Part shown: piece by piece, positions 1 to 54,311 of the stretch | Position numbering within the stretch: position 1 is the first letter of the stretch | Layout of the letters: each line of letters begins with the position of its first letter | Virus record (IMG/VR): IMGVR_UViG_3300005253_000034 | Span: 1-54,311 of that record | Direction: 5' to 3' (one strand) | Length of the DNA stretch: 54,311 nucleotides | Source: a virus | Lineage: Duplodnaviria; Caudoviricetes | Made by a program: the position numbers and the translations under genes | Notes under the pieces: generated by a model | What the model was told of the DNA's origin: nothing | Seen by the model: only the letters and a program-made list of their open reading frames with translations | Database searches by the model: none

Positions 1-121
1 CAGTCTCGGATTTCCCAGCCAGCGTCCTCGATTGCACAGGCGAGGCGATGGTAGGTGCGGGTCCCGCCGAAGCAGAGTAGGAAGCCCCCCGGCTTGGTGA
101 TTCGGAGCATTTCCTTGGCCC
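1..121. repeat. 121-bp terminal direct repeat (copy 1), probably an assembly overlap of a circular/circularly permuted genome
   Basis: 1-121 is identical to 54191-54311, and the MTase ORF continues in frame across the join. Confidence 0.95.
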
Positions 122-410
122 AGACCGTAAACCATTGCTGGAACTGAGGATTTCGGGAATAATCATAAGTTCCAGCATCAGCCCCATTACCCCAAGCCGC
201 ACCTTTTCGACCATCGGTTCGAGGCTTACGTTTCGTATCAGCTATTCGATGTTGTTGTAGATAGTCTTTCTTGAAGGTGTCCCAGTCCTTGCCCATAAAG
301 CCGAGGCCATAGGGCGGATCGGTTACGATGGCGGAGATGAAGTTGGATGGCCAAGACGAGACGACCTCAAGATTACCTCCGCAGAAGATAGTGTTTTTTG
401 ATGGCATCAT
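1..410 (-). CDS. N-terminal part of DNA N6-adenine/N4-cytosine methyltransferase (wraps the origin; joins 52930-54311, about 556 aa in total)
   Basis: Manual translation from ATG at 410 gives MMPSKNTIFCGGNLEVVSSWPSNFISAIVTDPPYGLGFMGKDWD...WAKEMLRITKPGG. It has the catalytic DPPY and is in frame with the ORF-track start at 54300 (=110). Confidence 0.9.
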   Translation of the reverse strand, partial: MMPSKNTIFCGGNLEVVSSWPSNFISAIVTDPPYGLGFMGKDWDTFKKDYLQQHRIADTKRKPRTDGRKGAAWGNGADAGTYDYSRNPQFQQWFTVWAKEMLRITKPGGFLLCFGGTRTYHRLACAIEDAGWEIRD

Positions 411-709
411 TGATTCATCCTTTCAGTTATTAGTTCGTAAAGGAGAGTGTCCGGGAACACGAGTGGGGTTAGCTTGAAAGTTAATCGGTCGTTGCCTCGG
501 CAGATGTAGTATTCGTCGGAATAAAAGTTCATCTCGATGGTGTCTCCAAACTCTACACGAGGATGTTCTGAGACATAGAAGAAGAAATAATTCTTGTCCT
601 CCCCAAGGAGTTTCACGACCACGACACGATGAATGTCGTTGTGGTTATAGCTTTCTATGACGATTCCTAATTGTTCCTTGGTGTCGGGATTCTGCTCTGC
701 TGTATTCAT
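407..709 (-). CDS. hypothetical protein (100 aa)
   Basis: ORF with GAAAGGA RBS and its own promoter; stop overlaps the MTase ATG. Confidence 0.7.
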   Translation of the reverse strand: MNTAEQNPDTKEQLGIVIESYNHNDIHRVVVVKLLGEDKNYFFFYVSEHPRVEFGDTIEMNFYSDEYYICRGNDRLTFKLTPLVFPDTLLYELITERMNQ

Positions 710-727
710 TTGGTTCCTTTCAACAGT

Positions 728-756
728 ATTTTAACATACCCTGCGGGGGAAGTCAA
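728..756 (-). promoter_or_regulatory. sigma70-type promoter TTGACT-N17-TAAAAT
   Basis: Consensus match with extended -10 TGn. Confidence 0.7.
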
Positions 757-982
757 GTAGTTTTTCCATAATTGCTGAAATTACATTGTCGATTTCGGAG
801 AAACCAACACAAGTCGGGGATGGTTGTCTATTATATCGCATATTGCATTCGGTTTCATTATGGAGTAACCTTGAATCTCCGATTTTTTCTTGTCGTTCCG
901 ATGTGCTCGAAACTTGTTGGGAAGCTCTTTGTATTCCAAGTTCAAATCCTCCAATCCCGCTAAATAGCGAAAAATACTTCAT
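731..982 (-). pseudogene. internally deleted C5-cytosine DNA methyltransferase remnant
   Basis: Motif I (LFSGIGGFELG) and CVGFSEID are joined directly to a motif-X-like tail NVISAIMEKLL; the catalytic PC motif is absent. Confidence 0.75.
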
Positions 983-1030
983 CTTTAATCCTTTCAGATG
1001 GTATAGGTGTTATAGTAGGAACCCCTCTTT

Positions 1031-1234
1031 TCAGTTTGTAAATTGAGGGATTACAACAAGAGCTATGAAAATCAGCAAAACCACCACAACGACAAAAATG
1101 TTCACAAGCAACGACCCTGAGTTTTCTTCCTTTATTGGCCAGCCACACCGAGGACACGGCTTAATTACTACCTTTTGTGCTGGCTCCCGATTCCGCTGAT
1201 GTTCGGCCAGCATTTGTTCAAAATTCAAATTCAT
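1031..1234 (-). CDS. small membrane protein with CxxC; N-terminus resembles that of the SSB-like protein
   Basis: AAGGAG RBS, CPRCG, C-terminal hydrophobic helix. Confidence 0.7.
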   Translation of the reverse strand: MNLNFEQMLAEHQRNREPAQKVVIKPCPRCGWPIKEENSGSLLVNIFVVVVVLLIFIALVVIPQFTN

Positions 1235-1277
1235 AGGTTTGTCTCCTTATAAGTGTTGTAATCGTTACAATCAGAAT

Positions 1278-1609
1278 CCAGACCGCCAATATCCCAGACC
1301 GCCAGTTGCGGAGCATAGGGAGGGGTTTTGGCGGTGTGGACTGGCGTTTAAGAGTAAATAAACCAGACCGCCTTTATCTCTTTCATAGAGGTCTGCGGTC
1401 ACGATTGTAGGGATTATAAGGGTGTAGGTCGTAGTGGTTATAGGGATTATAATCACGGAAGTCTCCATTCCCACCGCACAATATTGGCGGTGTGGTTTTT
1501 TACAGGAATACCGAGGATTCCTACTGACTTCTTGGCTCGTTCTAAGGTGCGTTGAGAGTAGCCAAGGTGCTTACCTTCCTCGAAAATGAGCTTAGAATCC
1601 ACACCGCCA
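1278..1609. repeat. iteron-like CCA(G/C)ACCGCC(A) repeats; candidate replication origin
   Basis: Copies at 1278, 1294, 1363 and 1599, inverted copies at 1329 and 1485, plus TAGGGATTATAA twice; at the 3' end of the helicase gene. Confidence 0.55.
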
Positions 1610-2550
1610 TCGGACAGGAAAGATTCGAGCCAGTCCCCGGCGTCGGTTTGTTTGCGAGGACGGCCTGATTTTTTTGGGCGAGGAGCCATTAGTTCATCGG
1701 CGGTTAGATGGACCGGTTCCTTTTCAAAGTTGCAGGATGGATAGAAAGATGTTCGATTCTTGAAGGTAACAGGAGTATTTACAAGACGATAAGCGAGACC
1801 TGAACATCGTGCCGCCATATTACCCTTGGCCCAGATCAGGTAGCGGCGATCTTCAGCGTCGGGGTCGTGGAGAACGTACCAGCACATACGGGCGGCATTT
1901 TGTTGACCAACAGAGCCGAGGATGCGTAAGGCTGCGGATGAGTCCTCTTTTTTATTGAAGTGGGTAATTCCAATTACGGTTAGGTGAAAGTCAGCGGCCA
2001 TCTCGCCGAGGGGTCGGAGGAAACTACGGACGGCTATATTGTCGTTAGAGTCGGCTTGTTTACCCGTCATAAAGCCGGTGTAGGGGTCTATGATTACGAG
2101 TAGAGGATTGGGACATTGTTTTATGACCGCAACGAGCATATCGAGGTCGCCTTCATTTTTAGAGAGATTCGTGACTCCAGTGATTCCGGTTTGACCTCCT
2201 TCTAAAGTAACTTTTATGGCCTTGAGGATACAGATTCTCTTGGTATCGGCTCCCATAGCTATTAGTCGAGGCATTATTATATTACCAGGGCTGTCCTCGG
2301 CAGAGAGGATAACCACGTCGCCGGGTTCTCGGGTTGTGCCGGGGGGGTCGTCTATAAAGGGCCGGCCTGTGGTGATTTGGGCAGCCATATAGAGGGTAAG
2401 GGTTGATTTACTGACTCCGCCGAGTCCTGCTATGATAGAAAGCATTCCGAGAGGGAAACGATTAGGCCAGAGCCAATCAACGTGCTCAAGCTCAACCTCG
2501 TGGCCCCAAACAAAAACAGGTTCTTTTTTAACTACTTTAATATTCCCCAT
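1453..2550 (-). CDS. RepA-like (AAA_25) helicase/ATPase
   Basis: Walker A GLGGVSKS, SAED, Walker B LVIIDP, ITHFNK, LGSV motifs. Confidence 0.8.
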   Translation of the reverse strand: MGNIKVVKKEPVFVWGHEVELEHVDWLWPNRFPLGMLSIIAGLGGVSKSTLTLYMAAQITTGRPFIDDPPGTTREPGDVVILSAEDSPGNIIMPRLIAMGADTKRICILKAIKVTLEGGQTGITGVTNLSKNEGDLDMLVAVIKQCPNPLLVIIDPYTGFMTGKQADSNDNIAVRSFLRPLGEMAADFHLTVIGITHFNKKEDSSAALRILGSVGQQNAARMCWYVLHDPDAEDRRYLIWAKGNMAARCSGLAYRLVNTPVTFKNRTSFYPSCNFEKEPVHLTADELMAPRPKKSGRPRKQTDAGDWLESFLSDGGVDSKLIFEEGKHLGYSQRTLERAKKSVGILGIPVKNHTANIVRWEWRLP

Positions 2551-2666
2551 TAGGGGTTCCTAAAAAAAGTAGGGGATGGAAGCGGACACAACCATCCCCC
2601 GAATGGCCTGTGAGCCATTTTGATATGTATGGTAAGAGTCCCTGTCCGCATATTCATCTTTCTCAT
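2550..2666 (-). CDS. putative 38-aa leader peptide coupled (TAATG) to the helicase
   Basis: MRKMNMRTG...FFRNP starts at the predicted TSS and runs through a terminator. Confidence 0.35.
   Translation of the reverse strand: MRKMNMRTGTLTIHIKMAHRPFGGWLCPLPSPTFFRNP
2562..2599 (-). terminator. intrinsic terminator/attenuator in the helicase leader
   Basis: 8-bp stem GGGGATGG/CCATCCCC followed closely by T7. Confidence 0.65.
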
Positions 2667-2673
2667 ATACTGC

Positions 2674-2701
2674 ATTATAGCAGATTGGAAGGATATGTCA
2701 A
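2674..2701 (-). promoter_or_regulatory. promoter TTGACA-N16-TATAAT
   Basis: Perfect hexamers with extended -10. Confidence 0.8.
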
Positions 2702-3027
2702 GGGGTTTTTAATTGGTAGGCAGGACAATCCTCGCAAGTCCCATCCATATAACGAGTGCAGCTTCCTTTCTTTTTACATTCTTTTTTTGGCTTTCGGCAG
2801 CGGGGGCAGGGACGATATGTAAGGTCTCCATCGGATTCAATATCTCTAAACTCCTCTACCCCACTACCACCACAGTTTTCGCAGGGGAGGAGGGCGAGGG
2901 CTTCATCAAGTAATCTTGTTCTCTTGCAAAAATCACAAGGTACAACATTCTTGTCGTGAGGGCATTTAATCATTTCACGGACTTCCTTGATGAGTTGGCG
3001 GAGTTGGATGATTTGGTCTGGGGTCAT
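2698..3027 (-). CDS. Cys-rich (Zn-ribbon-like) hypothetical protein
   Basis: Multiple CxxC motifs; AAGGA RBS; 4-bp overlap with the upstream gene. Confidence 0.65.
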   Translation of the reverse strand: MTPDQIIQLRQLIKEVREMIKCPHDKNVVPCDFCKRTRLLDEALALLPCENCGGSGVEEFRDIESDGDLTYRPCPRCRKPKKECKKKGSCTRYMDGTCEDCPAYQLKTP

Positions 3028-3332
3028 TTTGGTTCCTTTCGGAATTTAAGTTTCTCCTCCGGGAATGTTTTTTTGTTTTTATATTCCCCCAAGATGTCTT
3101 TATGGCATATTGGGCAATCGACGGCGGTTATAAAGCATAAGGAGCAATCTAAACAAAACCAATGCCATCTGTGAAAACATCGGAGCCTATTTTTCTTGAA
3201 CTGGAGACTCCCACAGTTGGGACACTTGTCAACTTTTTTAATTATTCGCTGAACAAGATTTTGGATTCTTGTCCCCGGGCCAAACAGATGTATATCCCCA
3301 GGTAAAAAATTAAATATCCAAGCTATTTTCAT
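3024..3332 (-). CDS. Cys-rich hypothetical protein
   Basis: CPNC, CLDC and CPIC motifs; directly downstream of a promoter. Confidence 0.65.
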   Translation of the reverse strand: MKIAWIFNFLPGDIHLFGPGTRIQNLVQRIIKKVDKCPNCGSLQFKKNRLRCFHRWHWFCLDCSLCFITAVDCPICHKDILGEYKNKKTFPEEKLKFRKEPK

Positions 3333-3359
3333 TTTGCGTCCCCTTCATTTAACAAGTGT

Positions 3360-3388
3360 ATTATAGCAAATTTGCATACCGGTGTCAA
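3360..3388 (-). promoter_or_regulatory. promoter TTGACA-N17-TATAAT
   Basis: Perfect consensus. Confidence 0.85.
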
Positions 3389-3428
3389 GGGAAATTTGGG
3401 GGAATTTGAAAATATTTTCGAGATTATT

Positions 3429-3827
3429 TTATCGGATGGAAACAGAACTCGGCATACCTTATCGGACTTTGTTGGCAACGGGATTCTGGACTGCGTGAAT
3501 TTTGGCTCGGAATCCAAAATGAGTTTTAACAGGTGAGGTCTTTCCACTAACATTATCGGACTCGCCCGGGGGCCGATGGGGGGTCTCCCTCCGCAGGTTG
3601 TTGGCGGTGCAGGAGTTAGCGTTTGGACACTTAGTTATTCAGACTTTCCCTACTTGACTGGACACTTAGTTATTCAGACTATATAATCCGAGTCAAGTGG
3701 GAAATTGAGGATCGGCGGAGTCCTGACGTGCCCTGTGCTGGACGAAGTGATTAGGCTAAGTGCTATTGGTGGTTGGGTTTATGACCTTTTTAGTGATCTC
3801 GATGATTAGGTTTATGACCTGCGGAGG
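3429..3827. repeat. non-coding repeat-rich region (TTATCGGACT boxes, 22-bp direct repeat, inverted repeat)
   Basis: TTATCGGACT at 3459 and 3553; TGGACACTTAGTTATTCAGACT at 3624 and 3659; GGTTTATGACCT at 3776 and 3809. Confidence 0.8.
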
Positions 3828-3940
3828 TAAATAGGGGAGGCCCTCATCTTGTTGGCTGGAGGTGGAGCCGATGAGGACCTCGGTGAAGTGAGTTATTTGA
3901 TTTTTCTTATTGGAAGGACTATAACCACGTCCCATTCATT

Positions 3941-4195
3941 CTACGGCTTATTTATTCTGTCTACAATAATCACCAATCGACCAATAGCAGTATCGTTTCC
4001 GTATTCTCCGTCAAAACCAGTTTGTAGCACCTCTCCATAATTGTCAAAGTCGGATACTATCTCTCTTGCTACATCCAGCAGATTATCCCGCTGCGTCTTT
4101 AGAGTAGTTATCAGTTGACAATCCTGCTCAATAGTCTGTAATAAATCGTTTTCCGTTTGCTTGATTATCCTCTTAATTCTCTGTTCCATTGTCAT
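3941..4195 (-). CDS. hypothetical early protein
   Basis: ORF with GGAGG RBS, in a tandem array of small genes. Confidence 0.65.
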   Translation of the reverse strand: MTMEQRIKRIIKQTENDLLQTIEQDCQLITTLKTQRDNLLDVAREIVSDFDNYGEVLQTGFDGEYGNDTAIGRLVIIVDRINKP

Positions 4196-4198
4196 CTA

Positions 4199-4405
4199 TT
4201 ATCCTCCTACCACATCAAAAGGCTGGTACTTATACTCCGGGGTTTCTATTACGCCACCACCATCATCTTCATAATAGCACGTATCCCCGGCAACAAATTC
4301 CTGGCTGGTACAAACAAACACTCCGTCTTTGTTTCTCTCAAAGTATTGTTGAACCCAACCCGTTGTAATCTTCACAAAATTATCCATTGTTATCCTCCTA
4401 ACCAT
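4199..4405 (-). CDS. hypothetical early protein (probable start MDNF at 4387)
   Basis: ORF; GGAGG RBS before the internal ATG. Confidence 0.6.
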   Translation of the reverse strand: MVRRITMDNFVKITTGWVQQYFERNKDGVFVCTSQEFVAGDTCYYEDDGGGVIETPEYKYQPFDVVGG

Positions 4406-4676
4406 AAACTACATAACCACAATCTGGACATTCATATTGACAAGTCTCAATCTCATCGTGCCCGTTATATAACATCGCTTCACCACGAACCATAGGAATT
4501 TTACATTCCGGACAGTCCCCGCCACAAATACCAATGGTACAATTCTCTACTGATTCATAGGCCTCAAGTCCTTGTTCAATCCATTCCTTGAGGACAGATA
4601 TATCATCCGGCAAGACATTATCATTACCAACCGTCTGGTCGATATACTCCGCCAAATACTCAGCTAATGTTTTCAT
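4398..4676 (-). CDS. hypothetical protein with C-terminal Zn ribbon
   Basis: CPEC...CPDCG; GGAGG RBS. Confidence 0.65.
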   Translation of the reverse strand: MKTLAEYLAEYIDQTVGNDNVLPDDISVLKEWIEQGLEAYESVENCTIGICGGDCPECKIPMVRGEAMLYNGHDEIETCQYECPDCGYVVYG

Positions 4677-4688
4677 TTTAATCCTCCG

Positions 4689-4943
4689 TTAAACTAAAAG
4701 ATTTCTATACACTTCTACCGATCCAATCCAGTTAAATCTAACTCCGTCTCGCAAATCGTTAATAACGTGGTCGATTTGTTTTTGTTGGTTGTGAGGTAAA
4801 TCTTTTAACACTACGGCCAATGAAGATAGTAGTCTTTTGGTTTTTGCATTGTTGGACCGCTTGTCTTTTTTCGTGTTATAATTGGCTATTTGTTCAAAGT
4901 ATCTATCGTTAAAACTCATTTTTTCCCTTTCAGTTAAACTCAT
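4689..4943 (-). CDS. hypothetical protein
   Basis: ORF in the early array. Confidence 0.55.
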   Translation of the reverse strand: MSLTEREKMSFNDRYFEQIANYNTKKDKRSNNAKTKRLLSSLAVVLKDLPHNQQKQIDHVINDLRDGVRFNWIGSVEVYRNLLV

Positions 4944-5235
4944 TCAGTTAAACTCACAAGCTCAGGCCGTCTGGTAGTACCGGACCACTATGCCGGACAT
5001 TGCAAACGACCCTCGCTTTCAAGTTTAATGAGTTTCCCAAATTGGGAGTGATATTTCAATATTCCAGCCGCAGTTAGTTTTGTGTTTCCATCTTATATTA
5101 AGCTCAGTTAGCAGATGACAAACTCTTTCAAACTCTTTTTTGCTTCGTGCTACATATACCACCATATTATCCTCACTTTCTGAAAATTTTAGGTCCTCAC
5201 GTCCGCTGTAAAGGCCAAACGTAAGACAATCAATA

Positions 5236-5547
5236 CTAAACTACTACTGTATCTTCGACAAAACAATCGGCATTTTCACCTGTTCCCTGTAATAGTCTGT
5301 CTCTGATTATTATGCTTAATCCTTTTTGTTTTGTGATTTCCAAGACTGCAAATCTAATCTCGCAATGCTGAAAATCGCCATCGTTGGTAATATGCAATAA
5401 TGCATCACGCAAACAATCTATTTGATGGCGAAATGGTTTCTCCTCATAATCACAATAAAGGTCAAATTTCTTAGTGCATATTGCACCAACAGGCCACCAA
5501 ATTGGTCCTTGTAATTCTCCATAAATCTTAATCTTAATCGTTTTCAT
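5236..5547 (-). CDS. hypothetical protein
   Basis: ORF with GAGGAGG RBS. Confidence 0.65.
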   Translation of the reverse strand: MKTIKIKIYGELQGPIWWPVGAICTKKFDLYCDYEEKPFRHQIDCLRDALLHITNDGDFQHCEIRFAVLEITKQKGLSIIIRDRLLQGTGENADCFVEDTVVV

Positions 5548-5689
5548 AAGTTTTTCCTCCTCGTAGATTCCGCTGCCAGATTTCGCTTAACCTGGGTAGC
5601 TATTTTCTTAGCATCTTTTAATCCGACCGAACACAACAGTTTATCCGATTCCGTCTTAGCCATATTCTCAACATTTTTCTTAGACAGTT

Positions 5690-5908
5690 TCATTCTTCCC
5701 CCTGCAGGCCGCAAGGTAACGCCACAGCCTCCCCGCTTATCGCAATCCCGTTTGGGGGAGGATCATCTACAATATATACGCCCATTCCACAATCTTTACA
5801 TTCGGAATCCCACCAATGGCGATATTTCCGACTAAAAGATTTCATTCTATGGCCTCGAAAATTACAACTTTCAAGTGCCTCTCGTCTTAATCGTTCTATT
5901 TTCTTCAC
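5690..5908 (-). CDS. hypothetical protein
   Basis: GTG start with GAGGAGGT RBS. Confidence 0.65.
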   Translation of the reverse strand: MKKIERLRREALESCNFRGHRMKSFSRKYRHWWDSECKDCGMGVYIVDDPPPNGIAISGEAVALPCGLQGEE

Positions 5909-6042
5909 TTTTTACCTCCTCAACAAAGTGATATATAAGCCCAAAACGCCAAAAACGTAATCACTTGCCAGTTATCGTCAAATAATAATCGTCTCATCTT
6001 TAATCCCCCGACTTGTCTCTTAATAGCCAATACCAAGCAGAC

Positions 6043-6243
6043 TTAATAAGCACAACTATAAATAGTCGGTTGTGCTGTCACGTTGTAGATATAACTCCCG
6101 CAATGCACCAATAAAGCTTGTTTGCCATAAAACTGGTTTTTCATTCCCCGGATACTGCCGGTTGCAGAGAAGCTTGGGAACCTATCTATAGATAACCTTT
6201 TTCCGTCTTTAACTTTCAGATATTTTACTCGTGCCATTTTCAA
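6043..6243 (-). CDS. hypothetical protein
   Basis: GGAGGT RBS; first gene after the promoter. Confidence 0.6.
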   Translation of the reverse strand: MKMARVKYLKVKDGKRLSIDRFPSFSATGSIRGMKNQFYGKQALLVHCGSYIYNVTAQPTIYSCAY

Positions 6244-6281
6244 TACCTCCGAAAAGTGAAAACCTCCGATTCTCTATGTAA

Positions 6282-6310
6282 AGTATAACCTATTCCAGCC
6301 GACAATGCAA
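6282..6310 (-). promoter_or_regulatory. promoter TTGCAT-N17-TATACT
   Basis: Near consensus, AT-rich upstream region. Confidence 0.6.
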
Positions 6311-6434
6311 GTAAAAAATGATAATTATTAGAAAATACCTGTCTTTTTTCACAATATACTGACACAATACCTATTTCCCCCATTCCCGACAAGTCCTATA
6401 ATCGGCATAACCGAAAACCCCCCATAATCAGGAC

Positions 6435-6469
6435 AAAAAATGGCCGGTAAGCGTATTGCCGACCGGCCA
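6435..6469 (-). terminator. intrinsic terminator
   Basis: TGGCCGGT/ACCGGCCA stem plus T6. Confidence 0.7.
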
Positions 6470-6491
6470 GGGAGGAGTAGAAAGGGAATTT

Positions 6492-6815
6492 CTACTTGAA
6501 CATTTTAAGATAATCCCGCCATAACTGATTCGCCTGGCCCTGAGATATACTGCCCTGATCCACAAGCATTCTCAGCCGATTCTTCTTATATATTTTTGGC
6601 GTTGGTGCATCTGCTATCTTCATTTTACTATCCTCCACAATATAATATCTTAACCAGTTCACTATCAGCCCTATAACTTCGTTTTGTTGGATTATTTTTC
6701 TAACAATAACGGAATTACTTTTATTCCATATATCTTCAAAAGTTATAGGGGGTAAACATAGTCTATTGCGTTCCCGATAAAACGCATCAAACTCTTTTTC
6801 GTTTACTTGTCTCAT
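6492..6815 (-). CDS. hypothetical protein, probably leaderless (MRQVNEK...)
   Basis: ATG lies 7 nt below the -10 box of a TTGCAT-N17-TATAGT promoter (6822-6850). Confidence 0.6.
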   Translation of the reverse strand: MRQVNEKEFDAFYRERNRLCLPPITFEDIWNKSNSVIVRKIIQQNEVIGLIVNWLRYYIVEDSKMKIADAPTPKIYKKNRLRMLVDQGSISQGQANQLWRDYLKMFK

Positions 6816-6941
6816 ATATAAACTATACACTATTTAATGGGGAAATGCAAGTAAAAAATAAGAAAACCCAAAAATTTTATTGTCTATCCTTTACTTATAT
6901 GCTACAATGATAATGGAGTTTTTGCCGATACCACGAAAAGG

Positions 6942-7022
6942 TTATCGGACTCTTGGGGGGAAGGGAGAACTATCGGACTCAAAAGATTATCGGACTATAC
7001 CCCCCCGATACTGCGTGAATTT
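6942..7022. repeat. second cluster of TTATCGGACT boxes plus ACTGCGTGAATTT
   Basis: Copies at 6942, 6970 (CTATCGGACT) and 6987; the 13-mer at 7010 also occurs at 3490. Confidence 0.8.
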
Positions 7023-7030
7023 CCACTCGC

Positions 7031-7261
7031 TCAAGTAAGAGGCTTACAGTCCTTAAACTCCCGTTTCACCCACTCGGGGTAGCCCGACTCCATTTCTTGA
7101 GAGATAGTATCCCCCCCAACAAGTTCCTTGAGACCTGCCTCATACTCCTCGTAAAGCATATCGTAGTTTAGGTCGGTAATAGTGGGCCGAAACAAGATGT
7201 AATACCGGTAATCGTGCCGAGTCAATTCCTTTTTTAGTTCCTGCAATTCTTTTAGTGTCAT
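7031..7261 (-). CDS. stand-alone NAD-dependent DNA ligase domain Ia-like protein
   Basis: ELTRHDYRYYILFRPTITDLNYDML matches the LigA Ia pattern H..YY....P.I.D..YD.L. Confidence 0.75.
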   Translation of the reverse strand: MTLKELQELKKELTRHDYRYYILFRPTITDLNYDMLYEEYEAGLKELVGGDTISQEMESGYPEWVKREFKDCKPLT

Positions 7262-7293
7262 CTTAAACCCCTTCCTGCGGAGGTAATCTGTTG

Positions 7294-8202
7294 CTAAAGG
7301 ATTGGATAACTTCGGATTTCGATTTTGGGAGATACATATTCCCGGCCTCCCACGAATTGCTCATAAAAAGGCCACACTACTATTTTGGCGGTCATAAATG
7401 CTCTTGCGGGATAACACCCATTGGATTCATAAGTACCTCTCCCAATAGAATGACTATCAAGCCAACAGCCTGGGTTAAGAGCAAACCGATGTTTCCATAG
7501 CAAACCGGTTGGCATTTTCCCTCGAGAAGGTATCCACGCCAAAGGTTGCGGGGGTAGGATACAGAAAGTATGAGTGTGCCCACTAATACAAACATCTGCT
7601 TGGCCCCACTCATCCAGCATAGCCTTTAGTTTCATAGGCTCGGCCCCAGCACTTCGGCCTCCCCCATAACCGTGACGAGCATTGATAATAATGAATGAGC
7701 CGCTTCCGTATCCCCGATTAAATCTAAATCGCAATAATACCTCATCGGACAAATCAGGGATGCCAAGTTTCTCACATAATGCCGTCTGCACGTCCTGATT
7801 AACCCTTTTGCGAATAGTTTTCTCGTGGTTCCCTTCAAGTGCTCCTATAATCAAATGTTTAATTGGGGAAAGGATTTCCGCTGCCCTCTTAATCTCCTGT
7901 GTCGTCATATTGGACAACTTATCCTTTATATCTGCCACTTTCCCGGCCAAAAGCCAATCCGCCACGTCTGAGAAATCGAACCTTTTTATATCCTTTGGAT
8001 TAACGGCATTTAAGACATCCCCGCCAAGCAAAACTCGGACGTGCCTCCCCTTCATTGCATCCCGTTTCACGATTTCGGCCACTTCCTTTTTCAATGCCGA
8101 CTCATTGCAATTATGTTTCCCGATATGAATATCCCATAGTGGGAAAATCTCCACTCTATCCCCACGCCCATCGCATCTAATCTCAACATCTAATAGTTTC
8201 AT
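7294..8202 (-). CDS. calcineurin-like metallophosphoesterase
   Basis: DIHIG, GGD, GNHE, HG and GHTH motifs. Confidence 0.85.
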   Translation of the reverse strand: MKLLDVEIRCDGRGDRVEIFPLWDIHIGKHNCNESALKKEVAEIVKRDAMKGRHVRVLLGGDVLNAVNPKDIKRFDFSDVADWLLAGKVADIKDKLSNMTTQEIKRAAEILSPIKHLIIGALEGNHEKTIRKRVNQDVQTALCEKLGIPDLSDEVLLRFRFNRGYGSGSFIIINARHGYGGGRSAGAEPMKLKAMLDEWGQADVCISGHTHTFCILPPQPLAWIPSRGKMPTGLLWKHRFALNPGCWLDSHSIGRGTYESNGCYPARAFMTAKIVVWPFYEQFVGGREYVSPKIEIRSYPIL

Positions 8203-8786
8203 ACCCCTGTCCTCTTGAGTTTAAGCATTTGATACACAGCCAAGAATATTTGTTCCGAAGCATCAGGAAGCCAAGGAATTATAGTCTCCTCTACGGGATT
8301 ACTGACATCGACTCCCCACACAAAGCCTGGGGGCATTACCGGCATCAGGTCCCGAACCTCCGTCGCCATCATCCGAATATCGGATTCCTTAACCTCCGCA
8401 GAATGGGAAAGGGCAACTCCCAACGCCAACCCAATTACGTCCTGAATCTTGGCCTCAAAAACTTTAACGGGTACAGCGGGTAAATGGGGTGCACCAAAAT
8501 TCCCCACAAAAAGAAGGTTTTTCCAGGGCTTTGCGATGTCCCCAATATAGGTTTCAGCCGCATCGTGTAGCAGCTTTACCATTGGATCACCGGGTAAATC
8601 CTCATTCATTGCCATCAATGCACAATGTTGGGCAACTGAATAAAACTTCCGAGTGTGTCCCGTGTATCTACATTGATACGCCAACGAGCGGGCAATGTCC
8701 TCGATACACACCATCTCGGGTTCAGGATTTAAGAGGTCAAAAGACTTCCCGGTAAAGGTTGCAATATGATTAATGCTCTTGTTCAT
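8199..8786 (-). CDS. HD-domain phosphohydrolase (YfbR/5'-deoxynucleotidase-like)
   Basis: RYTGH, YSVAQH, LLHDAAETYIGDI. Confidence 0.85.
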   Translation of the reverse strand: MNKSINHIATFTGKSFDLLNPEPEMVCIEDIARSLAYQCRYTGHTRKFYSVAQHCALMAMNEDLPGDPMVKLLHDAAETYIGDIAKPWKNLLFVGNFGAPHLPAVPVKVFEAKIQDVIGLALGVALSHSAEVKESDIRMMATEVRDLMPVMPPGFVWGVDVSNPVEETIIPWLPDASEQIFLAVYQMLKLKRTGV

Positions 8787-9048
8787 TTCGCCCCTTTCTT
8801 AAATAATAAATTGTCATGGACGCCCAAATGGTGTGGGCCAACGTAGTAAACGCCCCGCCACCAAAACTCCACCATTGATGAAGGTGGGGGTAATAATGTA
8901 AATTCCAATAACTCCAAGCGGTGAAGAAAATTACCGCCAAGATACTTACTCCTTGTACCTTTTTATCCCGAAACATCTTAATACAATGTAGCAAGATAAA
9001 AAATCCACTACAAAACTCAAATAAACCATTCATATTATCTTGCCACAT
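8770..9048 (-). CDS. PQ-loop/SemiSWEET-like 3-TM membrane protein
   Basis: Three hydrophobic helices with a K..RDK...GVS loop (no canonical PQ). Confidence 0.55.
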   Translation of the reverse strand: MWQDNMNGLFEFCSGFFILLHCIKMFRDKKVQGVSILAVIFFTAWSYWNLHYYPHLHQWWSFGGGAFTTLAHTIWASMTIYYLRKGRNEQEH

Positions 9049-9644
9049 TAGTTCTCCTTTTTGTGCTGTGCCTCTTGGTAAAGGATAATTGCCAGTAGGG
9101 AATATACAGCGTTATCCATTAAAGTATCAATCACGGACTCATCTTTAACCATAAGTTGACCACTTTTTACAAACTCCTCGAGCCGCGACCATTTATCTTG
9201 CAATCGTACCAATACTCCTAAAAACGGTTCAAGATTCAGCCGTTCACAAGCCCGAAGATTTTTGAGTGGATCGCTCCTTCCGGCATAATCGTGATTTTTA
9301 CGAGAGTGCAAATCGGCCATTTGCTTGAGAAGTTTATAAAAGTCAGGATGTCCCCATTGTTTTTTATCCTGGGGAGGCTCTACTGCGGAGGTTTTTTCCT
9401 CATATAATGCAGCCGCCGTCTTAGCTTCATCTTCGGTATCATACCCATAAACCGACCCATCACTTCCATCTGGCTGAACATACCCAGTCACAGCACATGA
9501 GTCCTCCACAATATCCACAATCCATTGGTTGCAATGGAGGCTGGAATAATGTTTTCGTACCATAGTTGTTTTATTTGTCATTTTCGTTCTCCTTCTGTCC
9601 ATGATAATGTTAAAGGTTTCACAGTATATTTTACCCAAGTCCAA
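9048..9644 (-). CDS. DUF1599/nucleotide-modification-associated domain 1 protein (probable start 9581)
   Basis: KNHDYAG...VRLQDKWSRL...ESVIDTLMDNAVY. Confidence 0.75.
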   Translation of the reverse strand: MDLGKIYCETFNIIMDRRRTKMTNKTTMVRKHYSSLHCNQWIVDIVEDSCAVTGYVQPDGSDGSVYGYDTEDEAKTAAALYEEKTSAVEPPQDKKQWGHPDFYKLLKQMADLHSRKNHDYAGRSDPLKNLRACERLNLEPFLGVLVRLQDKWSRLEEFVKSGQLMVKDESVIDTLMDNAVYSLLAIILYQEAQHKKEN

Positions 9645-9674
9645 GTAATATTGCCCAAACCCTTTTGGTCTTTG

Positions 9675-10040
9675 TCATTTCAACTCCTCTCTACCTAACA
9701 AGACCCCACCTGTTAGCTTGGGAATCTCCAAATAATAGACGCTAAAGCCAGGAGCCTCATATTTCCTGAAGATTCCAATGCCTTCAATCCTACCAGGCTT
9801 CTCCGCCTTCAGGATATGTTCGGGTAAGTACACCTTAAATCCCCCCCGCAGTAAATATTGATGAACTGACCCAAGCCATATAATACTCCTATCATCCATT
9901 ACCTGAATACGCTGGGCTATCTTAAAGGTCGTGTTGTTTTCTGGAGGACGTACAACGGTCACGAACAAAAATCCATTAAATCCTACAAACTGCTGCCTCA
10001 CGAGAATAGGCTGTTCCGTAAGAAATAACCTTTTCGCCAA
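9675..10040 (-). CDS. hypothetical protein (start uncertain)
   Basis: ORF; frame stays open upstream to about 10124. Confidence 0.6.
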   Translation of the reverse strand: MAKRLFLTEQPILVRQQFVGFNGFLFVTVVRPPENNTTFKIAQRIQVMDDRSIIWLGSVHQYLLRGGFKVYLPEHILKAEKPGRIEGIGIFRKYEAPGFSVYYLEIPKLTGGVLLGREELK

Positions 10041-10111
10041 TATGTAATGGCCTCTTGGTTCCCCCTGACTAAAATGAGGACAAATCGAAATAGGAATCTT
10101 AACAGCTTCGA

Positions 10112-10273
10112 TTAATAATCCTCCTCATTCTCGGCTGCGGCTTCTTCCATATCAGCAATCTCACTATCTGTAAACTCATTACTGTGACCACAATCGCAGG
10201 ACACATCATCGCCCATAAAAGGCTGCCAACTCCTGCAACCTTCACAAAAATAATACTGTCCATCTATTTTCAT
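10112..10273 (-). CDS. 53-aa acidic Zn-ribbon-like protein (not in the ORF track)
   Basis: MKIDGQYYFCEGCRSWQPFMGDDVSCDCGH...; GAAAGGA RBS. Confidence 0.6.
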   Translation of the reverse strand: MKIDGQYYFCEGCRSWQPFMGDDVSCDCGHSNEFTDSEIADMEEAAAENEEDY

Positions 10274-10299
10274 ATTAGTATCCTTTCTGATTCCGTAAA

Positions 10300-10414
10300 T
10301 GCTGGTAGGTTGAGTTGCCTACATTATTAGCATCAGATACTTGATGGTATCCTAATAATGGACGGTCTCGACCCGCCATTCACCAGTATCGGCATACTCA
10401 AACTACCATTAGCA
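10300..10414 (-). ncRNA. structured intergenic RNA candidate
   Basis: 13-bp closing stem with 1 mismatch, 9-bp CATTATTAG/CTAATAATG stem, and a T-loop-like hairpin. Confidence 0.5.
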
Positions 10415-10440
10415 CTATTCACTTGTCAGTCCACGACAAA

Positions 10441-10497
10441 AGGATAGGCAGGAATCGAACCTGCCGCAAGCCTTGACCTTGCGTCACCTACTATCCT
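10441..10497 (-). ncRNA. D-arm-less tRNA-like RNA (CAA in the anticodon-like loop)
   Basis: 7-bp acceptor stem, U8A9, 6-bp stem with 7-nt loop, canonical T-arm GCAGG-TTCGATT-CCTGC; no encoded CCA. Confidence 0.65.
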
Positions 10498-10531
10498 TAA
10501 CCAAATCCTAAACCAAATCCTAATAACGTCC

Positions 10532-11074
10532 TCAAGCTATGGGGACTGCGGGGACCGTCTCAGGAGCCGCACCGACAACAAGAGTTTCAACCGAAGCCGG
10601 TGTATCTGCATTTGATACATCTTCTGCGGAGGTTTCTGTAGTCGTGTTGATGACTTCTTGGATGTAGCAGTTGGTGAACTCTTTCTTGTACTTGTCGCTG
10701 AAAGCTGTGGAGATCCTAATCCGGATAACTGAACCAATCGATGCCTCAAGAACCTCATAGGCTTCCTTGAGGTCATCCAAAAGAGAATTCCCGGAAAGAA
10801 TCCTTGCATCGCCTTTCATAATCCCATAAGCCGATGACCTGTAAAAATTGACAAGGAATTCCTTACCGTTCAGCTTTTCGTTCTGAACATCCTCGATTCG
10901 GCCCGTAAGTTTATACCACGCAGTCTTAACGTTGTCTTTCTCTTTCTGTCCTGAATCAAATTTGACGAGGGATGCAATATAATCCCCATCCGGCGGCATC
11001 CAATTACTGTAAACCTCCGAGTCCTTAAATGCCTGATTATGCTCGGCCAACAACTGTTCAAAATTTAAGTCCAT
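10532..11074 (-). CDS. putative ssDNA-binding protein (DUF669-like)
   Basis: PPDGDY N-terminal motif, acidic low-complexity tail, follows a Sak4-like ATPase. Confidence 0.55.
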   Translation of the reverse strand: MDLNFEQLLAEHNQAFKDSEVYSNWMPPDGDYIASLVKFDSGQKEKDNVKTAWYKLTGRIEDVQNEKLNGKEFLVNFYRSSAYGIMKGDARILSGNSLLDDLKEAYEVLEASIGSVIRIRISTAFSDKYKKEFTNCYIQEVINTTTETSAEDVSNADTPASVETLVVGAAPETVPAVPIA

Positions 11075-11092
11075 AACTGTTCTCCTAAAAAA

Positions 11093-12076
11093 TTAGTTTC
11101 GTTGCTTTTTTGCCGCCACGATGGCGGTATTATAGTTCTTCTTGAACACATCCCACGCCTTGATGTGGGGAATTTCAAACTTACGAATCATCCCGGGTGC
11201 AGCCCGACCCTTACCTTCTCGCTCGGCGGTGGTATAGGAATCAAGGTAATATTTTGAGATCATCTCTGTACCACAAGGAACCGTAATCTTCTGTCCCCCA
11301 GGCAGTATTCTTTGCTCTTTTTTCTCGATTTCCTTGTTGATGCAGTAAATCGTGAGCTTAAAATCACTACTGCGAACAATCTTGGCGGCAAATGAGGGGA
11401 ACGCTGCGTCACGAATAACGGTTCTCTCCTTATGTGTTACCGGATTTGTCTCGGTCTTGGTAATCATATGCCCCACACAAGACCATACAAAACCAGCCTC
11501 CTCTAATTCCCGCAGTCTTGAAAAACACCGCTCCCGAATCATCGACCATCCATGTCCTTGTGCTCCAAAATCCGTAATATCCGGGACGCCCTTTTCGACT
11601 TGAAGTCTATTAGTAATCATACCAAGCCACTCATCCGTAGTGTCAATGGATACCCGATGGACAATATGCTTCCCTTTCTTACCCTCATCAATGAGCTTCT
11701 GCGTAACCTCCATATACCGCTCATAGCTCCCGATAGGAACCCGCATCGCCCTTGGTCCAATAATACTCTCTGCCGATTTATCGAAATCCAGAATCAGGTT
11801 GTCGGGAATACTGGAATCAAATGTGGTTTTACCCTCACCACTCGGCCCGACAATATATAGGTTCAAGTCCTCCGCAGGTTTAGGATCATAACCAGCCACG
11901 ACTCCGAGCTTGGCCCAGTCAGCGGGGATAACCGGCACAGTATTAGGAGTCGCAGCCAGCACAACATTCCCTTGGGGAACTTGTGCTTTGAATGCGGCCC
12001 CTTGAATTGGAGAAGTCTGGCCTTGTGGTTGAACTGCCTCTCGAATGGATTTTCTTTGTGCATCACTAACTGTCAT
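11093..12076 (-). CDS. AAA_24/Sak4-like ATPase (recombination)
   Basis: GPSGEGKTT, ILDFD, SIDT, GH motifs. Confidence 0.75.
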   Translation of the reverse strand: MTVSDAQRKSIREAVQPQGQTSPIQGAAFKAQVPQGNVVLAATPNTVPVIPADWAKLGVVAGYDPKPAEDLNLYIVGPSGEGKTTFDSSIPDNLILDFDKSAESIIGPRAMRVPIGSYERYMEVTQKLIDEGKKGKHIVHRVSIDTTDEWLGMITNRLQVEKGVPDITDFGAQGHGWSMIRERCFSRLRELEEAGFVWSCVGHMITKTETNPVTHKERTVIRDAAFPSFAAKIVRSSDFKLTIYCINKEIEKKEQRILPGGQKITVPCGTEMISKYYLDSYTTAEREGKGRAAPGMIRKFEIPHIKAWDVFKKNYNTAIVAAKKQRN

Positions 12077-12090
12077 TTTCTTCCTTTCTC

Positions 12091-12513
12091 TTATGCCGGA
12101 ACTGATTTTTCAAGCTCAACTTCTTTCTTGGATTTATCCCCGGGACGTTTGATAAGCATAGCACCTAATGTCCCACCAAATAGCGTGGGGAGTAGTAAAC
12201 CTATTGGTCCTTCCGGGGAAAACACCGTCGCCTTAATCTCTTCCCCCGCCAATATAGCAATGTTCGTTATGCCTTTATAGTACCCCCCTTTAATTTTTTC
12301 AATCGTGAGCTTATAATCTATAGCTCGGCCAACCCGCTTGGCATCAAACAGTGTAGTATAAGGCATAAGCAGTCTCGTCGTAGTATTTGCCCACGCCGCC
12401 GCATTTTCATCTACAAAAGTAGGCGTAAGTACATCTTGAATCGCAGAACATCCAAACATTACCGCTAAACCCATCACCATCAAAACCGTTAGTGTCTTTT
12501 GTTTCTTATTCAT
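12091..12513 (-). CDS. putative lipoprotein with C-terminal membrane segment
   Basis: MNKKQK, hydrophobic stretch, lipobox-like MFGC; GAGGA RBS. Confidence 0.6.
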   Translation of the reverse strand: MNKKQKTLTVLMVMGLAVMFGCSAIQDVLTPTFVDENAAAWANTTTRLLMPYTTLFDAKRVGRAIDYKLTIEKIKGGYYKGITNIAILAGEEIKATVFSPEGPIGLLLPTLFGGTLGAMLIKRPGDKSKKEVELEKSVPA

Positions 12514-12649
12514 TTTATCCTCATTAGTAGTCGTTGTTTCCACATACTTTTTGGTTTTCGCCCACACAGGCGACACCGTACATATCTCTTTTCACCTGGA
12601 TAGCCCTTCCACCAATGCTGCCCAAACGTAATTATCCAACAAAAGATTC

Positions 12650-12853
12650 TCATCTCGGTTTCCTAAAAACCCCGGTTCTTCGGCATCTCTCGCAGGTAAC
12701 TCCCCGTCTGTTCCCAGCAATTTCACCAAAACCCGACCACGCAGGTAGGTACTTGCCAAAACAGTTACCGGCAGGAACTCCACCGTCCCCCCCAGTAGTT
12801 CCTCCTTTACGGTCGATATTAGGCACAAAATGTTTAATTTGTTTCTTCTTCAT
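12650..12853 (-). CDS. hypothetical basic protein
   Basis: ORF overlapping the nuclease stop. Confidence 0.5.
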   Translation of the reverse strand: MKKKQIKHFVPNIDRKGGTTGGDGGVPAGNCFGKYLPAWSGFGEIAGNRRGVTCERCRRTGVFRKPR

Positions 12854-13904
12854 TTTTTTCTTCTGCTATCCGATATTTTGTATCGAACAATTCCGGCCAC
12901 CGCGACATCGGAGCCGAACATAGGTCAAGGTAGATACACGGCGAGTCATATAGGAAGCAATGAAACCTCGAGGGGTCTCGATAATAAAAAGCAGGATTGT
13001 TGCCTCGCTTACCAAGGTCGTACATTTTACACAATTCAGATGAAAATCCCATAGAAAACAAGGGTTCGTTGAACACTATGGCTCGGGATTCAATGGATTT
13101 TCTACCATCGTTTTTCTCGGAATAATCCGCATACCACTCCTTAACTCTGCGGAGGTAGGCTTCTTCAACGGAGCAATTCCAGAGCTTTGAATTTTTATCA
13201 TCCTTGCCACAGAGCTTAATCCCCGGCTTCATAATCCCATCCAGAATAAACCCTTTGACGTGCTCCAAAGCCCATTTTGCATCCTGACCCTCTTTCTTGA
13301 CCATATAATCCCCAGCCAAGATTCGATACATCCGAGCTTGGGGCGACCAAGGAAACCCAGCAAAGATGACATCCAGTGTTTTCATTCCTGTACTTTTGTG
13401 GTCTCGAATCCAAATGCCTCCGCAGTCTTTGCGGGTATCTTCAACGAGTTTATCAATGGTTCCCTCTAATACCATTCCAGCTAAAGGGCCACTCAGAATT
13501 GTCATTGAGTGGTTGACTTCGGTTCTGAGTGTCCTGAGATAGCTTGGAGTCGGGTAGCGTTCCCAGAATAGGTGGGCCATAGCCTCGGCTTTGTTGTAGA
13601 GCATCGTGAGTAGGTTTGCCAACCGGAATATTTGGCCGTCCAAGTCCTCACCTTTCTCGACCCGAGCCATCAATTCCAGTTGCATCTTACTAACCCAAGG
13701 CTTGACTAAATCCTGTTTGTCCTGCCCAAGTGCTTGAAACTTGTGATAAATCTTCCCAAGTGATGCTCCTTCTTTCACCTTAATGCCCCGTAGCTCCACG
13801 CCCCATCGTTCCTTAAAAAACCAACACCTCTCACAACCGTGAGCACAGCTAATGCTCGACTGATGGCACACAAATGGTTTCATCTGAATTTCTTCAATTT
13901 TCAT
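12834..13904 (-). CDS. PD-(D/E)XK (Cas4/RecB-like) exonuclease
   Basis: GTIDKL...IRDHKS, QARMY, N- and C-terminal Cys. Confidence 0.8.
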   Translation of the reverse strand: MKIEEIQMKPFVCHQSSISCAHGCERCWFFKERWGVELRGIKVKEGASLGKIYHKFQALGQDKQDLVKPWVSKMQLELMARVEKGEDLDGQIFRLANLLTMLYNKAEAMAHLFWERYPTPSYLRTLRTEVNHSMTILSGPLAGMVLEGTIDKLVEDTRKDCGGIWIRDHKSTGMKTLDVIFAGFPWSPQARMYRILAGDYMVKKEGQDAKWALEHVKGFILDGIMKPGIKLCGKDDKNSKLWNCSVEEAYLRRVKEWYADYSEKNDGRKSIESRAIVFNEPLFSMGFSSELCKMYDLGKRGNNPAFYYRDPSRFHCFLYDSPCIYLDLCSAPMSRWPELFDTKYRIAEEKNEEETN

Positions 13905-14227
13905 TTCTTGACCTTTCGTATTCGGTTTAGCCGAAGGAGTTCTTTGTAGAATTTAACGGGGCTGGTCTTATGGCTATAACGGGCATCATAACAACTAAAA
14001 GAAGGATTGATTAAGACCCCTGGACACTGTTTACAAGCCCCTATGTCTTTCTGAAAGTGACAAAAGAAACAATCAGACGCTATAGATACTCCTCCAAATC
14101 CATTTTCGCTTAACCATCTCATCTTGAGTTGGGAAACAGCGGGACCATTTGGATACCATACTTTTGCAACCCATCGCCACATCCGCAGGCACAACATCCA
14201 AGTTTGATTAAGTGTTCTTTTTTTCAT
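13901..14227 (-). CDS. Cys-rich hypothetical protein
   Basis: CFFC...CKQCP; ATGA overlaps at both ends. Confidence 0.6.
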   Translation of the reverse strand: MKKRTLNQTWMLCLRMWRWVAKVWYPNGPAVSQLKMRWLSENGFGGVSIASDCFFCHFQKDIGACKQCPGVLINPSFSCYDARYSHKTSPVKFYKELLRLNRIRKVKK

Positions 14228-14469
14228 TTTCTTTCTCCGTGCAGTAAATTTCTTAGGCCACCTGCGAGCATTGACCACATCGAACCACGAACTTTCGGAG
14301 TAGGAGTTTCTAACAATGCTAAAGCTCTTAGAGGTGTCGGCGTTAGAGATGCCCGGATAAATTTCCAAAGTTTTGAGTCCGCCTTCTCGTGCATCGCTAT
14401 CCGCTTCCTGATTTTATTAGGAACCCAAATCTCAAAGGGAACCGCTGGATTTTTTTTGTAATCGCCCAT
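14224..14469 (-). CDS. hypothetical protein
   Basis: GGAG RBS, downstream of a promoter. Confidence 0.6.
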   Translation of the reverse strand: MGDYKKNPAVPFEIWVPNKIRKRIAMHEKADSKLWKFIRASLTPTPLRALALLETPTPKVRGSMWSMLAGGLRNLLHGERK

Positions 14470-14511
14470 TAGTTTACTCCGCTAATTTTCATTTTCTTCA
14501 TCACAAATAGT

Positions 14512-14540
14512 ATTATAGCAAATCCCGAATCCGAAGTCAA
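14512..14540 (-). promoter_or_regulatory. promoter TTGACT-N17-TATAAT
   Basis: Consensus with extended -10. Confidence 0.8.
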
Positions 14541-14558
14541 GTCTTTTTTGGAAAAATA

Positions 14559-14900
14559 TTAAGTTTTTGTCCAAGGCTCCCGAGGGCGAAAGATAATATA
14601 CGGTTCACAACTGAAAATATGAGCTATTTCATTTAGGACTGCAAGAGGAATATTGACTTGAACACATAATTCTCTGGTTCTTTCTGCTCTCGTTGTAGGA
14701 AACAATATGCCGTTATCTACTCCAAGCAATAGGCCTAAATCGTCCCAAGTCATGTCGAAGTCTTTCATCAGCAATTCGATGGTACATTTCAACTCGACCC
14801 GCATTCGCTCGTAGGAAGCCTCTTTCAACCTCCGCAGAACATCTTCACTTGTGTTACGATTTGGATTTGTCATCTTTTGCATATCCTTGGAAGATTGCAC
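14559..14900 (-). CDS. putative HTH (Cro/Xre-like) DNA-binding protein
   Basis: MTWDDLGLLLGV...LNEIAHIF pattern. Confidence 0.5.
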   Translation of the reverse strand: MQSSKDMQKMTNPNRNTSEDVLRRLKEASYERMRVELKCTIELLMKDFDMTWDDLGLLLGVDNGILFPTTRAERTRELCVQVNIPLAVLNEIAHIFSCEPYIIFRPREPWTKT

Positions 14901-15138
14901 TTATAACAGAACTGCTGAGAGGATTACACTCAAAAGAGGTAATACACGCAGCACTTTTTGATACATCAACTATTGTTAGATTCGGATATATAAGGGTTAA
15001 AATATCCTCGACTTTTTCTTGGATTTTGTCGGATGATTCTATTATTGTTTTTAGAGGAACCCCCGCAGCACGTTTTATCTCCTCTAAGTCCAGTGATATT
15101 TCTAATGTGACTAATGGTTTTCTTCCTTTTAGTGTCAT
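14854..15138 (-). CDS. hypothetical protein, probable paralogue of 23701-23994
   Basis: Shared LEISLD and K.E.K...(I/V)L.L..P...IV. Confidence 0.6.
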   Translation of the reverse strand: MTLKGRKPLVTLEISLDLEEIKRAAGVPLKTIIESSDKIQEKVEDILTLIYPNLTIVDVSKSAACITSFECNPLSSSVISAIFQGYAKDDKSKS

Positions 15139-15353
15139 CCTTCTATGATTCCTCTCTGGCCGGGGACACCCATCGGTTCTTTACCCCAAGCACCTAAAAT
15201 AGCATTCATTTTCTGATACATTACCAGGTCGGAAATAAGTATAACGTCCATAGGTATTATATTACCTGTATCGTCTATATAGGATTTGTCGGGTACGATT
15301 ACGATTGGCAGCAGTTTCGGCATTGACTTTCTCTGTGTACGTTTTGTAGTCAC
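15135..15353 (-). CDS. hypothetical protein
   Basis: GTG start with GAAAGGA RBS. Confidence 0.6.
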   Translation of the reverse strand: MTTKRTQRKSMPKLLPIVIVPDKSYIDDTGNIIPMDVILISDLVMYQKMNAILGAWGKEPMGVPGQRGIIEG

Positions 15354-15373
15354 GGGGTTTCCTTTCTCAAAGA

Positions 15374-15490
15374 AAAACGGAAGCCCACCAAGGAGGTAGT
15401 TGCCTCCTCGATGAGCGTCCTGCGGAGGTCTATAAAAAAGGGGCTAAGTTTCTTTATAGGGTTTGCGGGTTCGCCGCTAAACTTGCCCCT
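15374..15490 (-). terminator. two tandem hairpin + U-tract elements in a 5' leader
   Basis: AGGGGCAAGTTT...AAACTTAGCCCCT+T-run (15435-15490) and GAGGAGG/CCTCCTT extended stem+T5 (15374-15420). Confidence 0.55.
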
Positions 15491-15503
15491 ATCATCAATT
15501 ATC

Positions 15504-15531
15504 ATTATAGCACATTTCATAAATTAGTCAA
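15504..15531 (-). promoter_or_regulatory. promoter TTGACT-N16-TATAAT
   Basis: Consensus with extended -10. Confidence 0.75.
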
Positions 15532-15809
15532 GTCTTTTTTACTTTAATTCTATTTTTTCTTCCTGCCATAAATCCTTCTATATATGCTTTTGCTTCCTGC
15601 ATTGTGGGGTAACTCTCAATCAATCTAACAACTGCCACCTGACAACCACTGCCAATTTTGGTTTTCATCACTTCATCCACTCCCCAAAACCCAAAATAAG
15701 GTGTGATTGATAATTCTGCTAATGCGTCAGTTATTATTCTAATTTCTTCCCCTATGGTAATGGACACACTACTCGGCAGTTCTTTTGGATATTTCATACT
15801 GGTTGCCAT
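15528..15809 (-). CDS. hypothetical protein
   Basis: AGGAG RBS, abuts the ERCC4 gene. Confidence 0.6.
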   Translation of the reverse strand: MATSMKYPKELPSSVSITIGEEIRIITDALAELSITPYFGFWGVDEVMKTKIGSGCQVAVVRLIESYPTMQEAKAYIEGFMAGRKNRIKVKKT

Positions 15810-16391
15810 TTATTTTTCTCCTAACAATACTGGGGGGACATCAAATGTTTTTTGCAGCACAAAGCCCATCATCAGGTGTAGGAGCAAGTGTCCAGCCTTT
15901 CGACGGGTATTGGCACATCGGGATTTCCAGGGCAAGAAGATGACGTGGAAACCATATTTGGCGATAGCGAGAGACAGGCGATGTGGGACTAACTCGGGGT
16001 TCTTGATGCGAGGATCATTGCTAAAGAGTTCCTGTGGAGAAGCCTCAACTAACAAAATAGGATGCTCACAAGAAGCAGCCAGCTTCCTAAATGCCTTGGC
16101 CTGTCGGATACGGTCGTGAGAATCATTGAGATTTTTCCATATCTCAAGTTGGCTTGCCTTACGCTCGGTGATACAAATGCTTGGATACTCTTTTATACGA
16201 TAATCTCCACAGTCGAGCTTAGTTCGTTCTGTCTTGACAGCGATTGGAATCATCTTGTACGTCAATTCTGGATGCCCTATCTGAATCATCGCCGGGAACA
16301 ATAATGGAAATTGCTCCCGAGTATCTTCTTGCATCGTAATCTCGGCAGGGATTTTATACCGCCAGTGAATATCAAGTTTTCTTGGTTTCAT
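15810..16391 (-). CDS. ERCC4/XPF-domain nuclease
   Basis: DTREQ...LDCGDY...ERKAS. Confidence 0.85.
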   Translation of the reverse strand: MKPRKLDIHWRYKIPAEITMQEDTREQFPLLFPAMIQIGHPELTYKMIPIAVKTERTKLDCGDYRIKEYPSICITERKASQLEIWKNLNDSHDRIRQAKAFRKLAASCEHPILLVEASPQELFSNDPRIKNPELVPHRLSLAIAKYGFHVIFLPWKSRCANTRRKAGHLLLHLMMGFVLQKTFDVPPVLLGEK

Positions 16392-16569
16392 CTTCTAATT
16401 CCGTTTCTATATAAGGAAAATGGTCATACGCTTCATTAATATCAACAGAATATGTAGATAACATCCATTTCAAAGCCGCCCTAAATCCTAAACCAAAGTC
16501 AATTTCATCTGGGGGGCGATTAGGCATTCTCTTCTTGCACTTCAGATATTCTATCTTAACCTGTTTCAT
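16372..16569 (-). CDS. hypothetical protein
   Basis: ORF overlapping its neighbours. Confidence 0.55.
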   Translation of the reverse strand: MKQVKIEYLKCKKRMPNRPPDEIDFGLGFRAALKWMLSTYSVDINEAYDHFPYIETELEDETKKT

Positions 16570-16930
16570 TTTTTGCCTCTCTATTTCTGATATATTCTAT
16601 ATAGGTATCCCCGTGACAGGCCAGTGGCTTGCAGGAGCAGCCTATTATATCGCCTCTCAATTCATTCCACACGGCCTCTTGTAGTTCCCGGTCCTCGTAG
16701 AAATCCTTTTTGTGTTTTGCTATTACATCTTCACGAGTGCCATCCAACCCAATTTGATATTTGTTCCCAAATTTAGTTCCCCGACCGATATATACTGAAT
16801 AAGGTTTATGGTGTCGATTGACAACGATAGTTTCCATTTTTTTACATTTTTCAAAAGGACAACCCTTACAGCCAACATTCATTCCGTAATCAGGATTTTC
16901 GCAAGTGTCAAGTCCACAATTTTCAATCAT
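16556..16930 (-). CDS. DUF4326-like protein
   Basis: VYIGRGTKFGNKY...GCSCKPLACHGD. Confidence 0.8.
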   Translation of the reverse strand: MIENCGLDTCENPDYGMNVGCKGCPFEKCKKMETIVVNRHHKPYSVYIGRGTKFGNKYQIGLDGTREDVIAKHKKDFYEDRELQEAVWNELRGDIIGCSCKPLACHGDTYIEYIRNREAKNETG

Positions 16931-17130
16931 ATTTGCTCCCTATACTGAAAAGGACAATGTGGTTCTTTCCCGGAAATATCAACCCAATAATTTTTGTTGT
17001 ATTCTATATCACAACTTCCTTCTTTCCCTAAAGCCCAAGGACATTTCTCGTGGTAATGCCTACATATACTCCAACAACTTCTATATTGTAAATCCCCTGG
17101 AATAATACGTTTCCCCATCATATCAATCAT
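16927..17130 (-). CDS. hypothetical protein
   Basis: ATGA overlaps. Confidence 0.5.
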   Translation of the reverse strand: MIDMMGKRIIPGDLQYRSCWSICRHYHEKCPWALGKEGSCDIEYNKNYWVDISGKEPHCPFQYREQI

Positions 17131-19754
17131 ATATTATACCTCTCTTTTTCGACTATCCAGGGAATCTCTCGGCCAACCCACCTGTAGAGAATTTCAAGTA
17201 CAGGGGCGTGTTCCATATTCCTGATTATTATTTCATCCACGACTTCTTCCTCGCCGGGATATATGTCGGCAAAGAGGGCATCATAAATCTGCAAACAAAT
17301 CAAAGTTTTTAGATGCAGGTCTCGAAATTCCTGAATTATTTGGAAGTGGGCCGACTGGAGAAGTTGAGCACACGGAGTCTGGTGCATAAAGTTACATATT
17401 TCACTAATATAATTCGCTACCCCACTTGGTCCCAACCCAAAAGTCCGACTCCATCCAGTAGGTAGCATAAGATACCCCTGTTTAGCCGCCAAATCAATTA
17501 TGCTATCTTGCCATTTCTTATAGACAGGATGCTTCTCGTACCACACCTTTATAGATTTATCACAAAAAGCCAAATCTAATTCTACCCCAGTATCCCTAAG
17601 CACCAAAGATTGTAAGGCCACTGGGCCACCTTTGAAAACAACCAAGAAATTTAGACTTTTAGTTGCCTTATATTCTTTAGGGTATTTTTCCTTAAAATCA
17701 GGACAAAATATATCTGGGAAAATAGCCGCCGCCGTTTCGAGATGAATACTTTCTCCCTCTTTTTGATAAACTTCCATCAATGCAGGGTCACCCGACAACA
17801 ACGCCGCCATCCTCAAATGGTCTTGATTATAATCATACTCGGCTAACTTTCCCCCGACCCAACGAGAAGTTGAACATTCTCTAATGGAAGGGGGTTCAGT
17901 TTGCCTTGCAGGTTTTTTACAACTAAAACGTCCTTGTGTTTGCCCACCAACTTTGTCGTCTGAACTACCTCCCCGTTCAAAATAACTTGGAATTGGATAC
18001 CATGAGGGGTAAACCATACCCACATTTCCTGTTCGGATAACGATTCCCCGTCTGGGATTTTCGAGCAATGGTTTTGTGTAGGTGTTGACAATTTTGCTCC
18101 TTTCCTTAAATTCCTGAAACTTAGATACGATGTCCAGATGAATCCCACCCGGCAAATGTTTTTTCAACAGATTAGCATTCTCGACTCCGATAGAAATGTT
18201 TCTCGTCTTGTCCGTGTACTGAACCCGGCTGTCTCCGAGTAAATCTGCTTCAACTACACACTCCGAGAAGAACTGCCGCAAGGGTTTATCTGAGCCTTTC
18301 CCTTTTAGTTTTATTCCGTGTTCTGTTTCGGTTTCCTGCACGAGTTCCTCACATCGAGCAGCTTCTTGGTTGTGGAAACCAGTTAGCTTCTGGATGTCCA
18401 GAGCACTCCCGTTCATATCCAAATCGAAAGTATCCCACACGATTACATTTCTCATCCACGCACATTCGTTACTGATTTTCGGAGAGGTTGGGCCATACCG
18501 CTCAACCATCCTCCGCAGTATTTCTTCTCGCAACTTCAAAGTGGTGACACCATCGACCCCGTTGTACTTATGTAAGTCTTTATCCCAAGGGGACTTAGCA
18601 CTGCCAGATTTCGCAGTAATCATCACTTTACTGTAATCGGAAATCCCCATCAGCATCGACAATTCCTTGAGACCTTTCTCCGGCTGTTGTTCATATAAAA
18701 GAAAACTCAAAATCAAGGTGTCATCTACTTTTAACCTGCGAGGGTCAATCCAGTATCGAAGCTCCGTATCTGCGGAGGCCAGATACATCAAATCAAATTT
18801 TATATTCTGCCCGACAAGAGTAATATTTTGCCGACAAATTACCTGGAACCACTGCCGAATAATCCCCAGATGCTTTGGGTCGCTGAATACATATTCCGCC
18901 GAGTGTATTTTCCCATAAGACAAATCTCGCCACGAAAAATTGACGCAAACTACTTGGTCGGGGAAATCAATTCCATCAATATATTTTGATTTAACGGGAT
19001 TAAAAACTGTTTGTTCTACCTCCTGCAAAATTCCATAGGTTTCAATGTCGCAGGAAACTACTCCCGGTAGCTCCCAAGCCCAAGGGACAGGGATCCCCAG
19101 TTCCGGCTCCTCGATTTCCTCATTAGGAATAAACTTGCCTTCCAGATACCTCCGCAAGAGCAAGAAATGAGCTTCAACCGCTCGTACCAATGCAGGTTTC
19201 CTCAAAGGATGCAACATCGCCAAGTGAAAAGTGCTAAAGACCCGAACCATCGGGAAATCTGGCATCTTTGCCCCCTGTTTCTTAAATGTCTCTTTTAATG
19301 AGCTAATGTTTGTGACGCTATAGGCTCCCTTAGCTCCAATGGCAAAGATAATAACTTCCTCGTACTTGCTCAATAGATATATTATATCCTCAAATAGATA
19401 ATCCCGACAGGCTCTCACCTGTGCTTGAGATACGTCACCGCCTTGAGGATGCCGACAGCGACAAGCATTCGCCAAGTAAATATCACAGTATTTTTCCAGT
19501 TTAGAGGCTTCAATCAATTTGGCGAGTAGCTGTCCGGTATATCCAACCCAAGATTTCCCCTGTTTATCTTCATTCACACCGGGATTTTGACCGACAACCA
19601 AAAGAGCTTTGTCTTTCTCAACCCAAGGATTTTCATTTACATCCCGCGAATTACTAACCAAGGGACCTAATCTTCGGGTCGGTATCCCCACATTCGTCGC
19701 CGAATCACAGAGCGTACATTTCGTACAATCAGGATGTGCTTGGAATTCAATCAT
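17127..19754 (-). CDS. polA: family A DNA polymerase with N-terminal family-4 UDG-like domain and 3'-5' exonuclease
   Basis: UDG: CTKCTLC, VGQNPG, NACRC, TFH. Exo: DIET, NIKFD, YNGVD. Pol: DYNQDHLR, KSLNF, QIYDAL. Confidence 0.9.
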   Translation of the reverse strand: MIEFQAHPDCTKCTLCDSATNVGIPTRRLGPLVSNSRDVNENPWVEKDKALLVVGQNPGVNEDKQGKSWVGYTGQLLAKLIEASKLEKYCDIYLANACRCRHPQGGDVSQAQVRACRDYLFEDIIYLLSKYEEVIIFAIGAKGAYSVTNISSLKETFKKQGAKMPDFPMVRVFSTFHLAMLHPLRKPALVRAVEAHFLLLRRYLEGKFIPNEEIEEPELGIPVPWAWELPGVVSCDIETYGILQEVEQTVFNPVKSKYIDGIDFPDQVVCVNFSWRDLSYGKIHSAEYVFSDPKHLGIIRQWFQVICRQNITLVGQNIKFDLMYLASADTELRYWIDPRRLKVDDTLILSFLLYEQQPEKGLKELSMLMGISDYSKVMITAKSGSAKSPWDKDLHKYNGVDGVTTLKLREEILRRMVERYGPTSPKISNECAWMRNVIVWDTFDLDMNGSALDIQKLTGFHNQEAARCEELVQETETEHGIKLKGKGSDKPLRQFFSECVVEADLLGDSRVQYTDKTRNISIGVENANLLKKHLPGGIHLDIVSKFQEFKERSKIVNTYTKPLLENPRRGIVIRTGNVGMVYPSWYPIPSYFERGGSSDDKVGGQTQGRFSCKKPARQTEPPSIRECSTSRWVGGKLAEYDYNQDHLRMAALLSGDPALMEVYQKEGESIHLETAAAIFPDIFCPDFKEKYPKEYKATKSLNFLVVFKGGPVALQSLVLRDTGVELDLAFCDKSIKVWYEKHPVYKKWQDSIIDLAAKQGYLMLPTGWSRTFGLGPSGVANYISEICNFMHQTPCAQLLQSAHFQIIQEFRDLHLKTLICLQIYDALFADIYPGEEEVVDEIIIRNMEHAPVLEILYRWVGREIPWIVEKERYNI

Positions 19755-19948
19755 ACTTTAACTTGAAATTTCTCAGGCAAGTCGCATTGATTTATGTCGC
19801 CATCACAGTTACAAGCAATATGGGAATCCCCGGAGACTTCACACCAATATTTCTCCGAAACGCCACATTGGTGTTCGTCTCCTTCGAAGTAACGACAAGT
19901 TATTCGCAAACAAGACAACAACAATTTTAACTTAAAAGAACCAGTCAT
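19751..19948 (-). CDS. Cys-rich hypothetical protein
   Basis: ATGA overlaps. Confidence 0.5.
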   Translation of the reverse strand: MTGSFKLKLLLSCLRITCRYFEGDEHQCGVSEKYWCEVSGDSHIACNCDGDINQCDLPEKFQVKV

Positions 19949-20166
19949 TTTTTTACCCTCACTAAATTGGCAGCCTCAAAGAAAGATATTTTTCGTCCCA
20001 ATATTCTCTCGGCCTTCTTCCTAAACCTTTCAATTTTTTGAAGAGCCTTGAGTGTTTGGCAGTTTCTAATATGCTGCCGATGTTTCTTCTTGGCTTTTTC
20101 GAGCGACCTCGAACAGAATATTTGGTCACAAGCCCGACAACTAATTCGGTATATTTCTATTTTCAT
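19945..20166 (-). CDS. C2H2-like zinc finger basic protein
   Basis: CRAC...H..H...C. Confidence 0.55.
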   Translation of the reverse strand: MKIEIYRISCRACDQIFCSRSLEKAKKKHRQHIRNCQTLKALQKIERFRKKAERILGRKISFFEAANLVRVKK

Positions 20167-20260
20167 TTCTTAGTAATTTGGAGGATGTGTATAATAAGGC
20201 TCACGGTCAACATAAAGCTAACTATAGTCAGACAAATTTTTATTATCATTTTTCTTCCTT

Positions 20261-20485
20261 TCAATGTGATTCTATGGTTATATCTTCTATTCGATGAGGT
20301 GGAATTGCCAACACTTCCGAAGAACTCATTTCCTCAAAAAGACCTGTGGCAAACATTTTCGTTGCGGTGTTTTTGCCTATGCTGATTCGTTCTTTTTCCG
20401 AGGTATAAGGATAATTATTTGTAATTATCACAACATCAGGAGGATTTACAATTCTAACTATTAATCGAACATAATTCGTAGCCAC
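20261..20485 (-). CDS. hypothetical protein
   Basis: GAAAGGA RBS; first gene after the promoter. Confidence 0.6.
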   Translation of the reverse strand: MATNYVRLIVRIVNPPDVVIITNNYPYTSEKERISIGKNTATKMFATGLFEEMSSSEVLAIPPHRIEDITIESH

Positions 20486-20509
20486 TCTCTATCCTTTCAA
20501 TATGTGTGT

Positions 20510-20538
20510 ATTATACAAAACCTGTGGGGGTAAGTCAA
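20510..20538 (-). promoter_or_regulatory. promoter TTGACT-N17-TATAAT heading the replication operon
   Basis: Consensus match. Confidence 0.8.
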
Positions 20539-20552
20539 GTCTAAAATAAATT

Positions 20553-23500
20553 TTATTGGAGATATTTTCTGAGACCGACATCACCCACGTCGATGTCTTG
20601 GGTGATATTGGCGAGCGAGGCTTCGCCGAGGATTTGACTAAAAAGTGGACGATATGCTGAGGGTAGTCCTTTCTCGATTCGATGTAGTCGGGATACTTGT
20701 CGGCGGTTCTCAAGAGCTTTAATATCGGACTTCTTTACCTGCAGAGGCCCGAGTTCGGGATATGCTTTCGTCCATTCTCGTTGAACAGTTTCAGCCTTTC
20801 GGGTGTCATTCTCGGATAGAGCTTGAAGATAATCCCGCTTATATGCTCGTATTTTCTCCCGCTGTGCCAATAACCACTGAGCCGCCCCCTGCTCCGCAGC
20901 AACGCCACTGGGACGCAATCCTAACGATTTAAGGGTAAGTTGTAGAGGAGTCAAAGCTCCTATTAAGGCGTGTTTGTTGTTGTAAATAGGTATCCGACCA
21001 TCCGGGGTTTTGTTCCGATAATCTGCATATTTAGGATGCAAGGCTCGATATGCTTTCCTTGCCCCTATGCCGCCTGGAACCAACAGGGCTGCTGTGGCTC
21101 CTAAGTTCTTGGTTTCACCTGTCAGGAGGGCTTTAGCCGCAGTTCCAAGGACTCCGACTGCTGGAGGTACAAGAGGCCAGGGATAAAAAGGAGCACCCTC
21201 GTATGTAGGTACTGGTAAAGCCCCTGTCATCAATCCTGCCGATAAATCGACCCCTAATAGGTTCTTTGCCCCCACATACATCGCCGTAGAGCCTGCCAGA
21301 GTCCTACCAATCGTCCCCCAGTCCAATTTAGAGGGGTCTGGCCCCATCCTGAGCGACCCGTGTAGCATAGCCCCAAATCTCAATGGGAAGTGCATAAACT
21401 GTCGCCAAGGAGTCCAGACATTAATCAGGGCTTTTGGTATCCCCAGCGGTCCACCCGTGAACTGAGTCGTCATAGTAAGAGTCTGCCCAATCTTACCAGC
21501 CTCTCGAAATATCGTATCCTTCACTGCGGAGGTAGCTCCAGCCAATTTATGAGCATTTTGATACAGGTGTTGATTTCTTCCGGCGTAGTAGGTTATGATC
21601 CTATTGAAGCCTTCTGAGGTACTAAAAGGCATCAGCATCGCAGTCTTGACTTTTTCCCAAGCCCCACCACTAATCAGCTTTCGGGCAAAGCCCTCCTTGG
21701 CGATGTCTCCTGCAAGAAGAGACTCTACAATCTGAGAGGCATCCCCCATATCCGCCACATATTCTGGGAAGGCGGCACGAAAAGCTGCCTTTGTGGTTTT
21801 TCCATCAACAACAACTGCTTTGACGTAGTTTTGCATCTTGGCAAGTGCTCCCGGCCCACCCGGAACACCCTTGAGACCTCGATACATTCCCTGTGGTCCA
21901 ACCACGTTCAGAGTTGTCAGCAAAGTCTGTAGGCTATTCTTACTTGCCGGGGAGATATTAGCTCCAAGGGTCGAGAGATGGAACCAGTGGGAAATATTTG
22001 CACCCAAACCCTCCGCAGAGAGAGAGCGTGTTGCATCTCCGGTGTAGTTCATTATCCAATCTTTCCCTTTTGGCCCGAGAAGTTTATCCACCATTGGGTG
22101 TGTACTAACGAATTGATGCACTTTAGCTTTTTTCAGCGAGAACGAAATAGACCTTTGGAGTTCTTGGTAGGATTTCAATCCCATTACATGAGGCACTAAA
22201 TCATCATATACATAGGATTCAAGATGGGGTTGGTTTCCCCATACCCCAGGTTGCTTGGTGATGTCGTTTATTTTTTTCCCCGCTCCTGACCCGTGCCAAG
22301 AATGAATGGTAGCCGAGGAATTGGCATATCGCTGGGTGGCATCCCAAACATTGAGTGTATATTGACGGGGCGTTCCCATTACCCGCCCGACTTCTCGTAG
22401 TTCATCTTGGAAAAATCCACTCCCCTTGATATTTGCTTCCGAGAGAGAATCCCCCATAGCAAATAAAGTGTCCTTGGCAGTATTATGCCCTCCAAATCGG
22501 CCTGCAAAATCAAGTTTTTTCCCGGCTCCTTTCGTGAAGTAATTTTCCATTCTCCGTACAAATTCGACATTAGTTCGCCCCGGGTCCAATCCTAAGCGAC
22601 TAATTTCGTGCCAAGTCTTTCCTACTTCACGGGCAGCATCGTCTCCCCAACGACGAAACACAGAAGTTGCTGCCGCTGTATAGCCTTGGGGAATTACCCC
22701 TTGGGATTCCAGTAGTTGCAAGTGTTCTATACTGGGCATACCTCCACCTTTTCTGGCAATGGTGTGTCCCGAAATTGGCCCAGTCGCAGCCTCTTTTCGC
22801 ATAAACTTTGCATAACGCTTCCGGGTGGTTCCTCTTACAGCTTTTAGGTAGTATTTATCATACTGAGTATTTCTCGGAAAATAATGCTTTACATCATCTC
22901 CATAAGTTAAACCCTGTTTTGCCAAAGCGTCTCTTATTCTATCCTCTCCTCCCGGAGTATTCTTTAATGTGGCTCGGACTTTGTTCAGCCATCCCCGGAG
23001 ACCTCCAGCAAGTCCAGAGGTTTCTTTCCTCATTCCAGCCCTAAGACCCACTGCCACAGGAATGTTTTTCCCTCCCAATACAGCGATTATTTCCGGCTCA
23101 TTGCCAAGCATCTTTACCAGAGAATGCCCGGGAGTATGTAGTCCATCTAACCGTGCCGCCACCATATACCCTTCGGCTTTTGAGAGTCGCCCCGCCTTGG
23201 AGAATAAGCCGTTTATGTCATCTATATACTTCCCGATAAATCTCGTCTTGGATTCCACAACATCTGCTAAACCTTGATACAATCCCGGGACACTGCGGAG
23301 GTTATTGATGGCCGGATGCAATCCCGACATCATCTTCCCCATTGCAACGGATTTTGGCAAAAGTCCGGCAGCTAAATCCATCAGGGGTTTAGTCGAACCG
23401 ATTGGGAATTTCCACAATCCCACAGCCAGTCCGATGATGACGAGAGGATTGGTTGCCATATCCGTGATTGTTTTGAGAAGTGGATTTGGTTTCTTGCCCT

Positions 23501-23696
23501 TGAATAAGGCATTTTTGAAGGCCTGTATTTCGTGAGGAGTCAATGTTTGTGGAGCAAAAATAGATCGAGTCATTGCATCGACATCTCCCCGCAACAAATT
23601 AGCAAAAGCCAACTGTGGGCGGTCATAGAAAGTGATAGGGAAATCCGCTGATGCGATACCAAAGGGAACATCTGTATCGGGACTATATTTAGGCAT
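20553..23696 (-). CDS. large (1047 aa) probable internal virion/DNA ejection protein
   Basis: Size, Gly/Ala-rich helical composition, last gene of the structural module; function inferred from position. Confidence 0.55.
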   Translation of the reverse strand: MPKYSPDTDVPFGIASADFPITFYDRPQLAFANLLRGDVDAMTRSIFAPQTLTPHEIQAFKNALFKGKKPNPLLKTITDMATNPLVIIGLAVGLWKFPIGSTKPLMDLAAGLLPKSVAMGKMMSGLHPAINNLRSVPGLYQGLADVVESKTRFIGKYIDDINGLFSKAGRLSKAEGYMVAARLDGLHTPGHSLVKMLGNEPEIIAVLGGKNIPVAVGLRAGMRKETSGLAGGLRGWLNKVRATLKNTPGGEDRIRDALAKQGLTYGDDVKHYFPRNTQYDKYYLKAVRGTTRKRYAKFMRKEAATGPISGHTIARKGGGMPSIEHLQLLESQGVIPQGYTAAATSVFRRWGDDAAREVGKTWHEISRLGLDPGRTNVEFVRRMENYFTKGAGKKLDFAGRFGGHNTAKDTLFAMGDSLSEANIKGSGFFQDELREVGRVMGTPRQYTLNVWDATQRYANSSATIHSWHGSGAGKKINDITKQPGVWGNQPHLESYVYDDLVPHVMGLKSYQELQRSISFSLKKAKVHQFVSTHPMVDKLLGPKGKDWIMNYTGDATRSLSAEGLGANISHWFHLSTLGANISPASKNSLQTLLTTLNVVGPQGMYRGLKGVPGGPGALAKMQNYVKAVVVDGKTTKAAFRAAFPEYVADMGDASQIVESLLAGDIAKEGFARKLISGGAWEKVKTAMLMPFSTSEGFNRIITYYAGRNQHLYQNAHKLAGATSAVKDTIFREAGKIGQTLTMTTQFTGGPLGIPKALINVWTPWRQFMHFPLRFGAMLHGSLRMGPDPSKLDWGTIGRTLAGSTAMYVGAKNLLGVDLSAGLMTGALPVPTYEGAPFYPWPLVPPAVGVLGTAAKALLTGETKNLGATAALLVPGGIGARKAYRALHPKYADYRNKTPDGRIPIYNNKHALIGALTPLQLTLKSLGLRPSGVAAEQGAAQWLLAQREKIRAYKRDYLQALSENDTRKAETVQREWTKAYPELGPLQVKKSDIKALENRRQVSRLHRIEKGLPSAYRPLFSQILGEASLANITQDIDVGDVGLRKYLQ

Positions 23697-23700
23697 ATAT

Positions 23701-23994
23701 TTATTTTTCTATAACTCGACCGGCATCTATTCGGGGAACGGGCGAAGGGTAAACCATACAAGCAGCTAAAAGAGTGTCCCCTACTCCTTGTTTGGAAATT
23801 CCCCCCAATCCGAATAAAGAGCCCCCTGTTATTTTTCTGGAACTTACAATCGCTTTGGTGGGAGCTAACAAAGATAGAACAGCCTTCATTTTATCTTCCA
23901 GTTCTTTTTGAAAGGCTCCCCCTCTGAAATTTTCTATTCGGGTTACTGCGTCTAACGAAATTTCTAAATATAAAGTTATTTCAGGCTCTTGCAT
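23701..23994 (-). CDS. hypothetical protein with its own promoter (24032-24060, TTGACT-N17-TATTCT)
   Basis: GAAAGGA RBS; similarity to 14854-15138. Confidence 0.6.
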   Translation of the reverse strand: MQEPEITLYLEISLDAVTRIENFRGGAFQKELEDKMKAVLSLLAPTKAIVSSRKITGGSLFGLGGISKQGVGDTLLAACMVYPSPVPRIDAGRVIEK

Positions 23995-24076
23995 TATTCT
24001 TCCTTTCTAAAAAAAAATAATTTGTAATCGCAGAATAACATATCTATAGGAGAAAGTCAAGACAAAAATAAAAATT

Positions 24077-24457
24077 TTATCCCCCTATCATATATTCCCC
24101 CTTGGCCAAACTTGGGCCAAGTACGCCCCCACTAAGTTGAGAATATAACGCCTGTCGTGCCATACTTTCTTCCTCTTGAGCTTGAGGCTGAGCCGCCTGA
24201 AAGTAAAGCGATTCGGGTGTAATCATTTCGGCTTGGTTTTGGAGACTTGCTCGCTGAATGCCCCTCATTCCAGATTCGTGGCCCGCTTGCAATAACTTAT
24301 TCAAAAGCCAATATGCAAATATACCTCCAGCGGCCCCCTTTACTTTTGGATTGGCCGATAATTTGTCAAACCAAGAAACATCCCCCCCAGGAACCCCACC
24401 GATTCCGACTCCCGGTCCCGCTCCTGGCCCGATTGGCATACCTGTAGGTCTTGGCAT
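24077..24457 (-). CDS. probable virion/ejection protein
   Basis: Gly/Gln-rich; position. Confidence 0.5.
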   Translation of the reverse strand: MPRPTGMPIGPGAGPGVGIGGVPGGDVSWFDKLSANPKVKGAAGGIFAYWLLNKLLQAGHESGMRGIQRASLQNQAEMITPESLYFQAAQPQAQEEESMARQALYSQLSGGVLGPSLAKGEYMIGG

Positions 24458-24922
24458 CTAAAATCCCCCCCGCATAAGTCCCATCATTCCTGCACCACCT
24501 GCTCCGGGTTGTCGCTGTCCGATAGCTTGCATCGCCTGAAGCACCAAAGCCATTTGCCGGTCTTGACTTGCCGTAAAAGACCGCATAGCCTCCATATCTC
24601 GTTCCTCTCGACGTTCTTCTCTTTGAGCTTTCATCAGAGCGGTAATATATTTTTTTGTGTTTGCCCGAGACTCCTTAACAGTTCTCTTGGTAGCCTCCCC
24701 AGAAGCCTTCGCCATTAAGGTCTGGAGTTTTAATTGTTCCCGAGTCAATCCCCGCTCTCCCCGTTGACCTGCGGCTCCTAATAACATCGAACCACCTAAG
24801 AAACCATATCCAAGTCCGGGGACAAAAGATTTAGATTTATAAGCCGTCTTACCAAGTTTCAAGAGTTTCATTAAATATGGGAGAGCAGTGGCTCCTATTG
24901 CGGCGGCGGTAGCTATAGCCAT
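24458..24922 (-). CDS. probable virion/ejection (pilot-like) protein
   Basis: Hydrophobic Gly/Ala N-terminus plus coiled coil. Confidence 0.5.
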   Translation of the reverse strand: MAIATAAAIGATALPYLMKLLKLGKTAYKSKSFVPGLGYGFLGGSMLLGAAGQRGERGLTREQLKLQTLMAKASGEATKRTVKESRANTKKYITALMKAQREERREERDMEAMRSFTASQDRQMALVLQAMQAIGQRQPGAGGAGMMGLMRGGF

Positions 24923-26220
24923 TATTCAACTCCTTCATCAAATTGGGATTGGAATTTCTGATATAAAGGAAGGATAGAATTATTATAAAAATTCCAATTT
25001 TCAATATCGTACTGATTCATATCCGGCGTAATCTCCATTGGTTCGTATGGGTCTAATGATTTGGAGAAATCAGACACCATAGTAACAGCATCTACGTCCC
25101 CCTCCTCTGCTCTATAACGAGAAACTTGATTCCCAAGAGACGACCTTCGAATAGTTCTCAGGGAATATACAATTTTCTTCCCAACAGTCTCTGTCTTTGA
25201 GTCTTTTATAGGTTTGGTACTATCTTCAAGCCCTGTAAGACTTCTTATAAATTGAGACACATCTATATGTTTATCGTTCCAAAAATCCCACTCATCGCTT
25301 TTTCTATTGAAAGAATCTCTCCTCTCGGCAATGGAATCTCGCATTGCGTGCAATGCCCCGAAAGTACTATTAATATTTTCAGTGTCCACTTCCCCATTTA
25401 TCATCCGCTCTTCTACTTTATGTATATTAGCTGAGGACAAATTTTCCACAGATATTTTTCCCTCTTCCCGGGTAATGAGGTCTTGAAGAACGCCCATTGG
25501 ATCTGCCAAAGTCTCTTGGCGTTCCGCTGGAGCAGGATAAGTCATCCCCGCTCCCGCCCCCCGGAAAACCCCTCTTGGTTTCCGTGCCGGTAAATCCATC
25601 CGCTTATCATTCCTGATAGTTTCTCCTATATTTTCCTTTGCTAAGTCATATACTTCCTTATAGTCATCAAATTCATCTGCTTGGCCAAGCATAGTTGTTT
25701 TAATTTTTTCTGCCTTTTCCTCTTTTTTCGTCATAGTCCCAAACATCGACATCATTGCATTCGTATCTCGTATTTGTGCTTTTTCCCCTAATATTGCTCT
25801 AAATCTATCGAGAGATAACTGCCTTCCCATAGTTTCTTTTTTGACTTTTATATTCTTCTCAAACATAGCACGTTGCATATCTCTATCAAGTCCTGCTTCT
25901 TTAGATTGCAATTCTTGATTTATTTTTGTCATAGTTTTAGTAAATTCCATATCTTCCCGCCTCGCTGTTTCAGCTTCGGCAGCACGTCTATCTTCCGACG
26001 CTAATCTGGCTCCTGCTATAGTCCGCTGTGTTCCAGCTTGTATTCCTGCCCGTTGTGTTGCCCCGGCCTCTTGCATCCCCGTCCGCTGTGTTGCCCCAAC
26101 TTCCTGCATAGCAGCAACAAGGCGACTTTCAGCTTGTTGTTTACTCTGTTGTATAGACCGTTGAACATAAGGGTCTATTTGTCCACCAACTCGTGTAGGA
26201 GCATCTTTTGCTCTTGGCAT
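24922..26220 (-). CDS. probable internal virion protein (coiled-coil)
   Basis: GATQR repeats; position. Confidence 0.5.
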   Translation of the reverse strand: MPRAKDAPTRVGGQIDPYVQRSIQQSKQQAESRLVAAMQEVGATQRTGMQEAGATQRAGIQAGTQRTIAGARLASEDRRAAEAETARREDMEFTKTMTKINQELQSKEAGLDRDMQRAMFEKNIKVKKETMGRQLSLDRFRAILGEKAQIRDTNAMMSMFGTMTKKEEKAEKIKTTMLGQADEFDDYKEVYDLAKENIGETIRNDKRMDLPARKPRGVFRGAGAGMTYPAPAERQETLADPMGVLQDLITREEGKISVENLSSANIHKVEERMINGEVDTENINSTFGALHAMRDSIAERRDSFNRKSDEWDFWNDKHIDVSQFIRSLTGLEDSTKPIKDSKTETVGKKIVYSLRTIRRSSLGNQVSRYRAEEGDVDAVTMVSDFSKSLDPYEPMEITPDMNQYDIENWNFYNNSILPLYQKFQSQFDEGVE

Positions 26221-26237
26221 ATTTACACCTTAAATTT

Positions 26238-27278
26238 TTAATATACTGGAGTTCCCCGTGCTCCGATATTCATAAATCCCCGGGAAAATGTTCTTGGTTT
26301 TTTAGGGGTAGGCTGTTGTGCTGTTAAAGCTCTGGCAGCCATAACTTCCTTCTGTTGAGTCTGAACCAAATCAGATAATAGTGTTATAAGTGGAGTAGCG
26401 TCCATTGAGAAAGTTGGAGTCTGGATAACCCAATTAGCAAGATTTTCCATTCCAGCCGACCGAAGTTGCTCAACTCCAATTTCAAATTGGGCCACCTGCA
26501 AGTTATAGGCATTTTGAGCATCGGCTTTATACTTCAACATATCAACGTGCTGTTGTTCCTGAAATCCTAAATACATATTTTGTTTAGTATAGGCTTCGGT
26601 AACAACATTAAGATAAGTTTGACCCTGCTTTTCCTGCAGCTGTTGATAAGAGGCGTGTATATTACTTTGAACAGCCCCCAAAGTTTGCATCTTACTTAAT
26701 TGAAATTGCTCAAATTCTTTACTATCGGAACCATAGGTCTCGACAATATTCCTTTCCTCAGCCCTCATTGAACCAATCGTGGCCTGCACCGAAGCCTGCA
26801 TTGCGTGAGCCTTCGAGAAATCTCTATCTACTCCTATCTGTTTATTTATATCATCGAGTTTAGCGAGAACCTCTCCCACTCTACTACGAGCGGCTTGCAC
26901 ATATTCATCAGCTTTTTCTGGGGCTGCTGCCCAAGCCTCCTGAGCCGCAGCGGCTTTAGTGGTTACACCCTCTCGTATCTTATCTAATCTCTGCAAATAA
27001 TCTATTGTGGCTCCGCCTTGCATCTCAAGAGCGGATGCAGCTTTCTCTGCCTCTTTCGTCTTAACTTCGGCCTGTTTGCCGTACTGAGATATGGCAGTAT
27101 CACCTATTCCTTTATAAGCCCCACCTAATTGTCCAACAGTGGCTTTTGCCCCAGACGGAACAGCCACATCTCCAATATCCCGAGTCTGGGCCGCCGTTTC
27201 CTGTATCTTCGTCCGATAGGCTTCATAATCAAAGCCGCCAGTCGGAGTAGTCGGATTTAATACATCAGGTATCGCCAT
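26238..27278 (-). CDS. probable internal virion protein (Ala/Gln-rich)
   Basis: Composition and position; preceded by TTGACA-N16-TACAAT at 27313-27340. Confidence 0.5.
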   Translation of the reverse strand: MAIPDVLNPTTPTGGFDYEAYRTKIQETAAQTRDIGDVAVPSGAKATVGQLGGAYKGIGDTAISQYGKQAEVKTKEAEKAASALEMQGGATIDYLQRLDKIREGVTTKAAAAQEAWAAAPEKADEYVQAARSRVGEVLAKLDDINKQIGVDRDFSKAHAMQASVQATIGSMRAEERNIVETYGSDSKEFEQFQLSKMQTLGAVQSNIHASYQQLQEKQGQTYLNVVTEAYTKQNMYLGFQEQQHVDMLKYKADAQNAYNLQVAQFEIGVEQLRSAGMENLANWVIQTPTFSMDATPLITLLSDLVQTQQKEVMAARALTAQQPTPKKPRTFSRGFMNIGARGTPVY

Positions 27279-27336
27279 CAGTCATTCCTTAAAGACATAT
27301 TTCCTTACTATTATTGTACCATATTTCTCAATTTTG

Positions 27337-29973
27337 TCAAGATGCAGATACGTTGCGAGAATCGGTGTAACTTACTGTGAATTCGGCATCTGTTAGCTCG
27401 AATTTGACTCCCACCGCTATTTGCTCGATATAGGGTTCCAAGTCAATACCTTCCAGATTCAGAACCTCCGCAGAATCAGCGGGGTTGGAATCAACGGTGG
27501 GATAAGCCACTGTACTCTCAATCGAGGTTCCCCCATTCCTGTAGGCTCCAACACGCCATTTATTATTCGAGATATTAGTAAATCCCGACAGTTTTCGTAC
27601 CTTCAAGGCCACCCCGGATGTAATCCATCTATTGAATCGAGACAGTTCTTCGTGTTGCAAAGCCCAGGCTCTTAGGGAAACCGGCACGGGACTAACCGCA
27701 TAGGTATCCCCAGTGGCTATGTCGTTGTCGAAGTTAGACGTAAAGGTTACGACTTTTGTACCGTTATCTATTGTCGCAATTTCACGACTGTCCCCCGCAT
27801 TCTCGCCAGTTACCATATATAATCTTGACCCAACCATATCAGCGTTCAAGGTCGCATTGTCGTCTGTGAGGGTTGTGGATGATGTGGCGGTGGCTGTGCC
27901 ATTGAGTGTATAGGAATCACTCAAATCCCACATCGATCCACTTCCAGTCTCCAAATTATCGGGGCTTACGATGAGGCCGGTAGCGGTAACAAAGAAAGCA
28001 CGGTCGTTCTTCCCAGACGAAATATCCGGCCCGGAAGTCGCTGCCACGAAATTAGCCCCGTCAATCATTGTACTTACTTGGGTAGTGTGCCACAAAACAA
28101 GCATTTCTTCTCGGGTTGGATTTAGGAAAAAGGAAGCATTCATTAGGGAATCATAACAACTCTTAACGGTTGATATTTCTGATTTCCAGTCATCGAATAT
28201 AACCCGGTCAGCCGATGTTATACTACCCATACTCCCATCTGTAGCATTTAGAACTACAAGTCCCAGACCTGTAATCATAAAGACACTATTGCCGGACGAG
28301 TGAGCGACTTCTTTCCCCACAATCCCTCTTTTCTTATGTAGTCTTGAAAATTGCAAGGGCTTGAGTTTCCCGGACTTGAAGATATGAATCACGGCATTAT
28401 ACCCAAGTTGGAACAGTGAATCCCCCGCAGGAATAAATCTCAGAGGCCTTCCGTCCTCGGGGTCTCCTATCCGTTTATTATAGGTACTGAAATACTCCGG
28501 CGAGCTATGCTCGGGACTACTTGAGAGAGTATCATATCCACCATCAACACTCGATGCCTGAGCCATAAAGGTAACACCACCATATCGTCCAATAGACCCA
28601 CTCTGCGGAGGAGCCACGATTATATCTTTTTCAGAATCATACATAGTCTGGAAAGGAAGAGCCTCATCCACAAGAGTTCCCACATCAACTGTCATAGAAT
28701 CCCACGCCCCCGACGTTGCCCAAGAATCAGACTTAGCGATTGTCTGTTCCAGATAGAATATAGCTCCTTGTGTAACATTTATATTCCCCAAGTCGATTGT
28801 ACGGAATATATCAACTGTGTCAAATAAGGCACTAAAATCGGTATAATCCTCACCAGATACAACACTGGCGTGGGCAGGAAAATCCAGCGTAATTTTAACC
28901 TGAGTTTCAGCCTCCGCAGTAACAACCCCGCCCCCGGATAAGGTACTCCCCGAGACAGAAATATCGTCTGCATTTGGCTCAACTTCCACTACGCTAAGAT
29001 CATAAGCATTCCCAGCCGTGCCTCTCACTTTAGATTCCAACAATACGCTCGATGCCTGTGCAGAAGCAGTAACGTCCGCTGAACTATCCCCATTAATTGC
29101 ATCTGCTAAAGCTGTAGCGTGAGCAGCCGTTGTCGCAGCCGACGCAACTGCAATCGTAACATTTGAACCGGAATCAATGTATTCATAAGTCCGACTGTTT
29201 ATCGTAAAGACATCTCCGGCAATCATCAAACCACTATCCCCCCCCGCAGTAGAAAGGCTAATGGTTCCAACTGCTTTAGTAGTTTTGAGATGGTCTAAAT
29301 GCACGACAAGAGGAGCACTGAGAGCACTATATATTCCTCTCGTGGAATCATAAAATCGGTAGGCTATTTGATAAGTTCCAGTCCCCCGTAACTGAAAACT
29401 TGTATCCACTGCGGAGGTGTTCAGAGTTGGAGCAGTGAGTTCGGTATCAAAATTTCCCGGGCCAGAACTCACAACGGTTAAAGCGGAACCTGTCCAGTAA
29501 ACAGTTTTTGTGGCCTTTGTATCTACGGCTATAAGTAAGTACCCAAGAGAAGCAGTAGTATCAATTTCAAGACTTGCAGTAATACTATTTCCAGCCGCCC
29601 ATATAGCAAGCCTCGTCCAGTTATTTCCATTGTCTGATGTATAGACTAAATCAATCTGTTGGTTGGCGGTATCATTCTGACTGTCCCACCGGACTACAAA
29701 CCCACGATAAACTGTGGATGTATTTCTTTTCTGGAAGGTAACGTGGCGTACAAAGTCGGGGCCAGCATAGGTGTCAATGTCTCCCATCCCTGTTACATCG
29801 TCTAAATCCAAAACCTCTTTCATACCATAGAATTTACGGAGACCCCCATAAAACCTACCATCTATCCCCGACAGTCTCCCGAATGACCCCGGCTTAACCT
29901 GATTAGGCGGGACGGATTGATCCATCCTCGGGGAACGAAAACCATACGGGATATAAATTCTGTCTTCAGCCAC
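27337..29973 (-). CDS. 878-aa tail structural protein (nozzle/tubular-B-like by position)
   Basis: Size, beta-rich composition, position between fibre and ejection genes. Confidence 0.5.
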   Translation of the reverse strand: MAEDRIYIPYGFRSPRMDQSVPPNQVKPGSFGRLSGIDGRFYGGLRKFYGMKEVLDLDDVTGMGDIDTYAGPDFVRHVTFQKRNTSTVYRGFVVRWDSQNDTANQQIDLVYTSDNGNNWTRLAIWAAGNSITASLEIDTTASLGYLLIAVDTKATKTVYWTGSALTVVSSGPGNFDTELTAPTLNTSAVDTSFQLRGTGTYQIAYRFYDSTRGIYSALSAPLVVHLDHLKTTKAVGTISLSTAGGDSGLMIAGDVFTINSRTYEYIDSGSNVTIAVASAATTAAHATALADAINGDSSADVTASAQASSVLLESKVRGTAGNAYDLSVVEVEPNADDISVSGSTLSGGGVVTAEAETQVKITLDFPAHASVVSGEDYTDFSALFDTVDIFRTIDLGNINVTQGAIFYLEQTIAKSDSWATSGAWDSMTVDVGTLVDEALPFQTMYDSEKDIIVAPPQSGSIGRYGGVTFMAQASSVDGGYDTLSSSPEHSSPEYFSTYNKRIGDPEDGRPLRFIPAGDSLFQLGYNAVIHIFKSGKLKPLQFSRLHKKRGIVGKEVAHSSGNSVFMITGLGLVVLNATDGSMGSITSADRVIFDDWKSEISTVKSCYDSLMNASFFLNPTREEMLVLWHTTQVSTMIDGANFVAATSGPDISSGKNDRAFFVTATGLIVSPDNLETGSGSMWDLSDSYTLNGTATATSSTTLTDDNATLNADMVGSRLYMVTGENAGDSREIATIDNGTKVVTFTSNFDNDIATGDTYAVSPVPVSLRAWALQHEELSRFNRWITSGVALKVRKLSGFTNISNNKWRVGAYRNGGTSIESTVAYPTVDSNPADSAEVLNLEGIDLEPYIEQIAVGVKFELTDAEFTVSYTDSRNVSAS

Positions 29974-29982
29974 TTTATTCTC

Positions 29983-32900
29983 CTATGCAAATCTATGAAC
30001 AGTTAAAAATGTTATGTGGTTAGTACCAGAAATATTTAAATTACCACTCGCACTATGAAATGCAAATACTTCAATATAATCAGAATCTAATAAATACATA
30101 TCTGCACTTATAACTCTGGAGCAGGTGGCAATGCTACCTGCTCCCCAAACACCCTGATTCCAACCAGTACCATTTTTATAAATTGAAATAGCTAAATTTT
30201 CTCCATCGGCTGGGGACTCAATATGCACACCAGCACTAACGTGATAATATCCAGTTGTATCGGGTGAAAACCTATAATTAGTAATATTATCAAATTCGCC
30301 ATCGGTATCATAATCTTTAGTAGCAAATTGGATTTTTCTAAAAGCTGTTCCTGATATAACTTGTACAGTGCTTCGATAAACTGAACATTTAGAAGTGAAA
30401 CTACCACCAGGAGCAGCACCAAACTCTAACCCATCCTCACCAACATTAACTACTACAGTATTACCAGCTTGTCCTGTATAATTTGCGGGGTCTGTATCCG
30501 TTAAACCAATCCAAGTAGTCACCCCGGTAACGGCAGCTTTGAATATAGCATTACCTGTCCCCGTATCTTTAGTAAGTACATGTTCATTAGTAGCACCGGA
30601 TACGGCAGACAAAGCATCAATAGCGGCTTGTGCTGTTCCTTGTCCAGTTCCACCATCCGCTATTGGTACATCTGTTCCTCCTGCTCGATAGACGATGTTA
30701 CCTTCAATATTAACATCACCAGCAGATGCTCTGGCTATCGTAGTATCGCTGACGTGTCCCAATTCAATACCTGTAACTTGAGGACTATCGCCAGTACCTA
30801 ATCCTAATGATGTTCGTACTACTGTAGTAGCCTCATACTGAAATACACCTGCCCCAGTAGCTACTATAAATTGTCCATCCGAGGCAGGAACACCCAATGA
30901 ATTTAAATCATCAAGTATAGCACCCTGGGTCTGACCACCTATATCAGATAATACCTGTGCTCCTGTACGGTATTTAATTACGCCTGTAGAACTGACAAGA
31001 AACTTGTCTACGTCAGAACCTTCTGCTGCGATTACAGCAAGGGTAACATTGCCAGCAGCATCAATAGTCACCCTGTTCACGTTATTTGTTTTGAAGTGCA
31101 TTTTTGCATTTTGGCGATTAATAAAAGCAATGTCATTATGTGAACTTTCTGATGTACTTCCTAAACGCCAAAGCTGTGTATTTGTATTAAAAGAGTTATG
31201 CCCTGTAATAACTGAACCAGAAAATTCAGTACTCCCGTCACCAGTTACATGGAGATGACCACTGGTAAAACCACCAATACTCCCAGGCAAAGAACCTTTA
31301 ACTTCTAATGGAGCGTTTGGAGCAGTTGCCCCTGTCCCAATGCCGACGTAACCACTCTGTAATATCGTTAATTTAGGAGTGCCCAGTATTGAGCCTGTTG
31401 AAATTATAAATTCATCATTTGAGGCATCATTTCCAAAAGTCCATTTACTACTTGAACCGTTTCTTAGTCTTATTGTTGCATCTGTAGTTGCTAATGATTG
31501 CAGAAGCAGTTGTGCCTCGCCCCCTGAATTTTTAATATGAAAGTCTACTTCTGGACTCGCCGTGCCGATGCCTAATCTATCGTTAGTATCATCCCAGAAT
31601 ATGTTTGAGTTATCTTGTGAAATTACACCACTTGCACCGGCGAATAGAACTGAACCTTGTGTTAGACCAGATGAGGCAATAGATTGGCTGAATGTTACCG
31701 TCCCAGTTGTAGTGAAGCTAAATGCTCCTCCGTCACTATTTACAGCATCGTGTTGAAGCGTTTGAGTATCGTGTAAATGAGCCGATGCCGAAGCTCCTAT
31801 ATCAGATAATACCTCTGCTCCTGTCCTATACTTTATGTCTCCGGTTGAATCCACCAGAAATTTATCGACATCCGACCCCTCCGCAGCAATGGAAGAAAGC
31901 GTAAGGGTGTCGTGTGTTACCGCATCCCCCGTACCAAGTCCAAGAGTGGTAGCCTGTGCAGCCGCAGTGGCATCATCCAATATTGCCCTACCTGCGGAGG
32001 TTAAAGCCGATTCCGCCCAAGTAGCCTCGGAATAAAGAGTGGTATCTATCCCTGTATATAATCTCCCCCCATCTACACCTACTATATAATTAGTTCCGTC
32101 TGAATCTATTGCTACTCCATGCCATTTCTTGTCGAAATCCCCAGCAGGTTGTTCTTCTCCCCAAGTCACCCCGAAGTCGGATGATATATATAATCTTCCA
32201 TTCGATATAGCAGCTATTAAATGACTTCCATCAGAATCCGAAGCCGCCTCATACCAACTTTTATTAGCATCTCCGGCTGGTTGTCTCTCTGTCCAAGTAG
32301 CTCCACTATCATCCGAGGTATATAGCCTCCCACCTACAACTCCAGCCATCAAATGACTTCCATCATCATCAGATGCCACACAGTTCCACCATTCATCTGA
32401 GGCTCCGGCTGGTTGTCTCTCTGTCCAAGTTACACCGGAATCAGCCGATGTATATAATCTTTTTCCAGATATTGCGGCTATCAAATTAGTTCCATCTAAA
32501 TCTGATGCTACAGCCCACCACCACTCATTCGGTGCTCCTGTTGGTTGTCTCTCTGTCCAAGTAGCTCCACTATCATCCGAAGTAAATAATCCTCCTCCAT
32601 TTGCAGCAGCTATTAAATGACTTCCATCAGAATCCGAAGCTGCCGCAACCCATTGTTCATTACTGGCTCCGGCTGGTTGTCTCTCTGTCCAATTCACACC
32701 AGAATTAGCTGATGTATATAATCGCCCATTATTTACTCCAGCTATCAAATGACTCCCATCAGAATCCGAAGCTGCCGCAACCCATTGTTTATCCGAGGCT
32801 CCGGCTGGTTGACGCTCCGTCCAAGTAGCTCCACTATCATCAGAAGTATATAACCTCCCAATATCGACTCCTACCAATAAATTCGACCCATCCGAATCAG

Positions 32901-33423
32901 AGGCCATACATTCCCAATTTTTATTAGCATCTCCGGCTGGTTGCCTCTCAGTCCAAACAAGTTCAGTAAAGGTACTATAGGTATCTGTATAGATTAGTTT
33001 ATCTACAGCCGTCCCAAGTTGATTTATTTGGTCTATATCGTGAGGAAGTGTCGTCAAAAAATTAGAATTCTGGGGTAGATTCAAACCCATAACGGTGATT
33101 ATACCGTCAAGCCCATCCCGACCGGGGACACCCTGAATACCTTGTAGCCCAACTATACCACTAAGATTAAAATCAGCCCATCCCTTCCCCTCCGCAGGGA
33201 TAAAAGCACTCGCTAAATCATTTAGTTGAGTGTTCCCTCCCGGGGTGTACCCATAATCGGTATATTTTCTTATTGTGCTCCCACCCCCCCAAGGAATGAC
33301 TACTCCAAATCCATCTGTGGCAAGGGGATTATCTATTCCGGGGAGGAATAATCCTTGGAGATTAGGAATCGGGGTACTGAAACTATTGGGGTCCTCTCCA
33401 GAATTGACAAATATCTCGGACAC
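29983..33423 (-). CDS. tail fibre/receptor-binding protein with Asp-box (BNR) beta-propeller repeats and a C1q-like C-terminal domain
   Basis: About 6-7 x 44-aa repeats WTERQPAG...ASDSDG...GRLYTSDDSG; short Gly-X-Y tract; LGIGT..P fibre motifs; F.P...GYY. Confidence 0.75.
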   Translation of the reverse strand: MSEIFVNSGEDPNSFSTPIPNLQGLFLPGIDNPLATDGFGVVIPWGGGSTIRKYTDYGYTPGGNTQLNDLASAFIPAEGKGWADFNLSGIVGLQGIQGVPGRDGLDGIITVMGLNLPQNSNFLTTLPHDIDQINQLGTAVDKLIYTDTYSTFTELVWTERQPAGDANKNWECMASDSDGSNLLVGVDIGRLYTSDDSGATWTERQPAGASDKQWVAAASDSDGSHLIAGVNNGRLYTSANSGVNWTERQPAGASNEQWVAAASDSDGSHLIAAANGGGLFTSDDSGATWTERQPTGAPNEWWWAVASDLDGTNLIAAISGKRLYTSADSGVTWTERQPAGASDEWWNCVASDDDGSHLMAGVVGGRLYTSDDSGATWTERQPAGDANKSWYEAASDSDGSHLIAAISNGRLYISSDFGVTWGEEQPAGDFDKKWHGVAIDSDGTNYIVGVDGGRLYTGIDTTLYSEATWAESALTSAGRAILDDATAAAQATTLGLGTGDAVTHDTLTLSSIAAEGSDVDKFLVDSTGDIKYRTGAEVLSDIGASASAHLHDTQTLQHDAVNSDGGAFSFTTTGTVTFSQSIASSGLTQGSVLFAGASGVISQDNSNIFWDDTNDRLGIGTASPEVDFHIKNSGGEAQLLLQSLATTDATIRLRNGSSSKWTFGNDASNDEFIISTGSILGTPKLTILQSGYVGIGTGATAPNAPLEVKGSLPGSIGGFTSGHLHVTGDGSTEFSGSVITGHNSFNTNTQLWRLGSTSESSHNDIAFINRQNAKMHFKTNNVNRVTIDAAGNVTLAVIAAEGSDVDKFLVSSTGVIKYRTGAQVLSDIGGQTQGAILDDLNSLGVPASDGQFIVATGAGVFQYEATTVVRTSLGLGTGDSPQVTGIELGHVSDTTIARASAGDVNIEGNIVYRAGGTDVPIADGGTGQGTAQAAIDALSAVSGATNEHVLTKDTGTGNAIFKAAVTGVTTWIGLTDTDPANYTGQAGNTVVVNVGEDGLEFGAAPGGSFTSKCSVYRSTVQVISGTAFRKIQFATKDYDTDGEFDNITNYRFSPDTTGYYHVSAGVHIESPADGENLAISIYKNGTGWNQGVWGAGSIATCSRVISADMYLLDSDYIEVFAFHSASGNLNISGTNHITFLTVHRFA

Positions 33424-33425
33424 GG

Positions 33426-35003
33426 TTAATACCTCAAATAACGTCTATTATTACCCGAGTCCGACCTATCTATTGGGGCTTCCGGCATATAGGAATAATA
33501 GGCCGTTAATCTAACATTCCTGAGTTCATTTCGATAGGTCTTGAGAATACTTGAGGCTCTTTTAGCATTTCCTTCCGTAGATACAAGTCTCCAAGCTGCA
33601 TACAAAGCAACAACGGTATCCATCCCTTTGTTAACCGCTGGAGCAATCTCGTAGTAGATATTTCCATCATCCGTTGTCGGGATTGGAGAAAGAGGCGAAT
33701 CAAGAGTAGCTTCCCGAGTGGTTTCATCGTAGGTAGTTATTACTCGTTCTTGTAGGTAATTTCCGGTAACGACTGTTCCATCGGCTCCAAGACTTCGGAA
33801 AATGCTACCGGCGTAGGCTTCATTGTGGGTATCGAGTACGCCGGCATTTGGAGTCGCCCCAAACGTGACCACATCTCCAGCCGCATTTACAGTATAGGTT
33901 CCGTTGTGAAGCCTGGCAACTCCTGATGGGACATATTCTATCGTTATCGCTGTTCCGATACCATATAGGTCAGTAGTTTGTATATGGAGTGTTTGATTTT
34001 CAAGCCAGATTCCTCTTCCGAAGGCATTAAATTTACTACGAGAATCGTAGAAAACTTTCCCCCCAGATGTATCTCCCTTGTAGATTCCGTGAACAGACCC
34101 CACCGTATGAGGCAGCGGATATGTAGTCGTCCCTTGGGTTATTGTTTTCTGAATCTTGGCAACAGCCGGGGTCCGGGAATTTCTGTTTATCTCGTTAAGG
34201 ATAATAATGTATGCTTTTTCCAGATGCTCAATGATCCTCGCATCCGAATATTTTGCCTTCTGGGTCGGCTCATCGGTATCCTCTCGCACATCGACTATTG
34301 CTCTCGATAAAAAGCTGTCGGAGTAGAAAGAACTTGAGCCAGCACTTGTGGCCGTCGCTATGTTTTTTGTAAACGTAACACTTCCTGATGCGGCGGTAAA
34401 TGATGCTGATGCGAATGTATAATTACTCAAATTTGCGAATAAATAGTAAGTTCCGTAGGTCAGATAAAATACGACTTCCCCATTCGTATCTGAAACCTTG
34501 GTTCCAGCCACCGACCCCGATCGACTATTAGAAGAATTTACCCACACCGAGACTCCAGAAACAGGAGTCTCCCCAGTAGTTCGTATAGTTAATGTTATGG
34601 CATAGTCTCCAACCCCAGATGGATTTACTCGATTTTGAATCGAGAATGTAGCCACACACATCTGTACCGCTTGTCCATTAATTGTTATGGAATTAATCAC
34701 TATCGCATAATCGTGACCCACAGCAAAGAATCCAGCAGTAGTATTATCGCTTAAATCAATCGAGAATCCGTGCACCCCTGTTGTGGAATCTAAATCAATT
34801 CCAGTCGTATTCAATAAAGCATATCCAGCATCAGAGGCTCTCTGAGTCATCGACTCGTCTTTATATATTTCAATATCACTTGTGGTTAATCCTGTCAGTG
34901 TTATAGACTCATCCGATACTCCAAAAGAATTGAACCATATATAAACCGCCGAGTCGGCCTGATAATCACCAAGATATTGTGGTAAAACAATAGGATTTGC
35001 CAT
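33426..35003 (-). CDS. structural protein (head-tail adaptor-like C-terminal part, Ig-like N-terminal part)
   Basis: Position; D..EP....YSD..I...L..A pattern. Confidence 0.45.
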   Translation of the reverse strand: MANPIVLPQYLGDYQADSAVYIWFNSFGVSDESITLTGLTTSDIEIYKDESMTQRASDAGYALLNTTGIDLDSTTGVHGFSIDLSDNTTAGFFAVGHDYAIVINSITINGQAVQMCVATFSIQNRVNPSGVGDYAITLTIRTTGETPVSGVSVWVNSSNSRSGSVAGTKVSDTNGEVVFYLTYGTYYLFANLSNYTFASASFTAASGSVTFTKNIATATSAGSSSFYSDSFLSRAIVDVREDTDEPTQKAKYSDARIIEHLEKAYIIILNEINRNSRTPAVAKIQKTITQGTTTYPLPHTVGSVHGIYKGDTSGGKVFYDSRSKFNAFGRGIWLENQTLHIQTTDLYGIGTAITIEYVPSGVARLHNGTYTVNAAGDVVTFGATPNAGVLDTHNEAYAGSIFRSLGADGTVVTGNYLQERVITTYDETTREATLDSPLSPIPTTDDGNIYYEIAPAVNKGMDTVVALYAAWRLVSTEGNAKRASSILKTYRNELRNVRLTAYYSYMPEAPIDRSDSGNNRRYLRY

Positions 35004-35006
35004 ATA

Positions 35007-35534
35007 TCACTTTACTAAGAAATTCCAAGTTTCTTTTTTTATAATTAGAGATATTGTACGATGTGTTACCTTGAAAATTCGTGCAATTTCTCTTAAACCT
35101 TGAGATTTTTTGTGGTATAAATAACGAATTCGTTTTACTTGATTATTTGTTAATTTTGAATTCCCATTTTCCTCTCCCAAACAAGCAGTTCCATGAGACC
35201 GCCTATCGACTTGATTTTCCTGATGTGTTCCCCAAGCCAAGTTCTCAAGTCGATTATCAGATGGATTGCCATTTAGATGGCGGCATTCCATTCCTTTAGG
35301 ACACGGGCCGATGTAAGTTTCTAAGACGAGGCGATGAACTTTACAAGTACATTTTAGAGAATTAACAGATAAATCAGTAATCCAGTATCCCTTGCTATTA
35401 TTACTTAATTTCAACCATCGACCTTTCCTCTCGTGTCCCAAAGTATCTTTACGAGGTTTGCTCCAAATTCTACCGTCTCTCGTGATAGCGTAGTCTGGAA
35501 ATCTCGGAATAGTTTTTATATTAGGAGTAGGCAT
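35007..35534 (-). CDS. NUMOD4-type HNH homing endonuclease
   Basis: YAITRDGRIWS, VHRLV, CRHLNGNPSDNRLENLAWGT. Confidence 0.9.
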   Translation of the reverse strand: MPTPNIKTIPRFPDYAITRDGRIWSKPRKDTLGHERKGRWLKLSNNSKGYWITDLSVNSLKCTCKVHRLVLETYIGPCPKGMECRHLNGNPSDNRLENLAWGTHQENQVDRRSHGTACLGEENGNSKLTNNQVKRIRYLYHKKSQGLREIARIFKVTHRTISLIIKKETWNFLVK

Positions 35535-35544
35535 TTATTTATCC

Positions 35545-35700
35545 TTATCGAAACCAACTTAAACCGATAGCGATTATGGTGGTGATGAAATAGTATATAT
35601 ACCGAGAGTGCGTCTGCTTGTGCTCGACAGTCCAGGCCTTTATCCAGCGGACATCGTTGGCGGTCTCAATTATTAATTTATCTCGTTGGTCATCGGTCAT
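35545..35700 (-). CDS. 51-aa protein with C-terminal TM helix (holin-like; not in the ORF track)
   Basis: MTDDQRDKLIIETANDVRWIK...YYFITTIIAIGLSWFR; ATGA overlap. Confidence 0.55.
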   Translation of the reverse strand: MTDDQRDKLIIETANDVRWIKAWTVEHKQTHSRYIYYFITTIIAIGLSWFR

Positions 35701-35945
35701 CTGATTTTTCTAATCCATTTGAGCGGAATATTCAAAACACCCATTAAGGAATTATCTTTACTATTTCCACAAGTATGACAAACTACCAAAAAGAGTTTAG
35801 TTTGTCCAAGGTAAAAAGCATTTGTCTTGCAAAAAGCATTAGACGATTCTTTCATAGCTGCCTCAAAAGTAGTCCAACCATCCGTTGTATAAGCATCAAG
35901 CCATTCAATGTAAATTTTCTGTCCAAAGGACTTATTAATCTTCAT
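35697..35945 (-). CDS. hypothetical phage protein
   Basis: IEWLDA...W; coupled to its neighbours. Confidence 0.65.
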   Translation of the reverse strand: MKINKSFGQKIYIEWLDAYTTDGWTTFEAAMKESSNAFCKTNAFYLGQTKLFLVVCHTCGNSKDNSLMGVLNIPLKWIRKIR

Positions 35946-36070
35946 TATTTATGAACGCCTTTTATCGTTCCGGCATTTTCCGAAGCATAGAAAACACCTT
36001 TGCCTTTTTTCTTGCCGTATTGCTTAATCATTGCCGCAACGATTTTAGCACCTTTCTTGGTCTTAGGCAT
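35945..36070 (-). CDS. 41-aa basic phage protein (not in the ORF track)
   Basis: MPKTKKGAKIVAAMIKQYGKKKGKGVFYASENAGTIKGVHK; TAATG coupling on both sides. Confidence 0.65.
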   Translation of the reverse strand: MPKTKKGAKIVAAMIKQYGKKKGKGVFYASENAGTIKGVHK

Positions 36071-36819
36071 TACTCGTAACCCCGATAATAATCATCCTCC
36101 CCACTATAAATTTTTGTTTCTTCGACTTTGTACTTCTCGAAAGCAAACATCAACTTAATAATTTCAATATCGTTGAGGAACAAATCAGACGGCATACTAC
36201 AATTCAGTACCGGGCTAAACATTCCCACTAAAAGACCCCTAACAACCCCATCCATACTAAAAACAGGACCACCGCTATTACCCGGGTGGATACTGGAATC
36301 CGTAGTGAAAGCAACTTTCCACCCGTACTGTTCCCCACTTGGGGATGTGGCATCCCAATCCCTATCAAGACCAGAGATGATACCCAACGTAATATTGTTG
36401 AAATTAATTTTTCCGTAGGGACTACCAATTATGAATATGGGTTGTCCTAATACACAATCTTTAACGCTCCCAAACTTTGCGGGTTTCAGCACGGGCTTAT
36501 CCACTTTAATAAAACCAACATCATAATCTTTATGGGTAATCGCTTGAACGCTTTTAACGATTGTACCATCGTCCATTGTAATGGTATAACGAGTACCGTC
36601 TATAACGTGACGTGCAGTGACAACTATAGCCTCCGTAAGTGCCACTCCCGAACCCTGCCACTGGTCTCCCATAATATGAACAACACTCGGCAATACTTCC
36701 TGTATCCTATTAGGAAACTGAATAGTTATTGCTGGTTTATCCACTGGTAAAACAAGAGCAACCGTTCCGACCCATAATGAAATCATTACTATCCATACTA
36801 ATTGATATTTCCATTTCAT
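36070..36819 (-). CDS. membrane-anchored trypsin-like (HtrA-type, no PDZ) serine protease
   Basis: TARH, DVG and GNSGGP triad motifs; N-terminal TM. Confidence 0.9.
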   Translation of the reverse strand: MKWKYQLVWIVMISLWVGTVALVLPVDKPAITIQFPNRIQEVLPSVVHIMGDQWQGSGVALTEAIVVTARHVIDGTRYTITMDDGTIVKSVQAITHKDYDVGFIKVDKPVLKPAKFGSVKDCVLGQPIFIIGSPYGKINFNNITLGIISGLDRDWDATSPSGEQYGWKVAFTTDSSIHPGNSGGPVFSMDGVVRGLLVGMFSPVLNCSMPSDLFLNDIEIIKLMFAFEKYKVEETKIYSGEDDYYRGYE

Positions 36820-36820
36820 T

Positions 36821-37210
36821 TTATTCTCCTATTGCAACCCGTTCCTGTCGCTCCGTTTCTTCTGCGTCCTCGTCTTGGAGGTTGTGGTGATAATCACTAT
36901 CCCCCAGAATAATAGCCCTCGAAGTATCCTCCGCAGAAAGGGGTTTAAACAATCTTCGGCGTAATTCCCGAGCTTCTTCTGGTCCAAAATTCCCCAGAGA
37001 TTTGCCGAGGTTCAAAACGTCAACGAAAACATCTCCGGGTTTAGCTAACCACTCGCAGATGCAGAACACACCAAGTTTATTATAATGTACCACAAACAAC
37101 CTATTTTTCCGTTGTGGGTCTCCTTCTACAAGCCGGGAGACCCACCTCGATATTTCACCGTTGATAATCGTGTGTTCTGCGGAGGTATAGTTGGAAACTA
37201 ATCCCAGCAT
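36821..37210 (-). CDS. hypothetical protein
   Basis: ORF coupled to its neighbours. Confidence 0.65.
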   Translation of the reverse strand: MLGLVSNYTSAEHTIINGEISRWVSRLVEGDPQRKNRLFVVHYNKLGVFCICEWLAKPGDVFVDVLNLGKSLGNFGPEEARELRRRLFKPLSAEDTSRAIILGDSDYHHNLQDEDAEETERQERVAIGE

Positions 37211-37455
37211 TACTTTTTCTCCGGTTGCTTTATTGGGACGATATTAGATTTCTTCTTCGGCTCTTTTGGCTCCTTCTGCTTGGCAAGGAGTTCGTTGGCG
37301 GCATCAAGTTGAGATGCTTTCGCAAAAAGCAGCTGCTCTCCCTGAATGATGACTCCCAATTCATTCCCGGTCAGAGACAATCCATTTACTAATATCCGAC
37401 CATTCAGTAGGAGATTCCGTAAATCTTTGTGGGCCTGTTCGGTCTGTGCGTTCAT
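37210..37455 (-). CDS. hypothetical protein
   Basis: GAGG RBS. Confidence 0.6.
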   Translation of the reverse strand: MNAQTEQAHKDLRNLLLNGRILVNGLSLTGNELGVIIQGEQLLFAKASQLDAANELLAKQKEPKEPKKKSNIVPIKQPEKK

Positions 37456-37477
37456 TTTGTTCCTCTCAAAAAAGTTT

Positions 37478-37765
37478 CTATTTCTTTATTCCAAGACTTC
37501 GTAAATCATCTTCACTAAGTCCTGCATCAATAAGACGCTGTTCATCGGATTTACGCTTCATCCCTCTGAAATATACAGGTTGAGTCTTTTTCTTTGGTTT
37601 ATATCTTCCCTCACCCTTCAAATATTTTTTTCCTTCGGGGCTATGTTTCATTCCCAACAATGCACGAATTAAACGATGCTTCTTTGAACCGTGTTTAGCC
37701 ATACCAATTCTCCTTGGCAGTTTTTCTTTTGTTAAGTTATCAAGGGCTGCTATTGCTTGAGCCAT
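37478..37765 (-). CDS. small basic protein with capsid-like N-terminus
   Basis: MAQAIAALD is identical to the capsid start; K/R-rich. Confidence 0.65.
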   Translation of the reverse strand: MAQAIAALDNLTKEKLPRRIGMAKHGSKKHRLIRALLGMKHSPEGKKYLKGEGRYKPKKKTQPVYFRGMKRKSDEQRLIDAGLSEDDLRSLGIKK

Positions 37766-37767
37766 AA

Positions 37768-38784
37768 TTAAACATAGGAACCAATGAAACCATACAGTTC
37801 CAATCCAAAAGCCCCATCAGTTTCATCAATACGAATTGGATTGTTCCGGCCAATCTTAATGGCGTGGGGCAAAGTAACAACAGTATTTCCCATTACACCA
37901 TTCGTATTCAGAATCCCGGTATTGTACTTTATGGTTTTCTTGAGAGTATGAGGATCAACCGGGAATCCAACTCCGTCTATCCAAGCCGTACTGGAAGATG
38001 TCCCATCGTTACTGGCAACCAAATCAGCGTGAGCAGTTCCAGTTCCTTCATCTATATTCCAAGCAGCCGACAATCCCGTTTCGGTTCCAATGAATTTACT
38101 TCCAGCCCCACCAGCCCAGAGAGTATCCATTTCTGCGGAGGTAAGAATTTGGCTATACAAACCGAAAACGCTAATATCGAATGTCTTAGACGTTCCACCA
38201 GTAATCACCAAATTAACTGCACCGCCAATGTTGCCTACAGCCGAAATATCCCCAGCAGTAGCAACAGAAACATTATCGACATACATAGTAAGGCCATCGG
38301 TTTCTCCCGCTTCAATATTGATAACAACCCAATGCAACTTATTATCGTTGATAACATTTCGACTTGTAATCGTTACCGGTGCAGCCGATCCATCGTCGAC
38401 AGTACAAAATAATTTACCGTTTGCATCTATCCCGACAAGCCAACCATCTCCGCCATTGTCCTTATCTATCATAGTTGACAAGGAAATAGCATCGGCGGCA
38501 GCTTTAATTCCAAATACAATGGCAAAGTCGCCTGCCCCAGGCTCAAGGGCGGAATTGTCTGTGACTGTAAAAGTGTCTGTATTTCCATTAAATCTCAGAG
38601 AAGCCCTCCGCAGGAAGCTAAAACCATCTGCGGTTCCACCTCCTGTGAGGATGAATCCCGTGAGAAACCAACTCTGATTTGCACCGGGGGAGTCTATAAG
38701 ATGAGTGAAAGCTGCTGAACCGGCATTGAGATGGGAATATGGAAATCCATCGTCAGGCCGCATCGGGCGAGTTTCATTTGGCAT
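37768..38784 (-). CDS. LamG/concanavalin-A-like domain virion protein (start MPNETR)
   Basis: [28 protein letters not shown] motifs; AAGGA RBS at the internal ATG. Confidence 0.7.
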
Positions 38785-38854
38785 TTTAGTATCCTTAAAG
38801 AAAAAACTGTGCCTCCCCATATCCTCGGCGAGGCACACAATTAGATATTCAAAC

Positions 38855-41503
38855 TTACGCAGCAACGATTGTTGCACCAGATACGAGAGGCTCATAACGG
38901 ATATACCATTCAATAGAATCGTCTGCATCTCCATTAGCATCAAGATTCATTATGATACTACCATCATCGGTTACAAAATCAAATCCCATATCTCCTATTA
39001 CGCCGTTGGCAGTTAAGACTAACGCTGCTCCAAACGTAGCACCAGGGGTAAGAGTGCTCCCTACTGCTGCGGCATTAATATCGACTGTTCCTGTAACATC
39101 AACAGCATTTCCAGGAGTAGTAGGTTTAGTAGTTACTTTACAGTTGATTGCAACAGCTTTGATTACATTAGCAACAACAGCAACAATACTTGTAACTTTA
39201 ACCGGGCCACCGCTAACGGTAAACAGAATTGTTTCTCCTGAAGCAGCAGTGAGGTCGGTTTTAGTTTTGGTTGCCGATTTTGCTATTAACGGGTCAATAA
39301 CAGAAGTATCGGCCAGAATAGCGTCAAGGTCAGTATGAGCCAAATCAAGCGAGGCTTTCGCACTATCGTCTTGGGCGGCTCCACCGTCGCCTGAAAATGC
39401 ACCTGACTTATCTGAAATAGCTTGGAGTGAATCAGTGGTACACTTATAATCAGTTGCATCTTTCGATTTAGATAAGATATGAGCTACTAAGGAACCAGAA
39501 ACACAGTGTGGTTCTAAATCACCATCAGCCACTACACCAGTGTCTGTACCTGTAAGAGTATCAAGTTGGTCTGCCGCTAAAGCTGTGGTCACACCTGTAC
39601 CAGCCGCTAAAGCAACCGCTATTGCTTCCAGCGAATCGGTAGAACACTGATAGGTACTCGTATTTGCTGTGGCGGACAGAATATGAGCCAATAAAGTCCC
39701 ATCAAGGCAGTGTGCTGTCAAATCACCATCAGCCGCAACGGTAGTATCCACACCTGCTAAAGTGTCAAGTTGTATTCCGGTTAAAACAGTCGAGCCAGTT
39801 CTGAGAAGGTCAGAAATAGCCTCCAGCGAATCAGTTGAATTATCAAAAGATGTTATATTCGCCGGATTTCCTTTAGCCATTAGAAAAGCCAATACACTAT
39901 CGTTTACTACGGAATCTGGGTACAAATTGCCACCACCATCCGCAGCCGAAGCTAAGAAGTGAAGTAAATCAGCTTCAATCGCAGTGGTAACACCGGTTCC
40001 AGCCACTATATAATCTCGAATAGCCTCCAGCGAATCAGTTGTGTTGTCAAAGGTATAGGAACCATCTTTGTGGAGAATATCGTGGAGTGATTTTTGAACA
40101 GGAGGTTCATCAACAGCGGCAGAAGTATTAGCTTCCACCAGAGTAAGAAGGTCTCGAATAGCTTCTAAGGAATCAGTAGTATTGTCAAAGGTGTAACTAC
40201 CGTCCTTATGTAAGATGTCGTGGAGTGACTTTGCTGTAGGGGGTTCATCAACAGCAGCACTTACATTATCAGTAATCGCCGTTACCTTATCCGAAATAGC
40301 CTCTAAGGAGTCAGTAGTATTATCATAGGTATTTGCACCATCTAATTTCGACAAAATATCCTGTAGAGAGTTACCAGTTGGGGTATCCGGTACGGCATCG
40401 GTTACATCTGTCGGAGAGCTAATTCCACCAACAGCATCCGCTATGGCTTCAAGACTGTCAGTTGTGTTGTTATAAGTGTAGCTACCGTCTTTGTGTAGCA
40501 TATCGTGCAGTGAATTTGCGGTCGGAGGTTGTGAAACGGCTGTATTAAGAGCAGCCTGAACTTCTCCACCGCCAATTATAGCAGCAGCAGTACCGTCAGC
40601 GGTAACACCGTAGGTTTTGAACCAACTCATTTTTGCCGCCACAATCATACTATCGACTGCAAGTCCTGTGGATTCAATATAGGCATTTCGGATGATCCCC
40701 GTACAATCAGCGTGTACCTCAATGCCGGGTTCGTTGTCCTTGACTTTACAGGTAAGGTCGTCAATTAAGAGGTCGGTACAGGCTGCGGTATCGTTGACGA
40801 TTGCAGCCGTACTGTAGTTACCGATGAATCGGCATTTTTCAACGATACAGTTGTCGGATGCACCGTTGAAGTAAACAGCGGCGACCGCTTCTGCGGAGGC
40901 AACTTTTGTACGTCCCAGACAACCCTTAATTTTGGTGTTGTCACAACCAGACTTTACTTCTATCCCGGCAATGAATTCATCAGCAGCCGCATCACCCTCC
41001 GCAAAATCACAATCTTCGAGTTTTGTACCGGTTACACCCGTTTCAATATCGACACCGATAAGGACGGCTGTGATGCTGGGTACAAATCGTAGGTTAATGA
41101 GATGAATATTGTTGGCTCCAATATCGACACTGGAATTGGCGTGGCCAAAGTTTACAGCGGCTTTGTTATCTCCCTCACCAATACCTATACAGGTAATGTC
41201 GGATACGTCGAAGTCAACTTGAGCATTGACTATTGTATCGACGTGACCGGGGGCTGCGAGGATAACACTTCTTTCCCCCGCCGTACACAAACCGATTGCG
41301 TAGTCGATTGTGGCGAGGGGTTTTTCAAAAGAATGCCCGTGTTCGGTATCATCGACATCAGAGGCATTTGTGTGTCCTGAATCAACGAACAGGACTTGGG
41401 CTTCAGATAAAAGTCGTGGGCCGAGGTTGGAAAGATAAATTATTGCTTTCCACCCGTATTTTGCTACGAGGTCTGAAACTCTAAATGGATTTGTTGCTGG
41501 CAT
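38855..41503 (-). CDS. 882-aa virion protein: beta-helix-like N-terminal domain plus TDSLEAI repeats
   Basis: [14 protein letters not shown] (pectin-lyase-like start); about 8 repeats ending (T/S)TDSL(E/Q)AI; directly after the capsid gene. Confidence 0.65.
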
Positions 41504-41552
41504 CTTAATAATCTCCTAAAAACTAAGCTAAACTATCAATTATTAATGGTTC

Positions 41553-41609
41553 AAAAAAACCGAGAGGTCAAACACATACAGAGAAAGGAAGAAAATGACG
41601 ACCTCTCGG
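41553..41609 (-). terminator. capsid-gene terminator with 30-nt loop
   Basis: 10-bp perfect stem CCGAGAGGTC/GACCTCTCGG plus T7. Confidence 0.8.
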
Positions 41610-41645
41610 CTATTCACTTTTTCAAAGAACTACAAATACAACGAC

Positions 41646-43217
41646 CTACAGCATAGTCGCCTCCAACAAATTTGTGAGCTTTACGCCTCTCGGATCCTTT
41701 GGTGCAATTAAGCAGTAATACCAGAACGGAGCCTCAAGTAACTCCTGTGGAGCACCAGACGAAGCGTGGGCGACCATAAATACACCCGAGTGGCCACCGA
41801 GGGGGGCAAGGAATTCGATTTCCTGACCCATACTGGCTTCCATTCCGCCTAATCTCGGGGGACTGAATCTCTGGATATTTTCCCCAGCGAATTTCAAGGC
41901 ATATAAGGTCTTGGTTAGACACATCGGACTCATAATCCACTCATAAGAACGTCCGCCGAACTCGTAGGCAATTTGAGACCAACCACCCTTGAAACTCAGG
42001 GCTTTGCCGGTACGCTCGTAGTTTTGTCTATTGTTATACAGACCGGGCTGTTGGAGCCATTTCAACTGAACTCCCTGAGTGGTAATAATGGTGTCGAGGG
42101 TTTCACCTGGATAAGCGTCCAAGTATCCACCGATGTAACCATTAATTACGTCGTCAGTAAGAGGCCCATTAACGGCTTGGACTTGGGACTTGAACTGAGG
42201 ATATACTCCTAAGTCAAGAGCCGCAGCCCCGCTTGCACCGCCTAAAATCACACCAGACGATTTAATCCAGTCATTGATTCCCCAACTAAACTGAGGACGG
42301 GAGCCAGAAGTATAACGACTTGTCTTGGAAAATACCAACCAATCATTGGCAACCCCCGGAACCGTTGCCGAGCCGTATCCGGCTGTAAAATCAGGTAATC
42401 CGCCTGTATCGGCATTAACTGGTGCGAGGGTTATCTTTTTCCCCAAGTAATCGACACTGCTGATTATTAGGTGGACATATTTTGCAGTCGAATCGGTATA
42501 GTTACGAACATGTGTCGCATCGGTATTCACACCATCTTGAAGCACCCCGGCACTATCCTTGACAATATCAATCCGCATACTCTGGCGGAAGTTAGCTATT
42601 CGACCATATACCTCGTCAAGAGTAATGACAATATAATCGCCCTCTCCAGACTGTGTGCTCTCGGCTATCGCCGAAATCCTGCCGAGAACTTGATTTATGT
42701 TCCCGGAAGCATTCGTGACGCTGTGGCTGAAGAAACTGGAGGCCTCATATATAGCCTTCAGCTTAGCCACCGCCTTCATATCTCGTGCCACCTTCTTAAT
42801 CTGGGCAGCGTTCAAGAGGTCAGCCTGTTTCCAAGCAGCGGGAATACTGAAGTTCCCGACAACCTTATGTAGAACCAACTCCCTCTTAATATCGCCCATG
42901 TGGGGAGATTCCGCAGCAGTTGGGAAAATCGTGAGGCCAGCAGCAGCCGACCCTTGTGCCAATAAACGAGTCTGATTCCCGACAATCGTGGACATTTCCG
43001 GGCCAAGAGGATCACCGGACTCAATTAAACCAGCTACCCCGGTTTCGTACAAATGTATTACTTTATAGCCCCGACCGAGACCTGTTTGGCTTTTAACACC
43101 AAATGCCGTCCGCTTGATCTTATCGAACACCGGAGCTATTTCAGGCCCGGCCTCGTCAATCATCATTGGTAATTCTTCACGCACTAACGAATCTAATGCA
43201 GCTATAGCTTGAGCCAT
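41646..43217 (-). CDS. major capsid protein (putative)
   Basis: Position after portal and scaffold, strong AAGGAG RBS, downstream terminator, GINDWI and terminal PR..KL patterns. Confidence 0.75.
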   Translation of the reverse strand: MAQAIAALDSLVREELPMMIDEAGPEIAPVFDKIKRTAFGVKSQTGLGRGYKVIHLYETGVAGLIESGDPLGPEMSTIVGNQTRLLAQGSAAAGLTIFPTAAESPHMGDIKRELVLHKVVGNFSIPAAWKQADLLNAAQIKKVARDMKAVAKLKAIYEASSFFSHSVTNASGNINQVLGRISAIAESTQSGEGDYIVITLDEVYGRIANFRQSMRIDIVKDSAGVLQDGVNTDATHVRNYTDSTAKYVHLIISSVDYLGKKITLAPVNADTGGLPDFTAGYGSATVPGVANDWLVFSKTSRYTSGSRPQFSWGINDWIKSSGVILGGASGAAALDLGVYPQFKSQVQAVNGPLTDDVINGYIGGYLDAYPGETLDTIITTQGVQLKWLQQPGLYNNRQNYERTGKALSFKGGWSQIAYEFGGRSYEWIMSPMCLTKTLYALKFAGENIQRFSPPRLGGMEASMGQEIEFLAPLGGHSGVFMVAHASSGAPQELLEAPFWYYCLIAPKDPRGVKLTNLLEATML

Positions 43218-43219
43218 CG

Positions 43220-43687
43220 TTATTTACTCCTTAAAGTTCTACCTTCTTCTGTCTCTACGACATTATTTTTATAATCCGTAAAAACATTAGTTTGCAGGAA
43301 CCTATTAATTTCGTCAAGAGATGTTACATTTTCCACCCAAGCAATCATGTTATTACATCTTTTACAAACAAGTCCTCTAATTACACCCGTCTTATGGCAG
43401 TGCTCAACACACATAGCATGACGGATAGCTGATTGTTCCTCGCCACAGATAGCACATTTCTCACCTTGAATACGTAAAATCTGTTCGTATTCGGGGACAG
43501 TTAAAAGAATCCCTTGGGCTAACCAATGAGATTCTCTTGTACTATTTGGCATGGCAGACAGATACAAAGAACCATCCACTCTGTGTTTACAACAAGTGCT
43601 ATGTTCCCGATAGTATTTTGAACCATCGGGACGCTTGAGATGGGTAAGTTGCCGACTTCGGTTACAATCCTCAATAGAGCATCGCAA
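43220..43687 (-). CDS. endonuclease VII-family (His-Me) homing-type nuclease
   Basis: CAICG...EHCHKTGVIRGLVCKRCN. Confidence 0.8.
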   Translation of the reverse strand: MRCSIEDCNRSRQLTHLKRPDGSKYYREHSTCCKHRVDGSLYLSAMPNSTRESHWLAQGILLTVPEYEQILRIQGEKCAICGEEQSAIRHAMCVEHCHKTGVIRGLVCKRCNNMIAWVENVTSLDEINRFLQTNVFTDYKNNVVETEEGRTLRSK

Positions 43688-43832
43688 CCGTTGATGGACA
43701 ACTCCTTCTTTGTTTGCATAAGATGTTTTACTTAAAAGCGAAATACCACAAACCCTTAACTATACATCGTTCTGTTTCACTGAATAAATCAGTACGTTAT
43801 ATAGCCTCCGGATTTCTCAATCCAACGAATTC

Positions 43833-44714
43833 CTATTTCATCTCTCGGGCAGTCTTAACCGCCCTCTGAAGATACCTGGCAACAAGATTTTTCTCGTCAC
43901 CATCTTCATTTGAAGGAATTCGCTTAATTGGTTCGTTGGCTTGGATTTCGGATGAAAGGCCTTCACTCGGCCCCAGGCCCAAAACGATGGGGTGCTGGTT
44001 GAGTTTCTTTGGGATACCAAGTTTAGTCAACTGCGACCGTACCCTCTGTACGCTTGCTGCTACCATCTCGGCTCCAAACGGTTTGCCATCTTGAATCTTC
44101 CTAAGAACATCCTCAGCTACCATATTCCTAACTTCGGCGAAAGTATCGTCTTTGTCCTCGCCTACTATCATTTTACCAAATATCTCATCTTTGTCAACCG
44201 CTTTGTCCGATATTTCTCGAATTTCTTTTCTGGCATCATTGACGTGCCGCTGTTGCGAGAAATCCAAAATAGCCCGGACCTCCGCAGGAGTGGCGTCAAA
44301 TTGCTTCTGGAATTCAGCACTAAAATCAGTCTCTGTGGCTTTTTTCTGCGGAGGGTCATTTTCTTTTAGAGATTGCATAAACTCAGCAGGCTCAATTTCG
44401 AGTAATCCGGCCAATTCCCGAACATTGGATTCGGATGGAGTATCTTCTTTGGAAATTGATTTCACGAGGGTTTCTATCCGAATCCCCCGCTCTGCGGTTT
44501 TTGTAGCCTCTGCAGATTCCCGGAATCTATTGTCGGCTCCAGTTGCTTTCTCGGCTCTTATTTTTAGCTCGTCAATAGTTAAGGCAACATCTTGGCCGTC
44601 CACCTTAATTGTGTGAGTTTCGACCTTCTTTTCTTCTTGCTTCTCCTCTTGCTTTTCTTCCTGCTTCTGCTCTTCTTGTTTCTCTTCTTGTTTTTCTTCT
44701 TCGGGCATTTTCAT
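43833..44714 (-). CDS. scaffolding protein (putative)
   Basis: EEKQ repeats, IKVDG...TIDEL; lies between portal and capsid. Confidence 0.7.
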   Translation of the reverse strand: MKMPEEEKQEEKQEEQKQEEKQEEKQEEKKVETHTIKVDGQDVALTIDELKIRAEKATGADNRFRESAEATKTAERGIRIETLVKSISKEDTPSESNVRELAGLLEIEPAEFMQSLKENDPPQKKATETDFSAEFQKQFDATPAEVRAILDFSQQRHVNDARKEIREISDKAVDKDEIFGKMIVGEDKDDTFAEVRNMVAEDVLRKIQDGKPFGAEMVAASVQRVRSQLTKLGIPKKLNQHPIVLGLGPSEGLSSEIQANEPIKRIPSNEDGDEKNLVARYLQRAVKTAREMK

Positions 44715-44721
44715 TCCTTTC

Positions 44722-44799
44722 TTAATTAAAGTTTAAGTGTGCAAATTCACCGTGTTCTCTTATAGTAAATTGGCCTTGTGTAAGCGGTATCTGCTTCAT
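44722..44799 (-). pseudogene. collapsed HNH-AP2 endonuclease remnant (25 aa)
   Basis: MKQIPLTQGQFTI fused to REHGEFAHLNFN, resembling the typical N- and C-termini of that family. Confidence 0.7.
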
Positions 44800-46817
44800 T
44801 GGACAGGCTCCCCCCCCTGCGGAGGTTGTTCTAATTCCATTGCTGCACTGTCTTCCATAGTCTCCATACCTTCGGGCATTATACCCAAACCTATATTATG
44901 TTCGCTGTAGTGCTCTACGAACTTCTCCCGGACAGCCGGACTTGCAGCATAGAATTCAGGGCGAGCCATAAATGCGTTGAGTACACTTTGATGAATTAGG
45001 TGCATGTCCCTTTCACTGACAATAACCCCCCCTGGTTTTTCCCCGTCTCCAAAGAGAGCAATATTTTCAAGTATAGCCCTTCGACGATTCTGATAGGCAA
45101 CTTCGTTCCCCACCGGAGAGTTTAATCCTCTTTTACGAATTTCAAAACCATATTCATCCAGAGTAATTATTCCCTTCTCGAGGGCTTCTTTTAATTCCAT
45201 TTTCTGCTGCTCTTTGGAAATTGGAACCTCAGAAGCCACGTTGATGTTGACTTCATCGGGGCTGGGGATTGCGTTTTTGGCAAGACTAATTTCCCCGGTT
45301 TCTATGTCAAAAGCGATTCCGGCTAAGGAGTCGTCAAGAGTACTGATGCTTACAACTTTCTCGGGAGGCCAAATATCCTGAATAATTCCTAACATAGAAC
45401 GATAGATTCCCGATACTGCTTCGGCCACATTTTTCGCTGTCGGAGTTAGTGGAATTCCACTTGTTTCATAAAGGAATCCTAAACCAGAAGCCGAATCGAC
45501 ACGGCCAGGAGCACCGCCTTTCAGCATCTCTGTTGGCTGATTAGCCAGCTTATCCATCAAGCCACCAGCGACCATAGCTCCCTCTATATTGGATTTTGTT
45601 AGCTTCGCAGGCATTATACTGAAAGGTTTCAGGTCCGGGGTTGAGTAATCTGGTTCATAAGTTATCCTCTTGACGCCATCTCGGCCTCTAAGAGCCTCTG
45701 GAGGTGTTCCCAAGGATGCAGGCCACATCTGTAGCCCATATAACTCGAAATCGGTTATGTTCTGGAAAAGACTACTGAGACTATACTCTGCTTCCGTGTT
45801 CAGGGGGATTAGTTGGTCAACAAAGGAACGGCCATAAAATCCACCAACGGTAACATCCCGTGCAATTTTTACGGGCATATAATATTTATTTTGAGAATGG
45901 TCGTGGCGATATAATTGATTCAGCTTACTATAGGAGCCGGCAAAAATAAGATATTCTGCCAAGTATCCATCAGACGTTTCCGTCCAGACCTCGACAAGGA
46001 GAGTGACATCCATTTGGGATTTATCTGTTTTAGGGTATCGTCCTTTCCACTGAGTCTCGACTTGGCTCTGTCCACTCCTGATATAAAAACCCCCCCCGGT
46101 ATGGGTAAGAGAAGCTATCCCTTGAAATTTAGAGGTCACGTCCGAAGGTAAGTCCCCAAATGGAACCTTCAAATCATCCAGCCCCTTGTAAACTTTATTG
46201 CCTTTGCCAGGGGTTATCGAGAGTCCTTTTATGTAGTCTGTAGGTACATATCGTACCCGAATCAGCCCCCGCACATCAGATGGGACAGCGACATCTATTG
46301 GAATCGGAATTAACTCCCAAGGATTAATGACCTCAATCCCAATACTATCCTCCCCCTCTACCCACAATCCAAATCCGATTGTCCCAAAATGTAGTAGAGG
46401 CGGGAAAGCATTGAGGGCTAATTTAGAAACTTTTTCCTGCGGGAATGCTGAATCCAAGACTACCTGTGCCGTACTTGCTTTTCGTAAACCATCAAGACTC
46501 GTACCCCTCCGAGACACTGTGGGGGCAAGATTTATAGACAATAATCTACCAAGTTGAGCTTGGTATTTCGATACGATGTCCTCATATCTGAACTTTAATA
46601 CTCCTGATTCATCCAGATATGACGCATTAAGAGTTCCGCCTCCATAATTTATGTTACTGAAATTTCGGATACCCCTCATATAGTAGTGGTTTATCCACCA
46701 GTTGATTGAAATTGGATTCATCCTTGACTTGCCGGTAGAGACAAGATATTGGAACATCTGCTCAACTTGCTGTTTGTTGGCAGATGTATTTGGAGGCAAC
46801 TGAAATCTATAGCCCAT
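44796..46817 (-). CDS. portal protein (putative)
   Basis: 673 aa after the terminase; GFYGRS..DQLIPLN, GRVDSASGL. Confidence 0.75.
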   Translation of the reverse strand: MGYRFQLPPNTSANKQQVEQMFQYLVSTGKSRMNPISINWWINHYYMRGIRNFSNINYGGGTLNASYLDESGVLKFRYEDIVSKYQAQLGRLLSINLAPTVSRRGTSLDGLRKASTAQVVLDSAFPQEKVSKLALNAFPPLLHFGTIGFGLWVEGEDSIGIEVINPWELIPIPIDVAVPSDVRGLIRVRYVPTDYIKGLSITPGKGNKVYKGLDDLKVPFGDLPSDVTSKFQGIASLTHTGGGFYIRSGQSQVETQWKGRYPKTDKSQMDVTLLVEVWTETSDGYLAEYLIFAGSYSKLNQLYRHDHSQNKYYMPVKIARDVTVGGFYGRSFVDQLIPLNTEAEYSLSSLFQNITDFELYGLQMWPASLGTPPEALRGRDGVKRITYEPDYSTPDLKPFSIMPAKLTKSNIEGAMVAGGLMDKLANQPTEMLKGGAPGRVDSASGLGFLYETSGIPLTPTAKNVAEAVSGIYRSMLGIIQDIWPPEKVVSISTLDDSLAGIAFDIETGEISLAKNAIPSPDEVNINVASEVPISKEQQKMELKEALEKGIITLDEYGFEIRKRGLNSPVGNEVAYQNRRRAILENIALFGDGEKPGGVIVSERDMHLIHQSVLNAFMARPEFYAASPAVREKFVEHYSEHNIGLGIMPEGMETMEDSAAMELEQPPQGGEPVQ

Positions 46818-47095
46818 TATCTGACACCTATTGTCATTTTATAATCAACATTTTCAGACTCTTTTTCTTTCTTCTTATCCACAATACCGGGGAGGACTTT
46901 CTTCGGGGGTTTATTTGATGCCACCAATGCCCTCAAGGATTCTGGTTTATCATCTTTCCCAGCCACTACAATGAGCAGTTGCTTATTTGTCTCAGTCAGT
47001 TGATTAATGACTTTAAGCAATATCAGTAAATAGGCAAGAATTCCAAGTAATCCCACCGTAATAACAATGCAAACAAGTGGTATCCAAATATTCAT
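46817..47095 (-). CDS. small membrane protein
   Basis: N-terminal TM; GAAAGGA RBS. Confidence 0.65.
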   Translation of the reverse strand: MNIWIPLVCIVITVGLLGILAYLLILLKVINQLTETNKQLLIVVAGKDDKPESLRALVASNKPPKKVLPGIVDKKKEKESENVDYKMTIGVR

Positions 47096-47122
47096 TTAAG
47101 CCTTCCTTTCGTACTATCATTT

Positions 47123-47150
47123 ATTATACCAAAAAGTCACTCCTTGTCAA
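47123..47150 (-). promoter_or_regulatory. promoter TTGACA-N16-TATAAT for the head operon
   Basis: Perfect hexamers. Confidence 0.8.
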
Positions 47151-47228
47151 CCCAATATTTCCTAAAAATGCCATATATCCTCCGCAGGATATAGGCCACA
47201 AATAGGAAAGTTATTAAATATCTAAACA

Positions 47229-49076
47229 TTATCCCACAATATTCCTTTGACCCCGAACCACACGCCGGTTATTCGGGTCTATAGCTGATTTACGAGCATT
47301 TTTACTCAAGACATCAAGCATCTCGTCGGTTATCTCGGATGGGGATACCCCCGAGAGTAAAGGTGTCCCCTTAACAAGAGGCAGGTTTCGGCGAATACGC
47401 TCCAAAAGGCTTGGTTTCCCTTTTTCCTTCGTAAATATCCCACCTCTATTTTTCACAACGTATTGGGACATCGAGAGGGTATCAACAGCATCGTCGTGGG
47501 GCAATAGGGCTAAGTCTGGGGTATAGTCCTCGGTCTGTTGATATAGCTGGTCAAAAGGCCATTTACCTGCAAGATGGGCTGGATATTTTATTCTACCAGG
47601 ACGGAATCGCCACTCCATCCCGGATATTCGTTGACTCTTGGAGACTCTGGCCGGATATGTAATCGGGAAAACTCTTGCCCTCCAAGGCTGTGAGATTTTC
47701 TGCTCCATTTCCTCAATATATTCCTTGACAGCCTCCGCAAAACTCATCTGGATGCTCACGGCCTCAATTCCGAGGACCCGGGGCCGCCACGCTAATCCGT
47801 ATTCATAGATTAATCGCAACAATGTCGCATCCTTGGCTCGGCCAAGCCACATATCCAGAATCCATAAGGTATTCAAGGTGTCAAAGCCAAGGATCATGAT
47901 ACAGGAATAATCATTGTATTGAGAAAGACCACACCCATAATCGAATAGCAAAATCCGATACATCGGAAGTACCAATTCTCGGAAGGGTTTCTCAAAATCC
48001 TTATAGACCCTGCGACCCGGCTCCATATATCGTTCCGACCACTTTATGTTTCCGATATGAGCCAGTGGATTTTTCCAGTCAAATTCCCCCTCAACACTAT
48101 ACTCATTCTTACGAGGGTCAATTACGAGAATACGGTCTTGAGCAGAGATTGGTTCGTTGCAGTATTCACTGGCAAATGCGGATGGGCCAATTTCTTCTCG
48201 CCGAGCCTCAAGAATTTCCTGTGACCATTTCTCCGGCCATAAAACATAGACTTTCTTGGGGTCCTCCTTATCGTATTCGATTGCCTTCAAGACCTTACGG
48301 TTCCAAAAGTCAAATCGAGAGTCGTCACTTGTTGTGGCGTGATAGAGAAAAGACCTCCTATTAATCAAAGTCCCTATCCAATAAATAGACGACCCGGATT
48401 CAAGCATCGGGATTATCTGCCGAAACAGAATCATCTCGAATTTCTCAACTACAACTTGTGCAGCGGCTTGAGAGTCTGAATCCGGGTCATTTTCAGGATC
48501 ATCAAGTATAAATAATCTTGGTCGCCCCCCTCGCTTCTTCCCCATTACACTGAGACCTTTTATAACCGCCCCATTCATCAAAGACAGTTGGTGATGATTC
48601 CAAATCTTCTGGCCTCTTGGGGGCTTCACCTCACCAAAGTCTTGAATTATTAATTCGTTCTCAACAAACTGCTGTATCAATTTGTCAAACCGTTCCTCAA
48701 CTTGTCTATCAGTAGCCAATCCTAAAGTTATTTCGTAATGAGGACGAGTTAGAGCCAATAGCATTGGGGCCTCAAGACCTATCACGGTTGACTTAGCCGA
48801 ACCTCGGGGAGCCGCACTTGCATTTCGGGCGTGTTCCCCCAAATCAAGAATCATCTCGTAGTGAAAATCTGGGGATTCCTCAAAACCGTTTTTATAGAAC
48901 AACTTCCCCGCACCAGCGAGGTAGCACCTGCGGAAGAAATCCCAAGCCACTACCAAATCAAAAGGAGTTGATTGATTGTGCAAGACAGCCAACCTCGCCT
49001 GTTTCTGAGCATCAAGCGATAGCGAATCATAATCTCTCGGCAGAGGCCACAGAGGATAAGGACGCTGAATCCACAT
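47229..49076 (-). CDS. terL: terminase large subunit
   Basis: APRGSAKST, ILDDPE, FDYG...DYS, GIE, HDDAVD. Confidence 0.9.
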   Translation of the reverse strand: MWIQRPYPLWPLPRDYDSLSLDAQKQARLAVLHNQSTPFDLVVAWDFFRRCYLAGAGKLFYKNGFEESPDFHYEMILDLGEHARNASAAPRGSAKSTVIGLEAPMLLALTRPHYEITLGLATDRQVEERFDKLIQQFVENELIIQDFGEVKPPRGQKIWNHHQLSLMNGAVIKGLSVMGKKRGGRPRLFILDDPENDPDSDSQAAAQVVVEKFEMILFRQIIPMLESGSSIYWIGTLINRRSFLYHATTSDDSRFDFWNRKVLKAIEYDKEDPKKVYVLWPEKWSQEILEARREEIGPSAFASEYCNEPISAQDRILVIDPRKNEYSVEGEFDWKNPLAHIGNIKWSERYMEPGRRVYKDFEKPFRELVLPMYRILLFDYGCGLSQYNDYSCIMILGFDTLNTLWILDMWLGRAKDATLLRLIYEYGLAWRPRVLGIEAVSIQMSFAEAVKEYIEEMEQKISQPWRARVFPITYPARVSKSQRISGMEWRFRPGRIKYPAHLAGKWPFDQLYQQTEDYTPDLALLPHDDAVDTLSMSQYVVKNRGGIFTKEKGKPSLLERIRRNLPLVKGTPLLSGVSPSEITDEMLDVLSKNARKSAIDPNNRRVVRGQRNIVG

Positions 49077-49979
49077 TTACTTTTTTAACTCTTCAAGGGC
49101 TGGGAGAGTACGAATCACATCGAAGAAAGCTATCGTCGTGGCGATTCCAGCACACCAAATATCGTTTCCAATGTTGCTACCCATCACGACTTTAAGGCTT
49201 GGCCAAATCCCCTCAAGATACCCGGGTTGTCTAAGCAGAGTAAAGACCATCTCGGGAATCACGGCTCTATCCTCGAAATCCCAAGTGGTCGTCGATGGTG
49301 TCGTCATTGGCTGAGAACACAAGGCAACGATATGAAAAGCAACCCCCGCCGCCACAAAACCAGCGTCCATAATATGATTCCGCAGAGCCGTGAATTCAAT
49401 GTCCTCCGCAGGGGGTTTGGGGCGTGTAATCTCAAGTGCCTGGGATGGAAATGTTTGACCACTACCAGTCACCTGCGGGGGGTGGGGAGATTCAAATTCG
49501 TGAATTAGGTTGTCGATTTTAATCTTATCTTTTGGGGTGGGACATTTATGAGCTATAAGTTCTGAGTTGAATTCAAAACGAACACCACAATCAACACAAT
49601 GACTTTTAACTTCCTGTGGAAAAGATTCAAACTCTTCGGGGGATTCCTCGGCTAAATTAGAATCTGTTTTAGAATTAATCCCCTGCGGAGGAGATTCCAG
49701 GGAAGAGTTTTCGGTCACAGGTTGGGGGTTTGGTTTTGATACAGGGATTATCGGGACTTTCGGCACTGTGTGAGTCACCGCTACTGGCTCCTCCGGGTAC
49801 TGGTCTTGAAGTCTCTTCTCCGTCTGGTGGTTTAGTTCCTCCAGAGTCGCCATCTCGTCCCGAGTTAGTGGTTGGTCGGGGACATCCCTCAGAACTTGAG
49901 GAGGTGTCTTGGGTGTCTCGGCTCTCTTGCCTATCGCATTCTCGATTAGGTTCGGTTGGGCTTTCTTCTTTTCTGTCAT
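49077..49979 (-). CDS. Pro-rich hypothetical protein (start MTEKKK)
   Basis: AAGGA RBS; abuts terL. Confidence 0.6.
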   Translation of the reverse strand: MTEKKKAQPNLIENAIGKRAETPKTPPQVLRDVPDQPLTRDEMATLEELNHQTEKRLQDQYPEEPVAVTHTVPKVPIIPVSKPNPQPVTENSSLESPPQGINSKTDSNLAEESPEEFESFPQEVKSHCVDCGVRFEFNSELIAHKCPTPKDKIKIDNLIHEFESPHPPQVTGSGQTFPSQALEITRPKPPAEDIEFTALRNHIMDAGFVAAGVAFHIVALCSQPMTTPSTTTWDFEDRAVIPEMVFTLLRQPGYLEGIWPSLKVVMGSNIGNDIWCAGIATTIAFFDVIRTLPALEELKK

Positions 49980-50340
49980 TTTTAGATTCCTTAATAGTAG
50001 CTTCAATTTGTTTCGTTGGATTCAACATATTTGCTAAACGCTTTGCTTGAAAAGTCGTATGACCCCCTTGGGCATTTGGATAAGTCTGGGACACATTTGC
50101 AACATAACCGGATGTCTCCGCAGCCTCACGAAGTAGCTCACGAAGATGCTTAATTGCCTTGAACTTTATCGAGAGATTGGCATTCTGCTTGGCCATAATA
50201 AGAGTCTCTCGAATTTCAAGAGAATAACTCCAGCCGAGTTCACGGAAGATATTCGTGATGATAGTGGGGTCGTTGAAGGACTGAATCGCCGCCAAGACAT
50301 CATCGGGACTTGGCTCAGGTTTTTCAATTTCGTTATTCAT
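49675..50340 (-). CDS. hypothetical protein, possibly terminase small subunit
   Basis: Helical N-terminal half; position upstream of terL; function inferred only. Confidence 0.5.
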   Translation of the reverse strand: MNNEIEKPEPSPDDVLAAIQSFNDPTIITNIFRELGWSYSLEIRETLIMAKQNANLSIKFKAIKHLRELLREAAETSGYVANVSQTYPNAQGGHTTFQAKRLANMLNPTKQIEATIKESKNDRKEESPTEPNRECDRQESRDTQDTSSSSEGCPRPTTNSGRDGDSGGTKPPDGEETSRPVPGGASSGDSHSAESPDNPCIKTKPPTCDRKLFPGISSAGD

Positions 50341-50726
50341 TATATATACACTATGAATGTGGGCTTTTTTGCTTTCTTTGCCTTTTCAATAGTATCTTGA
50401 GTCCCTTTTGATACCCCTTTCCAGAAGGCGAGAACCATATCACAATTATCAACTATTGTTTGGTTACGAAGATACCCCGCCCTCTTGCCATATTTATCCC
50501 ACTCCGCAGGGAATTCAAGATAAGGAACTGATTCCTCCGTAGCGTATTTTTTAGCAAGAGAATCTGCTCCTTTAGCTCCACCAGATATAATAGTATCTTG
50601 GGGAATAGTTCCCCTTCTTATACGGAGAAAGTCCCACAAGATACCTTCAAACAAAATAGAATCATTAAATGTTCTTGAACCTACGATTGCGAAACGCACG
50701 ATTGTTTCCTCCATAAATGTTTCCAA
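50340..50726 (-). CDS. SLOG-family (DUF2493/YspA-like) protein
   Basis: VGSR, SGGAKGAD, AGYLRN, SKGT. Confidence 0.85.
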   Translation of the reverse strand: METFMEETIVRFAIVGSRTFNDSILFEGILWDFLRIRRGTIPQDTIISGGAKGADSLAKKYATEESVPYLEFPAEWDKYGKRAGYLRNQTIVDNCDMVLAFWKGVSKGTQDTIEKAKKAKKPTFIVYI

Positions 50727-50782
50727 GTATGTTTTTTTACAATTTTGCTAATATTCGATTGGTCAATTTGGAATTGGTTTTT

Positions 50783-51208
50783 TCATTTTTTGTCCTTTTT
50801 TAGTAAGGGAATAGAATGAGCCACCAGTTTTTTTATCATCGAGGCATCCCGTCCCTCAGATGCTACCATCTCCGCCATTATCTGAGGGGATGCGGCTTGG
50901 GCTAAGATGTCGTCAGTTACTTCGACGAGGAAATTTCCTGTTTTCCTGAGAACAGTATTACCTTTCGCTTTGCTGGCCGGAAACAAGAAACCTGGGCTGC
51001 CGGGACGGCTCAAAACGTACATTATTTTTTTGAATGTGGGTAGGGAAAAGAAAACGTCATCGCCAATATACATAGGCCGGATTCTTAAAGCCTTGAGATA
51101 TAGCAATGCAACTCGACGGGGTATGCTAAAGGTTGTCTCAAGATACCTTAACTCAACAAGGTCTCCGCCACCAAAATCGTGAACTTTCGGTACGTTTAGA
51201 ATTGTCAT
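50783..51208 (-). CDS. hypothetical protein
   Basis: AAGGA RBS. Confidence 0.6.
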   Translation of the reverse strand: MTILNVPKVHDFGGGDLVELRYLETTFSIPRRVALLYLKALRIRPMYIGDDVFFSLPTFKKIMYVLSRPGSPGFLFPASKAKGNTVLRKTGNFLVEVTDDILAQAASPQIMAEMVASEGRDASMIKKLVAHSIPLLKKDKK

Positions 51209-51215
51209 ATCCTTA

Positions 51216-51554
51216 TCAGCTTCTTCCTAAATACCGAATAGCCTTCATAAAGAAACCCCGACTGTCATTAAAATAACCCAATATCTGATTACATCTTTGG
51301 CAAAGTAATCCCCGTATCATGCCGGTTTTGTGGTCGTGGTCAACAGCAAGATGAAAATTAAAGTCACTTTGATGTCGTTCACATATAGCACAGCACCCTT
51401 TCTGTTTTCTAAATAATACATCATAGTCCCGAAGGGTCATCCCATAGTTTTTTTTCAAATTGTATTTCCGCTCATAACCCTCTGAATATTTCTCTTTTGC
51501 AGTTAGAGGAGATTGTCGTTTCCGTAGATCGGCCATATATATATCCTTCCTCAT
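51216..51554 (-). CDS. endonuclease VII-family nuclease
   Basis: YGMT...CAIC...VDHDHKTGMIRGLLCQRCN; promoter TTGAAA-N16-TATAAT at 51559-51586. Confidence 0.85.
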   Translation of the reverse strand: MRKDIYMADLRKRQSPLTAKEKYSEGYERKYNLKKNYGMTLRDYDVLFRKQKGCCAICERHQSDFNFHLAVDHDHKTGMIRGLLCQRCNQILGYFNDSRGFFMKAIRYLGRS

Positions 51555-51582
51555 TTATATTATAGCAGATACTCAATAAGTT

Positions 51583-51789
51583 TCAAGTGGATTTTTTCCA
51601 GAAAGAATGGTGATATTTATAAGGCGTTACTTGCCCCCCGCAAACAACGACTATGCAAAGGGTATTTCTCCTAAATCGACCATAAGCTGTTCCCAAACAA
51701 ACCCCCTTACGATGTTTCGGGAATATATTTTTCTTTATAGCCAACGGTGTTGTCTCCACTGGCATTCCCCATTTGATTCTATGTCTCAT
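51583..51789 (-). CDS. hypothetical basic protein
   Basis: ATGA overlap. Confidence 0.5.
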   Translation of the reverse strand: MRHRIKWGMPVETTPLAIKKNIFPKHRKGVCLGTAYGRFRRNTLCIVVVCGGQVTPYKYHHSFWKKST

Positions 51790-52466
51790 TTCTTGCTCCT
51801 TAACATTTCCGGGTCAATTCCGAAGTTTACGAGTTGATTATGTTTTCGTACCCGTCTGCGGAAATCTTTTATTTGCCTTGCTCCCCATCCGATAGGTTCT
51901 ATGTTGGGAGAGACCTGACCATCGAAGTAGCAGTCGGCCACCTTCACCGACCAGATGGCACACAGATACAGTTTCTTGAGACATTCCTCGTAGGGAATTT
52001 CCCAGTTGCAAATCATAAAGACCATCATATCCCTCGACCTGTATCCAGATGCCATTAATGATTTCAGGGCATTCCTTATTCTGATCTGGTCAATGTATCC
52101 AAAATCCCACGCCAAGCGGATTTTCTGGAATCGTGCTTCTTTAAGAGCCTCCGCAAGATCAGAATTTAGAAATCGGTGGTCAACACCACAAACGAGTTCG
52201 TAATGCACGACTTTGTTGTTGACTTTCTGATTCCCTAAGTATTGAATCCTTTCGAGGACACACTCTTGGGACAATATATTCATATCCATTATCTTAACAA
52301 GATTCCGTTCTATTGGTGGAATAGGAAAAACAATCCTCTGTGGAGGTTCATAGCAGAAATCGCACCTATTTGGGCAACCTTGGGAGATGCGAATCCATTG
52401 CTCGGTGTCGTTCATTTTGTTGTAGGGGCCTGTGGAATAGGACCTGATTATACCTCGTTTTTTCAT
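51786..52466 (-). CDS. radical SAM protein
   Basis: SQGCPNRCDFC (CxxxCxxC), GVDHR, IRLAWD. Confidence 0.8.
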   Translation of the reverse strand: MKKRGIIRSYSTGPYNKMNDTEQWIRISQGCPNRCDFCYEPPQRIVFPIPPIERNLVKIMDMNILSQECVLERIQYLGNQKVNNKVVHYELVCGVDHRFLNSDLAEALKEARFQKIRLAWDFGYIDQIRIRNALKSLMASGYRSRDMMVFMICNWEIPYEECLKKLYLCAIWSVKVADCYFDGQVSPNIEPIGWGARQIKDFRRRVRKHNQLVNFGIDPEMLRSKK

Positions 52467-52933
52467 TTCTTTACTCCGATAATGGCTACCTTATAGACTA
52501 CTGTTTCTGGGGGCCATTCCAATTTAACATCTAAGTTTTTCATTGTGGCGGTTACGTTGATGCCCATAGCCTCGGGACAAAAAGATACGTGCCAATTCCC
52601 TCGGCCTTCCAGATAATATACCGTATCTGCAACTACTTCTCTCAGCATTTTATTGGCTGTACCCTGCCAATATAGACAACAATCTATTTGCCGTTGAGAC
52701 CAATCAGGATGTTTCCTTCTCATATTGCGTCGATGGGCGGCAAAGTCGAAGATAATCCAGTTTACCCAAAAACCTTTTGAGATGTTGAACCAATCTTCTA
52801 TTCGGGGGCATTTTGGAGGACAGAAGCCACGTTTGCCATAGTTGGGGCATCCCTTGGGGTGATTAGGATAAGGTCGGAAGCAAAGGTCTCGCACGGAATA
52901 GTCAATTACGATTTCTTTAGTAAAGGCGTTCAT
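52463..52933 (-). CDS. DUF2284-like metal-binding protein
   Basis: CPNYGK...CPP...PEAMGINV. Confidence 0.75.
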   Translation of the reverse strand: MNAFTKEIVIDYSVRDLCFRPYPNHPKGCPNYGKRGFCPPKCPRIEDWFNISKGFWVNWIIFDFAAHRRNMRRKHPDWSQRQIDCCLYWQGTANKMLREVVADTVYYLEGRGNWHVSFCPEAMGINVTATMKNLDVKLEWPPETVVYKVAIIGVKK

Positions 52934-54311
52934 TTTTGGTTTCTCCTGAGTGCTGCAGAGGCGGCGTCAATAATGCTCTGCCTGCTTTCAGAGACGTGCG
53001 GTGAGTTCTCATTTGGACAACCGCCACCACTCACGAAGCCTGTTGTTGTCCTGACCGTCTCCACGTTCTTAGTAACAGGCAGAGTAGTTTCCAGCGTGAT
53101 TTCTTGTCCCTCCACTGCTGCGATGCGTTTTACGGCGATTTCACAATATTCTCGTTCCTTCTCGATACCGATGAAGCTGATGCCAAGTTCCTTGCAGGCT
53201 ATTCCAGTTGTGCCGGAGCCAAGGAAGGGGTCAAGGATTATCTGGTCTTGGCCGGGCATCTTGAGTAGAGTACAGAGATACTTCATTAGCGTGAGGGGTT
53301 TGACTGTAGGATGGTTATTTTTCACGACAGCGACTCGATTGAGTCCGATGTGTTTTTGCAGATATTCTTTCTCTCCTCGGTTTTCGGCTCCTTGTGCCCC
53401 GCCAGAACGAGCCAAGAGTTTGTCCTCACAATCTTCCATTCCCATATTCCGTTCCTTGCGAGAAGTTTTGGCACAATAAAAAAACCTCGAGGCTCCCCCG
53501 GAATCACCGTAGGTGTCGTTTCGCACCGTGTCAGGATTGAACTTGCCGTAGGTATTTTTGTTGGGGTTATCAGACATCTGACGTTTCGTGCCTGCAGCCA
53601 TAAATCCACTTTTCTTGGTTCCGGTTTGTTCATCCAGCATTCTCACGGAGCATTCGGGATGGCAGGATATTTTTCCGTTTTCATCTCCCCAACAATCAGG
53701 ATGATGAGAAAAGAGTAAATTGGCAGGCCAGCGACCTTGAACTTCGTGTGGAGGATTGTCAGGTTTATTTTTGTCGGCAGAACCAAAAACTTCTTCCTCC
53801 GTTCTGCCACGTCTAATGAATCCTGCTTCTGGATTTTTACGAATTTCTGTGCCTATTTTGCCGCCGTTGATGTTGAGTCCGGCGACTCCGTGTGCCTCGG
53901 CGTTGTGGGCGAATGTGCCGTCCAAAGGTTTCATTGCCACGATGATTGGCTCCCACGCAGGCTTGAGGGCAGTGCCGTAGCCGTCCCAGAGTTGGGCGAG
54001 GGCGGTTTGCGTTTCTGGCATAATTAAAGCATTGTTGATATTATTCCAACCCCGATTATCAATAAGTTCACGGCTTGCAATCGCTCCATACGCAGGTTTC
54101 TTCCCCACTGGTTTTACGCCTTTAGCCTTTTCGATGGCTTTGCTGATGTTATGGGACTTTGGGAAGCCTGAGCCGTAGAGCCACATCATGCAGTCTCGGA
54201 TTTCCCAGCCAGCGTCCTCGATTGCACAGGCGAGGCGATGGTAGGTGCGGGTCCCGCCGAAGCAGAGTAGGAAGCCCCCCGGCTTGGTGATTCGGAGCAT
54301 TTCCTTGGCCC
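52930..54311 (-). CDS. C-terminal part of DNA N4/N6 methyltransferase (beta class)
   Basis: HPTVKP, ILDPFLGSGTTG; continues from 1-410. Confidence 0.9.
   Translation of the reverse strand, partial: AKEMLRITKPGGFLLCFGGTRTYHRLACAIEDAGWEIRDCMMWLYGSGFPKSHNISKAIEKAKGVKPVGKKPAYGAIASRELIDNRGWNNINNALIMPETQTALAQLWDGYGTALKPAWEPIIVAMKPLDGTFAHNAEAHGVAGLNINGGKIGTEIRKNPEAGFIRRGRTEEEVFGSADKNKPDNPPHEVQGRWPANLLFSHHPDCWGDENGKISCHPECSVRMLDEQTGTKKSGFMAAGTKRQMSDNPNKNTYGKFNPDTVRNDTYGDSGGASRFFYCAKTSRKERNMGMEDCEDKLLARSGGAQGAENRGEKEYLQKHIGLNRVAVVKNNHPTVKPLTLMKYLCTLLKMPGQDQIILDPFLGSGTTGIACKELGISFIGIEKEREYCEIAVKRIAAVEGQEITLETTLPVTKNVETVRTTTGFVSGGGCPNENSPHVSESRQSIIDAASAALRRNQK
54191..54311. repeat. 121-bp terminal direct repeat (copy 2)
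   Basis: Identical to 1-121. Confidence 0.95.

Follow-up and report, generated by a model that had tools for sequence, protein, structure and literature searches.

What maintains a single nine-base word, CCTCCGCAG, throughout the 54,311-nt phage contig analyzed here (the window)? The word is present in 35 exact copies, 17 on the plus strand and 18 on the minus strand, and every coordinate given in the preliminary description proved correct, as did the one-mismatch copies it cited at 19149, 40996, 47732 and 50501. One-mismatch copies number 26 against ~6.4 expected from base composition, and are thus outnumbered by exact copies. The exact copies, with the residues that coding copies specify, are as follows.

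376..384, plus, methylase ORF 3-410, FCGG
3588..3596, plus, intergenic, full 10-mer (G at +1), on the left in the convergent pair around the iteron-like region
3819..3827, minus, intergenic 10-mer, right partner of 3588, 231 bp apart
7275..7283, minus, intergenic 10-mer
8393..8401, plus, ORF 8199-8786 (dNMP phosphatase-like), SAEV
9383..9391, minus, ORF 9048-9644, TSAV
10624..10632, minus, ORF 10532-11074 (SSB-like), TSAE
11869..11877, plus, Sak4-like gene, PAED
13147..13155, minus, exonuclease gene, YLRR
13417..13425, plus, exonuclease gene, DCGG
14829..14837, plus, ORF 14559-14900, LRR
15420..15428, minus, intergenic 10-mer
18510..18518, plus, PolA-UDG gene, LRR, a gain (other residues in relatives G001-G003)
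18770..18778, minus, PolA-UDG gene, ASAD, kept in G001-G003
21524..21532, minus, ORF 20553-23696, TSAV
22010..22018, plus, ORF 20553-23696, SAEG
23293..23301, minus, ORF 20553-23696, NLRS
27465..27473, plus, ORF 27337-29973, SAEV, kept in G001-G003
28603..28611, minus, ORF 27337-29973, PPQ
28911..28919, plus, ORF 27337-29973, TAEA
29409..29417, minus, ORF 27337-29973, TSAV, kept in G001-G003
31878..31886, plus, ORF 29983-33423, AAEG, convergent with 31992 (114 bp)
31992..32000, minus, ORF 29983-33423, TSAG, partner of 31878
33189..33197, plus, ORF 29983-33423, PAEG
36928..36936, plus, ORF 36821-37210, SAED, kept in G001-G003
37177..37185, minus, ORF 36821-37210, TSAE
38133..38141, minus, ORF 37768-38943, YLRR, in DNA without alignment to G001-G003
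38605..38613, plus, ORF 37768-38943, PAEG, in DNA without alignment to G001-G003
40891..40899, minus, ORF 38855-41503, ASAE, in DNA without alignment to G001-G003
44279..44287, plus, ORF 43833-44714, PAEV, convergent with 44346 (67 bp), kept in G001-G003
44346..44354, minus, ORF 43833-44714, PPQ, partner elsewhere in G002/G003
44817..44825, minus, ORF 44796-46817, PPQ
47179..47187, plus, intergenic 10-mer, upstream of ORF 46817-47095
49403..49411, plus, ORF 49077-50006, PCGG, kept in G001-G003
49683..49691, minus, ORF 49675-50340, SSAG, kept in G001-G003

Dinucleotide-preserving shuffles of the window (n = 100) averaged 0.20 copies with a maximum of 1, and none of the 100 reached 35. The excess first reported is therefore genuine, but at ~175-fold it is larger than the 80-fold originally given. 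Markov models of orders 1-4 predicted 0.24-1.44 copies. Coding tests were performed on 57 ORFs (47,115 coding bases) containing 30 copies, for which synonymous-codon shuffling with all proteins preserved (n = 300) gave a mean of 0.83 (maximum 5) and codon-order shuffling (n = 300) a mean of 0.24 (maximum 3). The preliminary description had named two outcomes that would count against the signal, loss of enrichment under a codon-preserving null and other 9-mers of similar frequency; the enrichment stays under both codon shuffles, and no other 9-mer comes near 35, the best unrelated one in the window having 9 copies and the highest count for any 9-mer across 30 shuffles being 10. Overall, CCTCCGCAG is a strongly selected DNA-level signal.

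Coding copies read as SAE/PAE/TAE, TSA, LRR/LRS, PPQ and CGG, as described before, and also as AAE, ASA and SSA. All six frame/orientation classes are occupied (phase 1 holds 19 of the 30 copies), which, together with the failure of the protein-preserving shuffle to explain the count, upholds the earlier statement that this is not an amino-acid motif. Copies are not enriched between genes, as five of 35 are intergenic and DNA outside the 57-ORF set makes up ~13% of the genome. As first claimed, all five have the full 10-mer form, with G at +1 in 5/5 compared to 8/30 coding copies (Fisher p = 0.004), and the 10-mer, read straight from the sequence, matches its reverse complement at all but 2 positions. 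The best form of the word is CCTCCGCAGG, with preferences for A at -1 and a purine at +1, and with C absent at +1/+2; these flanks are asymmetric, since A or G stands at -1/-2 yet C is missing from +1/+2. Identity with E. coli Chi, known DUS/USS or HIP1 was rejected, in agreement with the initial assessment, as the word differs from all of these in the forms known to us; E. coli Chi and HIP1 each have 0 occurrences in the window.

Of 16 strand-by-genome tests, 12 showed gaps between same-orientation copies to be more even than under random placement (p < 0.05), with coefficients of variation (CVs) of 0.45-0.74 in these 12 series compared to ~0.92 for the null, whereas the merged both-strand series were irregular (CV 0.66-1.01). 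The per-strand gap is ~3 kb in the window, same-orientation copies within 1 kb of one another are ~2-fold depleted, and orientation counts are balanced across genomes (e.g., 17/18, 20/20, 19/17, 16/20 and 22/21). Orientation pairs are strongly asymmetric: close pairs nearly always read CCTCCGCAG...CTGCGGAGG, the nearest opposite-strand copies lie 23-37 bp apart, and paired copies showed no complementarity past the 9 bases. CCTCCGCAG is a polar, strand-specific signal. The pair rule may be an RNA-level side effect, as its order places a CCUCC arm ahead of a Shine-Dalgarno-like GGAGG arm in the mRNA whichever strand is transcribed, and a CCUCC arm that comes first could mask the GGAGG arm.

This layout bears on the binding lattice proposed earlier, considered here as orientation-blind protein binding for condensation, partition, protection or genome-wide repression, the last likened to the stoperators of Cluster A mycobacteriophages. 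The 10-mer is nearly palindromic and is the form of all unconstrained intergenic copies, and ~35-57 dispersed copies per genome is, to our knowledge, a stoperator-like number. However, a lattice is disfavoured because even spacing is confined to the per-strand series, and the asymmetry of pairs and flanks and the lack of enrichment between genes also make it improbable.

Across the family, CCTCCGCAG is the top 9-mer in all 12 genomes or contigs rebuilt, at 0.57-1.31 copies per kb (30-57 copies per ~50 kb in each relative), in members with a GC content of 41-55% and core-protein identities down to ~30-55%. Between the window and G001, G002 and G003, 14/24, 15/23 and 19/26 motif 9-mers are kept (58-73%), the corresponding values for all aligned 9-mers being 8.0%, 8.8% and 11.6%. 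For seven of the window's 35 copies the surrounding DNA aligns to none of these three relatives, and 3 copies are clear gains; individual sites turn over while the word persists across the family. G015 has a lineage-specific extension, with GG at -2/-1 in 77-90% of copies and G at +1 in 80%.

Relatives also inform the earlier suggestion that the word is the target of phage DNA modification enzymes, considered here as a methylase or as one performing radical-SAM-dependent hypermodification. In favour of this, the window encodes an N6/N4 methylase, whose gene runs across the point where the contig ends join, along with a radical-SAM protein carrying DUF2284, a protein resembling dNMP phosphatases and a UDG-PolA fusion. 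When G002, G011, G015 and G020 were searched by tblastn, however, the methylase had no match and G002 alone gave one for the radical-SAM gene, and yet all four carry the word at full density; both genes appear from these searches not to be core to the family. Because relatives without such matches retain the word, including the near-complete G002, G015 and G020 for the methylase, and with the 5-kb arm holding the modification genes being the sole part of the window without an exact copy, we consider this explanation highly improbable.

Outside the family, unrelated siphovirus contigs (L461, L208/L202/L078 and L271) have the word at 0.7-0.9 copies per kb and share both its flanks and the pair rule, while L339, a relative of these word-rich contigs, contains 2 in 20 kb, and each of 16 TerL relatives has 0-1. 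None of 1,160 distinct bacterial genomes counted approached phage density, in a small sample (401 Gammaproteobacteria, 301 Desulfobacterota, 301 Phycisphaerae, 151 Sulfurovaceae and 10 others) that takes in 301 genomes from the same class as the MAG in which a lineage-2 contig was found. The densest had one copy per ~23-25 kb compared to one per 0.8-1.7 kb in the phages; G1067 had 83 copies against 41 of a reversed control word, and G1332 had 174, with 156 on one strand. Uptake sequences (USS/DUS) have a 9-10 base core with flank preferences, occur about once per kb in both orientations with even spacing, sit in tolerant reading frames and form inverted pairs. The layout observed here resembles theirs, and its sharing by unrelated phages would suit a host-driven uptake-type word, or another host genome-wide word reaching phages by recombination or drive. 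Nevertheless, such an origin is very unlikely given that 0/1,160 sampled bacterial genomes exceeded one copy per ~23 kb, and the benefit or drive is not obvious for a lytic-looking phage.

Our best guess, with a probability of roughly 35%, is that CCTCCGCAG is Chi-like, serving a DNA-tracking nuclease as an attenuator or recombination signal. This reading builds on the observed selection, strand-specific layout, family conservation and absence from sampled bacteria, to which we add, by inference, a reader of the word and its biochemical effect. Chi is described as the most frequent octamer in phages LLS (23 copies, one per 1.86 kb), P1 (50, one per 1.9 kb) and MD8 (32), and as mostly lacking from their relatives equipped with a Rec module plus a RecBCD inhibitor (PMC12315714). 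Patchiness is similar here, as word-rich siphovirus contigs have word-poor relatives. In contrast, Chi in LLS and MD8 is strongly one-oriented (20:3 and 32:0) and end-clustered, whereas the family word is balanced and evenly spaced per strand; P1, across its first 50 kb, has 27 Chi sites in clusters (CV 1.27 and 0.99) without the pair rule (7 against 6); and lambdoid Chi-rich phages have no Rec module, whereas the word-bearing family has its own recombination genes. Every Chi known to us has 5-8 bases, shorter than the nine to ten specified here, and the convergent-pair rule is by itself no prediction of a Chi model. The nuclease-attenuation idea raised initially still leads as a hypothesis, but with no word-rich genome among the sampled bacteria and a layout unlike that of Chi-rich phages.

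Its chief competitors are nicking and sequence-specific priming at the word. In the former, a phage-encoded site-specific nickase, for which the ERCC4-type nuclease is a candidate (among the best conserved core genes, 53-89% identity), would nick a single strand at the word, in the manner of the tf/Rembedalsseter and T5 groups, with the resulting nicks used in recombination, replication restart, packaging or ejection. A 9-base word kept in coding sequence across a phage family has a close precedent in WACTRTGAC, the word at 13 nicks in phage Rembedalsseter, which shows enrichment across 61 related Pseudomonas phages despite little nucleotide similarity among them (PMC11780129). Family-wide conservation, flanks that co-vary with phage lineage, absence from sampled bacteria and per-strand spacing suited to a strand-specific act are all consistent with nicking. 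Conversely, the nick words described in that source are one-stranded and unevenly spread, not equal on both strands, and nicking both of two opposite-strand copies only 23-37 bp apart would produce near double-strand breaks. Occurrence in unrelated siphoviruses would further require transfer of the nickase gene, and no shared gene was found in ~30 kb of lineage-2 sequence examined; nicking is therefore possible but doubtful.

Alternatively, a replisome component would start complementary-strand synthesis only at the word, in the way that RepB' acts on ssiA/ssiB of RSF1010, with the two per-strand series setting fragment length for each template strand. The RSF1010 initiation sites are long and specific, are present as inverted copies on complementary strands, and operate with the RepA helicase and an iteron-binding initiator (PMC8567376). 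Priming sites would have to be evenly spaced on each strand, as the word is at ~1.7-3 kb; no primase family was detected among 40 window proteins scanned against Pfam, the window helicase is AAA_25/DnaB-like, and a 600-bp non-coding stretch adjoining the helicase genes contains iteron-like repeats and is bracketed by a convergent full 10-mer pair. Replication modules move among phages, which could account for the patchy siphovirus cases. However, the core genes include no candidate primase, the helicase gene had no tblastn match in the word-carrying G013, G015 and G020, and equal orientations everywhere would require two-way forks in every region or pure strand displacement. Moreover, ssi sites have a hairpin-plus-flank structure that the family word lacks, its pairs being complementary over 9 bases only, and we hold priming to be a tentative and rather unlikely explanation.

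Under the Chi-like reading, a machine travelling along or unwinding the DNA would read the word on one strand or from one direction, and both orientations would be required, each maintained as its own evenly spaced series. The contig ends share a 121-bp exact overlap through which the contig closes on itself; the genome is therefore circular, permuted or short-repeat-ended, and both orientations would be useful on it. A helicase-nuclease, of host or phage, that enters at DNA ends or breaks would be halted or switched at the word; an identical core at 41-55% GC and the G015 extension are no less compatible with a phage-inherited reader than with a host enzyme. Degradation would end at the latest at the next correctly oriented copy and the DNA end would then pass to recombination, a step that the family core genes (Sak4-like annealase, SSB-like protein, exonuclease and ERCC4-type nuclease) would suit, in a marine-sediment phage family that carries a nine-base word about every 1.5 kb, within its genes.

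A 9-base word, which reads CCTCCGCAG in the plus and CTGCGGAGG in the minus orientation on the top strand, was found to be the top 9-mer of the window. All 35 exact copies tallied by eye in the preliminary description were recovered (17 plus, 18 minus), and the excess at the DNA level proved stronger than had been claimed, with dinucleotide shuffles of the window predicting 0.20 copies (maximum 1) and Markov models of orders 1–4 predicting 0.24–1.44. Two ways in which the excess might have been explained away, a codon-preserving null and rival 9-mers at similar counts, left it intact: 30 copies lie within genes, compared with 0.83 expected (maximum 5, n = 300) when synonymous codons were shuffled in 57 ORFs with the proteins kept and 0.24 (maximum 3, n = 300) when codon order was shuffled within genes, and the best unrelated 9-mer reached 9 copies, the maximum for any 9-mer in 30 shuffles being 10. 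Exact copies also outnumber the 26 one-mismatch copies (~6.4 expected), which points to selection on the exact word.

The copies use all six classes of frame and orientation, in agreement with the earlier view that this is not an amino-acid motif, and together with the protein-preserving shuffles this rules out both such a motif and an artefact of codon usage. Phase 1 is preferred (19 of 30 coding copies), being written as xCT-GCG-GAG-Gxx, which encodes (S/P/T/A)-A-E, or as xCC-TCC-GCA-Gxx, which encodes (T/A/S)-S-A; copies thus sit where common residues tolerate them. The five intergenic copies amount to roughly the share predicted by the non-coding fraction and, as previously remarked, all carry G at +1, compared with 8 of the 30 coding copies (p = 0.004); where the sequence is unconstrained, the preferred form is the 10-mer CCTCCGCAGG. 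A longer dispersed repeat or mobile element was rejected, as the copies share only 9–10 bases and 2–3 flank positions, and so were repeats of the REP, REPIN or MITE type (longer, imperfect, intergenic palindromes), given that 30 of 35 copies are coding and similarity ends at the word. Second dispersed words were likewise dismissed, because the other frequent words of the window and of two relatives (G012 and G017) are tandem coding repeats.

The window is one virus record and an entire assembly of 54,311 bases, in which an exact terminal overlap of 121 bp closes the contig on itself (unique length ~54,190 bp). The near-complete relative G001 has a 123-bp overlap, so the genome is circular, permuted or short-repeat-ended. 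Long ORFs lie nearly all on the minus strand, with transcription almost entirely from one strand, and ribosome-binding sites of the Shine-Dalgarno type precede 31 of 54 genes. The sequence occurs in four public runs from two studies (one possibly the source) labelled as marine sediment metagenome, and 24 kb of it gave no megablast match to named relatives in the phage collection. Neither known RNA families nor tRNA genes were detected in the window.

Genes of the window (long ORFs nearly all on the minus strand)
1–410 and 52930–54311: N6/N4 methylase, its domain split over the contig ends
10532–11074: SSB-like protein (the homologue in relative G002 ends in DDDIPF at its C-terminus)
17127–19754: family A DNA polymerase fused to a UDG-like domain (PolA-UDG)
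47229–49076: large terminase
Recombination: Sak4-like annealase; exonuclease
Nuclease and helicase: ERCC4-domain nuclease; AAA_25/DnaB-like helicase
Two endonuclease VII-like genes; one HNH gene
Other proteins: trypsin-like peptidase; BNR/sortilin-repeat protein
Radical-SAM protein with a DUF2284 neighbour

Exact copies are absent from a 5-kb accessory arm that runs from 49692 through the junction to 375 (49692–54311 and 1–375) and encodes the methylase, DUF2284, radical-SAM and endonuclease VII genes. This arm makes up 9.2% of the genome and has 6 of the 26 one-mismatch copies, and it could be a recent acquisition on the way to gaining the word. Two further features of the window were observed. 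GATC is ~6-fold under-represented across its whole length (34 observed, 203 expected from base composition), which suggests avoidance of a GATC-specific host enzyme, and the 1146-aa BNR/sortilin-repeat protein contains 5–6 tandem coding repeats with a period of 132 bp (32271–32931).

A count in related phage contigs, suggested in the preliminary description, showed the word to be the top 9-mer in all 12 rebuilt genomes and contigs of the family. Searches of IMG/VR with the terminase and polymerase gave 27 loci, 26 of which contain the word and at least 19 of which have it as their most frequent 9-mer, alone or tied; more distant members were recruited by pattern scans for close pairs of the word, whose reach is limited to contigs with close convergent pairs. 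Whole records contain 40, 36 and 36 copies in the near-complete relatives G001, G002 and G003, and 43 (G011), 31 (G012), 57 (G013), 30 (G015), 34 (G017), 15 (G019) and 38 (G020) in further members, compared with 0–3 copies per record of a control word, the word reversed. These records share core genes with the window (terminase 56–88% identical, polymerase 48–80%, some genes ~30%) and range in GC from 0.41 to 0.55.

Alignment of the window with G001–G003 (73–75% identity over aligned DNA) showed the 9-mer unchanged in 14 of 24, 15 of 23 and 19 of 26 aligned cases, respectively, when only 8.0%, 8.8% and 11.6% of all aligned 9-mers were unchanged; for G013 the figures are 10 of 15 and 4.4%. Turnover is nevertheless visible, with 7 of the 35 copies common to all three of these relatives and three others found only in the window at positions that align in all of them (e.g., 18510, an arginine codon in place of T/I/K). 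Another 7 copies fall in stretches with no alignable counterpart in any of the three, indicating that lineage-specific genes gain the word at the same density. The flanks are constrained as well: across lineages, a purine occupies +1 (C there in 0–3% of copies, and in 11% for G020), C hardly ever occurs at +2 and about half of the copies have A at -1, and in G015 GG occupies -2/-1 (77% and 90%) and G +1 (80%), making GGCCTCCGCAGG its effective word. The core is therefore invariant and the flanks co-vary with phage lineage, and since the flanks are asymmetric it is doubtful that the quasi-palindrome serves as a dimer site. Across the phage family, strong selection, both purifying and positive, acts on the word as a strand-specific signal. 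A related word, GTCCGATAA, is also frequent in the relatives.

The family comparison also bears on the earlier idea that the word is the target of phage modification enzymes. By tblastn, the methylase had no match in four word-bearing relatives (G002, G011, G015 and G020) and the radical-SAM protein was matched only in G002, which makes modification unlikely.

The two orientations are balanced in number in every family genome, with copies spread genome-wide, and their arrangement follows a rule. A plus copy followed by a minus copy and a minus copy followed by a plus copy are each unchanged by reverse complementation, so that a difference between the two orders is real.

Orientation of adjacent copies in 11 genomes, by gap
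Gap below 100 bp: plus then minus, 21; minus then plus, 0; same orientation, 6
Gap above 2 kb: plus then minus, 7; minus then plus, 33; same orientation, 42

In six distant genomes the median gap was 443 bp for plus then minus (n = 77) and 1331 bp for minus then plus (n = 73; Mann-Whitney p = 3e-9). On the right-hand side of plus copies, at 0–500 bp, minus copies were 2.2-fold enriched (55 where 25 were expected), and within 250 bp on the left-hand side they were depleted (5 where 12.5 were expected), although some pairs are homologous between genomes and the pair counts are thus not fully independent. Collection-wide scans gave the same contrast: the convergent pattern recovered many word-rich contigs (at gaps of 41–71, 15 of 44 new loci with at least four copies), whereas 1 of the 49 loci from the divergent pattern had that many. 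Members of a pair share nothing past the word, and the pairs are therefore not hairpin elements. In the favoured order, whichever strand is transcribed, the CCUCC-containing arm precedes the GGAGG-containing arm in the transcript, and the rule may possibly arise at the RNA level through masking of a strong internal Shine-Dalgarno-like site as it emerges. The convergent-pair rule was not found described in our literature searches. A convergent pair spaced 23–28 bp was also seen to recur (G001:17353–17384, G003:23972–24003, G012:12284–12315, G019:17652–17683, G020:11750–11783 and G013:32214–32250); those of G001 and G003 align with each other, and the window has no equivalent.

When each orientation was analyzed separately, 12 of 16 tests, each on one strand of one genome, gave gaps more even than random placement would (p < 0.05), with coefficients of variation (CV) of 0.45–0.74 in those 12 against ~0.92 under the null, whereas the merged series was not regular (CV 0.66–1.01). 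Same-strand neighbours within 1 kb are about two-fold rarer than expected, and the two orientations alternate more often than chance predicts, both in most relatives and in the window (26 runs against 18.5 expected; p = 0.007). Taken together, the per-strand regularity, same-strand depletion and alternation imply that orientation matters to whatever reads the word, and they count against the simple double-strand binding lattice proposed earlier. This layout and the asymmetry of the pair classes are indirect evidence that the action of the word depends on orientation, and we consider the word a polar signal for a tracking or unwinding machine with a probability of about 0.8. Two interleaved per-strand series were not found described in literature searches that covered sources other than the Chi tables of PMC12315714, which possibly hold orientation data, and a search for the word itself gave only primer-type listings among the titles and abstract openings of part of the matches.

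The word was compared with the Chi sites of phages. In the sections of PMC12315714 drawn on here, Chi is the top octamer of phages LLS, P1 and MD8, at about one site per 1.9 kb, inside genes and far above expectation; it is strongly one-oriented (20:3 in LLS, 32:0 in MD8) and clustered towards the ends, and relatives of these phages that have their own Rec module and inhibitor mostly lack Chi. The family resembles these phages, as far as they are described there, in having a short G-rich, orientation-dependent top k-mer located in genes at a similar density and far above expectation, and its absence from close relatives recurs in the second lineage described below. Chi has 8 bases and the word 9–10, and Chi in LLS, P1 and MD8, which use the host RecBCD, is the known Chi of the host and common there, whereas no host rich in the present word was found among the 1,160 bacterial genomes sampled. 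Going by the same sections, Chi-rich phages lack Rec modules, whereas this family counts a Sak4-like annealase, an exonuclease and an SSB-like protein among its core genes, and Chi sites are one-oriented and end-clustered or otherwise clustered, whereas the family's sites are balanced, genome-wide and evenly spaced per strand. Our own control with the first 50 kb of P1 gave 27 clustered Chi sites (CV 1.27 and 0.99) and no pair rule (7 vs 6). The Chi-like site put forward in the preliminary description has partial support: the over-represented top k-mer and the indirect evidence for orientation speak for it, and the family's own Rec module and the balanced orientations against it. By analogy, Chi-rich phages are the nearest functional counterpart, and a Chi-like attenuator or recombination signal, read by a host or a phage enzyme, would be the leading reading, tentatively and at less than even odds.

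The word might alternatively mark sites at which one strand is nicked. Nick motifs of the tf/Rembedalsseter and T5 types, in the parts of PMC11780129 drawn on here, include a 9-base word kept family-wide despite little nucleotide similarity, throughout coding sequences as in the present case, and by analogy these words are the nearest counterpart for conservation of a 9-mer inside genes across a family. Those described there lie on one strand, with 9–13 copies in one part of the genome, whereas the family word has 30–57 copies, half per strand (17 plus and 18 minus in the window, with relatives similar) and genome-wide. We regard a nick site as less probable than the Chi-like reading.

Sequence-specific priming was considered as well. 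A 600-bp non-coding stretch (3333–3940) upstream of the helicase-side genes contains three repeats of the TTATCGGAC type and two copies of a 20-bp direct repeat, GGACACTTAGTTATTCAGAC, and is bracketed by a convergent pair of full 10-mers (3588 and 3819). This stretch resembles an origin or a control region working through repeats other than the word. The IncQ plasmid RSF1010, as far as described in the relevant part of PMC8567376, depends on long specific single-strand initiation sites (ssiA and ssiB), which lie next to iterons and face each other as inverted copies, one on each of the complementary strands, and on a RepA-type helicase, and the window likewise combines an AAA_25 helicase with an iteron-like region bracketed by a convergent pair. 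The ssi sites of that account are, in contrast, 40-nt hairpins that occur once per strand and need the RepB' primase, whereas the word has 9–10 bases, no hairpin and 15–30 copies per strand. No conserved hairpin was found around the copies, which share only 9–10 bases and 2–3 flank preferences, and no primase family was recognized by Pfam in 40 window proteins or named by PHROGs in 14, a scan that covered all but ~15 small ORFs. A 1047-aa core protein adjoining the polymerase gene (20553–23696) matched no Pfam family and was set aside as a primase candidate because it resembles 'large polyvalent protein' clusters instead (feature score 0.98, a feature-similarity lead only). Priming at the word is about as probable as nicking.

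Two further classes of dispersed site were compared with the word. The DNA uptake sequences of Neisseria and Pasteurellaceae (DUS/USS) have a core with flank preferences, occur about once per kb in both orientations with even spacing, sit in tolerant frames and form inverted pairs. These properties come closest to the family's layout, but uptake sequences saturate a bacterial genome and reach phages secondarily, whereas the present word was at saturation in phage contigs only and in none of the 1,160 bacterial genomes sampled. The stoperators known from Cluster A mycobacteriophages are asymmetric short sites, tens of which are dispersed over a ~50-kb genome; they are intergenic and oriented with transcription, whereas the word is mostly coding (5 of 35 copies intergenic) and half of its copies run against transcription. 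Binding-lattice, uptake-type and modification readings are left with small shares of the probability.

A word-rich host was sought by counting the word in those 1,160 distinct genomes (401 Gammaproteobacteria, 301 Desulfobacterota, 301 Phycisphaerae, 151 Sulfurovaceae and 10 others), a sample of well under 1% of species that comprised bacteria and no archaea. No genome in this sample reached phage density, the densest having one copy per ~23–25 kb compared with one per 0.8–1.7 kb in the phages. The Sulfurovum MAG G824 (1.7 Mb) has 37 copies over many contigs and 2 of the reversed word; the 22 copies inspected do not show the flanks typical of the phages (5 of them have C at +1), and no excess was found in 150 other genomes of its family. 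An inverted-repeat pattern applied to genome and metagenome contigs returned, among the matches listed, mostly long bacterial palindromes that merely contain the word, and these (Calothrix-type hairpins and those of contigs L354, L370 and L432) were judged unrelated to the phage case. Contig L354, which carries rpoD and dnaG and five copies, was rejected as a host since all five are intergenic palindromes and its closest genomes, G629 and G785 (RpoD 87% and 83% identical), have one copy each.

Several of these bacterial sequences have repeats of their own. In Nostocales (the Calothrix record G010 and contigs L067, L099 and L080) a dispersed hairpin repeat, judged unrelated to the phage case, includes the word in its stem (AAAGCCTGCCTCCGCAGGC...), and G010 has 55 copies, mostly in pairs 25–27 bp apart, compared with 5 of the control word. 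The cellular-looking metagenome contigs L370 and L432 each have two long word-containing palindromes ~6.5 kb apart, which in L370 flank a stretch with an alpha/beta hydrolase gene, with Type ISP-like restriction-modification and YhcG nuclease genes just beyond. In the 4.3-Mb Phycisphaerae genome G1332, the two strands are very unequal in copies (156 against 18), probably owing to a tandem or dispersed repeat.

The word was also found at phage density in a second lineage. Contigs L208, L202 and L078 represent one siphovirus structural module (lambda E-type capsid, HK97 gp10-like protein, tail terminator and tape measure) in which no similarity to the window's family was detected; L461 carries the terminase, portal and capsid of the same lineage (capsid ~45% identical to that of L208), and L271 is a siphovirus tail module. 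These contigs have 0.7–0.9 copies per kb, with flanks that match those of the family (A at -1/-2; G or A at +2 in 22 of 23 copies), and all four adjacent pairs closer than 100 bp are plus then minus, two of them homologous. Same-strand gaps in L461 are almost periodic (1726, 1749 and 1752 bp for four copies at 1098–6333). L078 lies within a Sedimentisphaerales MAG (G006, 28 copies vs 16 of the control word), Phycisphaerae being its class, and a search of 401 Planctomycetota genomes for the lineage's capsid gave G006, a weak match in G357 and no others. Relatives of these contigs are poor in the word: L339, whose capsid shares 70% identity with the L208 capsid, contains 2 copies over 20 kb, and 16 terminase relatives, including L518 (68% identity), have 0–1 each. 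The word is thus carried throughout one family and only sporadically in the other.

No reader gene common to both lineages was found in the fragments of the second. The one link between them is a 12-residue N-terminal peptide, MDLxFEQLLAEH, which occurs in the family's SSB-like protein (10532–11074), at a second window locus (~1184–1234) and in a small ORF of L461 (127–390) upstream of its terminase; it was not taken to be the reader and may be a common partner-binding tag.

Two sets of evidence pull in different directions as to who encodes the reader. Identity of the word across a family that spans 41–55% GC, co-varying flanks and the negative host scan favour a phage-encoded reader; patchy sharing in an unrelated lineage favours a host reader or a mobile module. 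The core genes with nucleic-acid functions, which could include a reader, are the polymerase, the exonuclease, the Sak4-like and SSB-like proteins and the ERCC4-type nuclease. One somewhat unlikely version of the phage-encoded alternative is a phage-borne 'self' mark, which, read from a single strand, would tell a component of the family's replication-recombination machinery to start, nick or stop, so that only DNA with both interleaved per-strand series is processed or copied, and host DNA, being free of the word, is ignored or destroyed. The conserved ERCC4-type nuclease and an unrecognised primase are candidate readers, and unrelated co-occurring siphoviruses would have gained the word along with that module, or would mimic it so as to come through co-infections.

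Overall, the word belongs with the over-represented polar words of phage genomes, and the per-strand series and the convergent-pair rule are features of it for which our searches gave no earlier description. If the polar signal is of the Chi type, the word would be the recognition sequence of an unstudied helicase-nuclease, and phages would be able to saturate both strands evenly with such sites, a point relevant to their survival of DNA breaks, of restriction and of CRISPR spacer acquisition. With a phage-encoded reader, the word would amount to a system that recognises self by sequence, in replication or in protection from nucleases, and no such system has, to our knowledge, been described for tailed phages. 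Under either reading, the word provides a simple metagenome marker for finding these phages.

Follow-up and report, generated by a model that had tools for sequence, protein, structure and literature searches.

A terminator-like hairpin behind the capsid gene of uncultured marine-sediment phages carries a conserved loop that mirrors strong translation start sites

The window analysed here is the whole stretch of 54,311 nt, and its sequence originates from marine-sediment metagenomes. It is a complete phage-like genome with a circular assembly, in which bases 1-121 are repeated at 54191-54311. Megablast of the window against a phage GenBank collection returned no match, and a prophage/host search of genome contigs with the capsid protein found no relative. 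All long ORFs lie on the minus strand, and the gene order is given along this strand, in descending coordinates. The gene for the terminase large subunit (47229-49076) comes before a strong, consensus promoter of the sigma-70 type (47150-47123), which precedes a 92-aa ORF with the Shine-Dalgarno (SD) sequence GAAAGGAAG at 47102-47110. A 673-aa gene is located between this ORF and a scaffold-like gene of 293 aa (43833-44714), which contains charged EEKQ repeats and has the start region GAAAGGAAUGAAAAUG. An endonuclease VII/HNH gene separates the scaffold-like gene from a gene of 523 aa (41646-43217), the putative major capsid protein gene, which comes after the terminase gene, the 673-aa gene and the scaffold-like gene. 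The hairpin described below forms the 3´ untranslated end of this 523-aa gene. The next gene past the hairpin encodes 882 aa, starts at 41503 and has a weak, below-threshold match to a beta-helix. At a distance from this block, the minus strand carries a gene of 327 aa (11093-12076) encoding a Sak4-like, AAA_24-type ATPase, which matches PHROG 124 (E 9.4e-13) and PF13479 (E 7.5e-16).

Neither Pfam nor PHROG has a family that includes the 523-aa protein, and the PDB holds no sequence match to it. An AlphaFold (AF2) model calculated from an alignment of 80 homologues has a pLDDT of 83.8 and a pTM of 0.83. Foldseek comparison of this model with the PDB gave 53 matches at E<=0.001, and those listed are phage capsids and encapsulins. 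The best matches are VP1 (6.6e-08), Pa223 (2.2e-07) and the SU10 capsid (1.1e-06), with modest TM-scores of 0.2-0.38 by query length. A lead from the ESM Atlas, PF17236 (SU10_MCP), was present in only 16% of one neighbouring cluster. Because the AlphaFold model is good and its best Foldseek matches are HK97-fold capsids of phages, the name 'capsid gene' is justified, and the 523-aa gene is modelled as an HK97-fold capsid gene.

Intrinsic terminators behind phage major capsid genes (in T7-like and other phages) have a GC-rich stem and a U tract and follow the most expressed late gene; the loop of an intrinsic terminator usually comprises 3-8 nt. In the window, a hairpin is located 36 nt past the capsid stop. 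Its stem is formed by 41560-41569 and 41600-41609 of the plus strand and comprises 10 bp, or 13 pairs with G.U pairs and flanks. On the minus-strand RNA, a conserved A-rich motif GTTCTTTGAAAAAGTGAATAG (41610-41630) lies just upstream of the hairpin, and its A run pairs with the U tract in the MFE fold. The 5´ arm of the stem, CCGAGAGGUC (41600-41609), co-varies with the 3´ arm in relatives. The loop between the arms (41570-41599) has 30 nt, or 28 nt with an extra pair. Its 5´ two-thirds are filled by GUCAUUUUCUUCCUUUCUCU (41580-41599), which is purine-free after CA and mirrors an SD, a spacer and an AUG; the core of this part that is conserved in the family spans 41581-41598. The 3´ part of the loop (41570-41579) reads GUAUGUGUUU in this phage and GUCGGUGUUUCAG in most relatives. 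The 3´ arm, GACCUCUCGG (41560-41569), continues into the U7 tract of the intrinsic terminator, which is an A7 run on the plus strand (41553-41559). The segment from there to the 882-aa gene (41503-41552) contains a conserved spacer beginning with GAACCAUUAA, GUUUAG repeats and the SD AGGAG of that gene.

The predicted fold energy of the hairpin is -24.8 kcal/mol, with a z-score of -2.74. A GC-rich stem with a U tract past the gene was found here and in 37 distinct relatives, whereas the loop is not short, with 28-30 nt in this phage and 28-62 nt in relatives, and a standard terminator scan with loops of 3-8 nt does not list the hairpin. The element resembles ordinary capsid terminators in its GC-rich stem, its U tract and its position, and it differs from them in a large loop, put at 28-41 nt in this comparison, the sequence of which is conserved while the stem drifts. 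It is best described as a terminator-like structure behind the capsid gene, for which termination is predicted. Rfam 15 gave no match at the gathering score in the whole window, and only chance-level matches (E 0.8-3.5) in 41450-41700. Three other candidate features of this region were rejected. A pseudoknot between an upstream GAAAAGUGA motif and UCAUUUUC of the loop was discarded by eye, as the upstream motif varies (in L002, L003, L009 and L012) without compensation in the loop. An antiterminator in which the 5´ arm would pair with the CU tract fails because any purine-rich arm binds a U-rich tract weakly, and the stem of the terminator has a much greater stability. The GUUUAG-rich motif showed no pattern across the genome that would mark it as a 'late promoter'.

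The original prediction placed a 20-nt antisense match to the start of the Sak4-like gene within this loop, and direct reading of both sites confirmed it: plus-strand 41580-41599 (AGAGAAAGGAAGAAAATGAC) is the exact reverse complement of plus-strand 12072-12091 (GTCATTTTCTTCCTTTCTCT). On the minus strand, 12072-12091 covers the SD, the spacer, the AUG (ATG at 12074-12076) and two further bases of the Sak4-like gene, and among the phages compared here only this one has the perfect complement. The prediction also holds in that both genes are on the minus strand, like all long ORFs, and the hairpin analysis supports its placement of the antisense 20-mer in the unpaired loop of a terminator-like hairpin behind the capsid gene. 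Its identification of the upstream gene as a capsid gene is borne out by the AlphaFold model and Foldseek, and that of the partner as the SD and AUG of a Sak4-like gene by the PHROG 124 and PF13479 matches. Of the proposed 'ATPase/SSB operon', the AAA_24/Sak4-like ATPase stands, but no match was found for the 180-aa gene labelled SSB. A GAAAGGA-type ribosome-binding site (RBS) had been noted near 47100 as a further possible partner; GAAAGGAAG at 47102-47110 is real and has a 9-nt match to the loop.

Inverted matches were examined across the window, and the loop/Sak4 pair is the longest perfect one. At <=3 mismatches, a search of the window found only these two sites, and 0 of 100 dinucleotide shuffles gave at least two. 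The second-longest contiguous match to the loop, of 13 nt, is in the start region of a small ORF, UUGAAAGGAAGAAAAAUG (20250-20267, minus strand). Over the transcribed strand of the whole genome, the predicted duplex between the loop and the Sak4 start has an energy of -36.5 kcal/mol, followed by -30.2 kcal/mol for the next site and about -24 kcal/mol for the rest. The Sak4 target region is predicted to be weakly structured. The 20-mer shares its first base with the stop codon (12091-12093) of an upstream 161-aa ORF, so ribosomes translating this ORF would often clear the duplex. The similarity between the two sites stops at 20 nt, which rules out the earlier proviso that the loop might be an inverted fragment of the Sak4 gene.

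The complement of the loop, GAGAAAGGAAGAAAAUGA, is a textbook strong start site, and the match was compared with a null model that takes start sites into account, a position matrix derived from 371 starts in four related genomes. Under this matrix, about 5e-6 to 2e-5 exact matches are expected per genome. The empirical score tail is heavy: among 372 starts, 16/20 occurs five times, 18/20 once and 20/20 once. The 18-mer is found in 21 viral contig stretches, 14 of which are outside the phage family and have no hairpin context. Among bacteria, 29 contigs from scattered taxa carry the 19/20-mer, and in 19 of these 29 it opens an ORF of at least 60 codons. As a host target, it is concentrated in no clade or conserved gene among 185,579 species genomes, except for four Salinibacterium/Rhodoglobus records. 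The original argument that a chance match is unlikely ignored that the loop complement is a typical strong RBS with ATG. The match is more than random, yet both sequences share the optimum of a start site and are not necessarily partners. Long perfect matches to an RBS and ATG call for comparison with relatives and with a null that allows for start sites.

Relatives were collected by capsid-based searches, which gave 23 loci in viral contigs and 62 in metagenome contigs, with 64-97% capsid identity. The start of a Sak4 homologue is readable in four distinct relatives, and it reads ACATAAAGGAGAATACAGTG in G001, TTAAGGAGAAACTATGAC in G002, AATGGGGGCAGCATAATGACC in G003 and CAAGGAGAAACTATGAC in G004. 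In none of these four is the Sak4 start complementary to its own loop beyond the generic SD AAGGAG, and the loop core is the same. L089, at 97% capsid identity the closest relative seen, carries a loop with U5 in place of U4. Judged from these comparisons, the perfect Sak4 match is specific to this phage. Because the pairing is kept in 0/4 relatives and the loop in all of them, the loop is older than the Sak4 match and maintained without it. The built-in replication-to-packaging switch on Sak4 that had been proposed is not sustained by this pattern of a retained loop core and non-conserved complementarity, an outcome that the prediction itself had named as refuting. In contigs from four DNA runs over 11400-12700, those of relatives break at about 11972-11978 and resume at 12077. 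This pattern is a mosaic joint at the Sak4 start codon.

The hairpin itself is present in every relative that is readable from the capsid gene to the next structural gene, including those in which HNH genes are inserted between the capsid stop and the hairpin. Three contigs (L096, L126 and L135) end inside an inserted gene past the capsid stop, and a fourth (L142) has an inserted gene at this position and a copy of the motif further along. Genomes with and without HNH genes share the motif, and immunity would alter a homing site; a homing-endonuclease target site was rejected on these grounds. A strict filter, which demanded a T-rich tail and at least 8 stem pairs enclosing the tract, keeps 51 loci with 37 distinct elements (a prior listing had 43 distinct contexts); the element is also seen in L002, L017, L093, L097, L112 and L122, which this filter drops. 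In an alignment of 12 sequences, double compensatory changes support 7 of the 10 stem pairs, and no pair is broken. With 36 sequences, double compensatory changes are found in 10/10 pairs, and the few 'broken' cells of this alignment are mis-registrations, because each sequence alone forms a perfect stem.

The loop is conserved in a different manner. CAU (CAT in DNA), U4-5 (T4-5) and a purine-free tract of the CUUCCUUUCUC type are present in all 37 distinct elements, and a CUUCC (CTTCC) core in 32 of them. The tract has a mean predicted unpaired probability of 0.73 over the 37 elements. Other loops of 25-51 nt occur in the four complete genomes, and in each genome the capsid element is the sole terminator-like hairpin with this CU-tract loop. 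The flanks GTTCTTTGAAAAAGTGAATA, GTCGGTG and GAACCATTAA are conserved as well. Changes in the loop are mostly C-to-U transitions and insertions or deletions of U, and a purine never occurs in the tract. In one subfamily (L002, L093, L097, L101 and L102) the loop reads CUUUCUUUCUU. In the sense RNA, pairing of this sequence with GAAAGGAAG remains feasible through G.U pairs, and the GG that an SD on the opposite strand would need is lost. L124, the relative at the greatest distance (64% capsid identity), carries CUUUCCUCCUCU, with the canonical anti-SD core CCUCC at the same spacing from CAU. The pattern CTTCCTTTCTC-N0-6-GTCGGTG matched viral contigs 11 times outside the family; these matches look like chance because none has the flanking motifs. 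The G.U-tolerant changes, the anti-SD of L124, the non-conserved ORFs on the opposite strand and the lack of a convincing plus-strand promoter make us prefer a role for the sense RNA and for its start-site-mirror character, as opposed to one exact word. As it stands, the element is a well-defined, co-varying and family-specific RNA motif of these uncultured phages.

A conserved partner of the loop was sought among the start regions of the related genomes. Scored against the loop core, the best start region of the window is Sak4 (19/19), and the next reaches 14. The best scores in relatives are 15/19 in G001, 15/20 in G002 and 18/19 in G003, where the start belongs to a 101-aa gene of no assigned function, 1.5 kb upstream of the Sak4 homologue. 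G001 and G002 have no outstanding start region, and their contiguous matches extend over only 9-12 nt. Loop matches of at least 9 nt number 23, 17, 18 and 25 on the transcribed strand of the window, G001, G002 and G003, respectively, compared with 2, 4, 2 and 1 on the other strand. Many of these matches sit at gene starts, as a generic anti-SD would see. In a screen of 32 orthologous groups, each present once in each of four genomes, a partner was required to rank in the top 18% in all four. The start of the scaffold-like gene is the sole consistent high-ranker (8/89, 15/83, 3/97 and 15/103); this is 1 group observed against 0.05 expected in a screen that is liberal, because orthologous start regions are not independent. 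The scaffold-like start region, GAAAGGAAAAAAAUGCC, is itself conserved, and no co-variation between it and the loop was detected (the cognate pair is better in 14/20; Wilcoxon p 0.35). The start region of the capsid gene, UUUAAGGAGUAAAUAACGAUG, was rejected as a cis target, since by eye its complementarity to the loop amounts only to a weak ~6+3 bp.

Hairpin 14 of the S. aureus RNAIII is the terminator of that RNA. As described in one report (PMC2837412), loops 7, 13 and 14 of RNAIII and sRNAs with a UCCC motif, such as RsaE, present an unpaired pyrimidine-rich loop on a stable hairpin; by pairing with the strong SD of several target mRNAs, this loop keeps out the 30S subunit and brings in RNase III. 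The phage motif is similar in that it is pyrimidine-rich, unpaired and placed in a terminator loop. It differs in being located on the 3´ end of a structural mRNA and not on a dedicated sRNA; also unlike the C-rich RNAIII loops, the phage loop is CU-rich, spans the spacer and the AUG (18-20 nt) and has no conserved target pairing. For icaR, the portion of PMC3868564 available describes a UCCCCUG motif in the 3´UTR that pairs with the SD in cis or in trans, inhibits initiation and gives a substrate for RNase III. On that description icaR targets its own SD, whereas the start of the phage capsid gene is weakly complementary to the loop; the same portion does not describe the icaR motif as part of a terminator loop, which is where the phage motif lies. 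Distant mRNA segments that pair with an RBS are also reported to set translation and decay, as in the interaction of the 5´ and 3´UTR of B. subtilis hbs and in long-range mRNA folding (PMC5737220; bioRxiv 10.1101/2025.11.27.690947). In the phage, the best conserved candidate for such a cis partner, the scaffold-like start, shows no co-variation with the loop. The phage loop thus has the unpaired, pyrimidine-rich and SD-complementary motif of an anti-SD riboregulator, with complementarity to SDs of the GAAAGGAAG type, and a conserved or co-varying target is absent from the comparisons (Sak4 0/4, no co-variation for the scaffold-like start, 1/32 groups). A conserved anti-start-site terminator loop would be a modestly interesting variant of a known regulatory theme.

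Taking the comparative analysis as a whole, we tentatively prefer to read the element as an intrinsic terminator whose loop is a generic anti-SD/anti-start-site element, with Sak4 as a lineage-specific best target. The hairpin would end the major-capsid transcript as an intrinsic terminator, and its large loop, with CAU, U4-5 and CUUCCUUUCUC, mirrors a strong start as the complement of the AUG, the spacer and an anti-SD. Located on the 3´ end of an abundant late mRNA, the loop could pair in trans or in cis with purine-rich starts of the GAAAGGAAG...AUG class. Such pairing would, as in RNAIII and icaR, occlude ribosome binding and possibly create substrates for RNase III, and the 3´ end of the capsid mRNA may in this way damp the translation of strongly initiating messages. 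The targets would drift between phages, with the Sak4-like gene as the prime one here, whether by sequence accident or through recent selection. A dedicated switch, in which the late capsid transcript was selected to shut off specifically the Sak4/recombination operon at the transition from replication to packaging, is very unlikely. The perfect complement over SD and AUG, a predicted duplex 6 kcal/mol stronger than any other in the genome and the 5e-6 to 2e-5 exact matches expected under the start-site-aware matrix all speak for it, but all four relatives keep the loop and none the pairing, L089 as the closest relative seen has U5 where this phage has U4, the target would be swept by ribosomes finishing the upstream ORF, and the score tail of start sites is heavy.

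The near-invariance of the loop could have other causes. A purine-free loop that is predicted to be unpaired may serve as a landing pad for a protein or ribosome factor, or meet a structural need, and set termination, 3´-end stability or translation of the next gene without pairing to start sites. S1, cold-shock proteins, Hfq or a phage regulator are candidates for such binding. The loop is conserved more strictly than real start sites, and orthologous Sak4 starts drift freely; the flanks are conserved together with it, no conserved RNA target was found (32 orthologous groups, scaffold co-variation), and a pyrimidine-only composition under strict conservation could equally serve protein binding. 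A landing pad, however, leaves unexplained why the loop is an exact mirror of a start site with CAU at a fixed spacing, and why L124 has exchanged CUUCCUUUCUC for another anti-SD (CCUCC) at the same spacing, and we consider it somewhat unlikely. It is improbable that the loop shows a real start site of the plus strand, namely the SD and AUG (41595-41597) of a small antisense peptide or a ribosome-loading site of an antisense RNA. An ATG at SD-like spacing is present in 37/37 elements, the 18-mer starts genuine genes elsewhere, and ribosomes could reach a start site placed in a hairpin loop. The ORFs that follow comprise only 11-51 codons, however, and neither frame nor peptide is kept beyond the stem in 13 distinct sequences. 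Furthermore, all long ORFs are on the other strand, no good plus-strand promoter precedes the ATG (the sole nearby one scores 9/12), one subfamily survives with the GG of the SD lost, and the conservation is far stricter than at real start sites. An element acting at the level of DNA, such as a ssDNA hairpin or a polypurine tract for replication, priming, packaging or recombination, or else a scar of past recombination, has a very small probability. Stem co-variation would suit ssDNA no less than RNA, inserted HNH genes and nested hairpins lie beside and within the element, and contigs show gene-boundary mosaicism at the Sak4 start; against this, the A run, the stem, the U7 tract and the site behind a highly expressed gene make up a terminator signature, and a scar would be expected to drift as the stem does.

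If the generic anti-start-site loop is the correct reading, a bolder and less probable extension of it is conceivable. In this lineage of marine-sediment phages, the terminator loop of the most abundant late mRNA might act as a trans riboregulator that mimics the anti-SD together with the initiator anticodon and titrates strong starts. Its set of targets would shift inside the early recombination module (in this phage the Sak4-like gene at 20/20, in G003 the 101-aa gene at 18/19), and the timing device would reside in an mRNA 3´ end as opposed to a protein or a dedicated sRNA. We regard this as unlikely, though worth stating. In the parts available, the full-text literature did not report an element of this kind downstream of a capsid gene. 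Even without a function in pairing, the element is a clean test case of a loop that is conserved while its stem drifts. If the pairing is true, it would be, to our knowledge, the first known terminator of a phage structural mRNA that doubles as an anti-RBS regulator, and it would provide these phages with an RNA-only coupling of late expression to the shut-off of strongly translated early or host messages.

The terminator element behind the capsid gene (41553–41609, minus strand) is further elaborated in two relatives. In L017 (4595–4760) and L134, two loci recovered by capsid-based searches, an additional hairpin is nested within the large terminator loop, where it separates the CU tract from the GTCGGTG motif. 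Both the CU tract and the outer stem are unbroken despite this nested hairpin. Approximately 2 kb 3´ of the capsid terminator, another terminator-like hairpin was observed, the AGGATA loop of which is invariant in three complete related genomes (G001, 2525–2553; G002, 55540–55570; G003, 3812–3842; gene-strand coordinates). Its stem of 11–12 bp co-varies across the same three genomes. A related hairpin is present in the window at about 38808–38838, with GAGGAUAUG within a 14-nt loop.

The 9-mer CTGCGGAGG occurs in 35 copies in the whole window, both strands together, compared with 0.19 expected, and each of 100 shuffles of the window contained at most two. The copies (for example, 376–384, 7275–7283, 44346–44354 and 49683–49691) fall in every reading frame and in intergenic DNA, and no extended consensus was found around the 35 copies in the window. 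Related genomes carry 36–40 copies apiece. In relatives, a copy often immediately precedes the terminator element; alternatively, it follows directly on the capsid stop codon in the form CCCTCCGCAGGG. CTGCGGAGG is a motif iterated at the DNA level. The phage with this iterated motif encodes a DNA methyltransferase (52930–54300).

A longer motif of ~27 nt, CAT(A)TTAATGTAA(A/T)TGT..TTTAG.TTAG, flanks the capsid gene and its terminator. It is found in two places: in relatives (L005, L007 and L013, among other loci), 45 nt ahead of the ATG that opens the capsid gene, and after the terminator, at 41510–41550 in the window, just 3´ of the element and ahead of the next gene. This motif could be a late promoter or leader element; a genome-wide pattern of it was looked for and not found. 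A promoter-like block, which comprises TTGAC.., a spacer and TGCTATAAT and is preceded by an A run, is common to three minus-strand sites in the window (2674–2710, 15504–15540 and 51559–51595; repeat family D7). These three blocks, together with 47150–47123 and about 20540–20505, look like host sigma-70-type promoters.

Two long genes in the window contain internal repeats (32053–32956 and 39416–40544). The 1146-aa gene holds seven copies of a 132-nt tandem repeat, and the 882-aa gene behind the terminator holds 138/204-nt repeats. Both sets of repeats probably encode recurring domains in tail or fibre proteins.

Related-phage contigs from the same metagenomes align with the body of the Sak4-like gene and also with its upstream gene and SD. 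The first ~98 nt of the coding sequence (window 11972–12077) are replaced in these contigs, in one form by a substitute of 135 letters. The mosaic joint falls exactly on the Sak4-like start codon.

Around the capsid gene, the insertion place of HNH/endonuclease VII-type genes varies among relatives. In the window, such a gene (43220–43687) is located between the scaffold-like and capsid genes, and in some relatives it sits between the capsid stop codon and the terminator element. Inserted genes lie downstream of the capsid gene in L009–L011, L015, L019, L096, L126, L135 and L142. These shifting insertions are the pattern of free-standing homing endonucleases.
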